The translations under genes were made by a program, and so were the position numbers. Source: Thalia democratica (taxonomy: Eukaryota). Taken from it: 64,000 nt of DNA. Of the stretch, positions 1 to 64,000 are shown piece after piece (position 1 is the first letter of the stretch; every line of letters starts with the position of its first letter). The DNA lies in the NCBI GenBank assembly GCA_965202585.1, contig OZ241832.1:45384001-45448000 (forward strand), given 5' to 3'. A model generated the notes under the pieces. The model saw only the letters and a list, made by a program, of their open reading frames with translations. It was not told where the DNA came from and did no database searches.

Positions 1-704
1 GTTAATGAAAAGTCTTCTTTACAAACAAAGTTTCAAAAGTTATAAGCCGTTTATAACACAATGAAAAGAAAATAAAACTTTTTCTTATTAGCGCATATCA
101 CAAAAACAAACCTTTTTTACGATAAAATAAAATGTTTGGATTTTGTTATTGCATTTAGTTGTTAAAGCATTTTTAATGCTCGTTGTTTTAACATTTACAA
201 TTTTGGAAAGAAGACACAAGCGAAACAAGTAAAAGTTTATAAATAAACAGCTTTTTTGGTTAATAAAAGAAACTTTCTTTTTCTCATTTTCCTCTTTTTT
301 CATTGTCGCACAGGCTCCAGGTAACCAGTCTAAACACGCCCCTGCAGTTAGGTACAGCTTATTGAAAATGAAAATAATAAAAAATTGTTAAAGTAATAAT
401 TTCTCTCATTAAAAGTTATTATAAAACGTTTTTTAAATTGTTAAACATTAATAAAAATAACTTTTTTGGTCGAAATTTATGAGGTAAAATGAAATTTTAA
501 ACTTAAAAAGAACGGAACTTGATTGAAACATATAATCAATCTTTCTTCTAAACTTTACATGTACAAAATTTAAACGGAATAGAATTTATGCATAGAACTA
601 TTGATCTGAACTAACCGTATAATATTATAAAGGTTGATATTATTTTATTTGAAATATTTATAAACTGGATTGAGTCGAATGAGAGTTCATTCGAGTGATA
701 ATTT

Positions 705-1167
705 ACCTGGATGGGAATTGATTGGGTGGGAATTGATTTGGCCGGTATTTAATTTGTGTTGGAATTGTGCGGGTTGGATTTGATTTGGGTGGGATTTGAT
801 CGGGTGGGATTTGATTCGGGTGGGATTTGATCGGGTTGGAATTGATTCGGGTTGGATTTGATTCGGGTTGGATTTGATCGGGTGGGAATTGATTCGGGTG
901 GGATTTGATCGGGTTGGAATTGATTCGGGTTGGATTTGATTCGGGTTGGATTTGATCGGGTGGGATTTGATTCAGGTGGGATTTGATTCAGGTGGGATTT
1001 GATTTGAGTGGGAATTAATCGGGTGGGAATTGATCGGGTTCGAATTGATTCGGGTGGGATTTGATCGGGTTGGAATTGATTCGGGTGGGATTTGATTCGC
1101 GTGGGATTTGATCGGGTTGGAATCGTGTGGGTTGGAATTGAGCGCGGGTTGGAAATGTTAGTATACC
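705..1167 (-). repeat. G-rich ~14-15-nt tandem array (GGGTGGGATTTGATTC variants) ending in a transposon-like terminus
   Basis: About 30 imperfect units, ending GGAAATGTTAGTATACC, whose reverse complement resembles GGTATACTGACAATTCC at 1965. Confidence 0.8.
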
Positions 1168-1964
1168 ATTTTAAAAATGTTAGGTTAGAATATTTTTAAT
1201 CAACAATACCCAAAACTTAACAAAAAGCTTTTCGTAAAAAAAACTATATCGTTAATAGATAAATAAACGTTTTATTAACAAACGTTTTGAGCACTTATCA
1301 AATAAACGATTAGTAAGTACAAAACTATATCTTCTTCCAATATATATTATTGTCCTGGACATGACTTTAAACTGTATCCTGGTGTATGACTCGATAACCG
1401 AAAGGTTTTTTCGTACACCAGGTCCTTGGACCAAATACTTGAGCGCTTTTTTTCTTCGTTCAATAAACATACAGTATTGATTGAATTTATTTACAAGTAG
1501 TAAGCATGTGTTAAAAAAAGTGTTTTAAACAAATTAGCAGCGTTTAAACAATCTACAGAATCCAAACAGTTTAAACACAGTTTGAAATGCTTGAGCAAAC
1601 AATGTGCTAAACCATAACTACTAACAAGCTTGCTAATATATGAGTAGAAAATACCAAATTATAAACTTTAGTTGCATTATTTGTTTGTTTTATTTAATTG
1701 AAAACTAAATTTACTCATTGTCATTGTTTAAGTTTTATTACTTTTAAAATATTCATCAGACTTTTTCTTATAACTTTCAGAACAGCTTTTAGTAAGTGGC
1801 TTTACCTAAGTAAAGGTAATATAAAATAAAAAACTTAAAGCTAAATAATGTTTTAATTATGTTGTTGAAACGGATTTAACAAAGTAATAAATTTAAGATG
1901 AAGATTTATAATTTACAAAGCTATACAAATATTTCAATATATTTAAAATTAAGTCTGTTATAAT

Positions 1965-2224
1965 GGTATACTGACAATTCCCACCCACAATCATTTCCCA
2001 CCTGATCAAATACCACCCATGCACGATTTCCACTAATTTTTATTTATTTATTTATTTATTCCCTTATTCTTTAAAGTCGTAGTTTTATTTTTATTTACTA
2101 TTTATTTTTTTACTACCACTGTTACCTTTAACCTTACCTTGGTTGGTAAGTGGTTCTTGGATTTGACTAGGTGGAATTTGATTGGGGATGAGAAATGATT
2201 ATGGATTGGAAATGAGTGGTTTCC
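1965..2224. mobile_element. MITE of the CCACCC-array family
   Basis: C-rich units at left, G-rich units at right, AT-rich core with the CTGTTACC motif. Confidence 0.5.
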
Positions 2225-2639
2225 ATTATAGTTGTTAACATAATTACCAGTTTTAAAAAACTTAATAGTTTAAAATTTTTTGAAAAACTAAGGCGGACAC
2301 TGGCTAGTTTAGATTTTCTATAAAAATCTGACTAATTTTTATAAGTATAATTTTTTTTTCTCAAAATTTTTTATCAAGTTCTTTTGTTTTAAATTTGTTA
2401 CACTTAGGTATTTAAACTTTATAAGCATTTTTTTTAATTGCTAAAGTTTCTTAGGATTTAAACAAATTTTTATATGCACTAAAGCAGTAACTTTCCTTAA
2501 ATTGTGTGGAAAATTTTTGAAGTGCCTCTTGGACACCTATAAGAAGTGTACAGTTTAATGTAACTCAGGCTGGATTTTTTACCTTAAAGAGTAAATTATT
2601 ATAAGCTAAATTAGAATAAACTTTTTAAACTTACAAAAA

Positions 2640-2790
2640 ACCTGAAAGGTTTTATGATGAAAAAGTATTACCTGTACATATACAGACAAGATTTATATAA
2701 AGTTCTTAAATTAGTCCAGGACATAGTCAATTTATCATAAGTTTACTGAAGACGGACTGTTGTCTGAAAGTGTTTTGAACTAAACTAACG
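2640..2790 (+). mobile_element. Possible decayed PLE 3' end with hammerhead-like motif
   Basis: AGTTTA-CTGAAGA-CGGACTGTTGTCT-GAAA..TAAACT (6-bp stem I, but stem III and the cleavage triplet are degenerate), preceded by an ORF end KYYLYIYRQDLYKVLKLVQDIVNLS*. Confidence 0.4.
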
Positions 2791-2860
2791 TGCTTTAAAC
2801 TTGTAGATTGTTTAAACCATTGTTTGATTTTTTGTAACTCTACATAAATTTTATTTGTTA

Positions 2861-3509
2861 AGGGCGGTCATATAGTCTGGAAATCTGAAATTACCTGGGA
2901 TTTAAAAGTTTAGCAAAAAAATGAAAAAACTTTAAACTTTTATTAAAAAAAAACTTTAAGTTTTGTACCATTTTTATATAAAAATTTAGAAAATTAGTTA
3001 AGTAAGACATTTTAAAACCTTAGTATTCCTTTGTTTTATTTAGGATTTTGTTTATTATAAAACACTGTTAAAGTAACTATCTAATATTTGTATACTTATA
3101 ATACGGTATAAAATGTTTCATAAATACTTGACAAAAAGTCTTGTAACTTGGCAGAAAATAGGAAATCCCAGAATTTATTTAAAGCCACTCTGTTTATTTC
3201 AAGATAGCAAAAATACCTGGAATCCTAGAAAAACCTGGAATTTTAAACAACTTTTACATGTTAGGTAGTAAAATTTTGACTTGACACCAAAAATCTATGA
3301 AAGTAAATTTTTTTTGTGATCATCATAACTTCTTTATTAAAAAACACATTTAAAGAACCTTTAAGATGTCTTTACAATATTGTTATACTGTTTAACACAG
3401 TTTTTTACTTTTAAAATTTTTATCTCAAACTTAATTTTATACTAAAAAAAGGCCCTGTGTTATTTAAAAACCTGGAAGAAATTTTGAAAACTTACATTTG
3501 GCAACCTTG
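2861..3509. mobile_element. Degenerate MITE of the CAGGGTTGCC family
   Basis: AAAACCTGGAA repeats and right end TTGGCAACCTTG, shared with 7985-8066. Confidence 0.55.
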
Positions 3510-5356
3510 TTACTTTTATGTTTTTCAACAGAGATATTTAGTAAATCGTTGAATCATCCCTACATTTAGAAACATAATAGAATCTAGATAATTTAAGAAA
3601 AATCAAGCTATTTGACTCGTTTTTAAGCTAAATATTTACCCAATAGTCACTTTTTGGTTTTTATCATTGTAAATACTTCCTAATACTTAACTTGACTGTA
3701 TAAATAGAAATTCCACCTAAGTTTTCTTATTTTAGTAAAACAATTTTAAAACTGTTTTATATTTTCTAGAAAATAAATCTTAACTAAAAGTAAACAACAA
3801 ACTTGAAAAAAGTAAAGCCATAAAAACAAGTTTTTCACAATTTATTTATGTGTGTCTGAAAAAAGAAGAAGGTATTTTTGTTTTTATTTTCAATGAAAAG
3901 TTGATACGTTTTAGATACCTAGTGTTACTATTTGTAGTTTTAGATTACAAATTTTTATAAAAAAATTAAACAATAAAGATTTTTTACAAATTTAACTAAA
4001 TAGAGTTTTGCAAATTAAATAGATTATTCACGACCGGTTTCGGTGGCAAAAGATTGCAACCTTTTCAAGCAAGTTAAAATATTAAAGTGAAGTATTAAAC
4101 TAAAATATTAAATTTAACTAAGTATAATGTGTAGATTATCTAAAATTATTATAATCTACATATTTTATATTATAAATATTAAATTTAAATAAAATAAGTT
4201 TTGCTTTAATATAGCTACTATGAATATTTTTAGTTTTGATAAAAAAGTTACACTGTTTGTTTTCATTTATAACTATAAAAATCTGCTTTTTAAAACATTG
4301 AGTACTAAACAACCAACTTTGAATGTAATTCTTAGACATAATTTTATTTAGCATACTAGCTTTGGAAATTGTAGATTTAGAGCTGTTCATGCTTACAAAC
4401 AGTAATTATCCAATAAATACTGTCAGTATAATAATAGTCTATTTGTGTAAAAAAATAGCTGTTTTTTCATCCAGCTGGCTTTGCTTGTTTTGTTTTGTAG
4501 GGTTAAATCCTTATTCTGTTAAATTTTATGTAATTATACTTATAAATTTATGTACATAAGTATTTTTTTTCATAAAGTTATAAAACTTGTATACACCTCC
4601 TAAATCATGCATTTATTTAACATAGTTTAAATTAGGATATATTTTTATTAGTTTTTGAAAAGTACATCATTTTTTGTCATTTTAAATTTTTTGAGTATAA
4701 GTATGGAGTTTGTAGGATTGTCTAAATTGAGAAAAATTAACTTGCCACTTTCGTAATTTTAATAAATTGAAACATTCAGAATAAGAAAATATTTTGTTTT
4801 CAAATGAAAATTCATTAAGTTTTTTGCAAAATGACAAAAAGCCTAGTTTAAAAATTTTTTAAAGCTCAGGCTAGTTTAGTATTTTTTCAAAACTAGGGTT
4901 AGTTTGGATATTTTTCTTTAATCTCAGGCTATTTTTTTTTAAATTTTTTTTGTTGACAATCTCCTGATTTAAGTTTTTAAGCTTGATTAATAGTAGTTTT
5001 ATTCACTTTTTGACTTATAATAAGTATTTTTTTATTTCTCACAAACTTGCTAGTTTTCGGTCACTAGGCTGTTTTTTTTCAATTTAAAGAGTGGCAACCC
5101 TGTTTTTTTATTATTTTATGCTAAACAATTTGTTGAAATTAATTAAACATTTATCAAAATCTAACAAAAAAGTTTTATATTCATTTACAATAATTACCAA
5201 TTTTTATATTTTCTATAGATTTTGAATGACTGTTTAGTTAAAAAAATTGTCATAAGTGAGTTTATATTTTAAAGTTTAGATTTTTAGTAAGTTTAAATCT
5301 TTTTGACTTAAATACGATGTGCTGAAACGTTTTGTTTTTTGTTACAGAATCTTGAA

Positions 5357-8300
5357 ATGCAGTCAAAACCGAACGGAAGTAAGCCAAGTAAGTTTAAAAG
5401 TTTTGAGTAAAAAAAATTGTTATGCTTAATTAACAATTTTTCTTATTTCAATAATTGATTCTAGGTTTTTACTTTTAAAATTTATACTGATTTTAAGCAA
5501 AAAGCGTTTTATTGAAACTTTTAAGAATAGTTTTATTAAATTGTCATATGCTTGCTAAAGTTTTTTGTTTTTATAAAGTTTCCAACATTTAAAAAACCTT
5601 AAAAATCTTAAAAAGATATTAATATGTTAAAAATTAAAATTGTAAAGCTAATTACTAAGCAAGTTACTTAAACTTTAATTTTTATATTTAGTAATTTAAA
5701 ATAATGTTTTATTGCACATTTAAGGCTGATTTTCAAGTTGCATTGCAAGTGTTTAGTTTTTTGTTTTTAACCATTCAAATGGTATTGTTTACTTATGTTC
5801 TAAAATATTTAGCTTTAAATTTTTTATTTTAGAAAAATTTAAATGAGGTTTTTGCAGTTTGGCAGCACCCTTTTGTAAATATTTTCAAGCAGTACAAAAT
5901 TGAAACATGGAATAAAGTGAAAAAAGAAGGAAATGTTCAAAAATTGCTTGATAAACAAATAAAATGTACTACTTACAAAATTCAAGGTTATTAGTTATGA
6001 TTTGTTTCAATAAAAAATAATATCAAAACGCTTTTTATTAAATATCACAACTTAAATGCTAAAGATTATTTAGTTGAAGTAAGTTATAATTAATAAGTAC
6101 TACAAAAGTTCTAAAAATTTTTTAACAGTTTATGTAGAAAATATACAAAAATCTTTAATTTATGCTTATATTTCAAGTTAGTTTTTAATCATATGTCAAG
6201 AATAAAAATGTACTTATAGGTACAACATTTAAAAATTATCATCTACTTTTTTAGTTTGTTTACTTTTTTAGAGAGTTTCTAGATAATAATTTTGTATTAT
6301 ATCTAGATATTTATTTAAGAATTTGTATGTCAGCAACTTTAAAATGTTTTTTAGTGTTTATGAAAACTGTTTAAGAATTTAAATGAAACACAGCGAACTC
6401 TTGCGAATCTACACACATTGCGTCTACAATAACAGTGCGTAAATAAACAAGAGAACATATTTAAACAAGAGGTGGCAAATATATCTACTATGATTTCAGA
6501 AAATGTTCTTTTAGTTATTTATAAAATTCTTATTGAAAGATTAAAAAAAAAATGTTTGACTACATTTTTTCAACTTTTTATTTTATGTTTTTATAATTAT
6601 AACTTAATTGTTTTGAGACATTCTAAAATGTGTAGTTATACAAGAGTGCATAGATTCCTGAGAGGTTACTGTATGTAAGTTTTATAAGTTACATCAAATT
6701 AACTTACAAAAAAATTAATTGGTAAAGCAATTATAGCCCAAACCCAAATTACTTGAAAATAGTTTACAGGGTTGCGTTAAAACCTTGAAAAACTTTGAAT
6801 TTGAGAAATTATGAAAAAAAATCTGAAATTTTGTTTAAGAAATAGTAAAAGAAGCTGAAAAAAATGGAATTAAAAAACAATTTTTTTAACAATTTATATA
6901 TATAATAACAATAACAGTAAACTTAAGAATTTTTTTAAGACTAAAAAAAAGTGTATTACAATTTTTTAATTATTAATTGATAAATTATAAGTTGAAATGT
7001 TACTGAAAAATTAAACTACTATTTTTTACATTTATTTTCATTGTTTTGAATGTCAAGTATGTAAAGTCAGTCAACAAGAATCTATTTCTGATGCAACTTA
7101 AATAGAGTTTAGATTAAAAGAAAATTAAGAGCAAGAGAAATTAGAATATGTCTAATGCGATGTTTTATGCCCAATATATAGTTTTATTATATTATATACT
7201 CTAAGAATTAAGCAGAAAGTTCTAGCGTGATTATGTAGTTCTAGTAATTCAAAATAATTTTTTCATAGTTTATTGTAAAGTTCTTATAAAAATTTGCTTT
7301 GTTTTTTAACTGTTTTTTGATATGAATTCCAAGTTGGTAATTTTCATTTTAGTTTAAATATTTCTTAAAACATCAGTTTCTTAGATAGTTTATTTATCCA
7401 ACATTTGAATTCCAATTTTATTACATTCTAGTATATAAAAGTATGATTCTCTAATATAACTATTTTGTGTGTATATTTTTATGTTCTTTATGATTTAACC
7501 AAACCTTGCATTGGTTGTGCGTTGTTAATTAAAAGTATCTAAGTATTAATTAGTTAGGTTTAATGTTTTTGTTTAATTATGGTTAATATTTTGAATTTAG
7601 ACTTTGATGAAACCATTAAAAAATTATTTTAGTTTCTGCACTTGAAATAATCTTATTTAACTCTATGTTACTTATTGCAAATTATAAAATCTTATTTAAT
7701 TATATAGCTTGATAATTACTAATAAAACAATAAAAAATTAAAACTAACAACGAATTTCAACTAGATTGTATGGCTATTTATGTTATATATCAACATAATT
7801 TAAAGGCTTTGGAACAATCATGTAAAAAGAAATTAAAGAAATTAAATTCGAATGTTACTACAGCTTGCAACAGAATTAAACAAAGATAAAATAGTATTAC
7901 AATATTGTAGTAGTAGTTTACATGTATCAAAAATATTTTTTTTAACTTAAAATTTACTAAATGGTCAAAAAACGATTTACTTTCAAAAACCTGGAAGAAA
8001 TTCTGAAAATCTAGAAGAAATTAAGAAAACCTAGAGAAAATTTGCAAAAACAATTTGGCAACCCTGAGTTTAGTAAATAAAACGAAATCACTCGTCAAAA
8101 ACCTTGTACTTGTTTATTGAAGACAATTAAATCAAATTATATTATAATTTGTCACTTATTAAGTATTTTTATCTTTTTAACATTACATGTTGTTTTGAAA
8201 TACTTTTTCTTTTATTAAATAATAATACCTTGTTTAACGGTTTTCATCAAAAACTTTTGTAGAACGCTTCTTTAACTAGTTAAGTTGAGAATTTTTATTT

Positions 8301-11068
8301 GCATAAAAAATGTTAGTTTTTGTAAAAAAACTACACAACTTATTAAATTTTATTTATACCTTTAAGGTACTTCGATTATTATATCGTTATTTTATTTTAT
8401 TATATCGAAAGCAATTAACAAAGATTTCCACTTCTAGAGGACAGTTAAAATAGTTTACTCTTTCAATACTTTAACTAGTAACTAAGTTTTGGTCTAAGAC
8501 CTCGTCAGCACTTGTACTTATAAGTACTAAGGAGGTCTTTGACCGAAACTAAAAGTTTACTAAAAGTCTTGAAAGAATGTAGTATATTTAGATTGTTTTG
8601 ATAATATTTTTGTTAATGCTAGGTTCCATACCTGCAGCTAATTATATTCAGTTACCTAAGTTGTCTGGTCATTCTCTTGGACTCACAGGCAGATACTTTT
8701 ATATTGCGTTTAGAGTTAGTTATTAAAGTTACTACGAAATGTTGTTATATTAAGCTTTAATGTTCTCTTTAAAACTTATCTATATTAATACTTTGAAAAA
8801 TAACAAATCTATACAAGTTTAAGCATATTTTCTAATGTTTGCTTAAAATAGCTTTGAAAATAAAATCTAAGTTTTACTTAATTGACTATTAAATTCAATT
8901 GTCTTTTTTTGTGAAAAGCTGTTTATTTTAACATCTTTAAGTTTGTCTAATATTTTTTGTTCTACAAACTTTACTAACAACTTATTTTTTGTAGCCTGTA
9001 CCTGAAAAACATTTTGTTGTACATATTGATACTGTAGATAGTGATCAGTGTGTTGTAAGAATTTCATTTTCAAACATCTATAAGGAGTTTAGATCAACTA
9101 GCACTTGGCTTAAGTTTCCCTTCGTGTGTGTGCCTGGAAAAGGTTCCAAATTAGTATTTATTAAATAAGTTTTAGTATTATATCAGAAATAAAACTTAAT
9201 TTATAATTTATTTAAAAAAATGTAAACTATTTTGCATAAAATATACTGGAAACATTAACACCTAATTTTAAAGTTTTTTAAATGAATTCTACAAGTTTAG
9301 TTTTAACTTAAACAAAAAGTAAATATTTAGTACTCGGTTTTATAAAGTTTAATGTAACTTTAATAATTAGATATTTTACTGTAATTTATTGTCTTATTTT
9401 TAGTATAATTAAGAAAACTAAGTGTTTGATTTTTTATGAAAATTGATATAAGTTTTAATTAAAATAGTTTGATAACTTTTAAAACTATTTTTTTTATGTA
9501 AATTAAGTTATATATAAACTGTTGTTTTTTAGTTACAAGTCTAACTCAATCTGTATTCATATTTAATTATAGGTAGTATAGAAGAAATAGTCTCAAGAGG
9601 AGAAAAAAGAAACATTTTAGGACCTGCTCCAATATCCCAGCGCTGGACGCTTCTCGTCATGGACCTCAAATATATTTACTCTACCTATTCTAATAAGTAA
9701 GTTAGGAATATAATCAACCCAAATTAAATCTTATGTCAAAAATTCTTCATATGTAGTTATAAAATTTAAAAAAATGATTTAAGCAAAACTTAAGTAGTTA
9801 AGAAAGATTAAATAAAAGTATGAAAAATTTTCTGTTTAAGTTTTTAGTAATCACATATGTTTTATATTTTTAGAAAGTTTTCACATCTTAAAAGTATGCG
9901 ATTTTGCGCTAATATGTGCATTAAAAATTGCTTTACTTCGGATATAAACTTTGACCCTCGTCTTACTATCAAGCAAGCTCGTAAGCTAGGATTTGTTCGT
10001 AATGATGAAAACTATGCTCCTACACCCAACGATATGAGATTTTTTCTGCCTAAAAATAAGGTTTTTTTGACTTATCTGCCAGTATTTTTACGCTTGTTTT
10101 AAAGAATTATTTTTAATAATTTACAAAAACATAGTTTAAGTTTATAATTAAATAAACTAATTAATTTAATAAAATAAACTTGTCAGTTTAATTAAAGTTT
10201 TTAATGAATTTGATTTTAAGAATTATTTAAGTATCTCAAATTTAATTTTCTAAAATGAACTGAAACATTAAAACTTATTTTAATTATTTTAGTTATTTGC
10301 ATAAAGTTTAGATTAATACTATTATTAAAAAACATCGGCGAAAGTCAGCAGAGCAGAAGCCTGGACTTTCGTTTGCCGTGAGACAAGCTCAAGTTTAACT
10401 AAAGGGTTGATCACGCCAATTCGATCATCAGACCACAAGTTTCGGTAGACTGAGACCGGTTTCGTCCGTATTAGGACTCATCAGTCAGTCACAACCGAAA
10501 AACTTGCAATCTTTAATCTACAAACGGTTTATGATGCTTTCACATTAAGCAACCATTTGCTGAAAAAATATAAATTGTCAGCAAATGGTTGCTTCATGTG
10601 AAAGCATTATAATTGGCGTGATCAACCCTTTTGTTACTATTAATAAAACTTACAAAAAAATGTTTTAAATTTAAATTAGTTTGTAATTTACAGTTTCTTA
10701 ATTAAACTTAGAATAAACAGATTTTAAACATTAAAAACTATTCAAGTAGTAACATTATAACTAAAATATTTCACTGTAATATTTTAAGTTACAATTTTTG
10801 TAATTTATTAACAACCAATAAGTTAAATAACTATAAATTAAACTACTCATGTTTATTTAACAATCATGAGTTTAGAAATTAAATAATAATACAGAAATGG
10901 GACGATTTTTATGACATCATAAGATTTCCAGTTGATGCTCATAAAATCAAACTTCCTTTCGATGCAATACAAAAAAGTGACAACTGTCTGTTGCTTGTTG
11001 ACGAAAATAAAAGAATTGCTGAAACTAGACAAATACCAGGATATATAACTTCAATAGAACGAGTCGAT
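5357..11068 (+). CDS. WDR90: WDR90 exons 1-7: N-terminal CFAP20/DUF667-like domain
   Basis: MQSKPNGSKPIWQHPFVNIFKQYKIETWNKVKKEGNVQKLLDKQIKCTTYKIQGSIPAANYIQLPKLSGHSLGLTGRYFYIAFRPVPEKHFVVHID...HLKSMRFCANMCIKNCFTSD; GT-AG introns. Confidence 0.92.
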
Positions 11069-14000
11069 GTAATTAGTGTGACTGTGTAGTTTTTATTAGT
11101 AAACTTTTTTATTTCTACATTTGTAAAAGATATTTTTTATTTTCAAATGTATAACATCTTTAATTTTTATTTAGAAATATACTAGAATGTTAGTTAGATA
11201 TTTTATACGGATTTACCTTAGGTACATGAACACCCTTTTGTAAAACAAAACCAAAAGTTGAAAGAAACTTTAGTTAAAAATTATCAGTAATAAAAGTTGA
11301 ATTATTTAAATTTTCACATAAATCGTTCAAAATTAAAATAAGACAACACTTAGTTCGAACACAAAGTTAAACATACCTGCTACCAGAAGTTAGTTTTTCC
11401 ACAAAAATTTTAACTTGAAAGCACAATAAAATAGTTTTTAAAAGAAGGTAAGAAGATGAGAATATGAGAAGCCATTATATTTATTTATACTCATTATATG
11501 TATTGTAGGGCCCTTATAAAAAATACGACTTTTGAGTTTTCAGCTAGAAATAATTTTTGTGTTTAAGAAATATCATAATAACACCTTGTGAAAAACTTTA
11601 GCTGATTTGGAAAAACCTTGATAGAGTCTATTTTTGATTTTCTGAAATAACCCGAATGCGTTCCAAAAAATCGACGTTAGAGTTTTTAGTTAAAAGTTGT
11701 TTTACAGGTAGAAATTGTCACTAAAACACTGCATTTTTTAAGATAGTTTGAAAAAAATTTTACGGATTAGTAGTAGAAAGTTAGGTGTTGTTCAAGTTGA
11801 ACTTTCATATTTTAAAATAAAGCGGTTTTTAATATTAAGTTTTAATTTCTTTTAGTGTCTAGGTTCAAAAATTGCTTATCAAAAATATTTTTTTTACAAA
11901 GAACTTGATCAAAAGTTGGTTCACAATAAAACCAATTTTTATCCATTTTTACCAATTTTAGTATATGGAAAGAATAGTTGATTTAAAAACTAGTTGATTT
12001 AATAACTTTTCACTTAAAAGGTTAGCAATGTTGTGTTATAACCACAGCACTTATCATTTAAAAATAGCAAAAGCTAAGATTTTTTAATTAATTTTATCTG
12101 TTTTTTTTAAGAGAAGAAAATTTGCTCTACAAAATGATTTAAATTTGTGGAAATTTTTCTTTCAAAAAAAGTTATCAAAGTAACTTTTATAAGGTTGTTA
12201 TAAGGTGTAATCTTAAGCAACAAACAAGACCATATTTTTAGCCTGATTGTATTAAAAAATGGTTTACTTCGTCTAAGGCTGTAATGTTTTAAGGATACTT
12301 TTAATTAAAAATTACTTATGTATCTTAAGATTTTAAATGATATAAAGGCAGAAGGACTAGAATTTTCGATATTGTCGTTTATAAATAAGAATTCAAGATT
12401 TGTAGAAAAAAAAATTAAACAAATAATCGAAGACTCTTACTTCTCAGCAAAACCTAGAGTAATATTCACTTCTAGGCCACTATTATGACCTTATAGCTAA
12501 GATCCGATATGCGAACATGAGAAATGTATGATGATTTACTAATTTAAGTACTTTTATAAAAAATTTTTATCGGAACGACAAGGAACTAACTTATTAAAAG
12601 AGTAAAGTACATATACCAAAAAATATATATAACTATGTAACAAATTTGCCCTTTAGTTTTAAAATGTATTTTAGTTTTTGGCAATTTTCGTTTTGTGTTC
12701 ACGGTTAATGTTTTTATTGTTTATAAGTTGTTGTTGATGTAAGCAGTTTTGGCACAAATTTTGTACATATTGTTGTTTCTAATTGCTTTTATTAGTGCAT
12801 TAAAAAGGTTAAAATGTTTATAACTCTGTAGCTCTTGTAGTTAAATCTATAAAAAAAGTAACTTAGCTCTATAGATAAAAGTAATCCCTTAAGGCAGGCC
12901 ATAGGTTTACAACTACTGTAAAACAGATAAAATTAAAACAAACCTACCAGAATCTTCAGTGTCAAAATACAGTCATTTATTTTAATACGCATAGTTAACA
13001 ACCGTGTATATACAAACATACAGTTTGAATAGATTAAAATAATTAAAGTTTATAATAAAACTTTTCATTTGAATAGATTGGAATCTGTTTGTATTTTATT
13101 AATAAAATCTAACCTCTGTAAACATAAACATTTTGATTTCATTGCTTCTTTAATTTGTAATTTATAATTATGATTATATAAGTATTTGAAAACCTGATCT
13201 TTTGTTACTATTTTAAGAAATTGATTATATACCACGAAATATATTTTGTTTAAGTGAAGGTTAAGTTGTACTTTAGTTATATGGTGTTAACATTTTTAAA
13301 AGTCTAAGTGTTCAAAAATTTTTCTATTTAACTTATTCAACATAGAGTAGCAAGCTTTTAAAATTTTTCTAGTAATTTTTCTGACCGAATTGATGTGTCT
13401 AAAATTCATTGACCGTAAGATCTTTTATAAAGTTTTAAGGCTGATATAAAATTTGTTCATCAGAGACATATAATTAAGATTTACGATAGGATTGGTTAGA
13501 AGTTGCATATTTTGGCTTGTGTTTGGAATTTTTTTTACTTTATTGTATAATAACTTACTTTTTATTTATTTTTGAATAGTAATATTATTCTATATTTTTA
13601 TTTATCTATACATTTTGTTTTTTATTTTTATTTAAACTGTCAAAACTAAAAGCAAGCTTTTACTAATTTATACAACTTTTAAAACGTTAAAAATACTTGA
13701 ACCGTAATTTTAAAACAATAGTTTTTGGAAACTTTTAAAATCTCTATAGAGCAAACACGTTGATTCTAAGAAAAAAGTAGAAAACTGGGGTGATGTTGAG
13801 GTTGCAATTTCTAAATGTACGAGTAAAGATATTCAACCTGATCCTGGATACATTACTTTGTTACCTGCTGTTGGTCTAGATAATGCTAATCTTTGTGATG
13901 ATAAGTTAGTTGTATGGTATTCTCTTTTTTAAGCTATTAAAACTAAAAAGTTTAGCTTGTGTTTTAATATAATTAAAATTAAGAACATTTTAGAAACCTG

Positions 14001-17000
14001 ATTATGTTTAGTTTGTTGAATTAAAATAAATATTGTAGACATTTTATTTGTTTAAGTATAATCTTTTTAAGAGAACAATTTTGATAATTAAAAAATCTAG
14101 ATTTTGCTTTATCTGATAAATGTTAAAAATCCATTTTGACGTACTGAATAATTTTCTTTATAAAACTTTAAATTATATTTGTAAATTAAAACTAAAATCT
14201 TAACATAAAGATATGATAATTAAAAAGTTATAAGTTTCAAGTTTGTAAAGGATTATTGAAAACTAATATAACGAAAAAACAAATAAGTTTTCTATCTATT
14301 TAGCTAGGTATATTAGCCTGCACTTTTTATAGTTTAATTAAATAAAGCACAAAATAAGCCAAAAAATAGTCATTTAGCGTGTCTCACAATTCAAGTAAAA
14401 TTTTCACCAGAAGTAAATTGCATGCAAAAAAGCCAACAGTCTCTCTCTATATTTATATTATTTTATAATATACTTACTTATTTATAGTTTTTTTAAACTT
14501 TCGGTCAATAGGGCTCGACAATTAAAATTGTAGCTAAGTATATAATTATACAATAAACGATAGTTTTTAACAGCTGTTTCATACATGATACATTTCTAGA
14601 TCACATAATACTCAGAAAAGTTTTAGTTTATTAATTATAATATTACTACGTCACAATATTTATAAAAATTTTAAATTTTAAATTTCTATAGAATATATCT
14701 AAAAAAATTAAGATTTTCTGGGGATTATATAAGATAGAAATATCTCATATATGAAATAGCTGTAAATAACTGTTGTTTATTATAATTTATTATATGCACA
14801 TACTATGTAAATTTAAATTGTTAAATCGTTTAGTTTGATTCTGTAATTTTTTGAAAAATTTTGGGCTTGATTTTAATTAATAGTCTTTTTTAAGCTACAA
14901 AGAGAATGCTAATTCTGAAAAAGAAAAAGATAAGACGGACATAATTGTTAACATCCATGAAAACGAAGCAGAGTGTGCGGTAAATGACTCTAAAGTTGCA
15001 AAGTCGGCTGAAATCGATCAATGTATGGGAGTTTTTTACATAACTTATAAGATATTTTAATAAGTTTTTATATATGTTTATTTTAGTACTGAAAAAAGTT
15101 CCCAGCGAAAATAAAATACCGTCAGTAGCTGCGTTTAATTTACCTAAGGAAAAAGTTCTACTTGCCAAACGAGCTATTGGATTTGGATATCGCAGTAAAT
15201 CATTTAGGTTTTAAAGTTTTTTACTTTCAAATAAAAGTTTATTATAAATAAAGCTGTTTGTATTTTTCATAAAAGTTATATTAGTAATTTTAAATTTGTT
15301 TAGAAGATTTTGTTGTAAATAAACTTTAAAAGTATAGAGTTGGATTTCAAGTTTTTATTGTAAAATTGTACTAACTTTAAATTCTAATCTAAGAGTTTTC
15401 AAAGTTATTCATTTTAACAATTAGATTTCAAGTTTTTATTGTCATAATACTATTAGTTTTAAATACTAATCTAAAAGTTTTATAAGTTATCGAATATCAA
15501 GTATTATATACAAATTGTTTTCTAAACTTTTTTATAAAACAACTGAAGGATATTTGATTGTAACTTTAAGAGGTATATCAGTTTGGGATCCTTCAAATCA
15601 TGGTAATGTTGTAGTGTATGCAGTTCAAGCGCTAATAATTAAAATGGATACATTTACTAAGAATCAACATATATTTGTTGGCCACACAAGTCCAGTTACA
15701 TCACTTGCGTTTAACAAGCAACAAAGTGAACGTGAGATTACTTACTTTGATTTGCCTTAAGTTTAATAGTTTACATGTTACTTCTTTTTAATTTAGCTAG
15801 GTTTCTTATTAAATAAATTTTAGTAAAGTTTTCCCATTTTTAACTTTAATTACGTTTGTTTATAAACATAAATTTACCATGCATAAAGTATAAGTAAACT
15901 CCTTAATAAATTAGATGACTTGAGTCGTTTGTTGTCATTGTGACTTTTTAAAAGAAGCAAACTTTTTTAGAAAGTGATAAGGAAGTACTATAAATAATGT
16001 TTTGTGTATTTAATACTTAGCAGAATCACTTAATTAAAAACCTATATATGTTTTTTTGCACCTAAAACTTATTTGTAGTTACTTGAAAGTATATTCAAAC
16101 ATGAAATTATTACTTTTGCTGCTTCATATATGTTTTTCAACGATTTTAAAATATTTTCAATGGTATTTTTGTAGAAGACCTAGAAGAGCATCCGACAATT
16201 TTAGCGAGCTCTCAAGGAGGTTTCTGTGGTTTAGTAAAAATTTGGAACTATATGAAGCACGAATGCATAGTTACGATAGAAAACGACCAATGCGCATCCA
16301 TCGACTGCTTGTCGTTTTCACGAACCGGTGCTGTCCTCGCTGCATCTGGAAAGTGAGTTTGATTTCTGAAACTTTATAACATTTTGTATGTAATCGAACT
16401 AATACAGATAGTTGAGAAATTAAGTACATATATTCACGCCTTATGTTTTTCAGTTATATTAGTTTTAAGTACCTAACTAATACAGAAATCTTTTTTAAAT
16501 TCTATAGCGTTTTCGTCCATCAAATCTTATGTTATAATCCTCTGCTGTTACAGTTTCGTCTGATAACACATTGTGTTGGTCAGGTACTGCATCAAGCTCG
16601 GGATTACTTTTATGACTATGCCTACTAGTCAGGGTTGCCACAAGGTCAGGAAAAGTTAGGAAAAGGTTAAAATAATGACAAAAAAAAGTCAGATTTTGTT
16701 AGTTCAAATTTACAAAATTCCTTATTTTCCAAAGCTTTCAACTAGTAAAAAAAAATTGTTAAAAATCCTTTAGCAATTTCCTTTAGCAATAGACTTTAGC
16801 AAAATCCTTTAGCAAATCCTTTAGCAATAGACTAATTTGCAAATTTTCCTAGAAATTTGCAAAATTATTAAATTTGCAATGCCTTCATCTGGCATAAATT
16901 AATAAATTATCCTTTATAAAACTGCCAGTATTTATTTTGGCCATCATCAACAAAGTTCAGATGTTTTATGCCATCGATAATAAACAATGAACTTCACCGC

Positions 17001-20000
17001 ACGACCAACAACAACGGCATCCGAGACAACATACGACCGGTTTCGTCCTTTTTAGGGCTCATCAGGCTGGCTTAGTCGCAAGAAACCGCTGTTGTGATCT
17101 TAACCAAGCGGGCTTAAGTGCAAATGCAACAACAGCGGTTTCTCGCGACTAAGCCTGCCTGATGAGACCTAAAAAGGACGAAACCGGTCGTAGGTTGTCT
17201 CGGATGCCGTTGTTGTTGGTCGCGCGGTGAAGTTCGTTGTTTATTATACACTTTATAAAACTGCAAAGTTTTTTTTTTAACTTGCAAAATTGGAAGTAAA
17301 AATAAATGAGTATAAAAAGAAATGAAGCCCATAAATTGTGGCTAGATTTAGAGAAAAATTCTCTTCGACAAGTGTAGGGGCAGCAGATGAAAAAGATTTA
17401 AATAAAATTAGGCAAATGGTATTAAATGCCAAGAAAATAAAGCGGAATGCAGACCAGATGAAGGAAACCATATCTTCATTAGATGAAGAGGTAGTGCTAA
17501 TAAAGAAACGGAGAAAATAAAATTTAGTACATATAAAAAAAAGTGTTTGATTAAGTTTTTTATTGTTTTAAGGTTTTAATTGTAAATAGTTCGTTATTGT
17601 GTTAAGGTTTTAGTTGTGAAAGTTTGTTATTAATTTAAGGTTTTAATTGTAAAAGTTCCTTATATGTCGTATCGTTTATTTAGATACATGTATGTTAGGA
17701 AATGCTAAAAAACTGTTTTTTTTCAGACAAGCTGTGTTTATCAGATAATAATACAAGTATTTTGCTGATAAAGCTGTTTGTTGCAAAAACATCAATCATA
17801 CACGGATGGTTCAATGTTTGATGTGATGGAAGTTTGATGATTGAATTCAGCAAAAAAAACTGTTTTTTTAACCTGTATTAAAATTAGATTGAAAGCTTTA
17901 CATAGTTTCAAATGTTAGATTATGTATTTTAGAATAAGTTTAAATGAGAGTAATATTTAGAAAAGTCAGGAAAATTTTAGTAAAAAGTCAGGAATTTTTT
18001 CTCAGCCAGATCTGTGGCAACCCTGACTAGTACCTGACGTCTTCTCGGCCGGTTTGGCACGCGTAGCGTGTTTAGAAAATAGCTTTGTAAGGCTATTGGC
18101 CGAGAGCGTCTTGGGTTTTTTACTGGTAAATAAAAGTTAAATATCTTATTAGTGACTAAACTAGACAGTAGTTATTTAAGTTTAACTAGAGGTCTTAAGA
18201 TACTTTTTTTGAATCGTTAAAACAACTTTTGATTTGAGCTATCGTACTTATTTTAACTTAGTCGATGATGATTCTAATATATACTTGATATGAAATCTTA
18301 GTATAGACTAGAAAGTAAATCTTTAATTTAACCTAAGTGATTACAACGTATACCTTACTATATAAATTTAATACAGAACAAAATACGATACACTAATTTT
18401 ATCAATATTAGAACTTACTTAACTACGTTCTACTGTTAATACTCAAAGTATAGGCTCAGCACTCTGAGTTTATTTTACAATGTTACTAAAAAGCGATAAA
18501 AAATAACGCTCACGCACATGCAAGTCAGAGCTCGATGGTTTGTTTGCAGGGCAACTTTTATTAAATTAATTAGCGTTTGTTTACAGTCCTCAGCAATGCT
18601 TACTGAAGTCAGAGCCAAGCTAGGACTTGAAGCGTATGAAACGTCTAAAAGTCCGCCTTGGTTGAACTACAACAGACGTTTCTGCTTGAGAATTGGTTGT
18701 TAAAAAACAACGAAAGCTGGAAAAGTATACAAACTAATATACACTTGCTTTAGTTTTTCGGCGATTCATACAGTAAAATAACTCATTGTAGAAGTGTAAA
18801 GCTCGAAAAAACAGTTGTAGCGATCAACGAAAGCTGAAAATTGTATTGAGTTACATTTGCTTTCGTTTATCACCGGTGTTTCTTTAAGTAAGTGGACTAC
18901 AATATAAGTGAAATGCTGAGTAACATTCGCTAAAAAACAACGAAATCTGAACGCATATAATCGCTAAAATACAATCTAAGTGACGTTCACAACTATACCG
19001 AAACACGTTCTGGTAACTGTTTTCGAGATTTTGTTACTAAGTCAAACAGTAAACGGTTCTAACAAAAAATAGTGAAATCTTGTTCACAAAGAATCTAAAA
19101 AGTGCCTGCTTAAACAAAAGAGTGTTTGCTTTAATTACAACTAATTGTAACTATTCTTGTCAACAATGACAGCTAGCCGAAACGAAAAGTGAATGAACAC
19201 TTCTCTCGTGGCGCTTGGCTTTAAACAGCTACGTTACAATCAAAAAAACTCTTCTTTTTTAAGTCTCCCGGAGAGCAAGCCGATTGTACTTACAATGTTT
19301 CTAATTTTTTGATTAAAAATGTTATATCGTATCTTTATTTGTTCAATGTGTAATTTAGCTTAATCAGATAATTTTCATAGTTTTTAATAGGTCAGATAAG
19401 CGTTAGTCGCAGTCAATTTAAATTTTCATGGAATTTTTTTAAGAGTTTTAGATTGGCAGTGAATTTTCAAATGTTTTTATTAGTATTTTAATTTTTTCTA
19501 TAATACATCTCCAAACTGTTTTTTTTTACTGTTTTTACAATTCATGTTAAAAAAGTAGATTCAAACTTATGATTTTGAACTAGATTTTGTGTTATAAGTT
19601 GCTATAAGTTGCAGTCAGTTTTTTTTAAACAGACACTATTTTTATTAATTACAAGAGTACAATTAGTAAAACATATGCTATATTTCTAATAGAATAGCAT
19701 ACGGTCTTGTTTTTGGAAAGAAGGCAGTTAAAAATGTACAAATAAAAAATGTAAAATAAAAACTAAACTATAAAGTATGCATATGTTCTATCTACAACAC
19801 TTCTTGTAATACTAAATAAGGTACACTTTAAAGTAAGTGTAAAAGTTTTTGTTAGTCTAACTTTTAATGCCTAGAAGAAAAAAATACCTTGAATTTCAAC
19901 ACTTGTAAATATATTTAAATAATTCAATTTGTTTGTTTAAAATTGAAATACAGACTGTTATATTAATTTAATTTTTCTGATACTACAAAATAGTTTAAAA

Positions 20001-23000
20001 GTGACGTTTATGACTTCCTTAGATTTTTACATAATTTTTTTAATAGATATTTGTTCTAGTATTAATTTATAAATATGTAGTAAACTTTTTAAAAAATAGT
20101 AAGAGAACATGTAATTTAGAAACAATAAAAAATTAATACCAATAAGTAATATGCAATGTTTCTAATTCATTAAGTTGATATACTAACAATAGTTCACAAT
20201 TTGTTAAAATATTTGTTTAGTTTTTGTTTGTTTTTTGGACTTCAGTTAAATAAAGCATAACATAAAAGCTTTTTTGTGAGAATATTATTTTTTCTCTTCT
20301 TTTTAATTCTAATTAGTTTATAGAAATAGGAGAGATATTTCAAAACTCTTTTATTTTTAACAGTAGATAAGTTTAATTATCAATTTTTAACTATTAAACT
20401 TATTAATACATCTAACCAATGCATTATTAAATATTTTTCTAGGGATCAGCAAGGTAAGTCTTTAGTTGTGGTGTGGGATACAAGCTGTGTACTAAGCAAG
20501 CACTCATATTCTGTTATTGCTAAGATTCATACTCATCTCAAGGTACCTTTTTCTTTTCTTGTAAAACAATGTTATTGTAAAAATGCTTTCTAAATAAAGT
20601 TGTTTAATAATAGTTTTTGTGATGTTTAAACATTTCTATTTTTAATTTTTTATGATTAAAAACATATCATTTCACTCTAAATTTTTATTATAATTAAGTT
20701 TTTAGTTGACAACTAAAATTTAAAGATGTTTTAGTTAATCAATGTTTTAGATTGAAAAGATAAAAGTATCACCCACTCATGATATGCGGTTAGTTACATG
20801 TTCCTCAGAAAGCCTTATGTTTTGGGAGGTTAATTCGAATCAGCTTAGGTCTTGTCCACTTTCACAATCTGAAATCAAGTATGATGATTTTACTGACATT
20901 TATTTTGCACTTCCTTCTGCTTTAACAGGTGTTTTTCGTATATATATGATTTATTGAACTCGTTTTTTTATTTTTTGGTAAAAAAATATTGTTATAAACT
21001 TAGCTTTATAATTTCTGTGTATTGCGCACATAAAATCATCTCTAGTTTTTTATATGCTATGTTGCATGCGTTTCTAATTAATTTATTAAAAATGCTGACT
21101 TTATTTTGTGTTTTGATTTTTTTTAAGTAGAGCAACTTATCAACTTAAGATTCTTCTACCTTAATTAAGCTGTTTGAAAAGTTTAAGAAAAATTTTTGAA
21201 TGCTTTTGAAAACTGATTTTAGTGTCTTTTAACTTTACAATGCTATAATTTACATAATATTTATAGATGATAATTTATCAAGTTGTTGTAAGATATATAG
21301 TTTCTAAGGAGTTATTATATATTTTTTAAAATTTACGTATAGTTTTAAACTATCTTTATTAAAAAAATACTACTACGCCTAGCTCTGTTAAAAACAGTAA
21401 TTGTTGTTAAAATAAATTTAAAAACAGTTTTTAAAAACCAACGTTTTATTAAAAAAAAAATTGCAGACGTTGGAACTCACATGAAGTTAGTTTCACCTCA
21501 AGAATCAAATAAACCATATAACTTGTATGCATGCACTAAAACAGGAAATATTATTGAAGTCGACTTCACAAGCTTTTCTGTTTGCAATTCAGTTTCTCTA
21601 AACGGTATTTATTTAACATAAAAAAAAAGCTAACTTAATGGTTTAATTTTTTTCAAATATAATATTATTATTTTCTCATTTTTAATATTATACGATTGTA
21701 AAACAGTCTTTTAAAATAATCGTTTCATTTTTTTAAGGTTTGAAGTTAACTTGCTTAAAAATTGAAAAGTCGTTTGTGGTAACTGGTTCAGAAGACGGGA
21801 TTTTACGGATGTGGCCGTTAAATATGAATTCAGTTTTTCTGGAAGCCGAACACGAAAACTGTATATCTGACATTCAAATAAGTCACAGTAAGAAAAGTTA
21901 TAATATTTTTAAACACATCAAACTAAATACAACAACATGATAGTCTTAAAGTCAATATTTTTTTAAATAAGCAATTAAAGTTTAAGTTTGAACATTTTTG
22001 TCAAATTTTTTTTTCAGATGGTTTGAAAGTTTTAGTTTCAACAAAAAATGCTACACTAGGTTATCTTGACGTTACTACTAGAAAATATACAACACTTATG
22101 AGATCTCATCTAAACAAGTTAATTTTTTGTGCTTATTTTTAATTAAGGCTACTTATCAATAAAAAAGCTAAATTATTTAAAGTATACTTTTTTTTCTAAT
22201 ATCTTGTGTTACGATGCATACTATTTGTTGATTATTTGATGTTTCAGGCTGAACTTGAGTTGTTTAAGTCACTTGAACGAAAGAATATTAACTTGTAGTG
22301 ACGACAATAGCATTCAGGTTTGGCAAACAAAACCTGCCTTGCAACAGCTATTTAACTTCGGAACTCTTGAAAATACGCCCACTTGTGTTGCCTGTCACCC
22401 GAACGGACAGGCTTGTTTTTTTATTCTTAACTTGTATTGATGTAAAATACACTATATCATTAACCAAATTTAAGTCTAAATTTATGACTCTTATTCACCA
22501 AATTAAAGTGTTAATAATGTTTGGTATATGTAAAAGTTAAGGTATGAAATCTATATAATATTTAGGTATGTGATCGCTATAACGATGAGATTAGTCCATA
22601 TTCAGGTTAAAGCTCATCCACCATGAGTTTATACTTACTATAAGCTTCTGTCCGATTTCTTGCTAAGGATTTTATTACTATTTTAGTTTTGATTTACTGA
22701 GTAGTTTAAAAATCAATTTAAATTTGAATTTGAAAGTTAGTCTGTTGAAATAAAAAGTTATAATGTTGTCAGTAAATTTTTATATAAAAATTTTGCTGCA
22801 AAGAAATTTTTTATAAGGTATAAACATCTTTTTGTTATGTAATAGCTAAAAATTAAAAAAAAATTAAGACATGCAATAGAAACACTTTGCATAATTTAAA
22901 CTTTAAATTGTGTTTAAGTTTTAGAATTCGATCTTTTACAATATTTGAAAAGGGTTTGATTTAAAATTTTTGAGTTATATAGTAAACCTATATGTCATGT

Positions 23001-23226
23001 TTTAGTTTTTTAAGTTCTATTTAAAATGTAGCATCTCATAATGTTTGAAGTAAACTGTATATATGATTAATGACTTAATTGTAACCTTTTATATAAGGTT
23101 TGAACTATAATAAATGATGATAACTATTCTTTAACATCTGATTATTTTGCTACTTGCTAAAATAAGGTTACATAAACAATACAAGTTATATTTGTATACA
23201 GTTAATTAAACATCATCTACCTAATT

Positions 23227-23273
<47 letters not shown>

Positions 23274-26200
23274 AATAAACATATTACAATTATCCTGACT
23301 TGTTCAATTAGCATATAAATTATAAAATTTTATTTATTGTAAACGTTTTTGGAACACTTTTATGTTTTAAAAGCTCGTCGTCTCAAATTATAAAATTAAA
23401 AAGAACCTTCTAAGTTATTGATAAAGTATAAATTAAAAAAGTTTTATGTTAAAAAATCTTAAATTATTTTTAAAAACAGTCCTAAAGATAGTTTTTTGTG
23501 AAATAATATTTTTTTAACTTTTATAAATTTGATATTTGCTTAGGCTAGAGCTGTCAATTTTAAATAATATTTTGCATTTGCCGTTGTTGGAAAGTTAATT
23601 TTTTGGTTTGACTGAAATAAGTCTACCTTAAATAACGTTTGTAAGGTTACTATGTAATATGCTGCATTGATCGACTACATAAATATATCGTATAAAAACT
23701 TTAATAAGTCACACAGTTTGGTATCTTTTTAGACGTTTTTATAAAATATTCAATATTTTGTTTTTGAAATTTAATTTACTCTGATTTGTAGATCTTTGCT
23801 GCTGGTTTTGTCAGTGGAAGCGTAAAAATTTTTAATTGCGAAAGTTCTTGCATTATAAGTGAACACCAAAACATACATGACAACAATAAGTTAGTCAACA
23901 TCGAATTTACAAGCACAGGCCATCGATTAGTTTCAAGATGTTGTCAAGGTTACTAGCCATTAGGTTTTTTCATTATTTGGGATACTAGTATTAACTTCTT
24001 TTTTTAATAAACTAAAATAGTACAAAACAAGAGTATGTTATGAACTATATGATATTGTTGGTTTAGTTTTGTAGCTTTACTTATTCTAATTTTAAATGCT
24101 AAGGTACAATATGCTTGTATGATACAACTGATGCCTTGAAAAGCGGAGTTCCTCTACTTCGGAAGCTACATAAAGCCACTGTTGTTGGAAATCAATTAGT
24201 TTCTAATACCTGTCTTTCTATGTCACGAAACGGTGCAAAGTTAGCGTATGTTGGTGAGAGTCAATTTGTTGTGACTGTCGCAACTACAAACATGCTCGAC
24301 AAGCTAATGAAAATAGATGTTACTAGTGGACTTAGAATAGATGAAGAAAATTCGATGTTATTTTAGTTTATATTATTCATTGAGGATAATGAAAAACTGC
24401 ATAATTTTTTTATCAATTTAACAGCTATTCATTATAATTTTGAAAATAATTTGAGCTTTGGAAACTAAAGTGATAACATTTAAATAGACACATACATTTC
24501 ATATATTTTGATAAAACTATAAATATTTTTTGTTTTCTAAAGTATGCAAAATAATTGAAGTAAAATAAACAAATTTTAATAAAAATTCTATTTTTAGACT
24601 GACTTATTTTCAAGCTTTAATAGAAAAATAAGTAAAGCACTTATAAAAGTGTTGTATAATTAGATTTTTTACAAACTTTATTACTTTTATTGTTAGTTGG
24701 TTGTTTAAAACTTTGATAGTATAACACTATATTAGTAACATTAACATGGATAAAGTGTATAGTTATGAAACATTTTTTTTAGACCAAAATTAGATGTCCC
24801 ATTGTTATGTTACTTCACACCAGATGTTTCAAGTCACCTTCTTATTGTAACTAGGAGCAACAGATTATTAAAAATTGACAGCAAAAATGGTGCTTTGTTA
24901 CAAATTTGTACCAACATACATAAAAAACATACAACAGCAGTTTGTTGCGACGAGAGTTGCCAATATATAGTGACGTGCGGTGATAATTTTGTAATTAAAA
25001 TTTGGAATTACGACATGAAAAAACCTATTTTTTGTCAGGTTAGCATATGAAATGAAAATGAAAACTTTGCTTTATTATATAACAAATGAATTTTAAGTAT
25101 TATCAAAATTTATAAATTTAAAATCTTTTACTTAAAAATGCTCCCACATTTATGATGCAGTTATAAACTTAATAAAATCAGTTTTACTTTAAAAAGAATC
25201 CTTTTGACTGCATATTTTTAGTAAAATAATAAGTAGTTAATATATTACATATAGGTGTTTTTCTTTTACTTTTATTTTCCTATATACATGTAAATCTTTG
25301 CACAACTTGAATTACTCGGGAGGTGCTAGTGAATAAATGATTGTAGTTATCGTGAATAATCCAATTGTTCAGGATATTTTTAACTAGATCTAGAAATACA
25401 TATTACCTTTCAGTTATAAAATCGTTGTTCATCAAAACTTGTTAGCCAAAAATATGTAAATAAAGAATAGTTACTAACTTAAAGCTAAACAGATAGTGTC
25501 TTATTTTATTGTTGGGTGTTTTGTAGCGTTTTAATTGTTTAATAAATATAAAGTATTTTTCCTTTATCTTAATAGTGTTATATTATATTACAGTTACCTC
25601 TCTTGAATATACGCACATTTGTCCACAGCAAAAGTGCGTAACTAAACGAGAGAACGTAACTAAACTAGAGGTAGCGAACATACCTACTATATTCGCTGTT
25701 TCCTTTTAATACATTTGATTGAATATATTTTAGCGTCTTTCCCACTTTTTTTATTCACAAGAATAGTTTTCATTCAACTTGTACATATACGTGAAGTTTT
25801 TTATTAAAAAATGTTGATATGTATACAAAGTATTTTTTATACTTTTTTTCTTGCCCACCTAAGATTGAACCTGCCTAGCATAGTTTTAAAAGAAGATTTT
25901 TGTAATGTGTATGCATGTTTTTATTTAGTTTCATTGCCACGTTTTGCTGAAAAACTTGTTTTAGGTCGTTTCTTTAGATAATTTTTCATTGTTTTGTGAA
26001 CTTTAATTATTCTTAGTCATGTTTTTTTAGAACTTTAATAAAAGCTGTTTTTAACTAACACAATTTATGGTACACTGAGGTAAATTAAATGTTTATCTAA
26101 CCATCAAGGAACATTATTTTACAAAGTCTAAACAAATGTAGAGCTGATTTAGCATTTAAAACAGGGAACGGGTCCTAATTGCACGAAGACAAAATTGCAC

Positions 26201-29200
26201 GAGAACAAAATTGCACGAGGGCACAAAATTGCACGAAGCTAAATTTGCACGAAGCCAAATTTGCACGAGTTACATTTTTGCACGAGAGTAAAAAAAATAC
26301 AGAAAAATTAAAAAAACAGAAAAAAAAAACTAAATAATAATTAAAAAAAAAACAAAAAAAAACAAAAATTTACTGACCGAGGGTAAGGGTAACGTAAAAA
26401 TAAAAATATAGCTAATAAAAATTATAACAAAAAAATAATTAAAAGAAAAAAAAAGCTACCGATCAAGGGTAAGGGTTAGGGGTAACAGTTATATAGTAAA
26501 CAGAAAAAAAAATTTAACCCGTGCAAAAATATCTCCGTGCAATTTTATCCCCTAGTGCAAAAGTATCTTCGTGCAATTTTGTCCCCTCCTGCAATTTTGT
26601 ACGCTTGTGCAAATTTGACAGCTATCCATTAAAACAATATATAAAAAATCAAATATACTGTTAATTTAATATAAACAATAAATCTAGTTTTTAGAATACT
26701 TAATATTTCTCAAATTATTTTTTTTTATAATTCTATAATGCGTAACTAAACGAGAGTGCGTAGATTCGCAAGAGGTGACTGAACTTTATAGCTTTAAACC
26801 TATTTCTTAACTCTAGTTTTTAACTTAACCTAAGATATGCTTCTATTCAGAATTAGTGTTTATAACTTAAGCATGATTTATTTTAGTTTGTTTATGACGT
26901 GAAATTTTTTTACAAACTATCGTTTACTTATCACATTTTACTTTTAACTAATTTAAGTGATAAGTGCTAAACGAAAATATTACATACTAAGAATTTTCCG
27001 AAGTTCTAGAAATGACTGATTTCTGTTTATTTTTGTTTAAAACTAATATCAAAGCAAAACTTTTATCAACATCGTAGTTAAACTTAGTTGTTTCTTGTTT
27101 TATAAACTTGTATTCGAATTTCTAAGCTTAATTAATTTTCTAATATTAGTACAAAAATTATTTTACAACTAAACGGGTAATGTTTTAAACTATTATATTA
27201 GTTTTCAATTAATCAATTAAACTTCGAATCCTTCAGGTAGAAATATTAAAGGATGTAGCTGCCCTAAACGGTAGAAAGTTATAAGTACTTATTGAAAAGC
27301 TTTTACAATTTAATACACAAAATGTTCTTTCTTTTTTAGCTGTTTTATGGCCACAGCTCAACAATCCATCATGTTCAGTTTTCTATGGACTCTACAAAAC
27401 TTTTTTCATTTGGAGAAGATACCGTTATAGTTTGGGACTTTATTCCTACTAAAAACAAACTACTTAACTTCATTGATGAATCAGAGATGATAAAATACGA
27501 GACATTTGTTACCTGTAAGTTTTAAGTAGAATTTATACTTTTTTTGTTTCCATTGATTTTATTAAACTTATAGCTTATTTTTATAAGTTTTTTGTTTTAG
27601 TTAGTCGTTGAAAAATATTTGAGATTTAACTTACAATATTTAATAGCTTTAAGAAATTATACAATAAATAGCACCATACATTTCGAGTATACTACAGTAA
27701 TTAAGTAAATAATAAATTAATGTATATTTTAGTTAATTTTAAGTTTTTTAGTACTACAAAAATTATCTGCACTTATATTTAATATTGTTCATATTACGGT
27801 GCATCCTCGTTTGTCCGATCCTCTTTTATCCGACTGATTTTAGTCGAGAAGTAGATTTATATAATTTAGCTAAAATCAATGTTTTACCACAAATAAATGT
27901 CTAATTTAAATTATAGAACTAAGTAAGCAGTTTATAGTTACGTAGTAGAGGTCTAATATTTTTTTTAGATAAATGTAAAATTAATTTGAAGTTATATCGT
28001 AATTATGTTTCTTTAAACTTTTATATTTTTTAATTGTTGGTTTCGTTAAAAGAATGAAAATATAACAAATTTACGGAAAACTGCGTGTGCGTTCTATTGT
28101 ATTCAATGCATAATATAAAAGAGGTAGATTATTAACAAAAAACAATGTTTTGTCCTTATCCGGCCGAAGGCTAATCCGGCCATAATTACAAAAAAAGCTT
28201 GCCCAGCATGGCCGGATAAGTGAGGAAGCACTGTACTAGTTTTATTTTATATTAACATATTAGGTATTTTATTATAAACATTAATTATCGTTTGTTAAAG
28301 TTCTGACAAGTCTAATTAAAAAATACTTGATGTTTTTATGTTTGTAACACAAGGGGTGTTTAGGCTTGTGCTATAAGTTAAAAGGAAATAGTTTTTTTTT
28401 GTGGGTTTTTCGTGCCTTGCTTACGAGTAACATCTTATTAAATCAGTTGATAAACATCTAATGGTTGTCATATACTTCATTAAGAGACACTGTACTATGA
28501 GTGTTAGTTAGTAGAAACTGTATAAAACAGTAAACAAATACGATGTATATAAAATGTAAGCACAATAATAAAAATAACTAACAAAAATTAAGAAAAACAG
28601 TATAGTTGTGTCCTGTAATGTGCTAGTTCTTAACAATTCAGCGTTTAACAATTGCTTTGCTTTAACAATTCCGTTCAAACAATTTTTATTTCGAAATTTA
28701 GAATAACTTCTTCACAAATTTCTTGTAATTTTTTGTTAATCCTCAACTTGCTTGTGGAATGAAAATAAAAAGCTGCGTTATATATTTCTTAACAACTGTT
28801 AGACAACGTCTTTTAGTATTTCAAAGTGCTTATGTCATTTTTACATTCCCAAAAATCTTACACCATGTAAATAAAAAAAAAACAATAAATAGTATAAAAA
28901 AAGTTCGAAGGACTTTATTTTCACGACAAACTTTGCTTATATTTGCACTCTTTTGTATTTAAATAAAATATTTAAACATATGTCACTCATTTAAAAAAAG
29001 TTTATTAATCAATTTCATTGTTTATTAGAACTCGCGAGCCGAGAATTTGTAAACAGCAAGATTTTTACAATTTAAAACAATTATAGATTGCGTTTTTAGT
29101 GTTATTATTGTCGTAGTTTGTGCTGTACTTTTTAATTTAGTTTCTAGTAAACTTTCTACTATCTAAAAAAATTTGTTATATAAATAACTTCAAATCAGCA

Positions 29201-32200
29201 AAGTATAACTTAACTATTACTTAAACCTTTTAAACAAACTTTTACACTAAACTCTTTATGACGTAACTATTTTTAGCTAGACATTTCAAAATCATTGTTT
29301 ATAACTAAATTTACACTATATTCTTATCAGTTTTTAGCAAGCTTATTCTGATGACGCGCTAAATGAAATTAATTAATATTTATTTTTAATTAATTGACTT
29401 ATTTTTTGATTTTTAATTTAAATCCAGTACCAAAACTAATTCTTTCGTATTTATATGATAAAATACAGGATTTCATTACACGTGCACTGTGTATTTATGA
29501 TTTTTTTTGATATAGTCGACAACAATTTGAGTGATTATCATTACAGATAAATTATGTTGATTTGTATGACGATTGTTAGTTTAGTTGTATTAGTCTCATA
29601 TCAATTTCTTTGTAATATAATCTAATTTTAGCAGGTGAAGAGGCTTTGAATACGAATAATACTTACAGAAAAAATATAAAACAAGTCGATATGTGCGATA
29701 TGACAGTAACAACTAAGACAGAAGTAGTAGACCAAACAACTCAAATCATTGATCTTGTTAAGAGGTCTCAAAGTACAAAAAACGTAGACCTGCCAATATT
29801 AGATGATGACTGTTGTCCTCTACCAAGTTTTGACGTCCCGGCGCCTAGTTTGCGCTGCAAAAACGACAATCTAACCGTTTTACCTGAAACATTGCGAGCT
29901 TCCGACTTAGACACTACTGATGTCAGCGAGTTTACTGTCGATCTGGAAATGATTGATAATTTTGTGAAAAATAAAGCAATTGTTGATCTACCAGACTGTC
30001 AGATGACTCCGCTGGACAACAAGCTTAAGCCTAGAAGTTGTTCAACTTACAAAAAGAATACTGAAGCTGTAAAAAAAATTGATGTTGATATACCAGTTTT
30101 TGAAACCGAAAGTTTGCACTTTAGCCTAAATGGTAAAACAAGAAACAGAGTAAAAAATATTGAAAGTAAAAGTAGTTCAAGTAATGAAGATACAATGCAT
30201 TCCAACACTAAAGATTTAAACTCTGAAGATTTAAAAGTCATTCCTCAAATAAGCCTATCCCCTAAAAAAAAACTTACCGAAAAAGCTATGGATAAAAAGT
30301 ATAAACAAAATATCAAGTTAAAAAAAGTAGCGCCTAAACTTAAATCTGAATTGACTGTAAAAAGTTCACCAATAAGTGTTAAGGCGAAAAATAAAAAGGA
30401 GTTAGATATGGAGATAAAATCTTTGTACAAGCCACGGCACGACCTTGTTCCTGCTGCTAGTAAAACGTTTGTGGCTCCTATTGGACAACAAGGGCTTTCA
30501 TTATCAAATGTTGTGAGGTATTTTGTTATAATTGTAAATATCAGCTACTTTTATTTATTTTATACTATTTAACAACAAAGGTGTGAGGCTTATAAATAAA
30601 TACTTTATAAAACAAAAAAATGTTTAAAAAAATGTTTGAAAAACTTGCTTACTCCCAAGAATTACATAAATTACACAAGATAATTTTTATACGATAAATT
30701 GGTTATTAATAAATTTCGGACTTCTTAGAAGATTTTACTGATTTTATCTATAGTTATAATGGTAACTCTCGTGGAAATATTTTATGGAACGCTGATGAGG
30801 GCATGTTAGTTTATTCGTGTGGTTCTGTTTGTGTTGTTGAAAATCTTGCTACTGGTTATAAGAGTTTTGCTGTTAATGGTCACACTGAAGAAATCTCTTG
30901 CATATCCATGCAAAATAATAGAAAAGTTTTTTATTTTTTAAATACTTCTTGCTTATATTTATTATAACTTTTAAATTTTAACACTTAAAATTAGACTTTA
31001 TAATTTAACTGTCCTTTGACAAATTTAGTTTTATTCCATATCTTATAAAAGTCAATAACTATAAACTATAAGTCGGTTTTAATAGAATATAAAAATTTGA
31101 GATATAATAATTTTATAAAATCTCTACGATAAAAACATATGGACCGCAATTTTTTCATCGTCATTTATCTCGAAAATTTAAGATTTCACTATAGAACTAT
31201 CTCCTTTTTTTATTTTTTTGAGCTGAAAACCTAAAATTTTTAGGAAATTTTTTTTATTTAGTATATATTATTTCTAAAACTAAATTTTTAAAATATTAAA
31301 AAGCATAAATAGTGTTAAAAAAAAAAATCAATAAGATATGTTTTTGGTAAATACAATTTATTCGCTATTTTAGTTTGCACCTACCTTAATGACATAAGAG
31401 AGATAAGCTTACTAACTTTAATCATTTATATCTAAAAAGTGGTTTTAAATTTTTTAAGCCTTTAAAAGTTTCTATAGATAACATAAAGTTCTATAAAATA
31501 TAAATTGTAAATAATAAAGTGAACCTTTATTTGATCTTAATAAGTTTTAAAATTTTAAAATTTACTGCATTAATGTAGGTTTCTAAAATTTTACTTTATG
31601 TGTATGTTTTCTTTACTTAGTTAAAACAAATTATTAGCCATTTTAATTTTTTAACAATTTAAAGACTTTATACCCATGATATTGTTGTTATTTCCGAACG
31701 TTTATATAGTTTTGTTTCAAATTTGGCTATTAGTTAAAATAAAGAATTTGAATATCAACAACTGATGCAAAATAAAAACAGGTATTGGTTACTGCGTCAG
31801 GTAAAAATCAACTCGTTTCAGCAAAAATGACTTTTTGGAGTATAAATCCTTTAAAGGCCCTGACCAGCATTGAAACTAATGACGATGAAATTCTTAGTTT
31901 AAAAGTGTCACCAGATGATCAGTTCGTTTTTTATTGAATTTTGTAAGGTTTACTGTATTAAGATATTTAATACGCTAATAATTTTTTGTTAGATTTCTTT
32001 TAGTGATAGGCGGTTATGATCAGACAAGTGTTTCAATTTATACTACTTATAACGGTAATCTTTGTCAACCTATACTTCTTGCAAATGCTTCAGTGTCTCC
32101 TATTATTATACAGGTGTAGTGTGTTAAGTTATTATGACAGATATACTTAACTAGTCTAACTAGCACTTATATGTTTAAAAAGTAAAAATAACTCTTGATT

Positions 32201-35200
32201 CAATGATATAGAAACGTTAATCTTGTTGTTTTTGCCTTTATTTTACATTATATATTTTTTTCAGCTTGAACTTGTGTTTACTGACAAATTTTAAGACTAT
32301 AACTGTTAAAGTTTTAAAGATATCTTTTCATTTTAATTAGATTAATAAGGACACTATACATAAGGATATGAACATACCAATTCGATCATCTAATCACAAG
32401 CCTTTGCTAGACTGAGACCGGTTTCTTCCTGGTTTGGACTCATCAGTTAGTCACAACCGAGAAACTTGCAGCCATAAATATAGAAACGGTTTATACACGC
32501 AAGCATGGAGCAACCGTTTTCTGGTATTGATCAGTGACGCCAACATTGTCTTTTACTGTGCAACGTTCAATACATTGTCTACTAGGCAAGACAGCTGCTA
32601 CGCTCGTATTGAATACGATCAACGAAAGTATTGATCTAAGCATGTATAAACCGTCTGTAGATTGATGACAGCAAGTTTTTCGGTTGTGACTGACTGATGA
32701 GTCCTAACCAGGACGTCTGATGAGTCTAACCACTAACTAGCACTACCGAAGGCTTGTGGTTTGATGATTGAATTGGTATGCTCAAACCTTATGTTAACTT
32801 GGGCTTGTCTCACGGCGACTTTCGCCAATGTTTTCTTTGATAAAGTATATACAGTTATAATTCTATCTAAGCTGTGTTTTTTCTAAGGGGGAATAACCTA
32901 AACGTATTTATAACTTATGAAATTTTTAATTTTAAAACAAAGTTATCTAAATGTTTAGAAATATGTAATTTTTATGAAATCTATAATTTTGTACTCATTT
33001 TTTTTGTTAAGTAGTTTTTAGTCTTTATCAGTGTATTTTAAGTTTTTTATAAAATATAGTTTTTATTTTATAGACATGCTGGAACAAAAGTACAACTAAT
33101 AAATTTCTTACTGTTGGTGACCATTCTTCGATAATATTTTGGTTCGTAGATTCTTCCGTTGAAAAAAACAAGGTTATTTAAATATTATCATTAAATATTT
33201 TAACTATTTTGTGTTCTAGTTTATATTTGAATTTTTGCAAGACGCTAGACTTTTCTGAATTGAACTTTTTCGTTATTTTTTTACTGCTTGTTTTACTTAA
33301 CTCTAAATAGATTAAAAAATTCCTTAGTTTTTTTCTTTTTTCCTAAAAATAAGTATACTCTTTGTAGTGATAATAAAAGTAAAGCTATAAAGGCTGTTTA
33401 TACTAAGTAAGTTTTTTTAATTTTGAAAGTTATAGTTACTGTAATTAAAAACTAGTAATCTACCGGATCCGGATATATTTTTTTCAAATTAAGATCCGGC
33501 CGGATGTTGTTCCTGACCTGTTTTTCAATTCAAGATCTGGCCGGATCCGGATCCTAAATGTTTTAGATTTTATGTAGTTTCAGTAGAAAACAAACTTATA
33601 AAATTTATTGATATATTACCATTAATTAATAAAAATTGGTTAATATAAATACTTTCTTAAAAAACACAATGTTATTGTCTAAATATTTTGTTTGTATACT
33701 AGGAAAAAGAACGTTGTAAAAAAAATCTATGTATATGAAATCTCAGTTTTAAATGTTAAACTTCAAGCTACTTATACGACTAAACTTGAATTTTGTACCT
33801 TGTATGATGTAAAAGAAAAATAAATTAAATGTTACAATGCTTAAAAAAAATAATGAACTTTATTTTTGTTATTTTTATATTAAGTATACTTTTATACTTT
33901 ATTTTATAAAAGTTCGAACTCCAAGATGAACAATAATTTCTGTAGCAACTGTTTATATATATAAAACTAAGTAATTTAGTAAATGACATTTACTCATATC
34001 AACGCCATTAAGTTACAAAAAAAAACTATTCTTGTTTTTTCAAGTTGTGATGAAGAAATAAAAGTTTTTTGACGGTTTTTGGAAGCAATCGATTTCGCTT
34101 TTGTTCGTACAAGTTACCAGCTTCTGAAAATAACCTTTCGGAATAAACAGAAGATAGTGGTACCGAAAGACACCTTTTTGCTTGCAAACCTGGCAAGATG
34201 TGTGTATTTTTTCTTTGAGTTCCACCAAGACAAACTTCAGCTTCTTTAACTTCTTCAGCAGATAAATTTTCTTCAGCCAAAGAAAAACTTATTTTCCGTC
34301 TCAATTTCTTGGTCAACTGAATCTTGTTGCTCACTTTCGTGAGTGTTTGCACTTTTTACCGATCTAACTGTAGAATAGAACAACAACAATTTTTTGGGAA
34401 CAACATTTTTAGGTAGTTGACCTTTGGGTTTATAAGGCGGTACTAGAGGAACTTGACTACTTTGAACAGTCTCACGACAACTATGATTTTTTACTTCTGA
34501 TTTCAGTAGCCTTACAACCTTCTGTTTGGGATTAGAAGGAAGAAAGTTAAGTCGATACCGTTGATCGACAGATTTTATGAGTAAAAACAAGTCGTTATCA
34601 AAGAGGTTTATTCGTGTGCTGTTATTAGTAGTATTAAACCTTCTTCAAAAGCCTCTTCTATGTTTTCTGCCGATTGCTTAGGTTGTAGAACTAATTTGAC
34701 CGTGTGGACTATTAGCTTTATGATAGAAAAACTTTTTTAGTACTGCTGCATACGGGATTACACTTGGTAGCAATGCGTTGTTTTTACTACTTTACTGCTT
34801 TACTATGTAAAAAGGTACAATCAGTTCATTAAGGAAGCTGACAAGTTTTCATTCATCAGCTGTAAAAATATTTTCGGGAAAAACTGAAAAAGCTGATCGC
34901 AGAAAGAAAATTCTTTCCAAACTAACTGGATCCAGATCTTTTTTTAAAACTAGTTTTCGGCCAGATCTGAATCCAAGCAAAAAATGGCCAGAACCGGATC
35001 TTGGATCCGGTATATCACTACTAGAAACATACAGAAATTTTGTAATATATTTACATACAACTAATAAAAGAATTATATCTTTAGATTTTTATTTATATTA
35101 TTTGATAGTGAAATTTATACGGTATAGTTATACTAAATAAAATTAGTTTTTATTTATTATATTTTTTTTTTATCATCAAAAAAAATCAGTCTTAAACTCT

Positions 35201-38200
35201 ACCCTTTGCAAGATAAAACTTTCTGGTGAAAAGCGAGTGTATTACATCGTATGTAATTTTACCTGCTCCTTTAGTACTTAACTTTTGATTATTTAAAAAC
35301 AAAATAAACAAATACTATCTTTGAAACATAACAAACCTTTGTCGACACGCCATTTGGAGAACACTCACAAGGCTAAAATCTCAACACTAAAATCCACAAA
35401 GTGTGGGAAAATCATAAAGCTCAATTCCCCGTGTAAAGATTCACTGGCACTACAACAAAAAATCACATCAACAATCCAACCATGTGATCACTGTCACCAG
35501 AATGAACTCACAATCAGTTGTTGAAAAAGCACATTAAACTATTATTATAATAACTACATTAGCGTTTAATAACTATCTTAAAACCTAAACTACTATTTTA
35601 TTGTAATGTTACCCAAAAAAAAAACTGTTAAGAAAATTCGAAGTTTCTGAAGCTCGTATAGGTAGAATAAAATATAGTCTAAAGCAAGTGAGGGGAAAAA
35701 TCTATATATACAGCTAACAAACTAGAAAACACCAAATAAACAATCATGCATACCCATATAAGTTATTTTTCCTTATCAAAAGACCAAAACTAGCTATTCA
35801 TAAATTAGTACAAACACACACAAAACTGACCATACGTATATTGAAATATGCAGATGACAATAAAAACTAAAAACAATTGTGCAATATCTGTATATAACAA
35901 AGTTTAACAATTAGAGCATTTTAAACTTACTCAGTTTACTGGCTCAACAAGAATTTTTTGTAATTGTATCTAAATTGATCTTTTTTTATGTTTTAAAAAT
36001 TTTCTGTAACACTAGACCACAATTTAGGACACAAATACCTGAAGGGTGTTGAACTGAATTTAACTAACTGTAATTACGTAAACTGGATTTAATACATTTG
36101 TAAAATTACTGCTACAATAAGTATATTAGTTTTCAAATAAATATTTATTTAAAACTATTTTTATATGCTATATTTATTTAACATTTCAAATTCCGACAAT
36201 TCAAGTAATGACATTTTAAATTACCTTATTAAATTTCAAACTTTTCAAGTTTCGAGAATTAAAACTTCTAAATTCTAAATAGAACAATATAAACTACTAC
36301 AACTTTCGCAGATTAAGAAAATAATTTTAGTAGTTGTGATTGAACTCTATGTCTTATTTTTTTAATTACATATTTCTACTCATTATTTCTACTTGTTACA
36401 TTTTTAACTATATTGGATTAAACCAAGTTTGCAGCTTTAGTTATATTGTTAGTGGCGTTTTTATCTTTTTTAAGATTCAGGTTATTTCTTAGATTTTTTA
36501 TATTTATTTTGATATTTTTATGTACATTTGTTATTTTATTGTAACTACTTTTACATAAAGCAAATTTAAATTTGTTTATTTAAATAAATATCATAAAATT
36601 TACATTTATTATTATATATAAAAAATTTAGTATCACTTGCCACCATAGTTAAAATTGCTACCAAGTTTGGTTATATGATGATAAGGAACATATAGAATTA
36701 GTTATGTTGTTTTGGCATTTAGAATAATTTAAAGGTACTAAAACAGATGAAAACATAAGTTTCATATTAACTTTAAGTTGATTACGCTTTTTAGCAGATG
36801 TACAGCACAAAAGTAGTGTTAAAAAGATTGGCAATTAAACTTTTTGTGTGTAGTATTTTTTAAGTTCTTTAAAGTCTTATTTTAAAATTATTCCATGTTC
36901 TTCACCTGATATTAATTGGTGTCGTCATTTTGTTATTTACAACTATTTTTCTAATTCAAGTGTTAAAATCTAAACTATTTTCTAAAATGTTTCCACAAAA
37001 AGAAAACTTTAAAGAATTTATTGTGAATCGTGTTAAATAGCTTATTACCTAAACTAAAGTTTAAAAACTATTTAAGTTAAATTTTTAACAGGAATATTTT
37101 ATTTCGTTGTCTTTCGATAAGTTTTTATCAAAACATGCAAATTTTTTTTTGTAAAGTATGAGTTAGTGTCAAAGTAAAAAGCGCGTATACATCTTTGATA
37201 AAGTCTTGAGATTTTCTATGGTATGGCAACAAAAAAAATTTAAACTGTATAAATAATAGTTTGTAAGTAAAAAACAGAAATAAATTGAGAAAAGAGCTTC
37301 ATTTATAAAAAAAAAATAATATAACTAATACTTAAAGAGTTTAGTAAATTTTTTCTATGGTCAGTATTTTTTTCATTCTCTTGCAACCATGTGTCTGCAT
37401 GTTGTATTTTAAACACGTTATATTTTTATTTAGTTTATTCATAATAAAATATTTTTACTTTTACCAATTTGTTTTGATTTACTCAGGATATGCTTAAAAT
37501 GAACGTTGCAAGTATTCCTAACGTTTTGAGAAAGAATTCGAATACATCACAAACAAACGTGTTTACAAGCGTATGTTTCCACTCTGAAAGACATTTATTT
37601 TTTGTTGGTAAGTTTTTCATATGTACAAAAATCAAACGTATGTTTTTAAATCAAGTGAAATAAAAACTTTCTATATTAATTAGTTGCTACTGAGTTGTAA
37701 AAATGTTAAAGTAAAAAGTAAAAACGAGTTTCTTTCTAAGTTTAATGAAAAAACATATTATGCATATGCTTTTTATTTTAGGTTTCAACTTAAATAAGTA
37801 TAATTAAAAAAAATATTTCGCTTATAAAAAATATTGTAAACGTTACTATGTGATTATACAAGATTCTTCTTATTACTACTTTATTTTGATAATTTGTCGT
37901 AAAAAATTTTCGAGTAAATACATTGTTTAAGAATTAAGAATGTAAGCAAATCAAAGTTTTAAAAACAAAATAAAGTTTACCCATGTTTTTATGTAGATAC
38001 GTTTTTAGTGAGAAATATTAAAATAAAATATTATATTAAGAGTTTAGGTAATTCAGAGTTGACCTAAATTGGTTAATAAGGTAGTTTAAAACATATAATG
38101 CATGTATAAAATTTACCTTTTATTACATAAATTAAGGATTTAATCAAATGGCTAAATCAAAAGTTATAAAACAGTTATTAGAGCTTTGGTTTTTAACTAA

Positions 38201-41200
38201 ACTACAGGTAGCGTTGATGGACGAGTTTCAATGTGGGAAACAAATACAAACACCTGCATTATGCATTGGTTTGCGAGTGAAATGGAAATTTGTTGTTTGG
38301 ATTCTTTTTCTGACAAGTTATTTGTTGGCGGCTGTGAAAACAATTTGCGATTGTGGAATATTAAGAGACTGTTTGCTGGAACAAAGTATACTCAAGATCC
38401 GTTGGATTGCAAACTAATTTATGTAGCCGAACATGTAAGTCTGCTTAGCAAGCAATATTTTTTTACACTGCTGTGTCTTTTTTAATGTGTTATTAAAAAG
38501 CTAAAGTAATATTAACATGTAAATAGAAGTAGAAGGTCATGAACAGTTCTTTACTGCTGTCTTTATATAAAAAGTGAATACCTAAAAAATATCTTTTAAA
38601 ACCTGTAAACTTAACATATCTTAAAAAGTTTTTTTTAGTCCAGTACATTTCGACTAACTTTTATTAGAGACGTACACCAAAATAATTAAAATATGAAAAA
38701 ATATTCAAAATGTAAATTTAAGCGTTTGCTAATAAAGATCCTAGCAAAACAAGTTCACTGGAATATGTAATAATAATGATAATAAATTTAAACAGTGTTC
38801 TTTCTTTATTACACTAACACATATTTCTATGTGTTAACGGGTTAACACTTTCAACGGAGCTATGAAGATCAAGAAATATAAATTTTACTTAGAATAATAA
38901 GTATTTTAAAGTGTAGAATAGTTAATCATAAAAAAAACAAGAAAGTAATCAGAGTAATAAAAGTTAATATAATGAATTGTTTAAATTAAACAGTTACGTA
39001 TAAATAAGTTTCGTTTGAGAAAAGGATCAAGGATTCTAAAAAGTATTTAAAGTAATTAATTTAATGTTTTTACCTATTCGTTTGCTACTTGAAAAGTGGG
39101 TGCACGACTATTCTAATTCGGACGTTCAAATATTTAGAAAAAAATTTAAAGAGCCACAACTTAAAAATTATTAAAAGTAAATAAAAAGCGGTTCTATGTC
39201 TAACTAATACCTACAAACAATTTTTTTTTTGCACATTTCAAAGTGTTTTTCGTGATATTGCTTAAATACGTTTTATAATATAATAATTTTAAGTAATTTT
39301 GAAAATTCTCTTTTAAAAAATCTTTTCTTTTCTTAATTTTATCTTACTACCATAATCTTTCAATTAGACCAGGGGTCGGCGAACTGCGGCCCTCAAGCGG
39401 CCTGTGAGCTCCTTTTCAGCCAAAAATATACATTTTAGAAAAATTATAATTTTTGTGATAAAAATTTGCATTTAGACTTATAATTCAATAAATACTCTTC
39501 ATCAATGGTCTAATGTTGCTTAATTTGTTATATTTTTGATCTTAATTAATATTTTTATACTGATTACTAGATTTTTTTAGCTTAATGCGGCCCTCAAAAG
39601 TTTTTTCTAAATAGTGCGGCCCGCGAGCAATTTTTTCTAAAAAATTGGTCCGCGAGTCACATAAGGCTGCCTACCCCTGATTTAGACCTACAACTGCATT
39701 TTTTTTTCTCAAACATGTATTATTTTTTGAGCTGTGGCCCTTTTAAAATTTTTTTACGAATTCAAATTGTCTTGTATCCTTGAAAACTTTATACCAAGTA
39801 TTTAGTAAAAAATACCAATAATTTTAAAACTTTTAGAAAAGCTTGTTAATGATTACGTTAAAGCTTAATTTCCTCAGTAGTTTTTACCTTAGTGACAGAA
39901 CTTACCTGTGAAGCTAATTAGATTAAAAAAAAATAAAGATAAAACTTTACCAAAAATCTAGTACTACTTACTTGATTTATTAAAAATATTTAATTTATTA
40001 GAAGCATGCTTATTACCTTGTTTTACCGTAACAACCCATATAAACTTGTGCTATATACTATAAATCATTAATCAGGTTACATCGTCTTCTTTTGCCCAAG
40101 AGCTCGATCAAGGAATAATAGGAACACATTCAGGAGGTGTTTATCACGTAGACTGGGTCGAACGGTCGCTGACATCACTCGTAACAAGCCATGAAAAAAC
40201 TGTAAGTTTTTACTTTCTGTTGAAAACCCATTGATTACTGGCAGCATAAGTTTTTGCATAAAATGATAAAAATAACACTTTAACATTAGATATTTTGATA
40301 TTAACATGCTTTTCGTTTAATTTATACTAGCACAAACAAGATTAAAAAAAAATTTTCGAACTCTGAAAAATATTGTTAAAAAGTATCGTTGGTTTCTACA
40401 ATCTAAAATTTTTAAATTTTTTTACAAACATAGATGATAAAAATCTAGTTAAATGCAATACGTAAATTCGTGTTTAGATAAAAATTTAATGGAAGAAAAC
40501 TGTTTCATAGTATAAGTTTATAAAGTACATTTATTCGTTATAACTTTTATTCTAATGTTTTATTTACGTGTTTTTGTAACTTTAATTTTTAATAAAAAAA
40601 AATTGTTTATTAAAAATAAGTTTTATTAAATGAAATAATTTTACTTACTTTGAAATAATAATAATTTAAGTTGTTTTTGAAGTTATGAAACTCATAAAAA
40701 GTTCTTTATTCTTATAATATTATAATACCTTAAGTAGTTTAATCAGTTTCAATTTTTTTATTAAAAAAACTTTTTATAAAAAGTTTTGAATACAATGATG
40801 CATTACAACAGATAAATGGAGTAGATTTTTCTTATGATGGTAAATATTTGGCTACCTGTTGTGATGCAGGTCTTATTTGTATCTGGTCAACTAATGATTT
40901 TCAACTTGCAGCAAAGTTTCAGGTTTTTTTTTCTAACCTAGTTGAAATTATCTTATCTTATATGTAGCTATACTAAGTTTATGATACTAAGGTGTATGAT
41001 GACCTCAATTTGATGTTCTAACGCGCCTAACATGTTGAAATTACATTAAGGCAATATACCTTTATATGTTTGTGTTTTTAGTTAATTGTCTACTTTAAAA
41101 ATTTATTCTAAATTCTTAATAAATAAACAACGTGCACTCTATTGACGAAATATCTTTTTTAACACATCTAAAGTTTAAATTTGACTTAAAATTACAGCAT

Positions 41201-44200
41201 AAAATATAAATGGAAGCAGAAAGAATATTTCTGAAATAACAGTTTGTGAAGTAATTATTAAAAATTCAAGCCAATTAAACTAATTTTTTGAAGCATTACA
41301 ATAGAAAAGCATTTCATTCAGATAAGTATCACTTAAAAGAGTCATCAATCGGTACATAGTATCCAGTCACCACATTATTATCTAGACAAAAGACAAACTT
41401 TTAAGTATATGCCACAAAATAAAATAATTTCACAAATTTTTCATCTACTTTTCCCTTTTAAAGTTCTGAGACATCGTTTAAAACCTTCCGCACAAAATAC
41501 ATAAAAGAAATTAGCGTTACTGTTACAAAAAAAATTATAAGCAACAAAAAAGATAAAGGTGGTCTTTTTGTATAATTATTTTTTCGTCTTTATAACGAAG
41601 TAAGCGAAAAACAGCACATTATTCTTCCGAATTAGATTGCATTCGAGTGATCTATTCAATCAAATAATTGTCAAGAGATTTTATTATTTTTTGCTATCCA
41701 AATCTCCGTTTTCCAAAAGATCATGAGAGTATTTTATAACAGTTTCTTTAACTTTTTATGGGTTTTCCAGTGGTCGTATAAGTTTTCTGTTTCTGGCTGA
41801 TGGTATGAACGTTGTTTTTTCACATTTACACATATATATAACTAGCGAAACCCATTTTATCAGTAATAAATCATCTACATCTTGTTTTATAAATAATAAA
41901 AATCACTCATTTATTATTGATTTATTTGATAAAATTAGTTGATCATTATAGTAGTTCGATATCGTGCACTAGCTTCATATTAGTTTTTGGATGTCGGTAA
42001 ATTTATATAAGTAAAAATACTTTAAAGTAATCAAACTTTCTTTATCAATTAAAAATATAATTATTTTGTGTCACTTTGCTATTTTGGTCACGAAGCTCTA
42101 CGTAGCTAAAGTAGGTCATACTCAATTTTTTATTGAAACTGAGTAAGTACTTATCTTTATGAATGTTGTTTTTCAATTAACTGTTTTCTTAGAATCTCGT
42201 ATTAATAAAAACTTTAACTTATATTCTAAACATTATAAGACTGTTTAGAAGAAATTATAGTGAAAATTTTCTCAAAAAAAAAAGGTTTTTTATTAGTTAA
42301 TCAGTTTATTTTTAATAATAGACTGCATTTTTAATTGTTATTAGTTTATTAAAAAAAAATATTAGTACTAATTTATTGTTTTACGTAATTATAATTTAAA
42401 AAAACTTTGTGCTTTCCAAGTTAACATGATTCAATAAGTTGTCAATTTAAACTTAAGTTGTTAATTATAATCACATCGTGTTTTATAAACATGCTTACCA
42501 AAAAAATCTCCTTAAATATAAAAACTAAAGTATGTATACTCCTAAAACATGTAATGGTAAATAAAGTTTAAAAAAAAAGTTTTCATTTCGAGAAAAATAT
42601 ATGTACATATAAATAAAACATTATTAAAAACTGACGCTTAATATATTTAATTAATAATATCGTTTTACGAAGTTTTCATGAAGAAATATCGTTAGCTTTA
42701 TTTTAATTAAATACTTAGTCAAATAGTCTTTATATTTAAACTAACTTATTTCAAGAATATAAACAATATTTTCGATCTAGATATGTTAGTGTAGTAGTTA
42801 AAGTAATCACAATATTTTACTTATAATGTATGCTAAAACTTAAATGCTGCGAAATTGTTTTTACAGATTCTCAATGGATTTTAAATTCTTATACAGGTTC
42901 ATAAATCAATACTTTATTACAGGTAAACGGGGCCAAGTGTTCTTGTTTAAAGTTTTCGACTAAAAACCATTTGGTTGCTGTTGGTTTAAGTGACGGATTT
43001 TTGCAGATTTATGATATGAACAAGGTTTTTTGAATTCTTTATTAAGCTTTTGTTTGTAGTAATTTTATTATTAAGAATTAAAACCTTTGAATTTTGCGAA
43101 TAAACTATAACTACTTATAGTTATGTATTTCTGAAATGTTAGCGAAATAATATAAACCCTTACAAAAAATGTATTTATATACTAGTAAATGGGATTAAGT
43201 AAAATAAATGACCCCGGGGTCATTATTTTTACTTAATCAAAATTTTTCTGGTGTCATATTTATTACTTGTTCAAACTTTTAGGGTCATTATTTTTACTTG
43301 ATTCATTTATTTTTTGTTTATTTGTAAACTTACTGTTACCCCTTACCCTTAGTCGGTAACTTTTTCCTTTTTGGTACTTTGTTATTATTGTTTATATATT
43401 TAACTTTATTATTATATACTTTTAAATATCACTGTTACCCCAAACCTTACCATTGATCTGTGTTTTTTTATCGTTTAATATTTTTTTTTGGTTTTTTTGA
43501 AGTTTATTATTTTTTTCTTTTATTATTATTTTTTTTCTTTTTATCTAACTTTTACTTTAACTGTTACCCCTAACCTTTACACTTAATCGGTATTTTTTTA
43601 ATATTTTTAATTTTTTTTTACTCTTGTGCAAAATTGTCACTAGTGCAAAACTGACCAAAATTAAAATGTTTCACAGCATAAGAAAGTCCAGGCTTCTGCT
43701 CTGCAGACTTTCGCCGATATTTTTGTTGATTTATATAGTGTTACATCTTTATACTTTTTACTATAAGAAAACTTTTTAATTAAAATTTTTGTACATGACA
43801 AATAAAAAAAATATTACAGCTAAAAAAATTGAAAAAGTTTAAAGTTCACGAAACTTCTGTAACATGTGTCGAGTTCGCTACGTCAGATCAGATCATTTGT
43901 TGTGATGAAAAAGGATCCGTTGCATTTGTTGATGTCAGCACAAACATTATACATCAATTTGACAGCGAACATAGAACTAAAATCAACAATATACAAGTAT
44001 CACCACATAAAGTCAGTTTTAAAAAAGTTAATTTTATATTAAAGATGCTTAAGATTAGTTGTAGTGAATTGAAATCAATACGTTACATAAAGTTTACTTT
44101 GTTCTTCAGTAAAATTATTTCTAAAAGTTATTATTTTTATTTTGGTAGACATATTTATTCATTATATAAATGTAGTGTAGTCAAAATTATTTTATATCTA

Positions 44201-47200
44201 ACTTTTTTACCAAAAGTATTATTCTTTTTTATTTATATTTTTTGGATTTTGATCATACATGATAATAAGAAAGTAGTATTTTTATTAGTTTTATAAAAAA
44301 CAAAGATAAAATAACATAACTTTTAATTTAAATATATTATTGTCTTTAAAGTATTTAACTACACGTATTACTATTACGTAAGTTACTAAAAATATATAAC
44401 ACAATGCATTTCATTTTATTTTCTTTAAATTTATTTAAGTACTTTCAAGTAGGACTCGTCAGAAATTTTTTCCTACTGGATTGGAATGAATACAAATTGA
44501 AATGAAATTAAACTGCAGTTTAAAGTTTTAAGATATAAAATGACGTAATACTCAAATGTTAAAAATTAAATAAGTGCTAATGCTAAACAAATTTGGTATA
44601 CTAATAAAACTCGGTAGAATTAAAACTATCTAAATAAAGAAGCGATAAAAATTTTAAATTAAAACTCTGCTTAAAAATAAAGTTTAACAAGAAACTAATT
44701 ACTTTAAAATTACTAATATAAGGATTTAAAAAGTCTAGTTTGGTAAACGAACTTTTTCTGCTTACATAAACTGGGCCTTAAAGATTGAATACATAAGGCT
44801 TCCAGAATATGCAATTGAAAAGAGTTCTCTGCTCTCACTAAGACTGAAAAATGGCCCTTTTTATAATTTTTAACACGCTCAGGATTGTCCAACAAATGTT
44901 GCCCAATCGCCGAGAAGTATTTTTTAGTTGGTTTCTCAGAACGGCCATCAAACCACTTTTTCAAGACTTTCGGAACATGTTGATCGATTCTTACATGAAA
45001 CTTTTGAGATGTTTTTCCCACGTAGTCACTACCACAGTGACAACTAAATTTATAGATGATGTTACTTTTTTCATGGGTGGGAGAAACATCTTTGTAAATT
45101 CCATTTAGAGGTCGATCAGTATACAAAACTGTTCTTAAATGAACAGAGCTGAAAACTTGGCTTATTTTCTCTGAAATTTTCTTAGAAAACCTCTCAGAAA
45201 TATTTCCAAGGTAAGGAAGTTTTAAGTATACTGGACACTTCTGAGGGCCAATCATTTTTAAAGCTGTTGAACTTCTAGCTCTTGTTATAACTTTCGAAAC
45301 TAAGTTACCTGGATAACCAAGCGAAAGGAAAGTGTTTTGAAGTGTTTTCAACTCGCCTTCAAGAAAGCAAGGAGAACAAAGTCTGGTGAAACGCTTCACC
45401 ATACCCGTTAAAACTCCTAACTTCTGTTTGACTGGACCAAAAGATGCCCACGGAACAAATAATGCTTCTAAATTTAATTTACGATGAATTTTAGTTAAAA
45501 GTTCCCCCTCAGCTGATCGTTGGACACAAACATCTAAAAAGTTTAACGAATTGTTGTGTTCTTCTTCTTTTGTAAAACTAAGATTTTTGTGAAGATTATT
45601 AAGATCATTAAGAAAATTGGAGCTCTCTTGTCTATTTTCAAACATAACAAAAGTGTCATCTACGAATCAAAGATACATGAGAGGACTTTTACAGTTCAAA
45701 ATTAACTTACTTTCTAGGTAACCAACAAAAATATTAGCCAAGTTTTCAATACCAAAAAGAAACATAAGTCGTGAGGTAGTCTTTAGTAATTTTGAATATT
45801 TGTCAGCACAGTTAAACCATCATAAGCCTGTAAGTACTGAAGCTCATAACAGTTTAGATGCCAAACTTTGTGATTTTGCACATAGTTATAGTGGTACACA
45901 AATTGATTTAGGTGATTTCAGAATGATTAAGAATTGCATAAAAGAGCTTAAACAACTTAAAAATGACAAAAACATTATTATCACAAAACCGGGTAAAGGT
46001 TCTGGTGTTGTAATTTTGAATTCTTCTGATTATGTTAGTAAAATAGAAAATATATTAAACGATTGCACTAAATTCAAACATATAGGTTCTGTGAACTCTT
46101 TTGATTTCATAGCACGCATTGAACTTTCTTATCAAAGGAAAATGTTAGGTTGGTACAAAAATAATTCATTAGTAAAATTACGTATAATTCAATCAGACCG
46201 GTAGGCTCACAACGTCCGAAAGTGTATGGTCTTCCTAAAGTTCATAAAAATGATTGCCCTTTAAGGCCAATTTTATCAATGATAGGTTCGCCACAAAATG
46301 ATTTGGCAAAATTCTTAGTAAAAACACTTGCACCAGTTTTACACAAATTTTCAAATTACTCTCTTAAAGATTCTTTCCAATTTATAGAAAAAATTAGTCT
46401 AATTCCTCGTTCCAAAGTCAAAAGTAGCTATATGATTTCATATGATATCAAAAGCTTGTTCACTAGTATTCCAGTAGTGGAGGTTATTGAAATTTGCTTA
46501 AAGGTATTGTATCATTCCGATTTAAAACACCCTCAGATGCCGGAATTTGTGTGCAAAGAAATGTTACACATGGCTGTGTTAGGTGTTGAGTTTAGTTTTG
46601 AAGGTAAAATGTATAAACAAATAGATGGGGTTGCAATGGGTTCACCTTTAGGTCCTATCTTGGCTAATATTTTTGTTGGTTACCTAGAAAGTAAGTTAAT
46701 TTTGAACTGTAAAAGTCCTCTCATGTATCTTCGATTCGTAGATGACACTTTTGTTATGTTTGAAAATAGACAAGAGAGCTCCAATTTTCTTAATGATCTT
46801 AATAATCTTCACAAAAATCTTAGTTTTACAAAAGAAGAAGAACACAACAATTCGTTAAACTTTTTAGATGTTTGTGTCCAACGATCAGCTGAGGGGGAAC
46901 TTTTAACTAAAATTCATCGTAAATTAAATTTAGAAGCATTATTTGTTCCGTGGGCATCTTTAGGTCCAGTCAAACAGAAGTTAGGAGTTTTATCGGGTAT
47001 GGTGAAGCGTTTCACCAGACTTTGTTCTCCTTGCTTTCTTGAAGGCGAGTTGAAAACACTTCAAAACACTTTCCTTTCGCTTGGTTATCCATGTAACTTA
47101 GTTTCGAAAGTTATAACAAGAGCTAGAAGTTCAACAGCTTTAAAAATGATTGGCCCTCAGAAGTGTCCAGTATACTTAAAACTTCCTTACCTTGGAAATA

Positions 47201-50200
47201 TTTCTGAGAGGTTTTCTAAGAAAATTTCAGAGAAAATAAGCCAAGTTTTCAGCTCTGTTCATTTAAGAACAGTTTTGTATACTGATCGACCTCTAAATGG
47301 AATTTACAAAGATGTTTCTCCCACCCATGAAAAAAGTAACATCATCTATAAATTTAGTTGCCACTGTGGTAGTGACTACGTGGGAAAAACATCTCAAAAG
47401 TTTCATGTAAGAATCGATCAACATGTTCCGAAAGTCTTGAAAAAGTGGTTTGATGGCCGTTCTGAGAAACCAACTAAAAAATACTTCTCGGCGATTGGGC
47501 AACATTTGTTGGACAATCCTGAGCGTGTTAAAAATTATAAAAAGGGCCATTTTTCAGTCTTAGTGAGAGCAGAGAACTCTTTTCAATTGCATATTCTGGA
47601 AGCCTTATGTATTCAATCTTTAAGGCCCAGTTTATGTAAGCAGAAAAAGTTCGTTTACCAAACTAGACTTTTTAAATCCTTATATTAGTAATTTTAAAGT
47701 AATTAGTTTCTTGTTAAACTTTATTTTTAAGCAGAGTTTTAATTTAAAATTTTTATCGCTTCTTTATTTAGATAGTTTTAATTCTACCGAGTTTTATTAG
47801 TATACCAAATTTGTTTAGCATTAGCACTTATTTAATTTTTAACATTTGATTATTCCGTCATTTTATATCTTAAAACTTTAAACTGCAGTTTAACTTTATT
47901 CCAATTTTAATTTTTCATTCCAATCCAGTAGGAAACAATTTCTGACGAGTCCTACTTGAAAGTACTTAAATACATTTAAAGAAAATAAAATGAAATGCAT
48001 TGTGTTATATATTTTTAGTAAGTTATGCACCGGAAAAAAGCTATTACGTAAGTAAAATAGTAAAATTATTTTTGTAGTTTGAGCTATTATGATTTATCTA
48101 TTTCCATGATTTATTTTTTCAACTTTTACCATCATAACTTTTTTATTTTAATCATAATTGTGTTTTCATTCCAATCCAGTAGGAAACAATTTCTATTTTT
48201 TCAACTTTTACCATCATAATTTTTTTATTTTAATCATAATTGTGTTTTCATTCCAATCCAGTAGGAAACAATTTCTGACGAGTCCTACTTGAAAGTACTT
48301 AAATAAATTTAAAGAACATAAAATGAAATGCATTGTGTTATATATTTTTAGTAAGTTATGCACCGGAAAAAAGCTATTACGTAAGTAAAATAGTAAAATT
48401 ATTTTAAAAACTTTGTTTTAATTTAAGTTTATAGACCATTGTGTATTGTGTATTCAATGTTACACGTTTCAAACAGTACATACAAAAATATCAAAGTAAG
48501 ATGGCGAATACAATCGACGGTAACAATTTGTGCTTGTTTGCGGCAAATAATAGAAGAGTAAGTGTGTGGTCTTGTGATTGGTCGAATCATCTTTTCCCGC
48601 TAGTTGATTGGCTCACTTTTCCTGCGCATAAACATACTGTTCATGGCAAAATGCACAAAAAACGAAAAAAAGTAAAATATTGAGTAGAGTATTATTTTCA
48701 TCTTTTGTTGTTAGTTTATGTTACAGTATATAGTTGTATTACAGAGTCTTTAGGGTGCACGACAATTCAAATTCCAATATTTTAAGTTTTGAGTTTGTAG
48801 TTTGAGCTATTATGATTTATCTATTTCCATGATTTATTTTTTCAACTTTTACCATCATAACTTTTTTATTAGATTATCATATAAATTTTTAACATTTTTA
48901 TTTCAGTTAGTTTTCTAAAGTACGGCCCTTAAATTATTTTTTATAAGAATCTGAATTGTCATTTGAACAACTATTTTATCTTAAGTGAAAATATTTTAGG
49001 AACTAGTTTTTTGATTTTAAATTATCTAAGAATATTTTTTAATTTGAATTCGTAAAATTCTTAGTGTTGAATTCAACTTGTAATTAAAATTTTGTAATAT
49101 CAAATTAATTCATAATTATTATATTATAATTAAAGGTTTTTATTTATTTTTTAAATACGTTTTATCAAATTAAAGTTTTTTTCAAATCAATTATACAATG
49201 CTAAATGCCATAATGTTGTTAATTGCTTTTTTAAGTACAAGTATGTAAAAATTTTTCAATTGTGTAAATCTTAATTTCTACTTTTCTTAACTTTAAAGAA
49301 TCAGCATTATTTGGAAAATCCACCAAGTTTATGTTTTTTCCATCCCACCGATTCAGACTTGTTAGTTTATACGGGATACGGACTCGACAAATCTGTTCAA
49401 CAATACAGCTTATCAAAAAAACAAGTATGTTTTTTTAACACCGTAATAAAACTGTTTTAGTATTAATATTGTATATAAAAAAATATGAACTTAGTTTTAA
49501 CTCTATTTTAATAATGCTGCATGTTAATTTTACCTAATTAGTTTTGCTCTGAACAAAAATTTGCACTCAACTTTAAATTAAATTTCTTAGTTTATTGACT
49601 GTATTAATCAGAATAATTAATTGTTAGGGGTGTAAATGTAATTTTATAAAATAGTTGTTTAAGTAATAAAAAACAAGAAAGTTTAGTAATAAAAGTTAAA
49701 GTGATAAATTCATGGATTAAGAAAAGATCAAGATAAGTGTAAAAAATTTAAAATTTAACGGCCGACATGTTACTGATTCGCTTCTAAAACCCCTGTTCTT
49801 TAACACAAACAGTTTTGTGTTTTTTAAATAGTAAGCAGTATACGTTTACAAACACACTTCTGCTAATATTTTCTGTGTTTTTTCTGCTAAACCCATCACG
49901 TTTTTGAGTTAAGTTTTGTATATTTACTTTGCTCGAATACTCTCTTTTTAGATTAAAATTTGTTGTATTAACTTTAGATTGTAAAGAAAACTTCAATATC
50001 ACGCTGGCCATCTTGTATGAGGCTGCTAGACGAAGTGAACATCGCCGTAGTGGGAACTAACTCCAGGCTCGTTCAGCTTTTAGATCTTAAGCACGCTACA
50101 TTTCAAGATTATTTGCTTCATTCATCATCCGTTCAGCATTTGTGTGTTTACAAAAACAAGCTTGTTTCAACCTCTAAATTTGGAAGTATTTATGTGTGGG

Positions 50201-50235
50201 AACTAACGCTAAATGATAACGCTTTAAGTAGTTGA
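5357..50235 (+). CDS. WDR90: WD repeat-containing protein 90 (centriolar POC16 orthologue), complete spliced gene, 36 coding exons, ~2055 aa
   Basis: Manual exon assembly, all phases compatible, total 6168 nt: 5357-5387, 5858-5986, 8623-8714, 8995-9142, 9573-9696, 9874-10060, 10895-11068, 13750-13904, 14895-15022, 15087-15207, 15571-15725, 16175-16352, 20443-20542, 20751-20928, 21467-21604, 21738-21887, 22018-22117, 22248-22410, 23792-23948, 24104-24356, 24783-25038, 27340-27514, 29632-30517, 30754-30925, 31782-31921, 31993-32113, 33074-33172, 37487-37607, 38208-38434, 40076-40201, 40812-40922, 42923-43024, 43820-44011, 48477-48671, 49299-49424, 49978-50235. The translation is collinear with WDR90 as I recall it: WQHPFVNIFKQY, GSIPAANYIQLPK..LGLTGRY, RISFSNIYKEFRSTSTWLKFP, YNGNSRGNILWNADEG, RRVSVWSCDWSNHLFPLVDWLTFP, ending IYVWELTL..stop. 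The exon 10/11 boundary could alternatively be 15194/15573, and exon 34 could start at 48435. Confidence 0.93.
6767..8066. mobile_element. Non-autonomous DNA transposon, CAGGGTTGC TIRs, 6-bp TSD
   Basis: CAGGGTTGC..GCAACCCTG flanked by AGTTTA on both sides. Confidence 0.75.
8477..8561. mobile_element. Short palindrome made of two decayed hammerhead cores (family D)
   Basis: Plus: AGTA-CTAAGGA-GGTC-TTT-GACC-GAAAC..GTT-TACT. Minus: AGTG-CTGACGA-GGTC-TTA-GACC-AAAAC. Perfect central palindrome GTACTTATAAGTAC at 8514-8527. Confidence 0.62.
10327..10636 (-). mobile_element. Non-coding PLE-tail fold-back element (family A) in WDR90 intron 6
   Basis: Contains the HHR. Outer inverted repeat 10396-10420 / 10611-10636; inner ~34-bp hairpin 10530-10610. 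Homologous to 32358-32834, 59418-59600 and 43682-43724. Confidence 0.75.
10441..10499 (-). ncRNA. Type I hammerhead ribozyme, intact
   Basis: Minus strand: TTCGGT-TGT-GACTGA-CTGATGA-GTCC-TAATAC-GGAC-GAA-ACCGGT-C-TCAGTC-T-ACCGAA. Core, stem II and bipartite stem I are perfect; stem III is palindromic; predicted GUC cleavage between 10454 and 10453. Confidence 0.9.
12345..12625 (+). pseudogene. Decayed PLE fragment (linker plus GIY-YIG start)
   Basis: Translates, with stops and a frameshift, as FVEKKIKQIIEDSYFSAKPRVIFTSRPLL*PYS*DPICEHEKCMMIY*FK..IGTTRN..LLKRVKYI; collinear with the KISEKISQVF..LRTVL..HEKSNIIYKF..YVGKT..RIDQHVPK of the large element. Confidence 0.72.
15087..27514 (+). CDS. WDR90: WDR90 exons 10-22: first WD40 repeat region
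   Basis: Repeated GH..WD/WN motifs, e.g. FVGHTSPVTSLAFN, GLVKIWNY, TGSEDGILRMWP, CSDDNSIQVWQ, FYGHSSTIHHVQFS..VIVWDF. Confidence 0.9.
17022..17080 (-). ncRNA. Type I hammerhead ribozyme, antisense partner with stem I mismatches
   Basis: Minus strand AGCCAGC-CTGATGA-GCCC-TAAAAA-GGAC-GAAACCGGTC-GTATGTT. Confidence 0.72.
17144..17202 (+). ncRNA. Type I hammerhead ribozyme, one stem II mismatch
   Basis: AGCCTGC-CTGATGA-GACC-TAAAAA-GGAC-GAA-ACCGGT-C-GTAGGTT; stem I pairs with two G-U wobbles and extends (CGCGAC/GTCTCG). Confidence 0.82.
23229..23272. repeat. (TA)n microsatellite
   Basis: About 18 TA units seen directly. Confidence 0.95.
25591..26781. mobile_element. TIR element (Tc1/mariner-like start, TA|CAGT) with a nested MULE-type MITE
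   Basis: CAGTTACCTCTCTTGAATATACGCAC versus GTGCGTAGATTCGCAAGAGGTGACTG; related fragment at ~6390-6490. Confidence 0.55.
26164..26627. mobile_element. MULE-type MITE with AAAATTGCACGA subterminal repeats and 9-bp TSD
   Basis: About 8 direct units at left, inverted units at right; flanks TTTAAAACA / ATTAAAACA. Confidence 0.75.
27797..28233. mobile_element. Tc1/mariner (pogo/Tigger-like) MITE
   Basis: TA|CGGTGCATCCTCGTTTGTCCG .. CCGGATAAGTGAGGAAGCACTG|TA. Confidence 0.7.
29344..29378 (+). ncRNA. Possible minimal hammerhead motif
   Basis: TATT-CTGATGA-CGCGCTAAAT-GAA-ATTAAT-T-AATA; same architecture as 47938-47971, but the AT-rich stems could be chance. Confidence 0.38.
29632..30517 (+). CDS. 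WDR90: WDR90 exon 23: long low-complexity linker exon ending at the start of the second WD40 region
   Basis: Matches ORF 29646-30572; ends KTFVAPIGQQGLSLSNVVS, which splices in phase to YNGNSRGNILW; donor AG|GTATTT at 30518. Confidence 0.88.
30754..50235 (+). CDS. WDR90: WDR90 exons 24-36: C-terminal WD40 repeat region
   Basis: GHTEEISCI, GSVDGRVSMWET, YLATCCDAGLICIWS, VAVGLSDGFLQIYD, VGTNSRLVQLLD; stop TGA ends at 50235. Confidence 0.9.
32358..32834. mobile_element. Fold-back double-hammerhead element (family A), degenerate
   Basis: Arms 32358-32497 and 32643-32794. Minus HHR 32402-32460 has GGAA for GGAC. In the plus HHR (~32679-32750) GAAACCGGTC is replaced by a duplicated CTGATGAGTCTAACCA. 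Family 3' tail ..CACGGC GACTTTCGCC present. Confidence 0.82.
33453..35020 (-). mobile_element. hAT transposon deletion derivative with transposase C-terminal remnant
   Basis: TIRs TAGTAATCTACCGGATCC / GGATCCGGTATATCACTA; 8-bp flanks match at 6 of 8; minus-strand LSVPLSSVYSERLFSEAGNLYEQKRNRLLP..KLLFLHHN is the hAT dimerisation domain. Confidence 0.88.
39370..39679. mobile_element. hAT-type MITE
   Basis: CAGGGGTCGGC..GCCTACCCCTG, GCGGCCC subterminal motifs, flanks AATTAGAC / ATTTAGAC. Confidence 0.75.
43190..43660. mobile_element. Composite MITE: 44-bp palindrome plus TTGCAC-family right end
   Basis: ATTAAGTAAAATAAATGACCCCGGGGTCATTATTTTTACTTAAT at ~43194-43238; three CTGTTACCCC motifs; GTGCAAAATT units near 43626-43650. 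Confidence 0.5.
43682..43724 (+). mobile_element. Solo 3'-terminal hairpin of family A
   Basis: GAAAGTCCAGGCTTCTGCTCTGCAGACTTTCGCCGATATTTTT matches the reverse complement of 10328-10370. Confidence 0.75.
44433..44477 (-). ncRNA. Minimal hammerhead motif in the inverted PLE tail
   Basis: Reverse complement of the 47927-47971 motif. Confidence 0.6.
44713..45742 (-). pseudogene. Inverted partial copy of the PLE ORF (RT thumb plus GIY-YIG)
   Basis: ORF 44713-45645 is nearly identical to the C-terminal 310 aa of 46222-47688; CGA->TGA near 45668. Confidence 0.92.
45743..47688 (+). pseudogene. PLE polyprotein: reverse transcriptase plus C-terminal GIY-YIG endonuclease; N-terminally truncated, one frameshift near 46165
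   Basis: RT motifs KPGKGSGVVI, YGLPKVHK..PLRPI, YDIKSLFTSIP, DGVAMGSPLGP, YLRFVDDTF; endonuclease IYKFSCHCGSDYVGKT..RIDQH..SAIGQHL. ORFs 45800-46204 and 46222-47688 join through a 1-nt frameshift. Confidence 0.93.
47927..47971 (+). ncRNA. Minimal type I hammerhead ribozyme motif in the PLE 3' tail
   Basis: ATTT-CTGACGA-GTCCTACTT-GAA-AGTACT-T-AAAT: core, palindromic stem III and 4-bp stem I. Upstream AGTAGGA is complementary to loop-II TCCTACT. Confidence 0.62.
48260..48304 (+). ncRNA. Second tandem copy of the minimal hammerhead motif
   Basis: Identical motif 333 nt downstream of the first, inside a duplicated tail. Confidence 0.62.
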
Positions 50236-52187
50236 AGAAAAATATAACGCTTGTTTTTAATATATTTTTAGTTTTAAAAAACTTTTAAGTAAAAATGTAT
50301 ACTTTATGGCTTAAATCATTTTTATATAATAATTTAGTTTGTATTTCTAATTTTTTTTTTATCTTATTATATTTTTCTTATCGACGCTTTGAGTTAAACA
50401 TTGTTTGTAATAATTAGAGTAATATATATGAGAAAATAACTTAAAATTAAAAAAAAGTCAAAAAAACTAATAGTGAAATATAACTTTTTTTACTCTAAAC
50501 TATAAAAGTCTTCTTTAAAACCTGTAGAGGTCATAACGTTTTCTATAATAAATAACAATTTACTTTAAAAATATGTTATTTTATGATATATTTTATAATT
50601 TAGATACTTAACATACTTTTTTTCTACAAAAAACTGTACTGCAACAAACAATTTACAAATAAGTACTGTATTATAATGTATTCATATTTAACATTAAAAA
50701 ATAGATGTTTAATAGCATATTAAAATAAAACATGTTACAACAGTTTTTTCAAATAAATATTATTAAAGTTGTGTAATTTTTTCATTTAAATTAATAATCG
50801 TATCAATTTAAAAAACTACAATTTAAGATAATAAAAACAATTTTATCATTACATTTTTACGATACTAAACATGCCTGATAACTGATTTTTGTCCATCTTT
50901 GTTATCTTCATACCAATTCAATATTTTTTTATTGTAAGAATATTCGTATTTTTTATACACTGTGTCTAAATATCTTTTAGTTTAAGTATGTGTTCTTATG
51001 TATAAACATAAATATCTTTTTCAAATTTATATATATTTAAAAAGGTGTATAAGTTAATATGAATACATTTTCAAACATTTAGATGCTTTCTCACTAAAAT
51101 AAGTTTCAAGTAGTTTATATCTATATTGTGCATTGCTTACTTGTTTTATACTTAATTTGCCGTTGACTCAGTAATATTTTTAGCTTTATTGTTAGATTTA
51201 AAGAAACTTTAGATTGCTAAATAACGTATTTTATACCTGTCTATTTTATTTACTTGTTGTATTCATAACTTTTTCGTTTTAGAAACAATCATTTACTTTA
51301 TTTATGTCTTTTAAATAAAAAAATTCTCCGAGAAATGACTTTTTGCTGATAATTTTTTTTTTCATTTTATTTGTAATTAGTTTATTTATCTAAAAATAAC
51401 ATGCAATACAAGTTTAAAATAACCTAATATTCACTAAAAAAGCTTGTATGTATAACATCTAGTTTAAATATTCAAAAATTAAAAAAGCTTCCAGTCAAAT
51501 TATTTATCATTAAACTACATACCTTTTTCAAGACAAAAGAAATGTTTTCAAAACAGTTTACTGCTTAAAAATAAATTAATTATAAAAGAAACAGTTTTTT
51601 TGTAAATGTTTTAAGGAATAAAAGTTTTTTCAATGTAAACAAATATTTTAATTTTTTTTGTGTTGTAACAGTTTGTAAATGCTTAGAAGGTATAAAATAT
51701 AAATTTTTGATAATGAAAAAGTGCTTATTTCCATGAAATTATTCTAAAAACTTAAAAAATGAGTTCTATGGGTTATCTTCGAAGAATACATCAGCTAAAA
51801 CTATCTAAAAAACTTTAAAAAAACATATTTTACAAAATTTCCAAAATAATTTTATAACCTTCTTAAAATATAATAAATCTATGGTTTAAAAAAGTATACA
51901 TATACATCCCGTACCTTGTCGGCAAAGTACCTTAATGTTTAATTTTTACTAAGTTAAGGACAAAAAAATTATTTTTTTTTTGTAAAAAACAAAACTTTAA
52001 AATATCCCTAATTGAAATATTTTATTTCATTGCTGATCAAAAACTTAAAGACATCAAAATCGATCTTTGCAAAATCCTTCAAACTGCCTCACGCAATTTA
52101 ACATATTTTATACTGTGAATACATTTTTAAAATTTGCTAAAGAGCTTTAACTGCATTTTAATCTTAATTTTCAGATCAATAAAGTTC

Positions 52188-52411
52188 AGTATACTCACAA
52201 CTTCCATCTGCGCAGTTCCCCAAATCGATTCCTACCCGATCAAACCCCACCCAAAAACATTTTTATTTATGTTTCGTTTTCACTGTAACTGTGTTACCCC
52301 TTATACCCTTGGTCGATAACTTTTTTCTTATTTATGTATACTTCTTTATTTTTATATATTTGGCTGACAATTGTGCGGGTTGGATTGTGCTGGGTTGGAA
52401 TTGAGCGTGTC
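52188..52411. mobile_element. MITE of the CCACCC-array family
   Basis: Degenerate left end GTATACTCACAACTTCC, right end GGAATTGAGCGTGTCCC, core CTGTTACCCC motif. Confidence 0.5.
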
Positions 52412-53069
52412 CCACAACATTCAAAAAATAAATTGTTATTTTTCTAGTTTGTCTACTAAGCCATGGCATTTCCGAAATCTATTTTTAATACTTTTCATAC
52501 AACTTGTTATTTTTAATTTTATTAACAAAACTATGTTTCACTCGTTTTAAATAAATCAAATAAGATCCTTAAGTAAAAAATCTGTAAACTTTTTATATAT
52601 AAGTATGCAAGAAGACATAAGGATAAACTTGAAATAAAACTGGCGTTTATGTGCAAAAAACAACAAAATAAAATTTAATTCTAAAATTTTTTTCTAAATT
52701 ATCAATTTAGAAAAATCATAATATTGACAGGCAAGTTCACGCTAAGGTTAGCAAAATATAAGCTACTTAATAATATTATAAAGTAAAAAACTTTAAACAG
52801 AAACATACTTACAAATAGCAGGCTTGTAAAATTTTTGAAAAAAAAATCTTTTAGCTAAAACACTAAAGTGAATTATTGCTTTTACTGTTTATAAAAAGTT
52901 AACTATCGTACTGTGACATAATTAAGAGCTTTACTTAAAAAATCTAATAGTGTTATAAATTTTAAATTGGTTACTTTTATTGTTTTTAATATTTACGTGT
53001 ACAGTTTGAAATTATATTGTGTTAATCAAATCTTAATAAGTTAAAAAACCTTTTTAAAATGAAAACTTT

Positions 53070-53290
53070 AGCTCGTTCCTTTTTTTAATGGAGCTCCCCG
53101 TCAGCCTTCGCTATTTCCATCTTCTTATAGGTACAGATCATTCAGATTTTCTGCGGATTCCTTATTTCTCCGATGCCCTGTAAAATGTTCTTGTTAATAT
53201 TGTATTCAGTGTTATTGATTTTTAGTTTCCAAGTGTATTTCGACAGTTCGGTGCCTTTTTTCCTGTGGACTTTCAAATCTCTAATATGAC
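53070..53290 (-). pseudogene. Decayed PLE endonuclease C-terminal fragment from a different PLE lineage
   Basis: Minus strand HRKKGTELSKYTWKLKINNTEYNINKNIL..KI*MICTYKKMEI..LH*KKE matches the TELSKYIWxLK..CxLCxxEK..LNxRxE signature of some C-terminal-EN PLEs. Truncated by the element starting at 53292. Confidence 0.7.
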
Positions 53291-53291
53291 C

Positions 53292-53520
53292 GGGACACGT
53301 TCAAAATCCACCCGAGTCAAAATCCACCCGATCAAAATCAACCCGGTTCAAAATCCACCCGATCAAAATCAACCCGACTCTAAATCCACCCGATCAAAAT
53401 CCACCCGATCAAAATCAACCCGACTCTAAATCCACCCGATCAAAATCCATCCGAGTCAAAATCCACCCGATCAAATCCACCCGGTTCAAAATCCACCCGA
53501 TCAAAATCAACCCGAGTTCA
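53292..53520 (+). repeat. Left terminus plus subterminal ~14-15-nt tandem array (AAATCCACCCGATC) of a putative MULE-type element
   Basis: GGGACACGTTCAAAATCC start; reverse-complement relative ..GAGCGTGTCCC at 52400-52411; same unit as 705-1167 in the opposite orientation. The link to the 55956 transposase is inferred; no right end found. Confidence 0.65.
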
Positions 53521-55955
53521 TTTTTTTTCGAAATAAGAATTAATTTCTAATAGAATTTTGTAATGTTGAATAAAGTTATATGTTTAAACAACTATTGGTA
53601 TAAAAAAGAGTAAGTATTTATAAAGAAAGAAATTTTGATTTACTTATTAAAATAATTAAAAAAGTAAGTTAAACAATATAATTAAACAGAAATAAAAAAA
53701 ATATTCATAGTAGCTTTACAAGTATTTAAAATGTTTATAATTTATTAATGTTAGTAGTGTTGGTGTTACTTTTAAAAAAAGAAGTTAAAAAAAAATAAAA
53801 AAAGAATTACGCTCAGTTTTAATCCATTTAAACTTCCTTCTAATTTAATTTCCCAAAGTCAATCATAATTAAATAAAAATATTTACTAAGGATAACTAAT
53901 AGTAAATTAAAGTATCAAAACTATAGAAGTTTATAAATTAGAAGAATCTTTAATAACATTTATTAAACTAAAGAAAATTACAAAAATCAAATACCAAATA
54001 ATGTAAATTTATAAAAATGTTAATAAAATGTTACAAAAAGAAAATTAAAATATTAATCTAAAATTTTTGAGCTTTTTTTTTTTGATGTAAAAAGTTTTGT
54101 GTTTTGTGCTTTACTTAAATTTCAAAATAGTATTACATTCAATATTTTATTATATAAAAAATTTAAACTAACAGTGTTTATAAAAAATAAAATATAGATA
54201 AAGAATTATATAAAATTGCTACGTGATAATAAAATAAAAATTCTTTGTTAAATTTGGAAAAACTATCACCTATTAATTATATTTTAAACATTATTGTTTT
54301 CGACGTGGAAAAGACGTTAAAAGATATTTTTAGTGTGCGACTCGATAACTTTAAGGTATGTTCGTGCAAGAGGACTTAGGACCAAATATTTTGAGCGCTT
54401 TTATTTGTCGTTTAGTAAAAATTTATTGACGTTTCTTTTATTAGTAATTTTTAAAAAAAGAACATAAATTTTAATATAAAAATACGAAAACTAATTTACT
54501 AAAAATATAAATGAGGAATATGTAAGAAATCAATAACTGTTTTAAAACAATTTTATTGTTTTCTATCTAATTTTTGTTACAAATATTTTTTAGTTATTTT
54601 TTTTTAATTTATACAATAATTTTAGCTGCTATTATCTTTTTTTCAAAGTGTTTAAGTTATTTGAATTTAATTTTATTAAAGGTTTTTTTTATAAACCATC
54701 TATTTTTGAAAAAACTAAAAATTGTTTCGTCTAAAGTAACTAAAGTTATAAGTTATTTTTAATTAGATAACAACTTAATTTGCTAGTTTTTAAGTAATAG
54801 TACAAATTAAAAAGCTAAACATTTTTCTATGAATTCTAAAGTCCTTTAAAAAAACAAATATCGACTCTACAATTCATTGAGTTTGCTCAAATAGCTTGTA
54901 AATTGCAACTAAAAAAGTTAGTAGTTAGACTTGAGCTAGGGAAATTATATACTTTAGAATTGTAGTAGTAAACAAATAAGTTTAGTTTTTTAGAAATGAC
55001 ACTATATTTATAACAAATGTTACGAAAAAAAAACTTATAACATTTTTAATTTATTATTAAAATGTTCTATTTTTACATATGTTCATTAAAAAAAGTATGT
55101 ATTTCAGACAAGAGAGTTTAAATTCAAGTATAAGTTATTTTTATGAATTTTTGTACCAGACTGTATCAACTTAAACAATCGTATTATTAATTTTATTAAT
55201 AGGTTAAGGCTAGTTTTGAAACTGATTAATTGAGTGGTTTTATAAAATTTAATCTCTTTTGGTTAACGTTTAAATTTTAAATTTAAAATTTTCTAATCTA
55301 AAACTTTTAATTTACATGCCATAAATTTTCTTGAATTAATTTCTGACAATTTAAGTTAAAAGCTATAACTGCATGTTTTTAATTAATTAGTTGTAAACGT
55401 TTTATGTTTTTTTATAAATATAAAGTTGCATAGAAATTGTAATTAAGTAAGATAAATTATTATTTACTGTTCAATATTATATTGTTAATTGATATTTTTT
55501 AATTCATAGAAATGGAAATGTTATTATTTACCACTATTTTTTTTAAATATAATCTTCATATAAAAAAAGTCCATTTGTTAAAACTTAAGAAATTTTAAGT
55601 AATTTAATTAAAAATGAAACAATATTAAAATTAAACAAAATTTTATATTGGTTATAACGAATTTAAACGGTAAAGACAACTATTGTTATAACAAATTGTT
55701 TAGTAGACAAATTAACTTTAAAAGCGTGAAAATTTTGTCTAACAAATAAAACCGAAAATTAATAAATATTTAATTTAAAGTTAATATTGAAAAATCTTTA
55801 AATGGCAATACAGTAAAGGTAACTATCTAAAGTAAATTAGTGACCTTTTCTTAACAAAGATTTCTAATAGTTACAAGTTTTAGTTTGTGAACACTACAAC
55901 TGTAATACTTACTGAGGTAATAAATTTTAGATCACTTTACTAACAAAATCAAAGT

Positions 55956-58389
55956 ATGTCAGTTACATTTACAAAAAACCAGAAAAACAAAACGGTCGCT
56001 TGCTTTGAAGGGCATTCTTTTTTTAAAGCCAAGGCATCTAAAAGAGACCCCACCTTAATATTTTATACATGTGAAATGTATTATAACAAGGACATCAAAT
56101 GTCTAGGCAGGGTAATTTTAAAACTTTAACTAGTTCATTATTCTAGTCTGCAAATCTTAAATTTATTTGTTTATTATAATAGGACTTTTTCAATAAAATT
56201 TTATAAAATGCTTTTTATTATTACTTGTTGTCTTATGTTGAAACAACTCATATATATTCTATTATTCAGAAGATTATCTAATAATATTTTTGTAAACTAC
56301 TATAAAATAATTGTTTTAAGTTATTTATATTTATGTATATGTAAAATATACAAAATTATTGTAAAAAAATGCAGTTTTTTTGCTGTTTCTTCATTAGAGT
56401 TACATCTTTAACAGTTATTCACAGCACTTTTGTCTAAAGACTTATAAAAAAGCTACATATACATATAATATATAGGCACAGAACTTTAGCTTTTTGTAAA
56501 GACTAAATAAACTGTGTTGCAAATTTAATACTAGGATAGTTTTTTTTATTTCTTTATATAATCATTTGTTTAAAATATATTTTAACCAGGGTTGCCACAA
56601 GTTCAGGAAATGTCAGGAAAAACTCAGGGAATTTTCAATTTGAAAAAAATCTCAGAGAATCTCATGGAAACTCAAGGAATTTCGATTTATTTTTTAAACT
56701 CAGGGAAGTTTTGATTTTTTCTAAAAAACTCAGGGAAGTTTTAAGATTAAAAAAAACTCAGTAAATTTTTTGCTTGATTTTTAAATGAGATTTAATTAAT
56801 CTGGTTCAATATTTTGTTCAAGAAAATTAATTTTAATTACTTTTAAGTTCTTATTTAGAAATTTTTAAATTTTGTGGCTACTTTTTAAGGATAAAAAAAA
56901 ACTCAGGGAAGTTTAAGGTTACTCAGGGAAGTTTCTGGTCACTCAGGGAAGACTTTTTGACTCAAAGAGTGGCAACCCTGCAGACAAAATGTAATAATTA
57001 AAAAAAAAATTCCTGAATTTTTTCAAAAACCCCAATTTTTATCTGACTTTTGTCATTAAGTTAGGTAAAAATTGGGGTTTTATAAACAATTTAGAAAATT
57101 TTTGAAAAATTGAGTGGTAACCCTGTGTTTACCATCAATAATAATAATTAAGTAGTTTTGTAGTAATGTTTTTATTGTTAGTACATAGGGTTTGTCTTAG
57201 ATATTAAAGATAATTGTTATAGTTCATCATCTTATAAGTTACTACTAATAAATTTTCAGTTACACATCAGAGGAAATCAGGTCATAAAAGAGGTAGGGTC
57301 TCACTCTCATCTACCAAATCCATCAAAAATAAAGGTATATCTATTTGTAAATAACAGTTTAAAAAAAATCTATTTAAAAAATTTTATTAACTGGGGCTGC
57401 TGAAATAAACAACTTTATTTAACAGGTACGTAAAGCTGTTGAAGAGTTGAAAAAATTGAGCAAAACTGGCATTGTTAGCACAGAAAACTCTGTCAGTAGA
57501 TCCTTGAAGGTAGCTGGTGAAAGTTGTGGAATGCAATTACCAAACAGAGATTCGTTAAAACAAAGAAGTAGGAAAGCGAGACAAAAAGCTGGAAATGTTG
57601 TTCCCGAACCAACTAACTTGCGGGACTTAATATTGCCAGAATATCTAACTACATTAGACGACAGTACTAACTTCCTTCTCCATGATTTTTTAAATGAAGT
57701 AGCTGGCTCAAGGATAATCATTTTTTCAACTCATAAAAACCTTGAGTTGCTTGCTAGGTGCAAAAAAATCATGTCAGATGGTACATTTAGTACAGCACCA
57801 ACAAGGCATTTCAATCAGCTATATACCATTCATGGAGAAGTCATGGAGACAAGTTTAGACGAAAAACCTGCTGTATTCCCTTTAGTGTACGCTCTGCTTC
57901 AAAACACAGGACACATACACTAGACTTCTCACTACATTAAACAATGTAAACAAAGATGTTTCTTTAGCCTCAGATCTTTTGCTTCAACATAGGGGTTGTC
58001 CAAATGAAGCAAAACCTATTGTTAAGTATTTCGTTCACACTTACATCGGTGCCGAAGGTCGAGAACCACTTTTTCCGATAAACTTTTGGAGTGTTTACGA
58101 AAGAACAAGGTCAAATTGCTTCCGGACAAACAACTGTGTTGAGGGTTGGCACAGACGATTTAAGTCCGACATGCAGTGTGCCAACCCTGGCGTGTTTAAG
58201 TGTGTGCAGACAATTGTCAAGGAACAAAAAACTCAAAGCTTGGAAATTATGAGGTTAAACGCAGGTGAACCTCCAAAAAAGAAACAAAAACAGTACAGAG
58301 ATCTTGACCAGAGGTTGAAAAGAATTGTAAATAGTCGTTCTGAAAAAACTATATTAGAATACCTTAGAGGTATTGCCCATAACCTTTAA
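55956..58389 (+). pseudogene. Spliced FLYWCH-domain MULE (Mutator-like) transposase, frameshifted and internally deleted
   Basis: Exons 55956-56111, 57260-57334 and 57426-58389 are in phase. FLYWCH: F..FEGHSF..YTC..C..HSH. MULE motifs: RIIIFST..L..L, MSDGTFSTAP..FNQLYTIHG, PLVYALL, YFVHTYIG, RTNNCVEGWHRRF. Frameshift near 57905; the DFE..CxFH block is missing. Confidence 0.85.
56587..56980. mobile_element. MITE with CAGGGTTGCC TIRs and ACTCAGGGAA subterminal repeats, in transposase intron 1
   Basis: TIR pair seen directly; a further GGTAACCCTG end lies at ~57115-57125. Confidence 0.75.
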
Positions 58390-59417
58390 TAACTAGCGTT
58401 TGTATTATTATTCGTTTTTTTTCATAAATTTGTTTAAATAAGTTCATTTTAATGTCATAAAGATTTAAATTCATTGTTGTGTGCTGTTTAGTTCTTTTAA
58501 AAATTTTGAAAAATAGTTTATACCAATAACATTTTAGAGTATTTATATAGTATCTTTTATGTTAACTTTTTGTTCGAGATATTTAAGCAGGCAACTTTAA
58601 TTTGCTTTACACCTGTACCAATTTAGTCTTTTTTTTTTTCATTAAGTTGCTTAATTTGGTTTATTTATATGTCATAAAGATTTAAATTTAGTGTTATGTA
58701 TAATTAAGTTCTTTTGAAGATTTAGAAAAAACATTTTTGCCACTAACATTTTAAAGATTTATATAGTATTCATTATGTTTTTTTTTTCTAGGCATTTAAG
58801 CAGACAACTTCAGTTTGCTAATACCTGTACCAGTTTTGTTTTCGTTCGTTATTAAATTCTTTAATATGTTATGTTGCATAACAACTAATATAGTATATTA
58901 CACCTATTAGATTTAAATCTAAACTTAGTAACTATATTTATAATATCATTATTAATATTGATAAATTAATATCAAGTAGTGTAAAACTTTGGTAAATTAT
59001 TACAACTTTATTAAAAGCTTAGAAGCATTGTCTAACTAACATGACCATAGCTTTTAAAGATTAAAACAGCTTAAAAAATTATTAAATTTTTATATATGTA
59101 AAACGTTAAGATCTTGAAGTTTTCAGTAATAGATTAATACGACATGACACAAAAGAGTGTGTATTTGTATGTTCTAAAAATTTTACAAAACTTTTTTTTT
59201 GTACTATAGTTTCTAAAAATGGTATAAAAAGACATTTAAAAACTTCATGTCTAATTAATAACAACTTTACTGTTTTTCAAAATCAAACTTTAAGTTTTAA
59301 ATAAGCTTAGCTTATTTTATTCCAAATATAGTTCACAAAGAAACTAATTAAAGTATAAGTGCCTAGGTTTTGATGCCTGGGTCCTTCGTATGACAATAAA
59401 CTTACAATAATAATTAA

Positions 59418-59600
59418 CATAAAGTGATGATCATACCAATTAGATCATCAGACCACAAGCACTTGGTAGACTGAGACCCGATCTGAGTCTAACAAGTGTT
59501 TGTGGTTTGATGATTGAATAGGTATAATCAAACCTTTATGTAAAACAGAGCTTGCCTCACGGCACAAGATTTTCTGAACTATTTCTACCGGCTTTCGCCA
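59418..59600. mobile_element. Collapsed fold-back derivative of family A with both HHR cores deleted
   Basis: Inverted repeat 59418-59540 centred on AGACTGA-GACCCGATC-TGAGTCT; family tail CTTGCCTCACGGC..GCTTTCGCCA follows. Confidence 0.75.
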
Positions 59601-59912
59601 AAGTTGTCATTTAATTAACAATTAATTATTTTTATAGCTAAGACTAAAAAAAATACTTTTATAGATAAATATCTTGTTAAGACCTTTCACATAAAAAAAT
59701 TATATTAAAAAAAACACAAACTAAATGAATTTTAAACGTTTGCCTTTTACTTTTTTGTAATTAAAAGTAACGAAGATGCAGTTGGATTTAATCAGAGTCG
59801 GCAGACAATTGTTTATCTCGGGCCAAATTTCATGTTTCAATTTTTTCCGCGAGCCGTTGTTTTATTCAATTTTTGTTTTTAATCTGTTTTAGTCACGTTT
59901 ATCTACTTATAG

Positions 59913-62343
59913 TAGGGGTGGGCAACGTAAATAGTTGACGGCCCGGATCAAAAAAAAATAGTCCTCAGCGGGCCGGAGCATTTCGAAATAGTGATCTACC
60001 GGTTTCAGCTGGATCCTTTTTTAGATCCGGATCATAATTTGAAAATATTATCATGATCCGGTTAAATACTAATTTTAAACAAAGATCCGGATCCGAATGG
60101 AAGCTAATTTGAAAAAGATTTCGATCCAGCTGGATGCTATTTGATCGGGTATTTCAGAACTTTGAATCAGTATTTTAATTACCAAGGTTCTCAAGTATGA
60201 AATTTTGTACTAATTTTTATTAAGTATTCATAACTCTGTATTTGTTATAACTCTGGACCGAATTAATTCTAGATCGTCTTATAAAAACAATAACTTACTT
60301 AGTAAAAAATACTCGAGCCTTATTTTTCAGAAATCTATCAGAAATTGTCTAATTTTGGAAATCCTTGGCTAGAGTTTTTATTAATAATAATATTCAGAAG
60401 TTAACTAACATTACAAAATTAAACTACTAACTTTTAATTTGAACAAACTAATAAAGATTCTATTTTTTGCACGTATAAAAGAAACCAAACTACAAATAGT
60501 TCTGATATAATAAACAGTTTTACCATAAAAATCGAAAAAATAAAATAAAAAGATCTCGATGAAACACTTAAGGTTAATCATATATTACAGTTGTTTAAAT
60601 CTAGTTGCATGACGGTTTGGGAAAATCTGCAAGTGCACTGAAATATCGATTAGGTTTGAAATTAGCTTATCCTTGCTAATAATTATGGTCAGAAATGTTT
60701 TTTATCAAACGTATGAAGTCTCGAACAAAACAACTAGTTTCACGGTCATATCTTGAAGTTTACAAACTTTGGCTCGTTTAATAATAGATAAAAATCTATC
60801 TAAAAATCTACTAAAAGCAACGAAAATTATATGTTTGATTTAAATGTCATATCAAAATATTTAAAAACCGTTAAACCTAGATAAAAAACTACTTTGGCTT
60901 AAAATTCTAGTACTTTTACTTTCAAAATACCAAACAGTAATGATCAACTTATGAAACTTAACTAAGTTCTGTACTCAAAAAATAATATTATCAAACAATT
61001 CATCTAAAACACTTTTATAAAAGTATAACATAAAATAACGAAATACTAAAATTAAAAAGAGATTAATTTATAATTAAACATGATAACCATATTAATTTTT
61101 AAGTCTTTTAGATTAAGATCAGTTTCACTAATGAAAATAGTACTTAAACGAAAAACTAACATATAAAACTATCATATTATATTTTAAATCTAAGGTTGAA
61201 GAGTTTAGCAAGAATAATTACACTAAAAAGAAGTCAATGAGACATTTGTTGATCATAAAAGGTTTTAACAAGTTGTTTAAAATCTTAAAGTATATTTGAA
61301 GTAGATATTCTCAGTAATGACTGCAGATTGGTATCAGTAAGATTTGAACGCAGCTAACTTTTGTTTATATACATGGTTGAGACTGTTTGTTCGCAAGAAT
61401 ATGTAGACCCAAACAGAACAAGTAAACTGATTGCCATCTTTTTTAAATTAACAAACTTTGACTACTTAAGTAGGGCGTAAAATCTATCAAACTTTTAAGG
61501 TTCTTTTTAGTGTACTGTTACATTGAAGTTTAGCAGTTCTAACTGTATATTTCTAGGTGCATTTTCGGTGTCAAACGTCAATTATGGTGACACAATATCA
61601 AACTCTTCTATTAGTTGTTGAAAGTCTGCAAAACGACGACCAAACTCATTATCAAGTGAAACTATTGTCACCAATTAATCATAACTAAACTTAACCATAT
61701 AATTAATCAAAAAGTCATAAATAAAAAAATCAATAGCAGAAAAAAGTGGAAATTATAGTCTCAACTAAAAATATTTTATTAAAATTTAATGTTGATCAGT
61801 TTGACTTAAAATAATTGTCAATGCTTAAAAAGATTTTTTTTACTTTTCTAAACAAGTATAAAAACAACTCAATACACATCTGAGAAAGACAGCAATCTTT
61901 AACACGTCCATTTTTTATGAAAGTCATTATGGTAGGTAAGATCATCAAATCTAGTTAAGCAAACAACTGTTTTTGGATAGTTTGAGAAAGGATTACTTCA
62001 ACTGACTCGAAACAGAAAAAAAATACTTTAAGTAAAGAGTGTTTTTATCACCACAAAAATAAAAAGCCAGTTTTAAAAACGTTGTCAAGGTCAAAGTCTT
62101 ACATTTTTGTTTTATTGAAATATTTCTAAAAAGTTTTTTTTACAAATTTTGTAATATTTACATTGGTTGGCCGGATTTCATATAAATTTTGAAAATGCTT
62201 AGCGGGCCGGATCATCTACTCGCGGGCCGGATCAATTTTGTCCGCGGGCCAGATACCATTTAAATTTAAAAAAGGTTTGGGGGCCGGTCATTTTCACTTC
62301 GCGGGCCGGATCCGGCCCGCGGGCCGTACGTTGCCCACCCCTA
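59913..62343 (-). mobile_element. hAT (Charlie/GTF2IRD2-like) transposon derivative with perfect 8-bp TSD
   Basis: TIR TAGGGGTGGGCAACGTA; TSD ACTTATAG on both sides; minus-strand remnants FGRRFADF, NIQLELL, FGSTYSCEQTVSTM..KS*LRSNLTD at ~61290-61670. A fragment of the 33453 hAT family starts at 59989. Confidence 0.88.
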
Positions 62344-64000
62344 ACTTATAGGGATCAGGCCTGGCATATTTAAAATGTATATTTTTTTCTAAAGTCGAAA
62401 ACTATTTTTTTTAAAAACTTGTGTCATATTATTATTTCTATCATTATTTACAAGGTTATTTAAATTAAATAACAATTTTTTAATTTTCATGACCACTTAT
62501 CTGTTTAATAATTAAGAAAGCAATCTATGAAACGTTTTGTGTTTCAGAAAACAACACGGTACACAACAACACAGTGATGCAATAATACAATTAATAAAAT
62601 TTGATATCCATTTCCTCTTCTGGTTCGGTTTCATAAAGTGTTGTTTTTTATCTTTCTTTCAGTCTTTTGCATTTTGTTGATAGCCATTTCAGGTTGTCAT
62701 TTACAAGCAACTCTCAGTGACATCTGAAAAAAACTAAGCTTAAAAAACAGGTGTAGATCATTATGTACACTTTTTATTATCAATTTCTATTATTTTATTT
62801 GTATTTTCTTTTTAGTAGTTAAAAAAAATCTTTTTTTATTTAATGCACAGCATATCACGTATTTAAAATTTTAGTGATTTTGTTAAACTAGTTAAATTAT
62901 AAACAAATATTAATATTTTCATTTTAAACAGTGTAAGTTTTTCTTTTAAAACCTTTAAATACCTTAATAATCTATCTAAAGTTTTTCGGGTTGCAACTTT
63001 TTGAAACAAAAAAAGTACAACAGTTACTTCAACCCAGTCACCGTGTTTTTAAAAGTTAAAAACATATAAAATTGCCAATTAAAAAAACTTTGCAATATTA
63101 TATAAGTAATTTATCCAAGTATGTAAACTTTTGTTGTTTAAAAGGAAAAGTAAAGTCTAAACTTTAAAGAAAAACTTCTAGATTTACTATCTGTCTTTTT
63201 TCACATCTAAGGCTTAAGCATAATAAATGGTTTTTAAATGATATTCAGGAACTTAAAAACAAACTATTATAATTTCTTTTTCTTTTTTTGAAAATTTCAA
63301 TTTAAATTTTGTTTTGTTTAGTGGACCAAATTTACATGCTCGAGGGCCACATATTTACACTTCGAGGGCCGCAGTTTGCTGACCCCTAAATTAAATGGAT
63401 TAATTTGTAGTATAAATGGTAGCTTTCACTTGTAATACTCAGTTTTTATAAAAATTATATCGTGTGACGTATTTGTTTAAAAATTACTTAAAATTTCTAA
63501 ATTATTAAATTTTATACCTAGAAACAGTAAATTATAATTGATTGTCGTGTAATTGTGATTGAGATAATGCAAGATTATTTTTTTTGGCACATTCTTTAGT
63601 TTTCTAAAAGTTTTAACATAGTCATATTTGTATCGTAAAACTTTTATTTATTTATCCTGACGTTGTTTAACTTTTATTAGCTCTTATAGTTATACTTATA
63701 TCAAAAACAACAGTTCCTTTAAAAGCTGCTTGCCGGCTGTAGCTATTCAAAATTATATTCAGTAATCAAAAAAACAAAAATATTTTTGTCAAAAATTCCT
63801 TATAATAAGCAAAAATACCAAATAACAACTCAAAAAACCTCACAAAATAAGTTCAATCTGTAGTACAGTTTTTATATTCCTAGGTCAATTTATAAGGGAC
63901 AAAAATACAAGATTTTATAAGTGTTTTTTAAATAAAACTTGTTTAAGATTGGTACTTTAGAGTGGTGAGATTTGTTTAAATGATACTTGATTTAAAAAGA

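Follow-up and report, generated by a model that had tools for sequence, protein, structure and literature searches.

Penelope-like elements (PLEs) leave insertions made up of a pseudo-LTR, an inverted 5'-truncated copy and a one-sided tail (Craig et al. 2021, PMC8557442; Frangieh et al. 2024, PMC11167929). In the more recent of these studies, both strands were cleaved and extended, and the tail was defined by two internal start sites of the reverse transcriptase (RT) (Frangieh et al. 2024, PMC11167929). Minimal hammerhead ribozymes lying close together (~100–700 bp) on opposite strands have been described as 'dual min-HHRs' (Cervera and de la Pena 2014, PMC4209133). Non-LTR retrozymes, defined by the same authors, have units of about 170–400 bp, a GC ceiling of 45–50% and self-cleaved transcripts in linear and circular form (Cervera and de la Pena 2020, PMC7229834), and retrozymes are derived from PLE pseudo-LTRs according to Li et al. 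(2026, 10.64898/2026.07.22.740005). The link between retrozymes and PLEs has so far been argued mainly through co-occurrence and sequence similarity.

Here, we describe five tail-out fold-backs in the window, i.e. the whole 64,000-nucleotide stretch of the Thalia democratica genome that was analysed. The inverted repeats that a first-pass annotation had reported at five loci (8477, 10327, 16977, 32358 and 59418) are all present. They are very probably non-coding retroelements of the non-LTR-retrozyme type—units of ~330 nt with a type I hammerhead and a palindromic helix III—that were integrated by the RT and GIY-YIG endonuclease of resident PLEs.

Layout of the fold-backs

The fold-backs belong to three repeat families (A, B and C), and their arms end at one of two 3' termini, T1 (tailed) or T2 (tailless):

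8428–8588, family A fold-back, old copy (8477 locus): left arm (-) 8428–8516, right arm (+) 8519–8588
10327–10636, family B fold-back B1: long arm (-) 10327–10561, ending at T1; short arm (+) 10574–10636, ending at T2
16924–17128, minus strand, family C fold-back (16977 locus), left arm: unit positions 293 to 167, with a 53-nt tail (T1)
17129–17247, plus strand, family C fold-back (16977 locus), right arm: unit positions 327 to 114 (T2)
32358–32841, family B fold-back B2: left arm (-) ending at T2 (32358), right arm (+) ending at T1 (32841)
59420–59611, family B fold-back B3, without ribozyme core (59418 locus): left arm (-) unit positions 72 to 134 (T2), right arm (+) from unit position ~70–77 to T1

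These spans replace earlier boundaries that had missed the one-sided tails, and what had been taken for spacers at 16977 and 32358 is unit sequence of the longer arm, not foreign DNA. At all five loci, an inverted 5'-truncated copy adjoins the other copy, with the 3' ends facing outward. The family A fold-back has 70-nt arms that are 71% complementary and exactly one tail, on the left arm (...CCTCTAGAAGTGG), the right arm being tailless. The arms of the C fold-back (16924–17247) are 95% identical. B2 is old and diverged (71–79% identity to the unit), with arms of nearly one unit each that meet near 32587; its genome matches are limited to the element (best 76–83%), and its flanks are unique. 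The short arm of B1 lost its ribozyme through an internal deletion, whose joint (10611/10612) has no second copy that we could find in the genome. The ribozyme, reported earlier as deleted at 59418, was not lost from the middle: both arms of B3 are 5'-truncated at about unit position 72/77, beside the cleavage site (75/76).

A single target-site duplication encloses the whole fold-back at B1, C and B3. That of B1 measures 14 bp with one mismatch (TACTATTATTAAAA, 10317–10330; TACTATTAATAAAA, 10637–10650), that of C is a perfect 14 bp (CTTTATAAAACTGC, 16912–16925 and 17251–17264, the last two bases overlapping the element end), and that of B3 is 9 bp long (TAATTAACA, 59411–59419 and 59612–59620). 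No clear duplication was found at A, B2 or the coding PLE described below.

In every family, the two alternative 3' termini lie downstream of the ribozyme and 25–80 nt apart, at unit positions 127–141 and 204–208 in B and at 113–115 and 165–173 in C. In B, 17/17 fold-backs have one terminus of each kind, as do about 6/9 in C, 7/8 in A and every copy in the window. Among DNA contigs, both termini adjoin many different flanks, and the strand-switch joints are likewise many and varied. These regularities bear on a DNA-level origin without reverse transcription, whether by palindrome formation when DNA was replicated or repaired or through DNA-transposon MITEs bearing terminal inverted repeats. 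Short palindromes near some junctions (TTGCTAGCAA in B, TGCATTTGCA in C) would suit such an origin, which is nevertheless extremely improbable: the outer ends fall at two fixed unit positions, one of each per fold-back, and solo and tandem copies use the same two; the arms cross unit boundaries, as from tandem or circular templates; and the target-site duplications vary in length from 9 to 14 bp.

State of the ribozymes

The core motif CTGATGA..GAAAC occurs four times in the window, against 0.06 matches expected by chance, and none of 100 shuffles reached four. The ribozymes and their remnants are as follows:

10459–10484 (-), 17040–17065 (-), 17159–17184 (+) and 32421–32446 (-), canonical hammerhead cores from the motif count
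10432–10502, minus strand, type I hammerhead in the long arm of B1: Rfam HH9, 35.1 bits, E = 4e-5
17141–17211, plus strand, hammerhead in the right arm of the C fold-back: Rfam 26.7 bits, E = 0.021; motif match
16980–17081, minus strand, hammerhead in the left arm of the C fold-back: Rfam 23.4 bits, E = 0.23; motif match
32410–32452, minus strand, hammerhead in the left arm of B2: Rfam Hammerhead_1, 22.1 bits, E = 0.96; motif match
32694–32715, plus strand, half hammerhead in the right arm of B2, read against the B unit
8486–8508 (-) and 8527–8549 (+), mutated hammerhead cores of the family A fold-back

The Rfam HH9 and type I models match the hammerhead places below their gathering score, as expected of a helix III that is only a 2-bp palindrome (GAAACCGGTC), a feature that the first-pass annotation had rightly pointed out. 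Each unit of B and C contains a type I hammerhead, CTGATGAG-helix II-CGAAACCGGTC. Like the paired minimal PLE hammerheads, those of the window have a palindromic helix III (ACCGGT), implying dimeric action, and form opposite-strand pairs; unlike the minimal variant, in which helix II is enlarged, they have helices I and II of canonical size, helix I being long and HH9-like in B (Cervera and de la Pena 2014, PMC4209133).

Among the ten window arms, only the long arm of B1 holds a fully intact ribozyme (10432–10502, minus strand), in keeping with the earlier report of a ribozyme on one arm at this locus. The predicted cut follows GGTC and falls between minus-strand positions 10454 and 10453, and the minimum-energy fold is hammerhead-shaped (z = -2.65). 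Cores on both arms had also been claimed for 8477, 16977 and 32358, which holds for 16977 alone, where each arm has a mismatch in helix II. The right arm there (17141–17211) has an intact core, an A.A mismatch in helix II and a predicted cleavage between 17189 and 17190; the left arm (16980–17081), also with an intact core, has a C.A mismatch in helix II, two mismatches in helix I, a predicted cleavage between 17035 and 17034 and a minimum-energy fold that is not hammerhead-shaped. At 32358, one ribozyme is damaged and the other is a half: the left arm has lost the closing pair of helix II (C11.1>A), and the right arm keeps CTGATGAG (CTGATGAGTCCTAACCAGGACG) and helix II, a 27-nt local duplication standing in place of GAAAC, helix III and the cleavage site. 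Mutations have altered both cores at 8477 (CTAAGGAG in one arm, ..GACCAAAAC in the other); even at E <= 10, Rfam gave no hammerhead match at this locus. Many other family A copies have an intact CTGACGAGGTCTTTGACCGAAAC, and the canonical core is kept in 19 of 42 sampled A copies.

Two marine metatranscriptome runs contain contigs of family B and none of the flanks. One RNA contig continues across T1 into the following part of the unit, and three stop at 10455, 1 nt away from the predicted cut, but contigs cannot show ends, strand or circularity. A transcript of the full fold-back is predicted to form a near-perfect hairpin of ~120 bp (-227 kcal/mol), a fold that would bury the ribozymes. In a tail-out fold-back, moreover, the sense ribozyme always lies in the downstream arm and is transcribed after its complement. 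Both features speak against the suggested processing in the manner of ambisense viroid-like RNAs. We rejected a viroid-like RNA of both polarities: in normal B and C units, just one strand encodes a ribozyme, opposite ribozymes arise only through inverted duplication of DNA, and at none of the window loci are two ribozymes fully intact.

Repeat families and resident Penelope-like elements

Family B has a 336-nt unit (window loci 10327, 32358 and 59418), family C has a 331-nt unit (16977), and family A, represented at 8477, is older. The families are not three unrelated ones, as had been thought: B and C have 33/35 hammerhead bases and colinear conserved blocks in common and are homologous, and A is distinct. 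A first look at the genome gave 2530 candidates for B, 2359 for C and at least 100 for A, the last at 79–85% identity. Copies are solo, tandem (up to seven identical units) or tail-out inverted. One B array has 7.0 copies at a 336-bp period with 100% matches and is flanked by an inverted 1.7-unit arm; 1.5-unit copies are seen in C. Variable 5' truncation goes together with partial tandem copies, and in the fold-backs it affects both arms. Fold-backs were present at 17/27 sampled B loci, 8/26 C loci and 8/27 A loci.

In several respects, these repeats resemble metazoan non-LTR retrozymes: a type I hammerhead lies in short non-coding units (336/331 nt) that form head-to-tail tandems from dimers upward, unit GC is low (43%), target-site duplications exceed 4 bp (14, 14 and 9 bp), copies number in the thousands and sequences are found in RNA libraries (Cervera and de la Pena 2020, PMC7229834). 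They differ in that many copies are solo or inverted—the word 'inverted' occurs 0 times in that paper—and in that helix III is a 2-bp palindrome of the dimer type.

The A, B and C units were also considered as autonomous PLEs, in which a single ORF encodes RT and GIY-YIG endonuclease, a candidate rejected on the absence of an ORF from the units and of an adjoining RT ORF at 88 sampled loci. The window does contain a coding PLE:

44379–48405, coding PLE, tail-out inverted pair: inverted 5'-truncated copy (-) 44379–45742, longer copy (+) 45743–48405

The plus-strand copy holds an RT/EN ORF (46222–47688; RVT_1 match, E = 2.3e-12), and its nearest Atlas clusters carry HTH_animal, RVT_1 and GIY-YIG. 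The arms, 1254 nt long, are 99% complementary; 307/310 aa are identical, and the right end extends about 47 nt beyond the left end. Across the genome, there are 568 GIY-YIG candidates, the longest ORFs reaching 918 aa; GIY-YIG matches also form at least nine minus/plus pairs, spaced 0.8–3.4 kb apart.

Another reading takes the five fold-backs for inverted insertions of full-length coding PLEs, so severely 5'-truncated that nothing but the 3' pseudo-LTR ends is left, with no separate non-autonomous family. Their architecture does match that of the coding PLE of the window, PLE pseudo-LTRs contain hammerheads (Cervera and de la Pena 2014, PMC4209133) and a resemblance between retrozymes and pseudo-LTRs has been described in Xenopus (Li et al. 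2026, 10.64898/2026.07.22.740005). We consider this reading unlikely: the 336-nt and 331-nt units close on themselves head to tail with no coding sequence between repeats, an RT ORF stands beside the unit in 0/88 sampled loci and none of the best B, C and A matches lies within 5 kb of any listed GIY-YIG match. Against integration by resident PLEs, the window PLE has only 13 nt (CTGAYGAGTCCTA) in common with B and C, not above shuffles, and no autonomous PLE with an A, B or C tail was identified in a 3'-region comparison that covered the window PLE only. When the first-pass annotation offered extreme 5'-truncated and inverted PLE insertions as one explanation, it was essentially right about the mode of insertion; what was inserted are ~330-nt non-coding repeats of the retrozyme type, not the ends of coding PLEs.

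Junctions and mode of integration

Its other explanation was a self-propagating class of ribozyme-bearing hairpin retro-MITEs, in which the hairpin would be transcribed, processed by its two ribozymes and re-inserted whole. Inner junctions largely refute it. Their positions are scattered across the unit in 17 B and 8 C fold-backs, and no close copy with the same junction was found for four of the five window loci; single window arms match ordinary family members at 95–100%, whereas the best junction-spanning matches reach 74–86%. Some recurrence exists, with similar junction positions to the 16977 copy at 5–6 loci (74–86%) and to the 10327 copy at about six (75–85%), which we put down to hot spots where the unit contains short palindromes. 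The sole multi-copy junction, at 59418, is 98–100% identical at 16 or more dispersed loci. Copies of this locus are 92–99% identical over the full 651-nt query and across as much as 5.9 kb of its surroundings, with homology running for kilobases on both sides; the junction is multi-copy because the fold-back is nested in a larger high-copy transposon that later amplified, multiplying it passively, and this fold-back has no ribozyme core at all. A hairpin transcript would, moreover, fold as a ~120-bp duplex. Taken together, propagation as hairpins is very unlikely. An inverted truncated copy beside the main copy is routine for PLE machinery, so the fold-backs are not a new self-propagating hairpin element.

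We therefore return to retrozyme-type units integrated by PLE machinery. The window elements resemble PLE insertions in their 5' truncation, partial tandems, inverted copy with outward 3' end, tail at one end only, two start sites 3' of the hammerhead and AT-rich targets; they differ in having no ORF and in tails of 25–80 nt, not the published 30–40 bp (Craig et al. 2021, PMC8557442; Frangieh et al. 2024, PMC11167929). The tails of B and C, at about 55–80 nt, are longer than quoted for PLEs and count as a point against PLE-mediated integration.

By analogy with published PLE biochemistry, the PLE endonuclease would cut both target strands, each 3'-OH would prime a cDNA at a start site inside the element RNA, and the two cDNAs, separately 5'-truncated, would be joined head to head. 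After insertion, the copies decay. With two primed cDNAs joined in this way, a fold-back would be the by-product of one integration event and not a functional unit. In L1 twin priming, too, both target strands prime cDNA, giving an insertion with an inverted 5' part inside one target-site duplication. Its segments are copied from neighbouring but distinct stretches of the RNA, whereas both arms here contain the same 3' region and would hence both have been primed near the 3' end.

The near-strict rule of one tailed T1 arm and one tailless T2 arm extends over three families and, apparently, the coding PLE. Tentatively, it may reflect obligatory coordinated priming of the two strands, either through a dimeric PLE complex that uses each start site once or through an endonuclease that resolves a hairpin intermediate at T2. 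To our knowledge, obligatory coordination of this kind has not been described for PLE integration so far. In vitro, top-strand and bottom-strand start sites of PLEs showed no difference. If coordinated priming is true, young and abundant retrozyme fold-backs would be a natural record from which the second half of the PLE integration process could be worked out.

A large repeat fraction of an AT-rich marine animal genome can thus be assigned to a defined class, with thousands of copies in at least three families. The analysis reveals neither a new kind of mobile element nor a viroid-like dual-polarity RNA. Insertion scars, namely the inverted copy, a tail on one side, two start sites and the target-site duplication, give evidence that PLE machinery mobilises animal retrozymes. 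Rfam also returned weak miRNA-like matches on the fold-back hairpins; an annotation should mask such hairpins as retrozyme/PLE-type insertions and not call them miRNA precursors.

Repeat families and hammerhead cores

The fold-back features at the five loci are real and of an already known kind: the elements concerned, which fall into the non-coding, hammerhead-bearing families A (locus 8477), B (10327, 32358 and 59418, here B1, B2 and B3) and C (16977), are very probably non-autonomous retrozyme-type elements (PMC7229834; Li et al. 2026 preprint) that were integrated by the machinery of Penelope-like elements (PLEs). Every one of the five loci belongs to a genomic repeat family. Similarity searches run on the source genome itself (802 Mb) gave first-look candidate counts of 2530 for family B (top copies 95–97% identity), 2359 for family C (90–96%) and about 100 for family A (79–85%). 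The B unit measures 336 nt (7.0 head-to-tail copies, with 100% matches, stand at one locus) and the C unit 331 nt; their GC content is 43% versus 26% for the window, and no ORF was found in the units.

The first-pass annotation described three unrelated families, a description that fails for B and C, which agree at 33 of 35 hammerhead positions and retain colinear blocks of conserved sequence, among them TAAAACGAGCGT and GACAATGTTTTA-ACGTTG. Both of these blocks are kept outside the hammerhead (unit B, L031:2271-2606; unit C, L038:1521-1851) and, going by the sequence, might be a protein-binding site or promoter element. Family A elsewhere in the genome includes many copies with an intact CTGACGAG-GTCTTTGAC-CGAAAC-TTAGTT core and a quasi-palindromic helix III.

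Inverted repeats are present, as annotated, at all five loci. The pattern CTGATGA-N(6-30)-GAAAC has four matches in the window versus 0.06 expected, and none of 100 shuffles gave four.

Canonical hammerhead cores matching CTGATGA-N(6-30)-GAAAC
10459-10484, minus strand
17040-17065, minus strand
17159-17184, plus strand
32421-32446, minus strand

Rfam at gathering score returned no match in the whole window, and under an E-value threshold its HH9 and type I models scored 22–35 bits at the four core sites; such sub-gathering scores are expected because helix III consists only of the palindrome ACCGGT (GAAAC-CGGTC). Around locus 8477 (8400-8650), Rfam gave no hammerhead at E<=10.

State of the hammerhead by arm
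10327 left arm, 10432-10502, minus strand: fully intact; predicted fold hammerhead-shaped
10327 right arm: ribozyme gone through internal deletion
16977 both arms: intact cores; one helix II mismatch per arm, and two helix I mismatches in the left arm; predicted cut of the right arm at 17189|17190, plus strand
32358 left arm: helix II closing pair lost
32358 right arm: ribozyme reduced to its 5' half
8477 both arms: mutations at essential core positions

The hammerhead state across the arms is weaker than had been claimed. Cores on both arms, reported for 8477, 16977 and 32358, are intact at 16977, both mutated at 8477 and both damaged at 32358. At 59418, where the ribozyme was described as deleted, the catalytic core is indeed absent, each arm beginning next to the cleavage site at about unit position 72/77.

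Anatomy of the insertions

For 27 loci of family B, 26 of C and 27 of A, copies were mapped against a genuine unit, with B and C positions numbered along it. Starts of copies vary along the unit (5' truncation), some copies span several units, and in all three families the 3' end downstream of the ribozyme takes one of two positions, a distal one (T1, the arm with a tail) and a proximal one (T2, no tail).

Cleavage sites and 3' termini, in unit positions or by end sequence
Family B: cleavage after 75; T2 at 127-141; T1 at 204-208
Family C: cleavage after 56; T2 at 113-115; T1 at 165-173
Family A: T2 at ...AATAAACTATAT; T1 about 25 nt beyond, at ...CCTCTAGAAGTTG

An adjoining inverted copy was found at 17/27 B, 8/26 C and 8/27 A loci, with the 3' ends facing outward (tail-out) every time. 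The two arms of a fold-back stopped at different termini, one at T1 and one at T2, in 17/17 fold-backs of B, about 6/9 of C and 7/8 of A, and in all of the window copies. The DNA contigs of two runs agree with this, containing many differing AT-rich flanks at T1 and T2 and many differing strand-switch joints. With the units as ruler, the element boundaries first annotated prove too short, the tail-bearing arm of each extending further, and the 33-nt 'spacer' at 16977 turns out to belong to the longer arm, as its unit positions 293-326.

Window copies re-measured
A, 8428-8588: left end T1, right end T2
B1, 10327-10636: left end T1, right end T2
C, 16924-17247: left end T1, right end T2
B2, 32358-32841: left end T2, right end T1
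B3, 59420-59611: left end T2, right end T1

Target-site duplications enclose the whole fold-back at C (CTTTATAAAACTGC, 14 bp), B1 (TACTATTA(T/A)TAAAA, 14 bp with one mismatch) and B3 (TAATTAACA, 9 bp), and each fold-back therefore represents one integration event; the same search at the old copies A and B2 and at the coding PLE of the window gave none that was convincing. The two arms of a fold-back are only slightly more alike than copies from different loci in B, and no more alike in C, and arm-to-arm identity was rejected as proof of co-origin.

Inner junctions vary between loci, examples from B being 192/314, 72/175, 109/38, 5/18, 221/221 and 110/98 (arm/arm unit positions). The 5' ends of B arms gather at unit positions 192-198, a short way before the T1 start site and away from the ribozyme cut, with junction hot spots at 194-198 in B as well as close to short palindromes of the units. 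An excess of arm 5' ends at the hammerhead cut itself was considered and found unconvincing (4/45 arms at unit positions 72-86 versus about 2 expected).

Propagation and transcripts of the fold-backs

The proposal that the fold-backs form a self-propagating hairpin class was examined by searching the genome with junction-spanning pieces of each. For C, B1, A and B2, full-length junction matches reached at best 74–86%, the separate halves matched ordinary copies at 95–100%, and the B1 deletion joint has no second copy in the genome. The B3 junction recurs with 98–100% identity at at least 16 loci, where identity runs through the entire 651-nt query and for up to 5.9 kb. Since this identity extends kilobases beyond B3, which is without a ribozyme core, the self-propagating hairpin is unsupported. 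The window from 54000 to 64000 is part of a large transposon (>10,000 first-look candidates, 97–98% identity), and B3 is, judged from these alignments, an insertion into one lineage of that transposon that was then multiplied passively. The segment 55861-59654 is missing from most copies of the transposon, 55860 being joined straight to 59655, and a further nested insert, 59913-62343, is common to only two other loci.

Processing from the transcripts of both strands, in an ambisense manner, had also been suggested. In a tail-out pair the antisense arm precedes the sense ribozyme in transcripts of either strand, so the ribozyme is made with its complement present; the C element (324 nt) is predicted to fold, at -226.9 kcal/mol (z = -29.6), into an almost perfect hairpin, and isolated ribozymes have predicted folding energies of -11 to -23 kcal/mol. 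Dual-polarity processing is thus unlikely, and a dsRNA or siRNA fate of the transcripts would, on these folding models, be more plausible. Sequences of family B, but none from the locus flanks, are present in two marine metatranscriptome runs. One RNA contig crosses T1 into the following part of the B unit, and three contigs from these runs stop at 10455, a single nucleotide short of the cut predicted on the minus strand (10454|10453). Contig ends being distinct from evidence of molecule ends, strand or circles, this is no more than suggestive of self-cleavage.

Weak Rfam matches to miRNA precursors at the fold-back centres 10528-10613 and 8475-8563 (e.g. MIR5649, 43 bits versus a gathering score of 100) were dismissed as hairpin artefacts; such matches could mislead automatic annotation.

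PLE machinery and the proposed mode of insertion

The window contains a coding PLE (44379-48405) with the same inverted shape as the A, B and C fold-backs: a tail-out pair with arms of 1254 nt, 99% complementary, in which both copies are 5'-truncated and one end reaches about 47 nt beyond the other. In the longer copy a 134-aa frame precedes a 488-aa RT/EN ORF (EN putative), the ORFs of the two arms are identical at 307/310 aa, and an RVT_1 domain was found. Its endonuclease assignment is based on visual recognition of a IYKFSCHCGSDYVGKT motif and on its Atlas neighbours (HTH_animal, RVT_1, GIY-YIG); Pfam GIY-YIG gave no match at E<=10 on the C-terminal 150 aa. Genome-wide, a GIY-YIG search returned 568 candidates (frames up to 918 aa), among them at least nine minus/plus pairs 0.8–3.4 kb apart. 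The 3' end of the window PLE (47912-48405) comprises 1.5 copies of a 333-bp unit (161-nt copies, 99% identical) and an additional 82-nt duplication at 48112-48275. Rfam found no hammerhead at E<=10 in this tail (47880-48420), and CTGACGAGTCCTA, considered as half a hammerhead, was set aside as resemblance only, as no consistent hammerhead could be drawn. The B and C units match the tail over 13 nt only, not above shuffles.

In work with a purified PLE protein, both strands of the target were cleaved and extended, reverse transcription began at two adjacent internal RNA sites, the stretch between them forming the tail, and ribozyme cleavage was dispensable for insertion (Frangieh et al. 2024, PMC11167929). 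Hammerhead pairs on opposite strands, 100–700 bp apart, have been described, and a palindromic helix III implies dimeric hammerhead action (Cervera & de la Pena 2014, PMC4209133). The insertion marks of the A, B and C fold-backs match published PLE biology (Craig et al.; PMC11167929; PMC4209133). From the observed anatomy, copy numbers, target-site duplications and presence of PLEs, we infer the responsible enzyme and the order of steps: both target strands would prime cDNA on element RNA, with T1 and T2 as the start sites, and the two truncated cDNAs would be joined head to head.

The defining features of non-LTR retrozymes tested on genome sequence, and the tested features of PLE-type insertion, were found in the A, B and C elements, whereas the defining ORF of an autonomous PLE is missing. 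The cited retrozyme papers make no mention of inverted copies or tails, so the connection with PLEs that these insertion scars provide adds modestly to the record; the rule of one tail per fold-back is a possible lead on the integration mechanism.

Single-unit B insertions (L007, L009, L018 and L030) measure 343–346 nt, a full unit with terminal redundancy of about 10 nt. In the seven-copy array, at L031:1780-4119 (G000:C5:12360279-12362618), the B units are mutually 100% identical and stand beside an inverted arm of 1.7 units. Such an arrangement would fit a single insertion copied from a multimeric or circular template, of the kind proposed in the retrozyme literature for unit arrays, rather than slow array growth.
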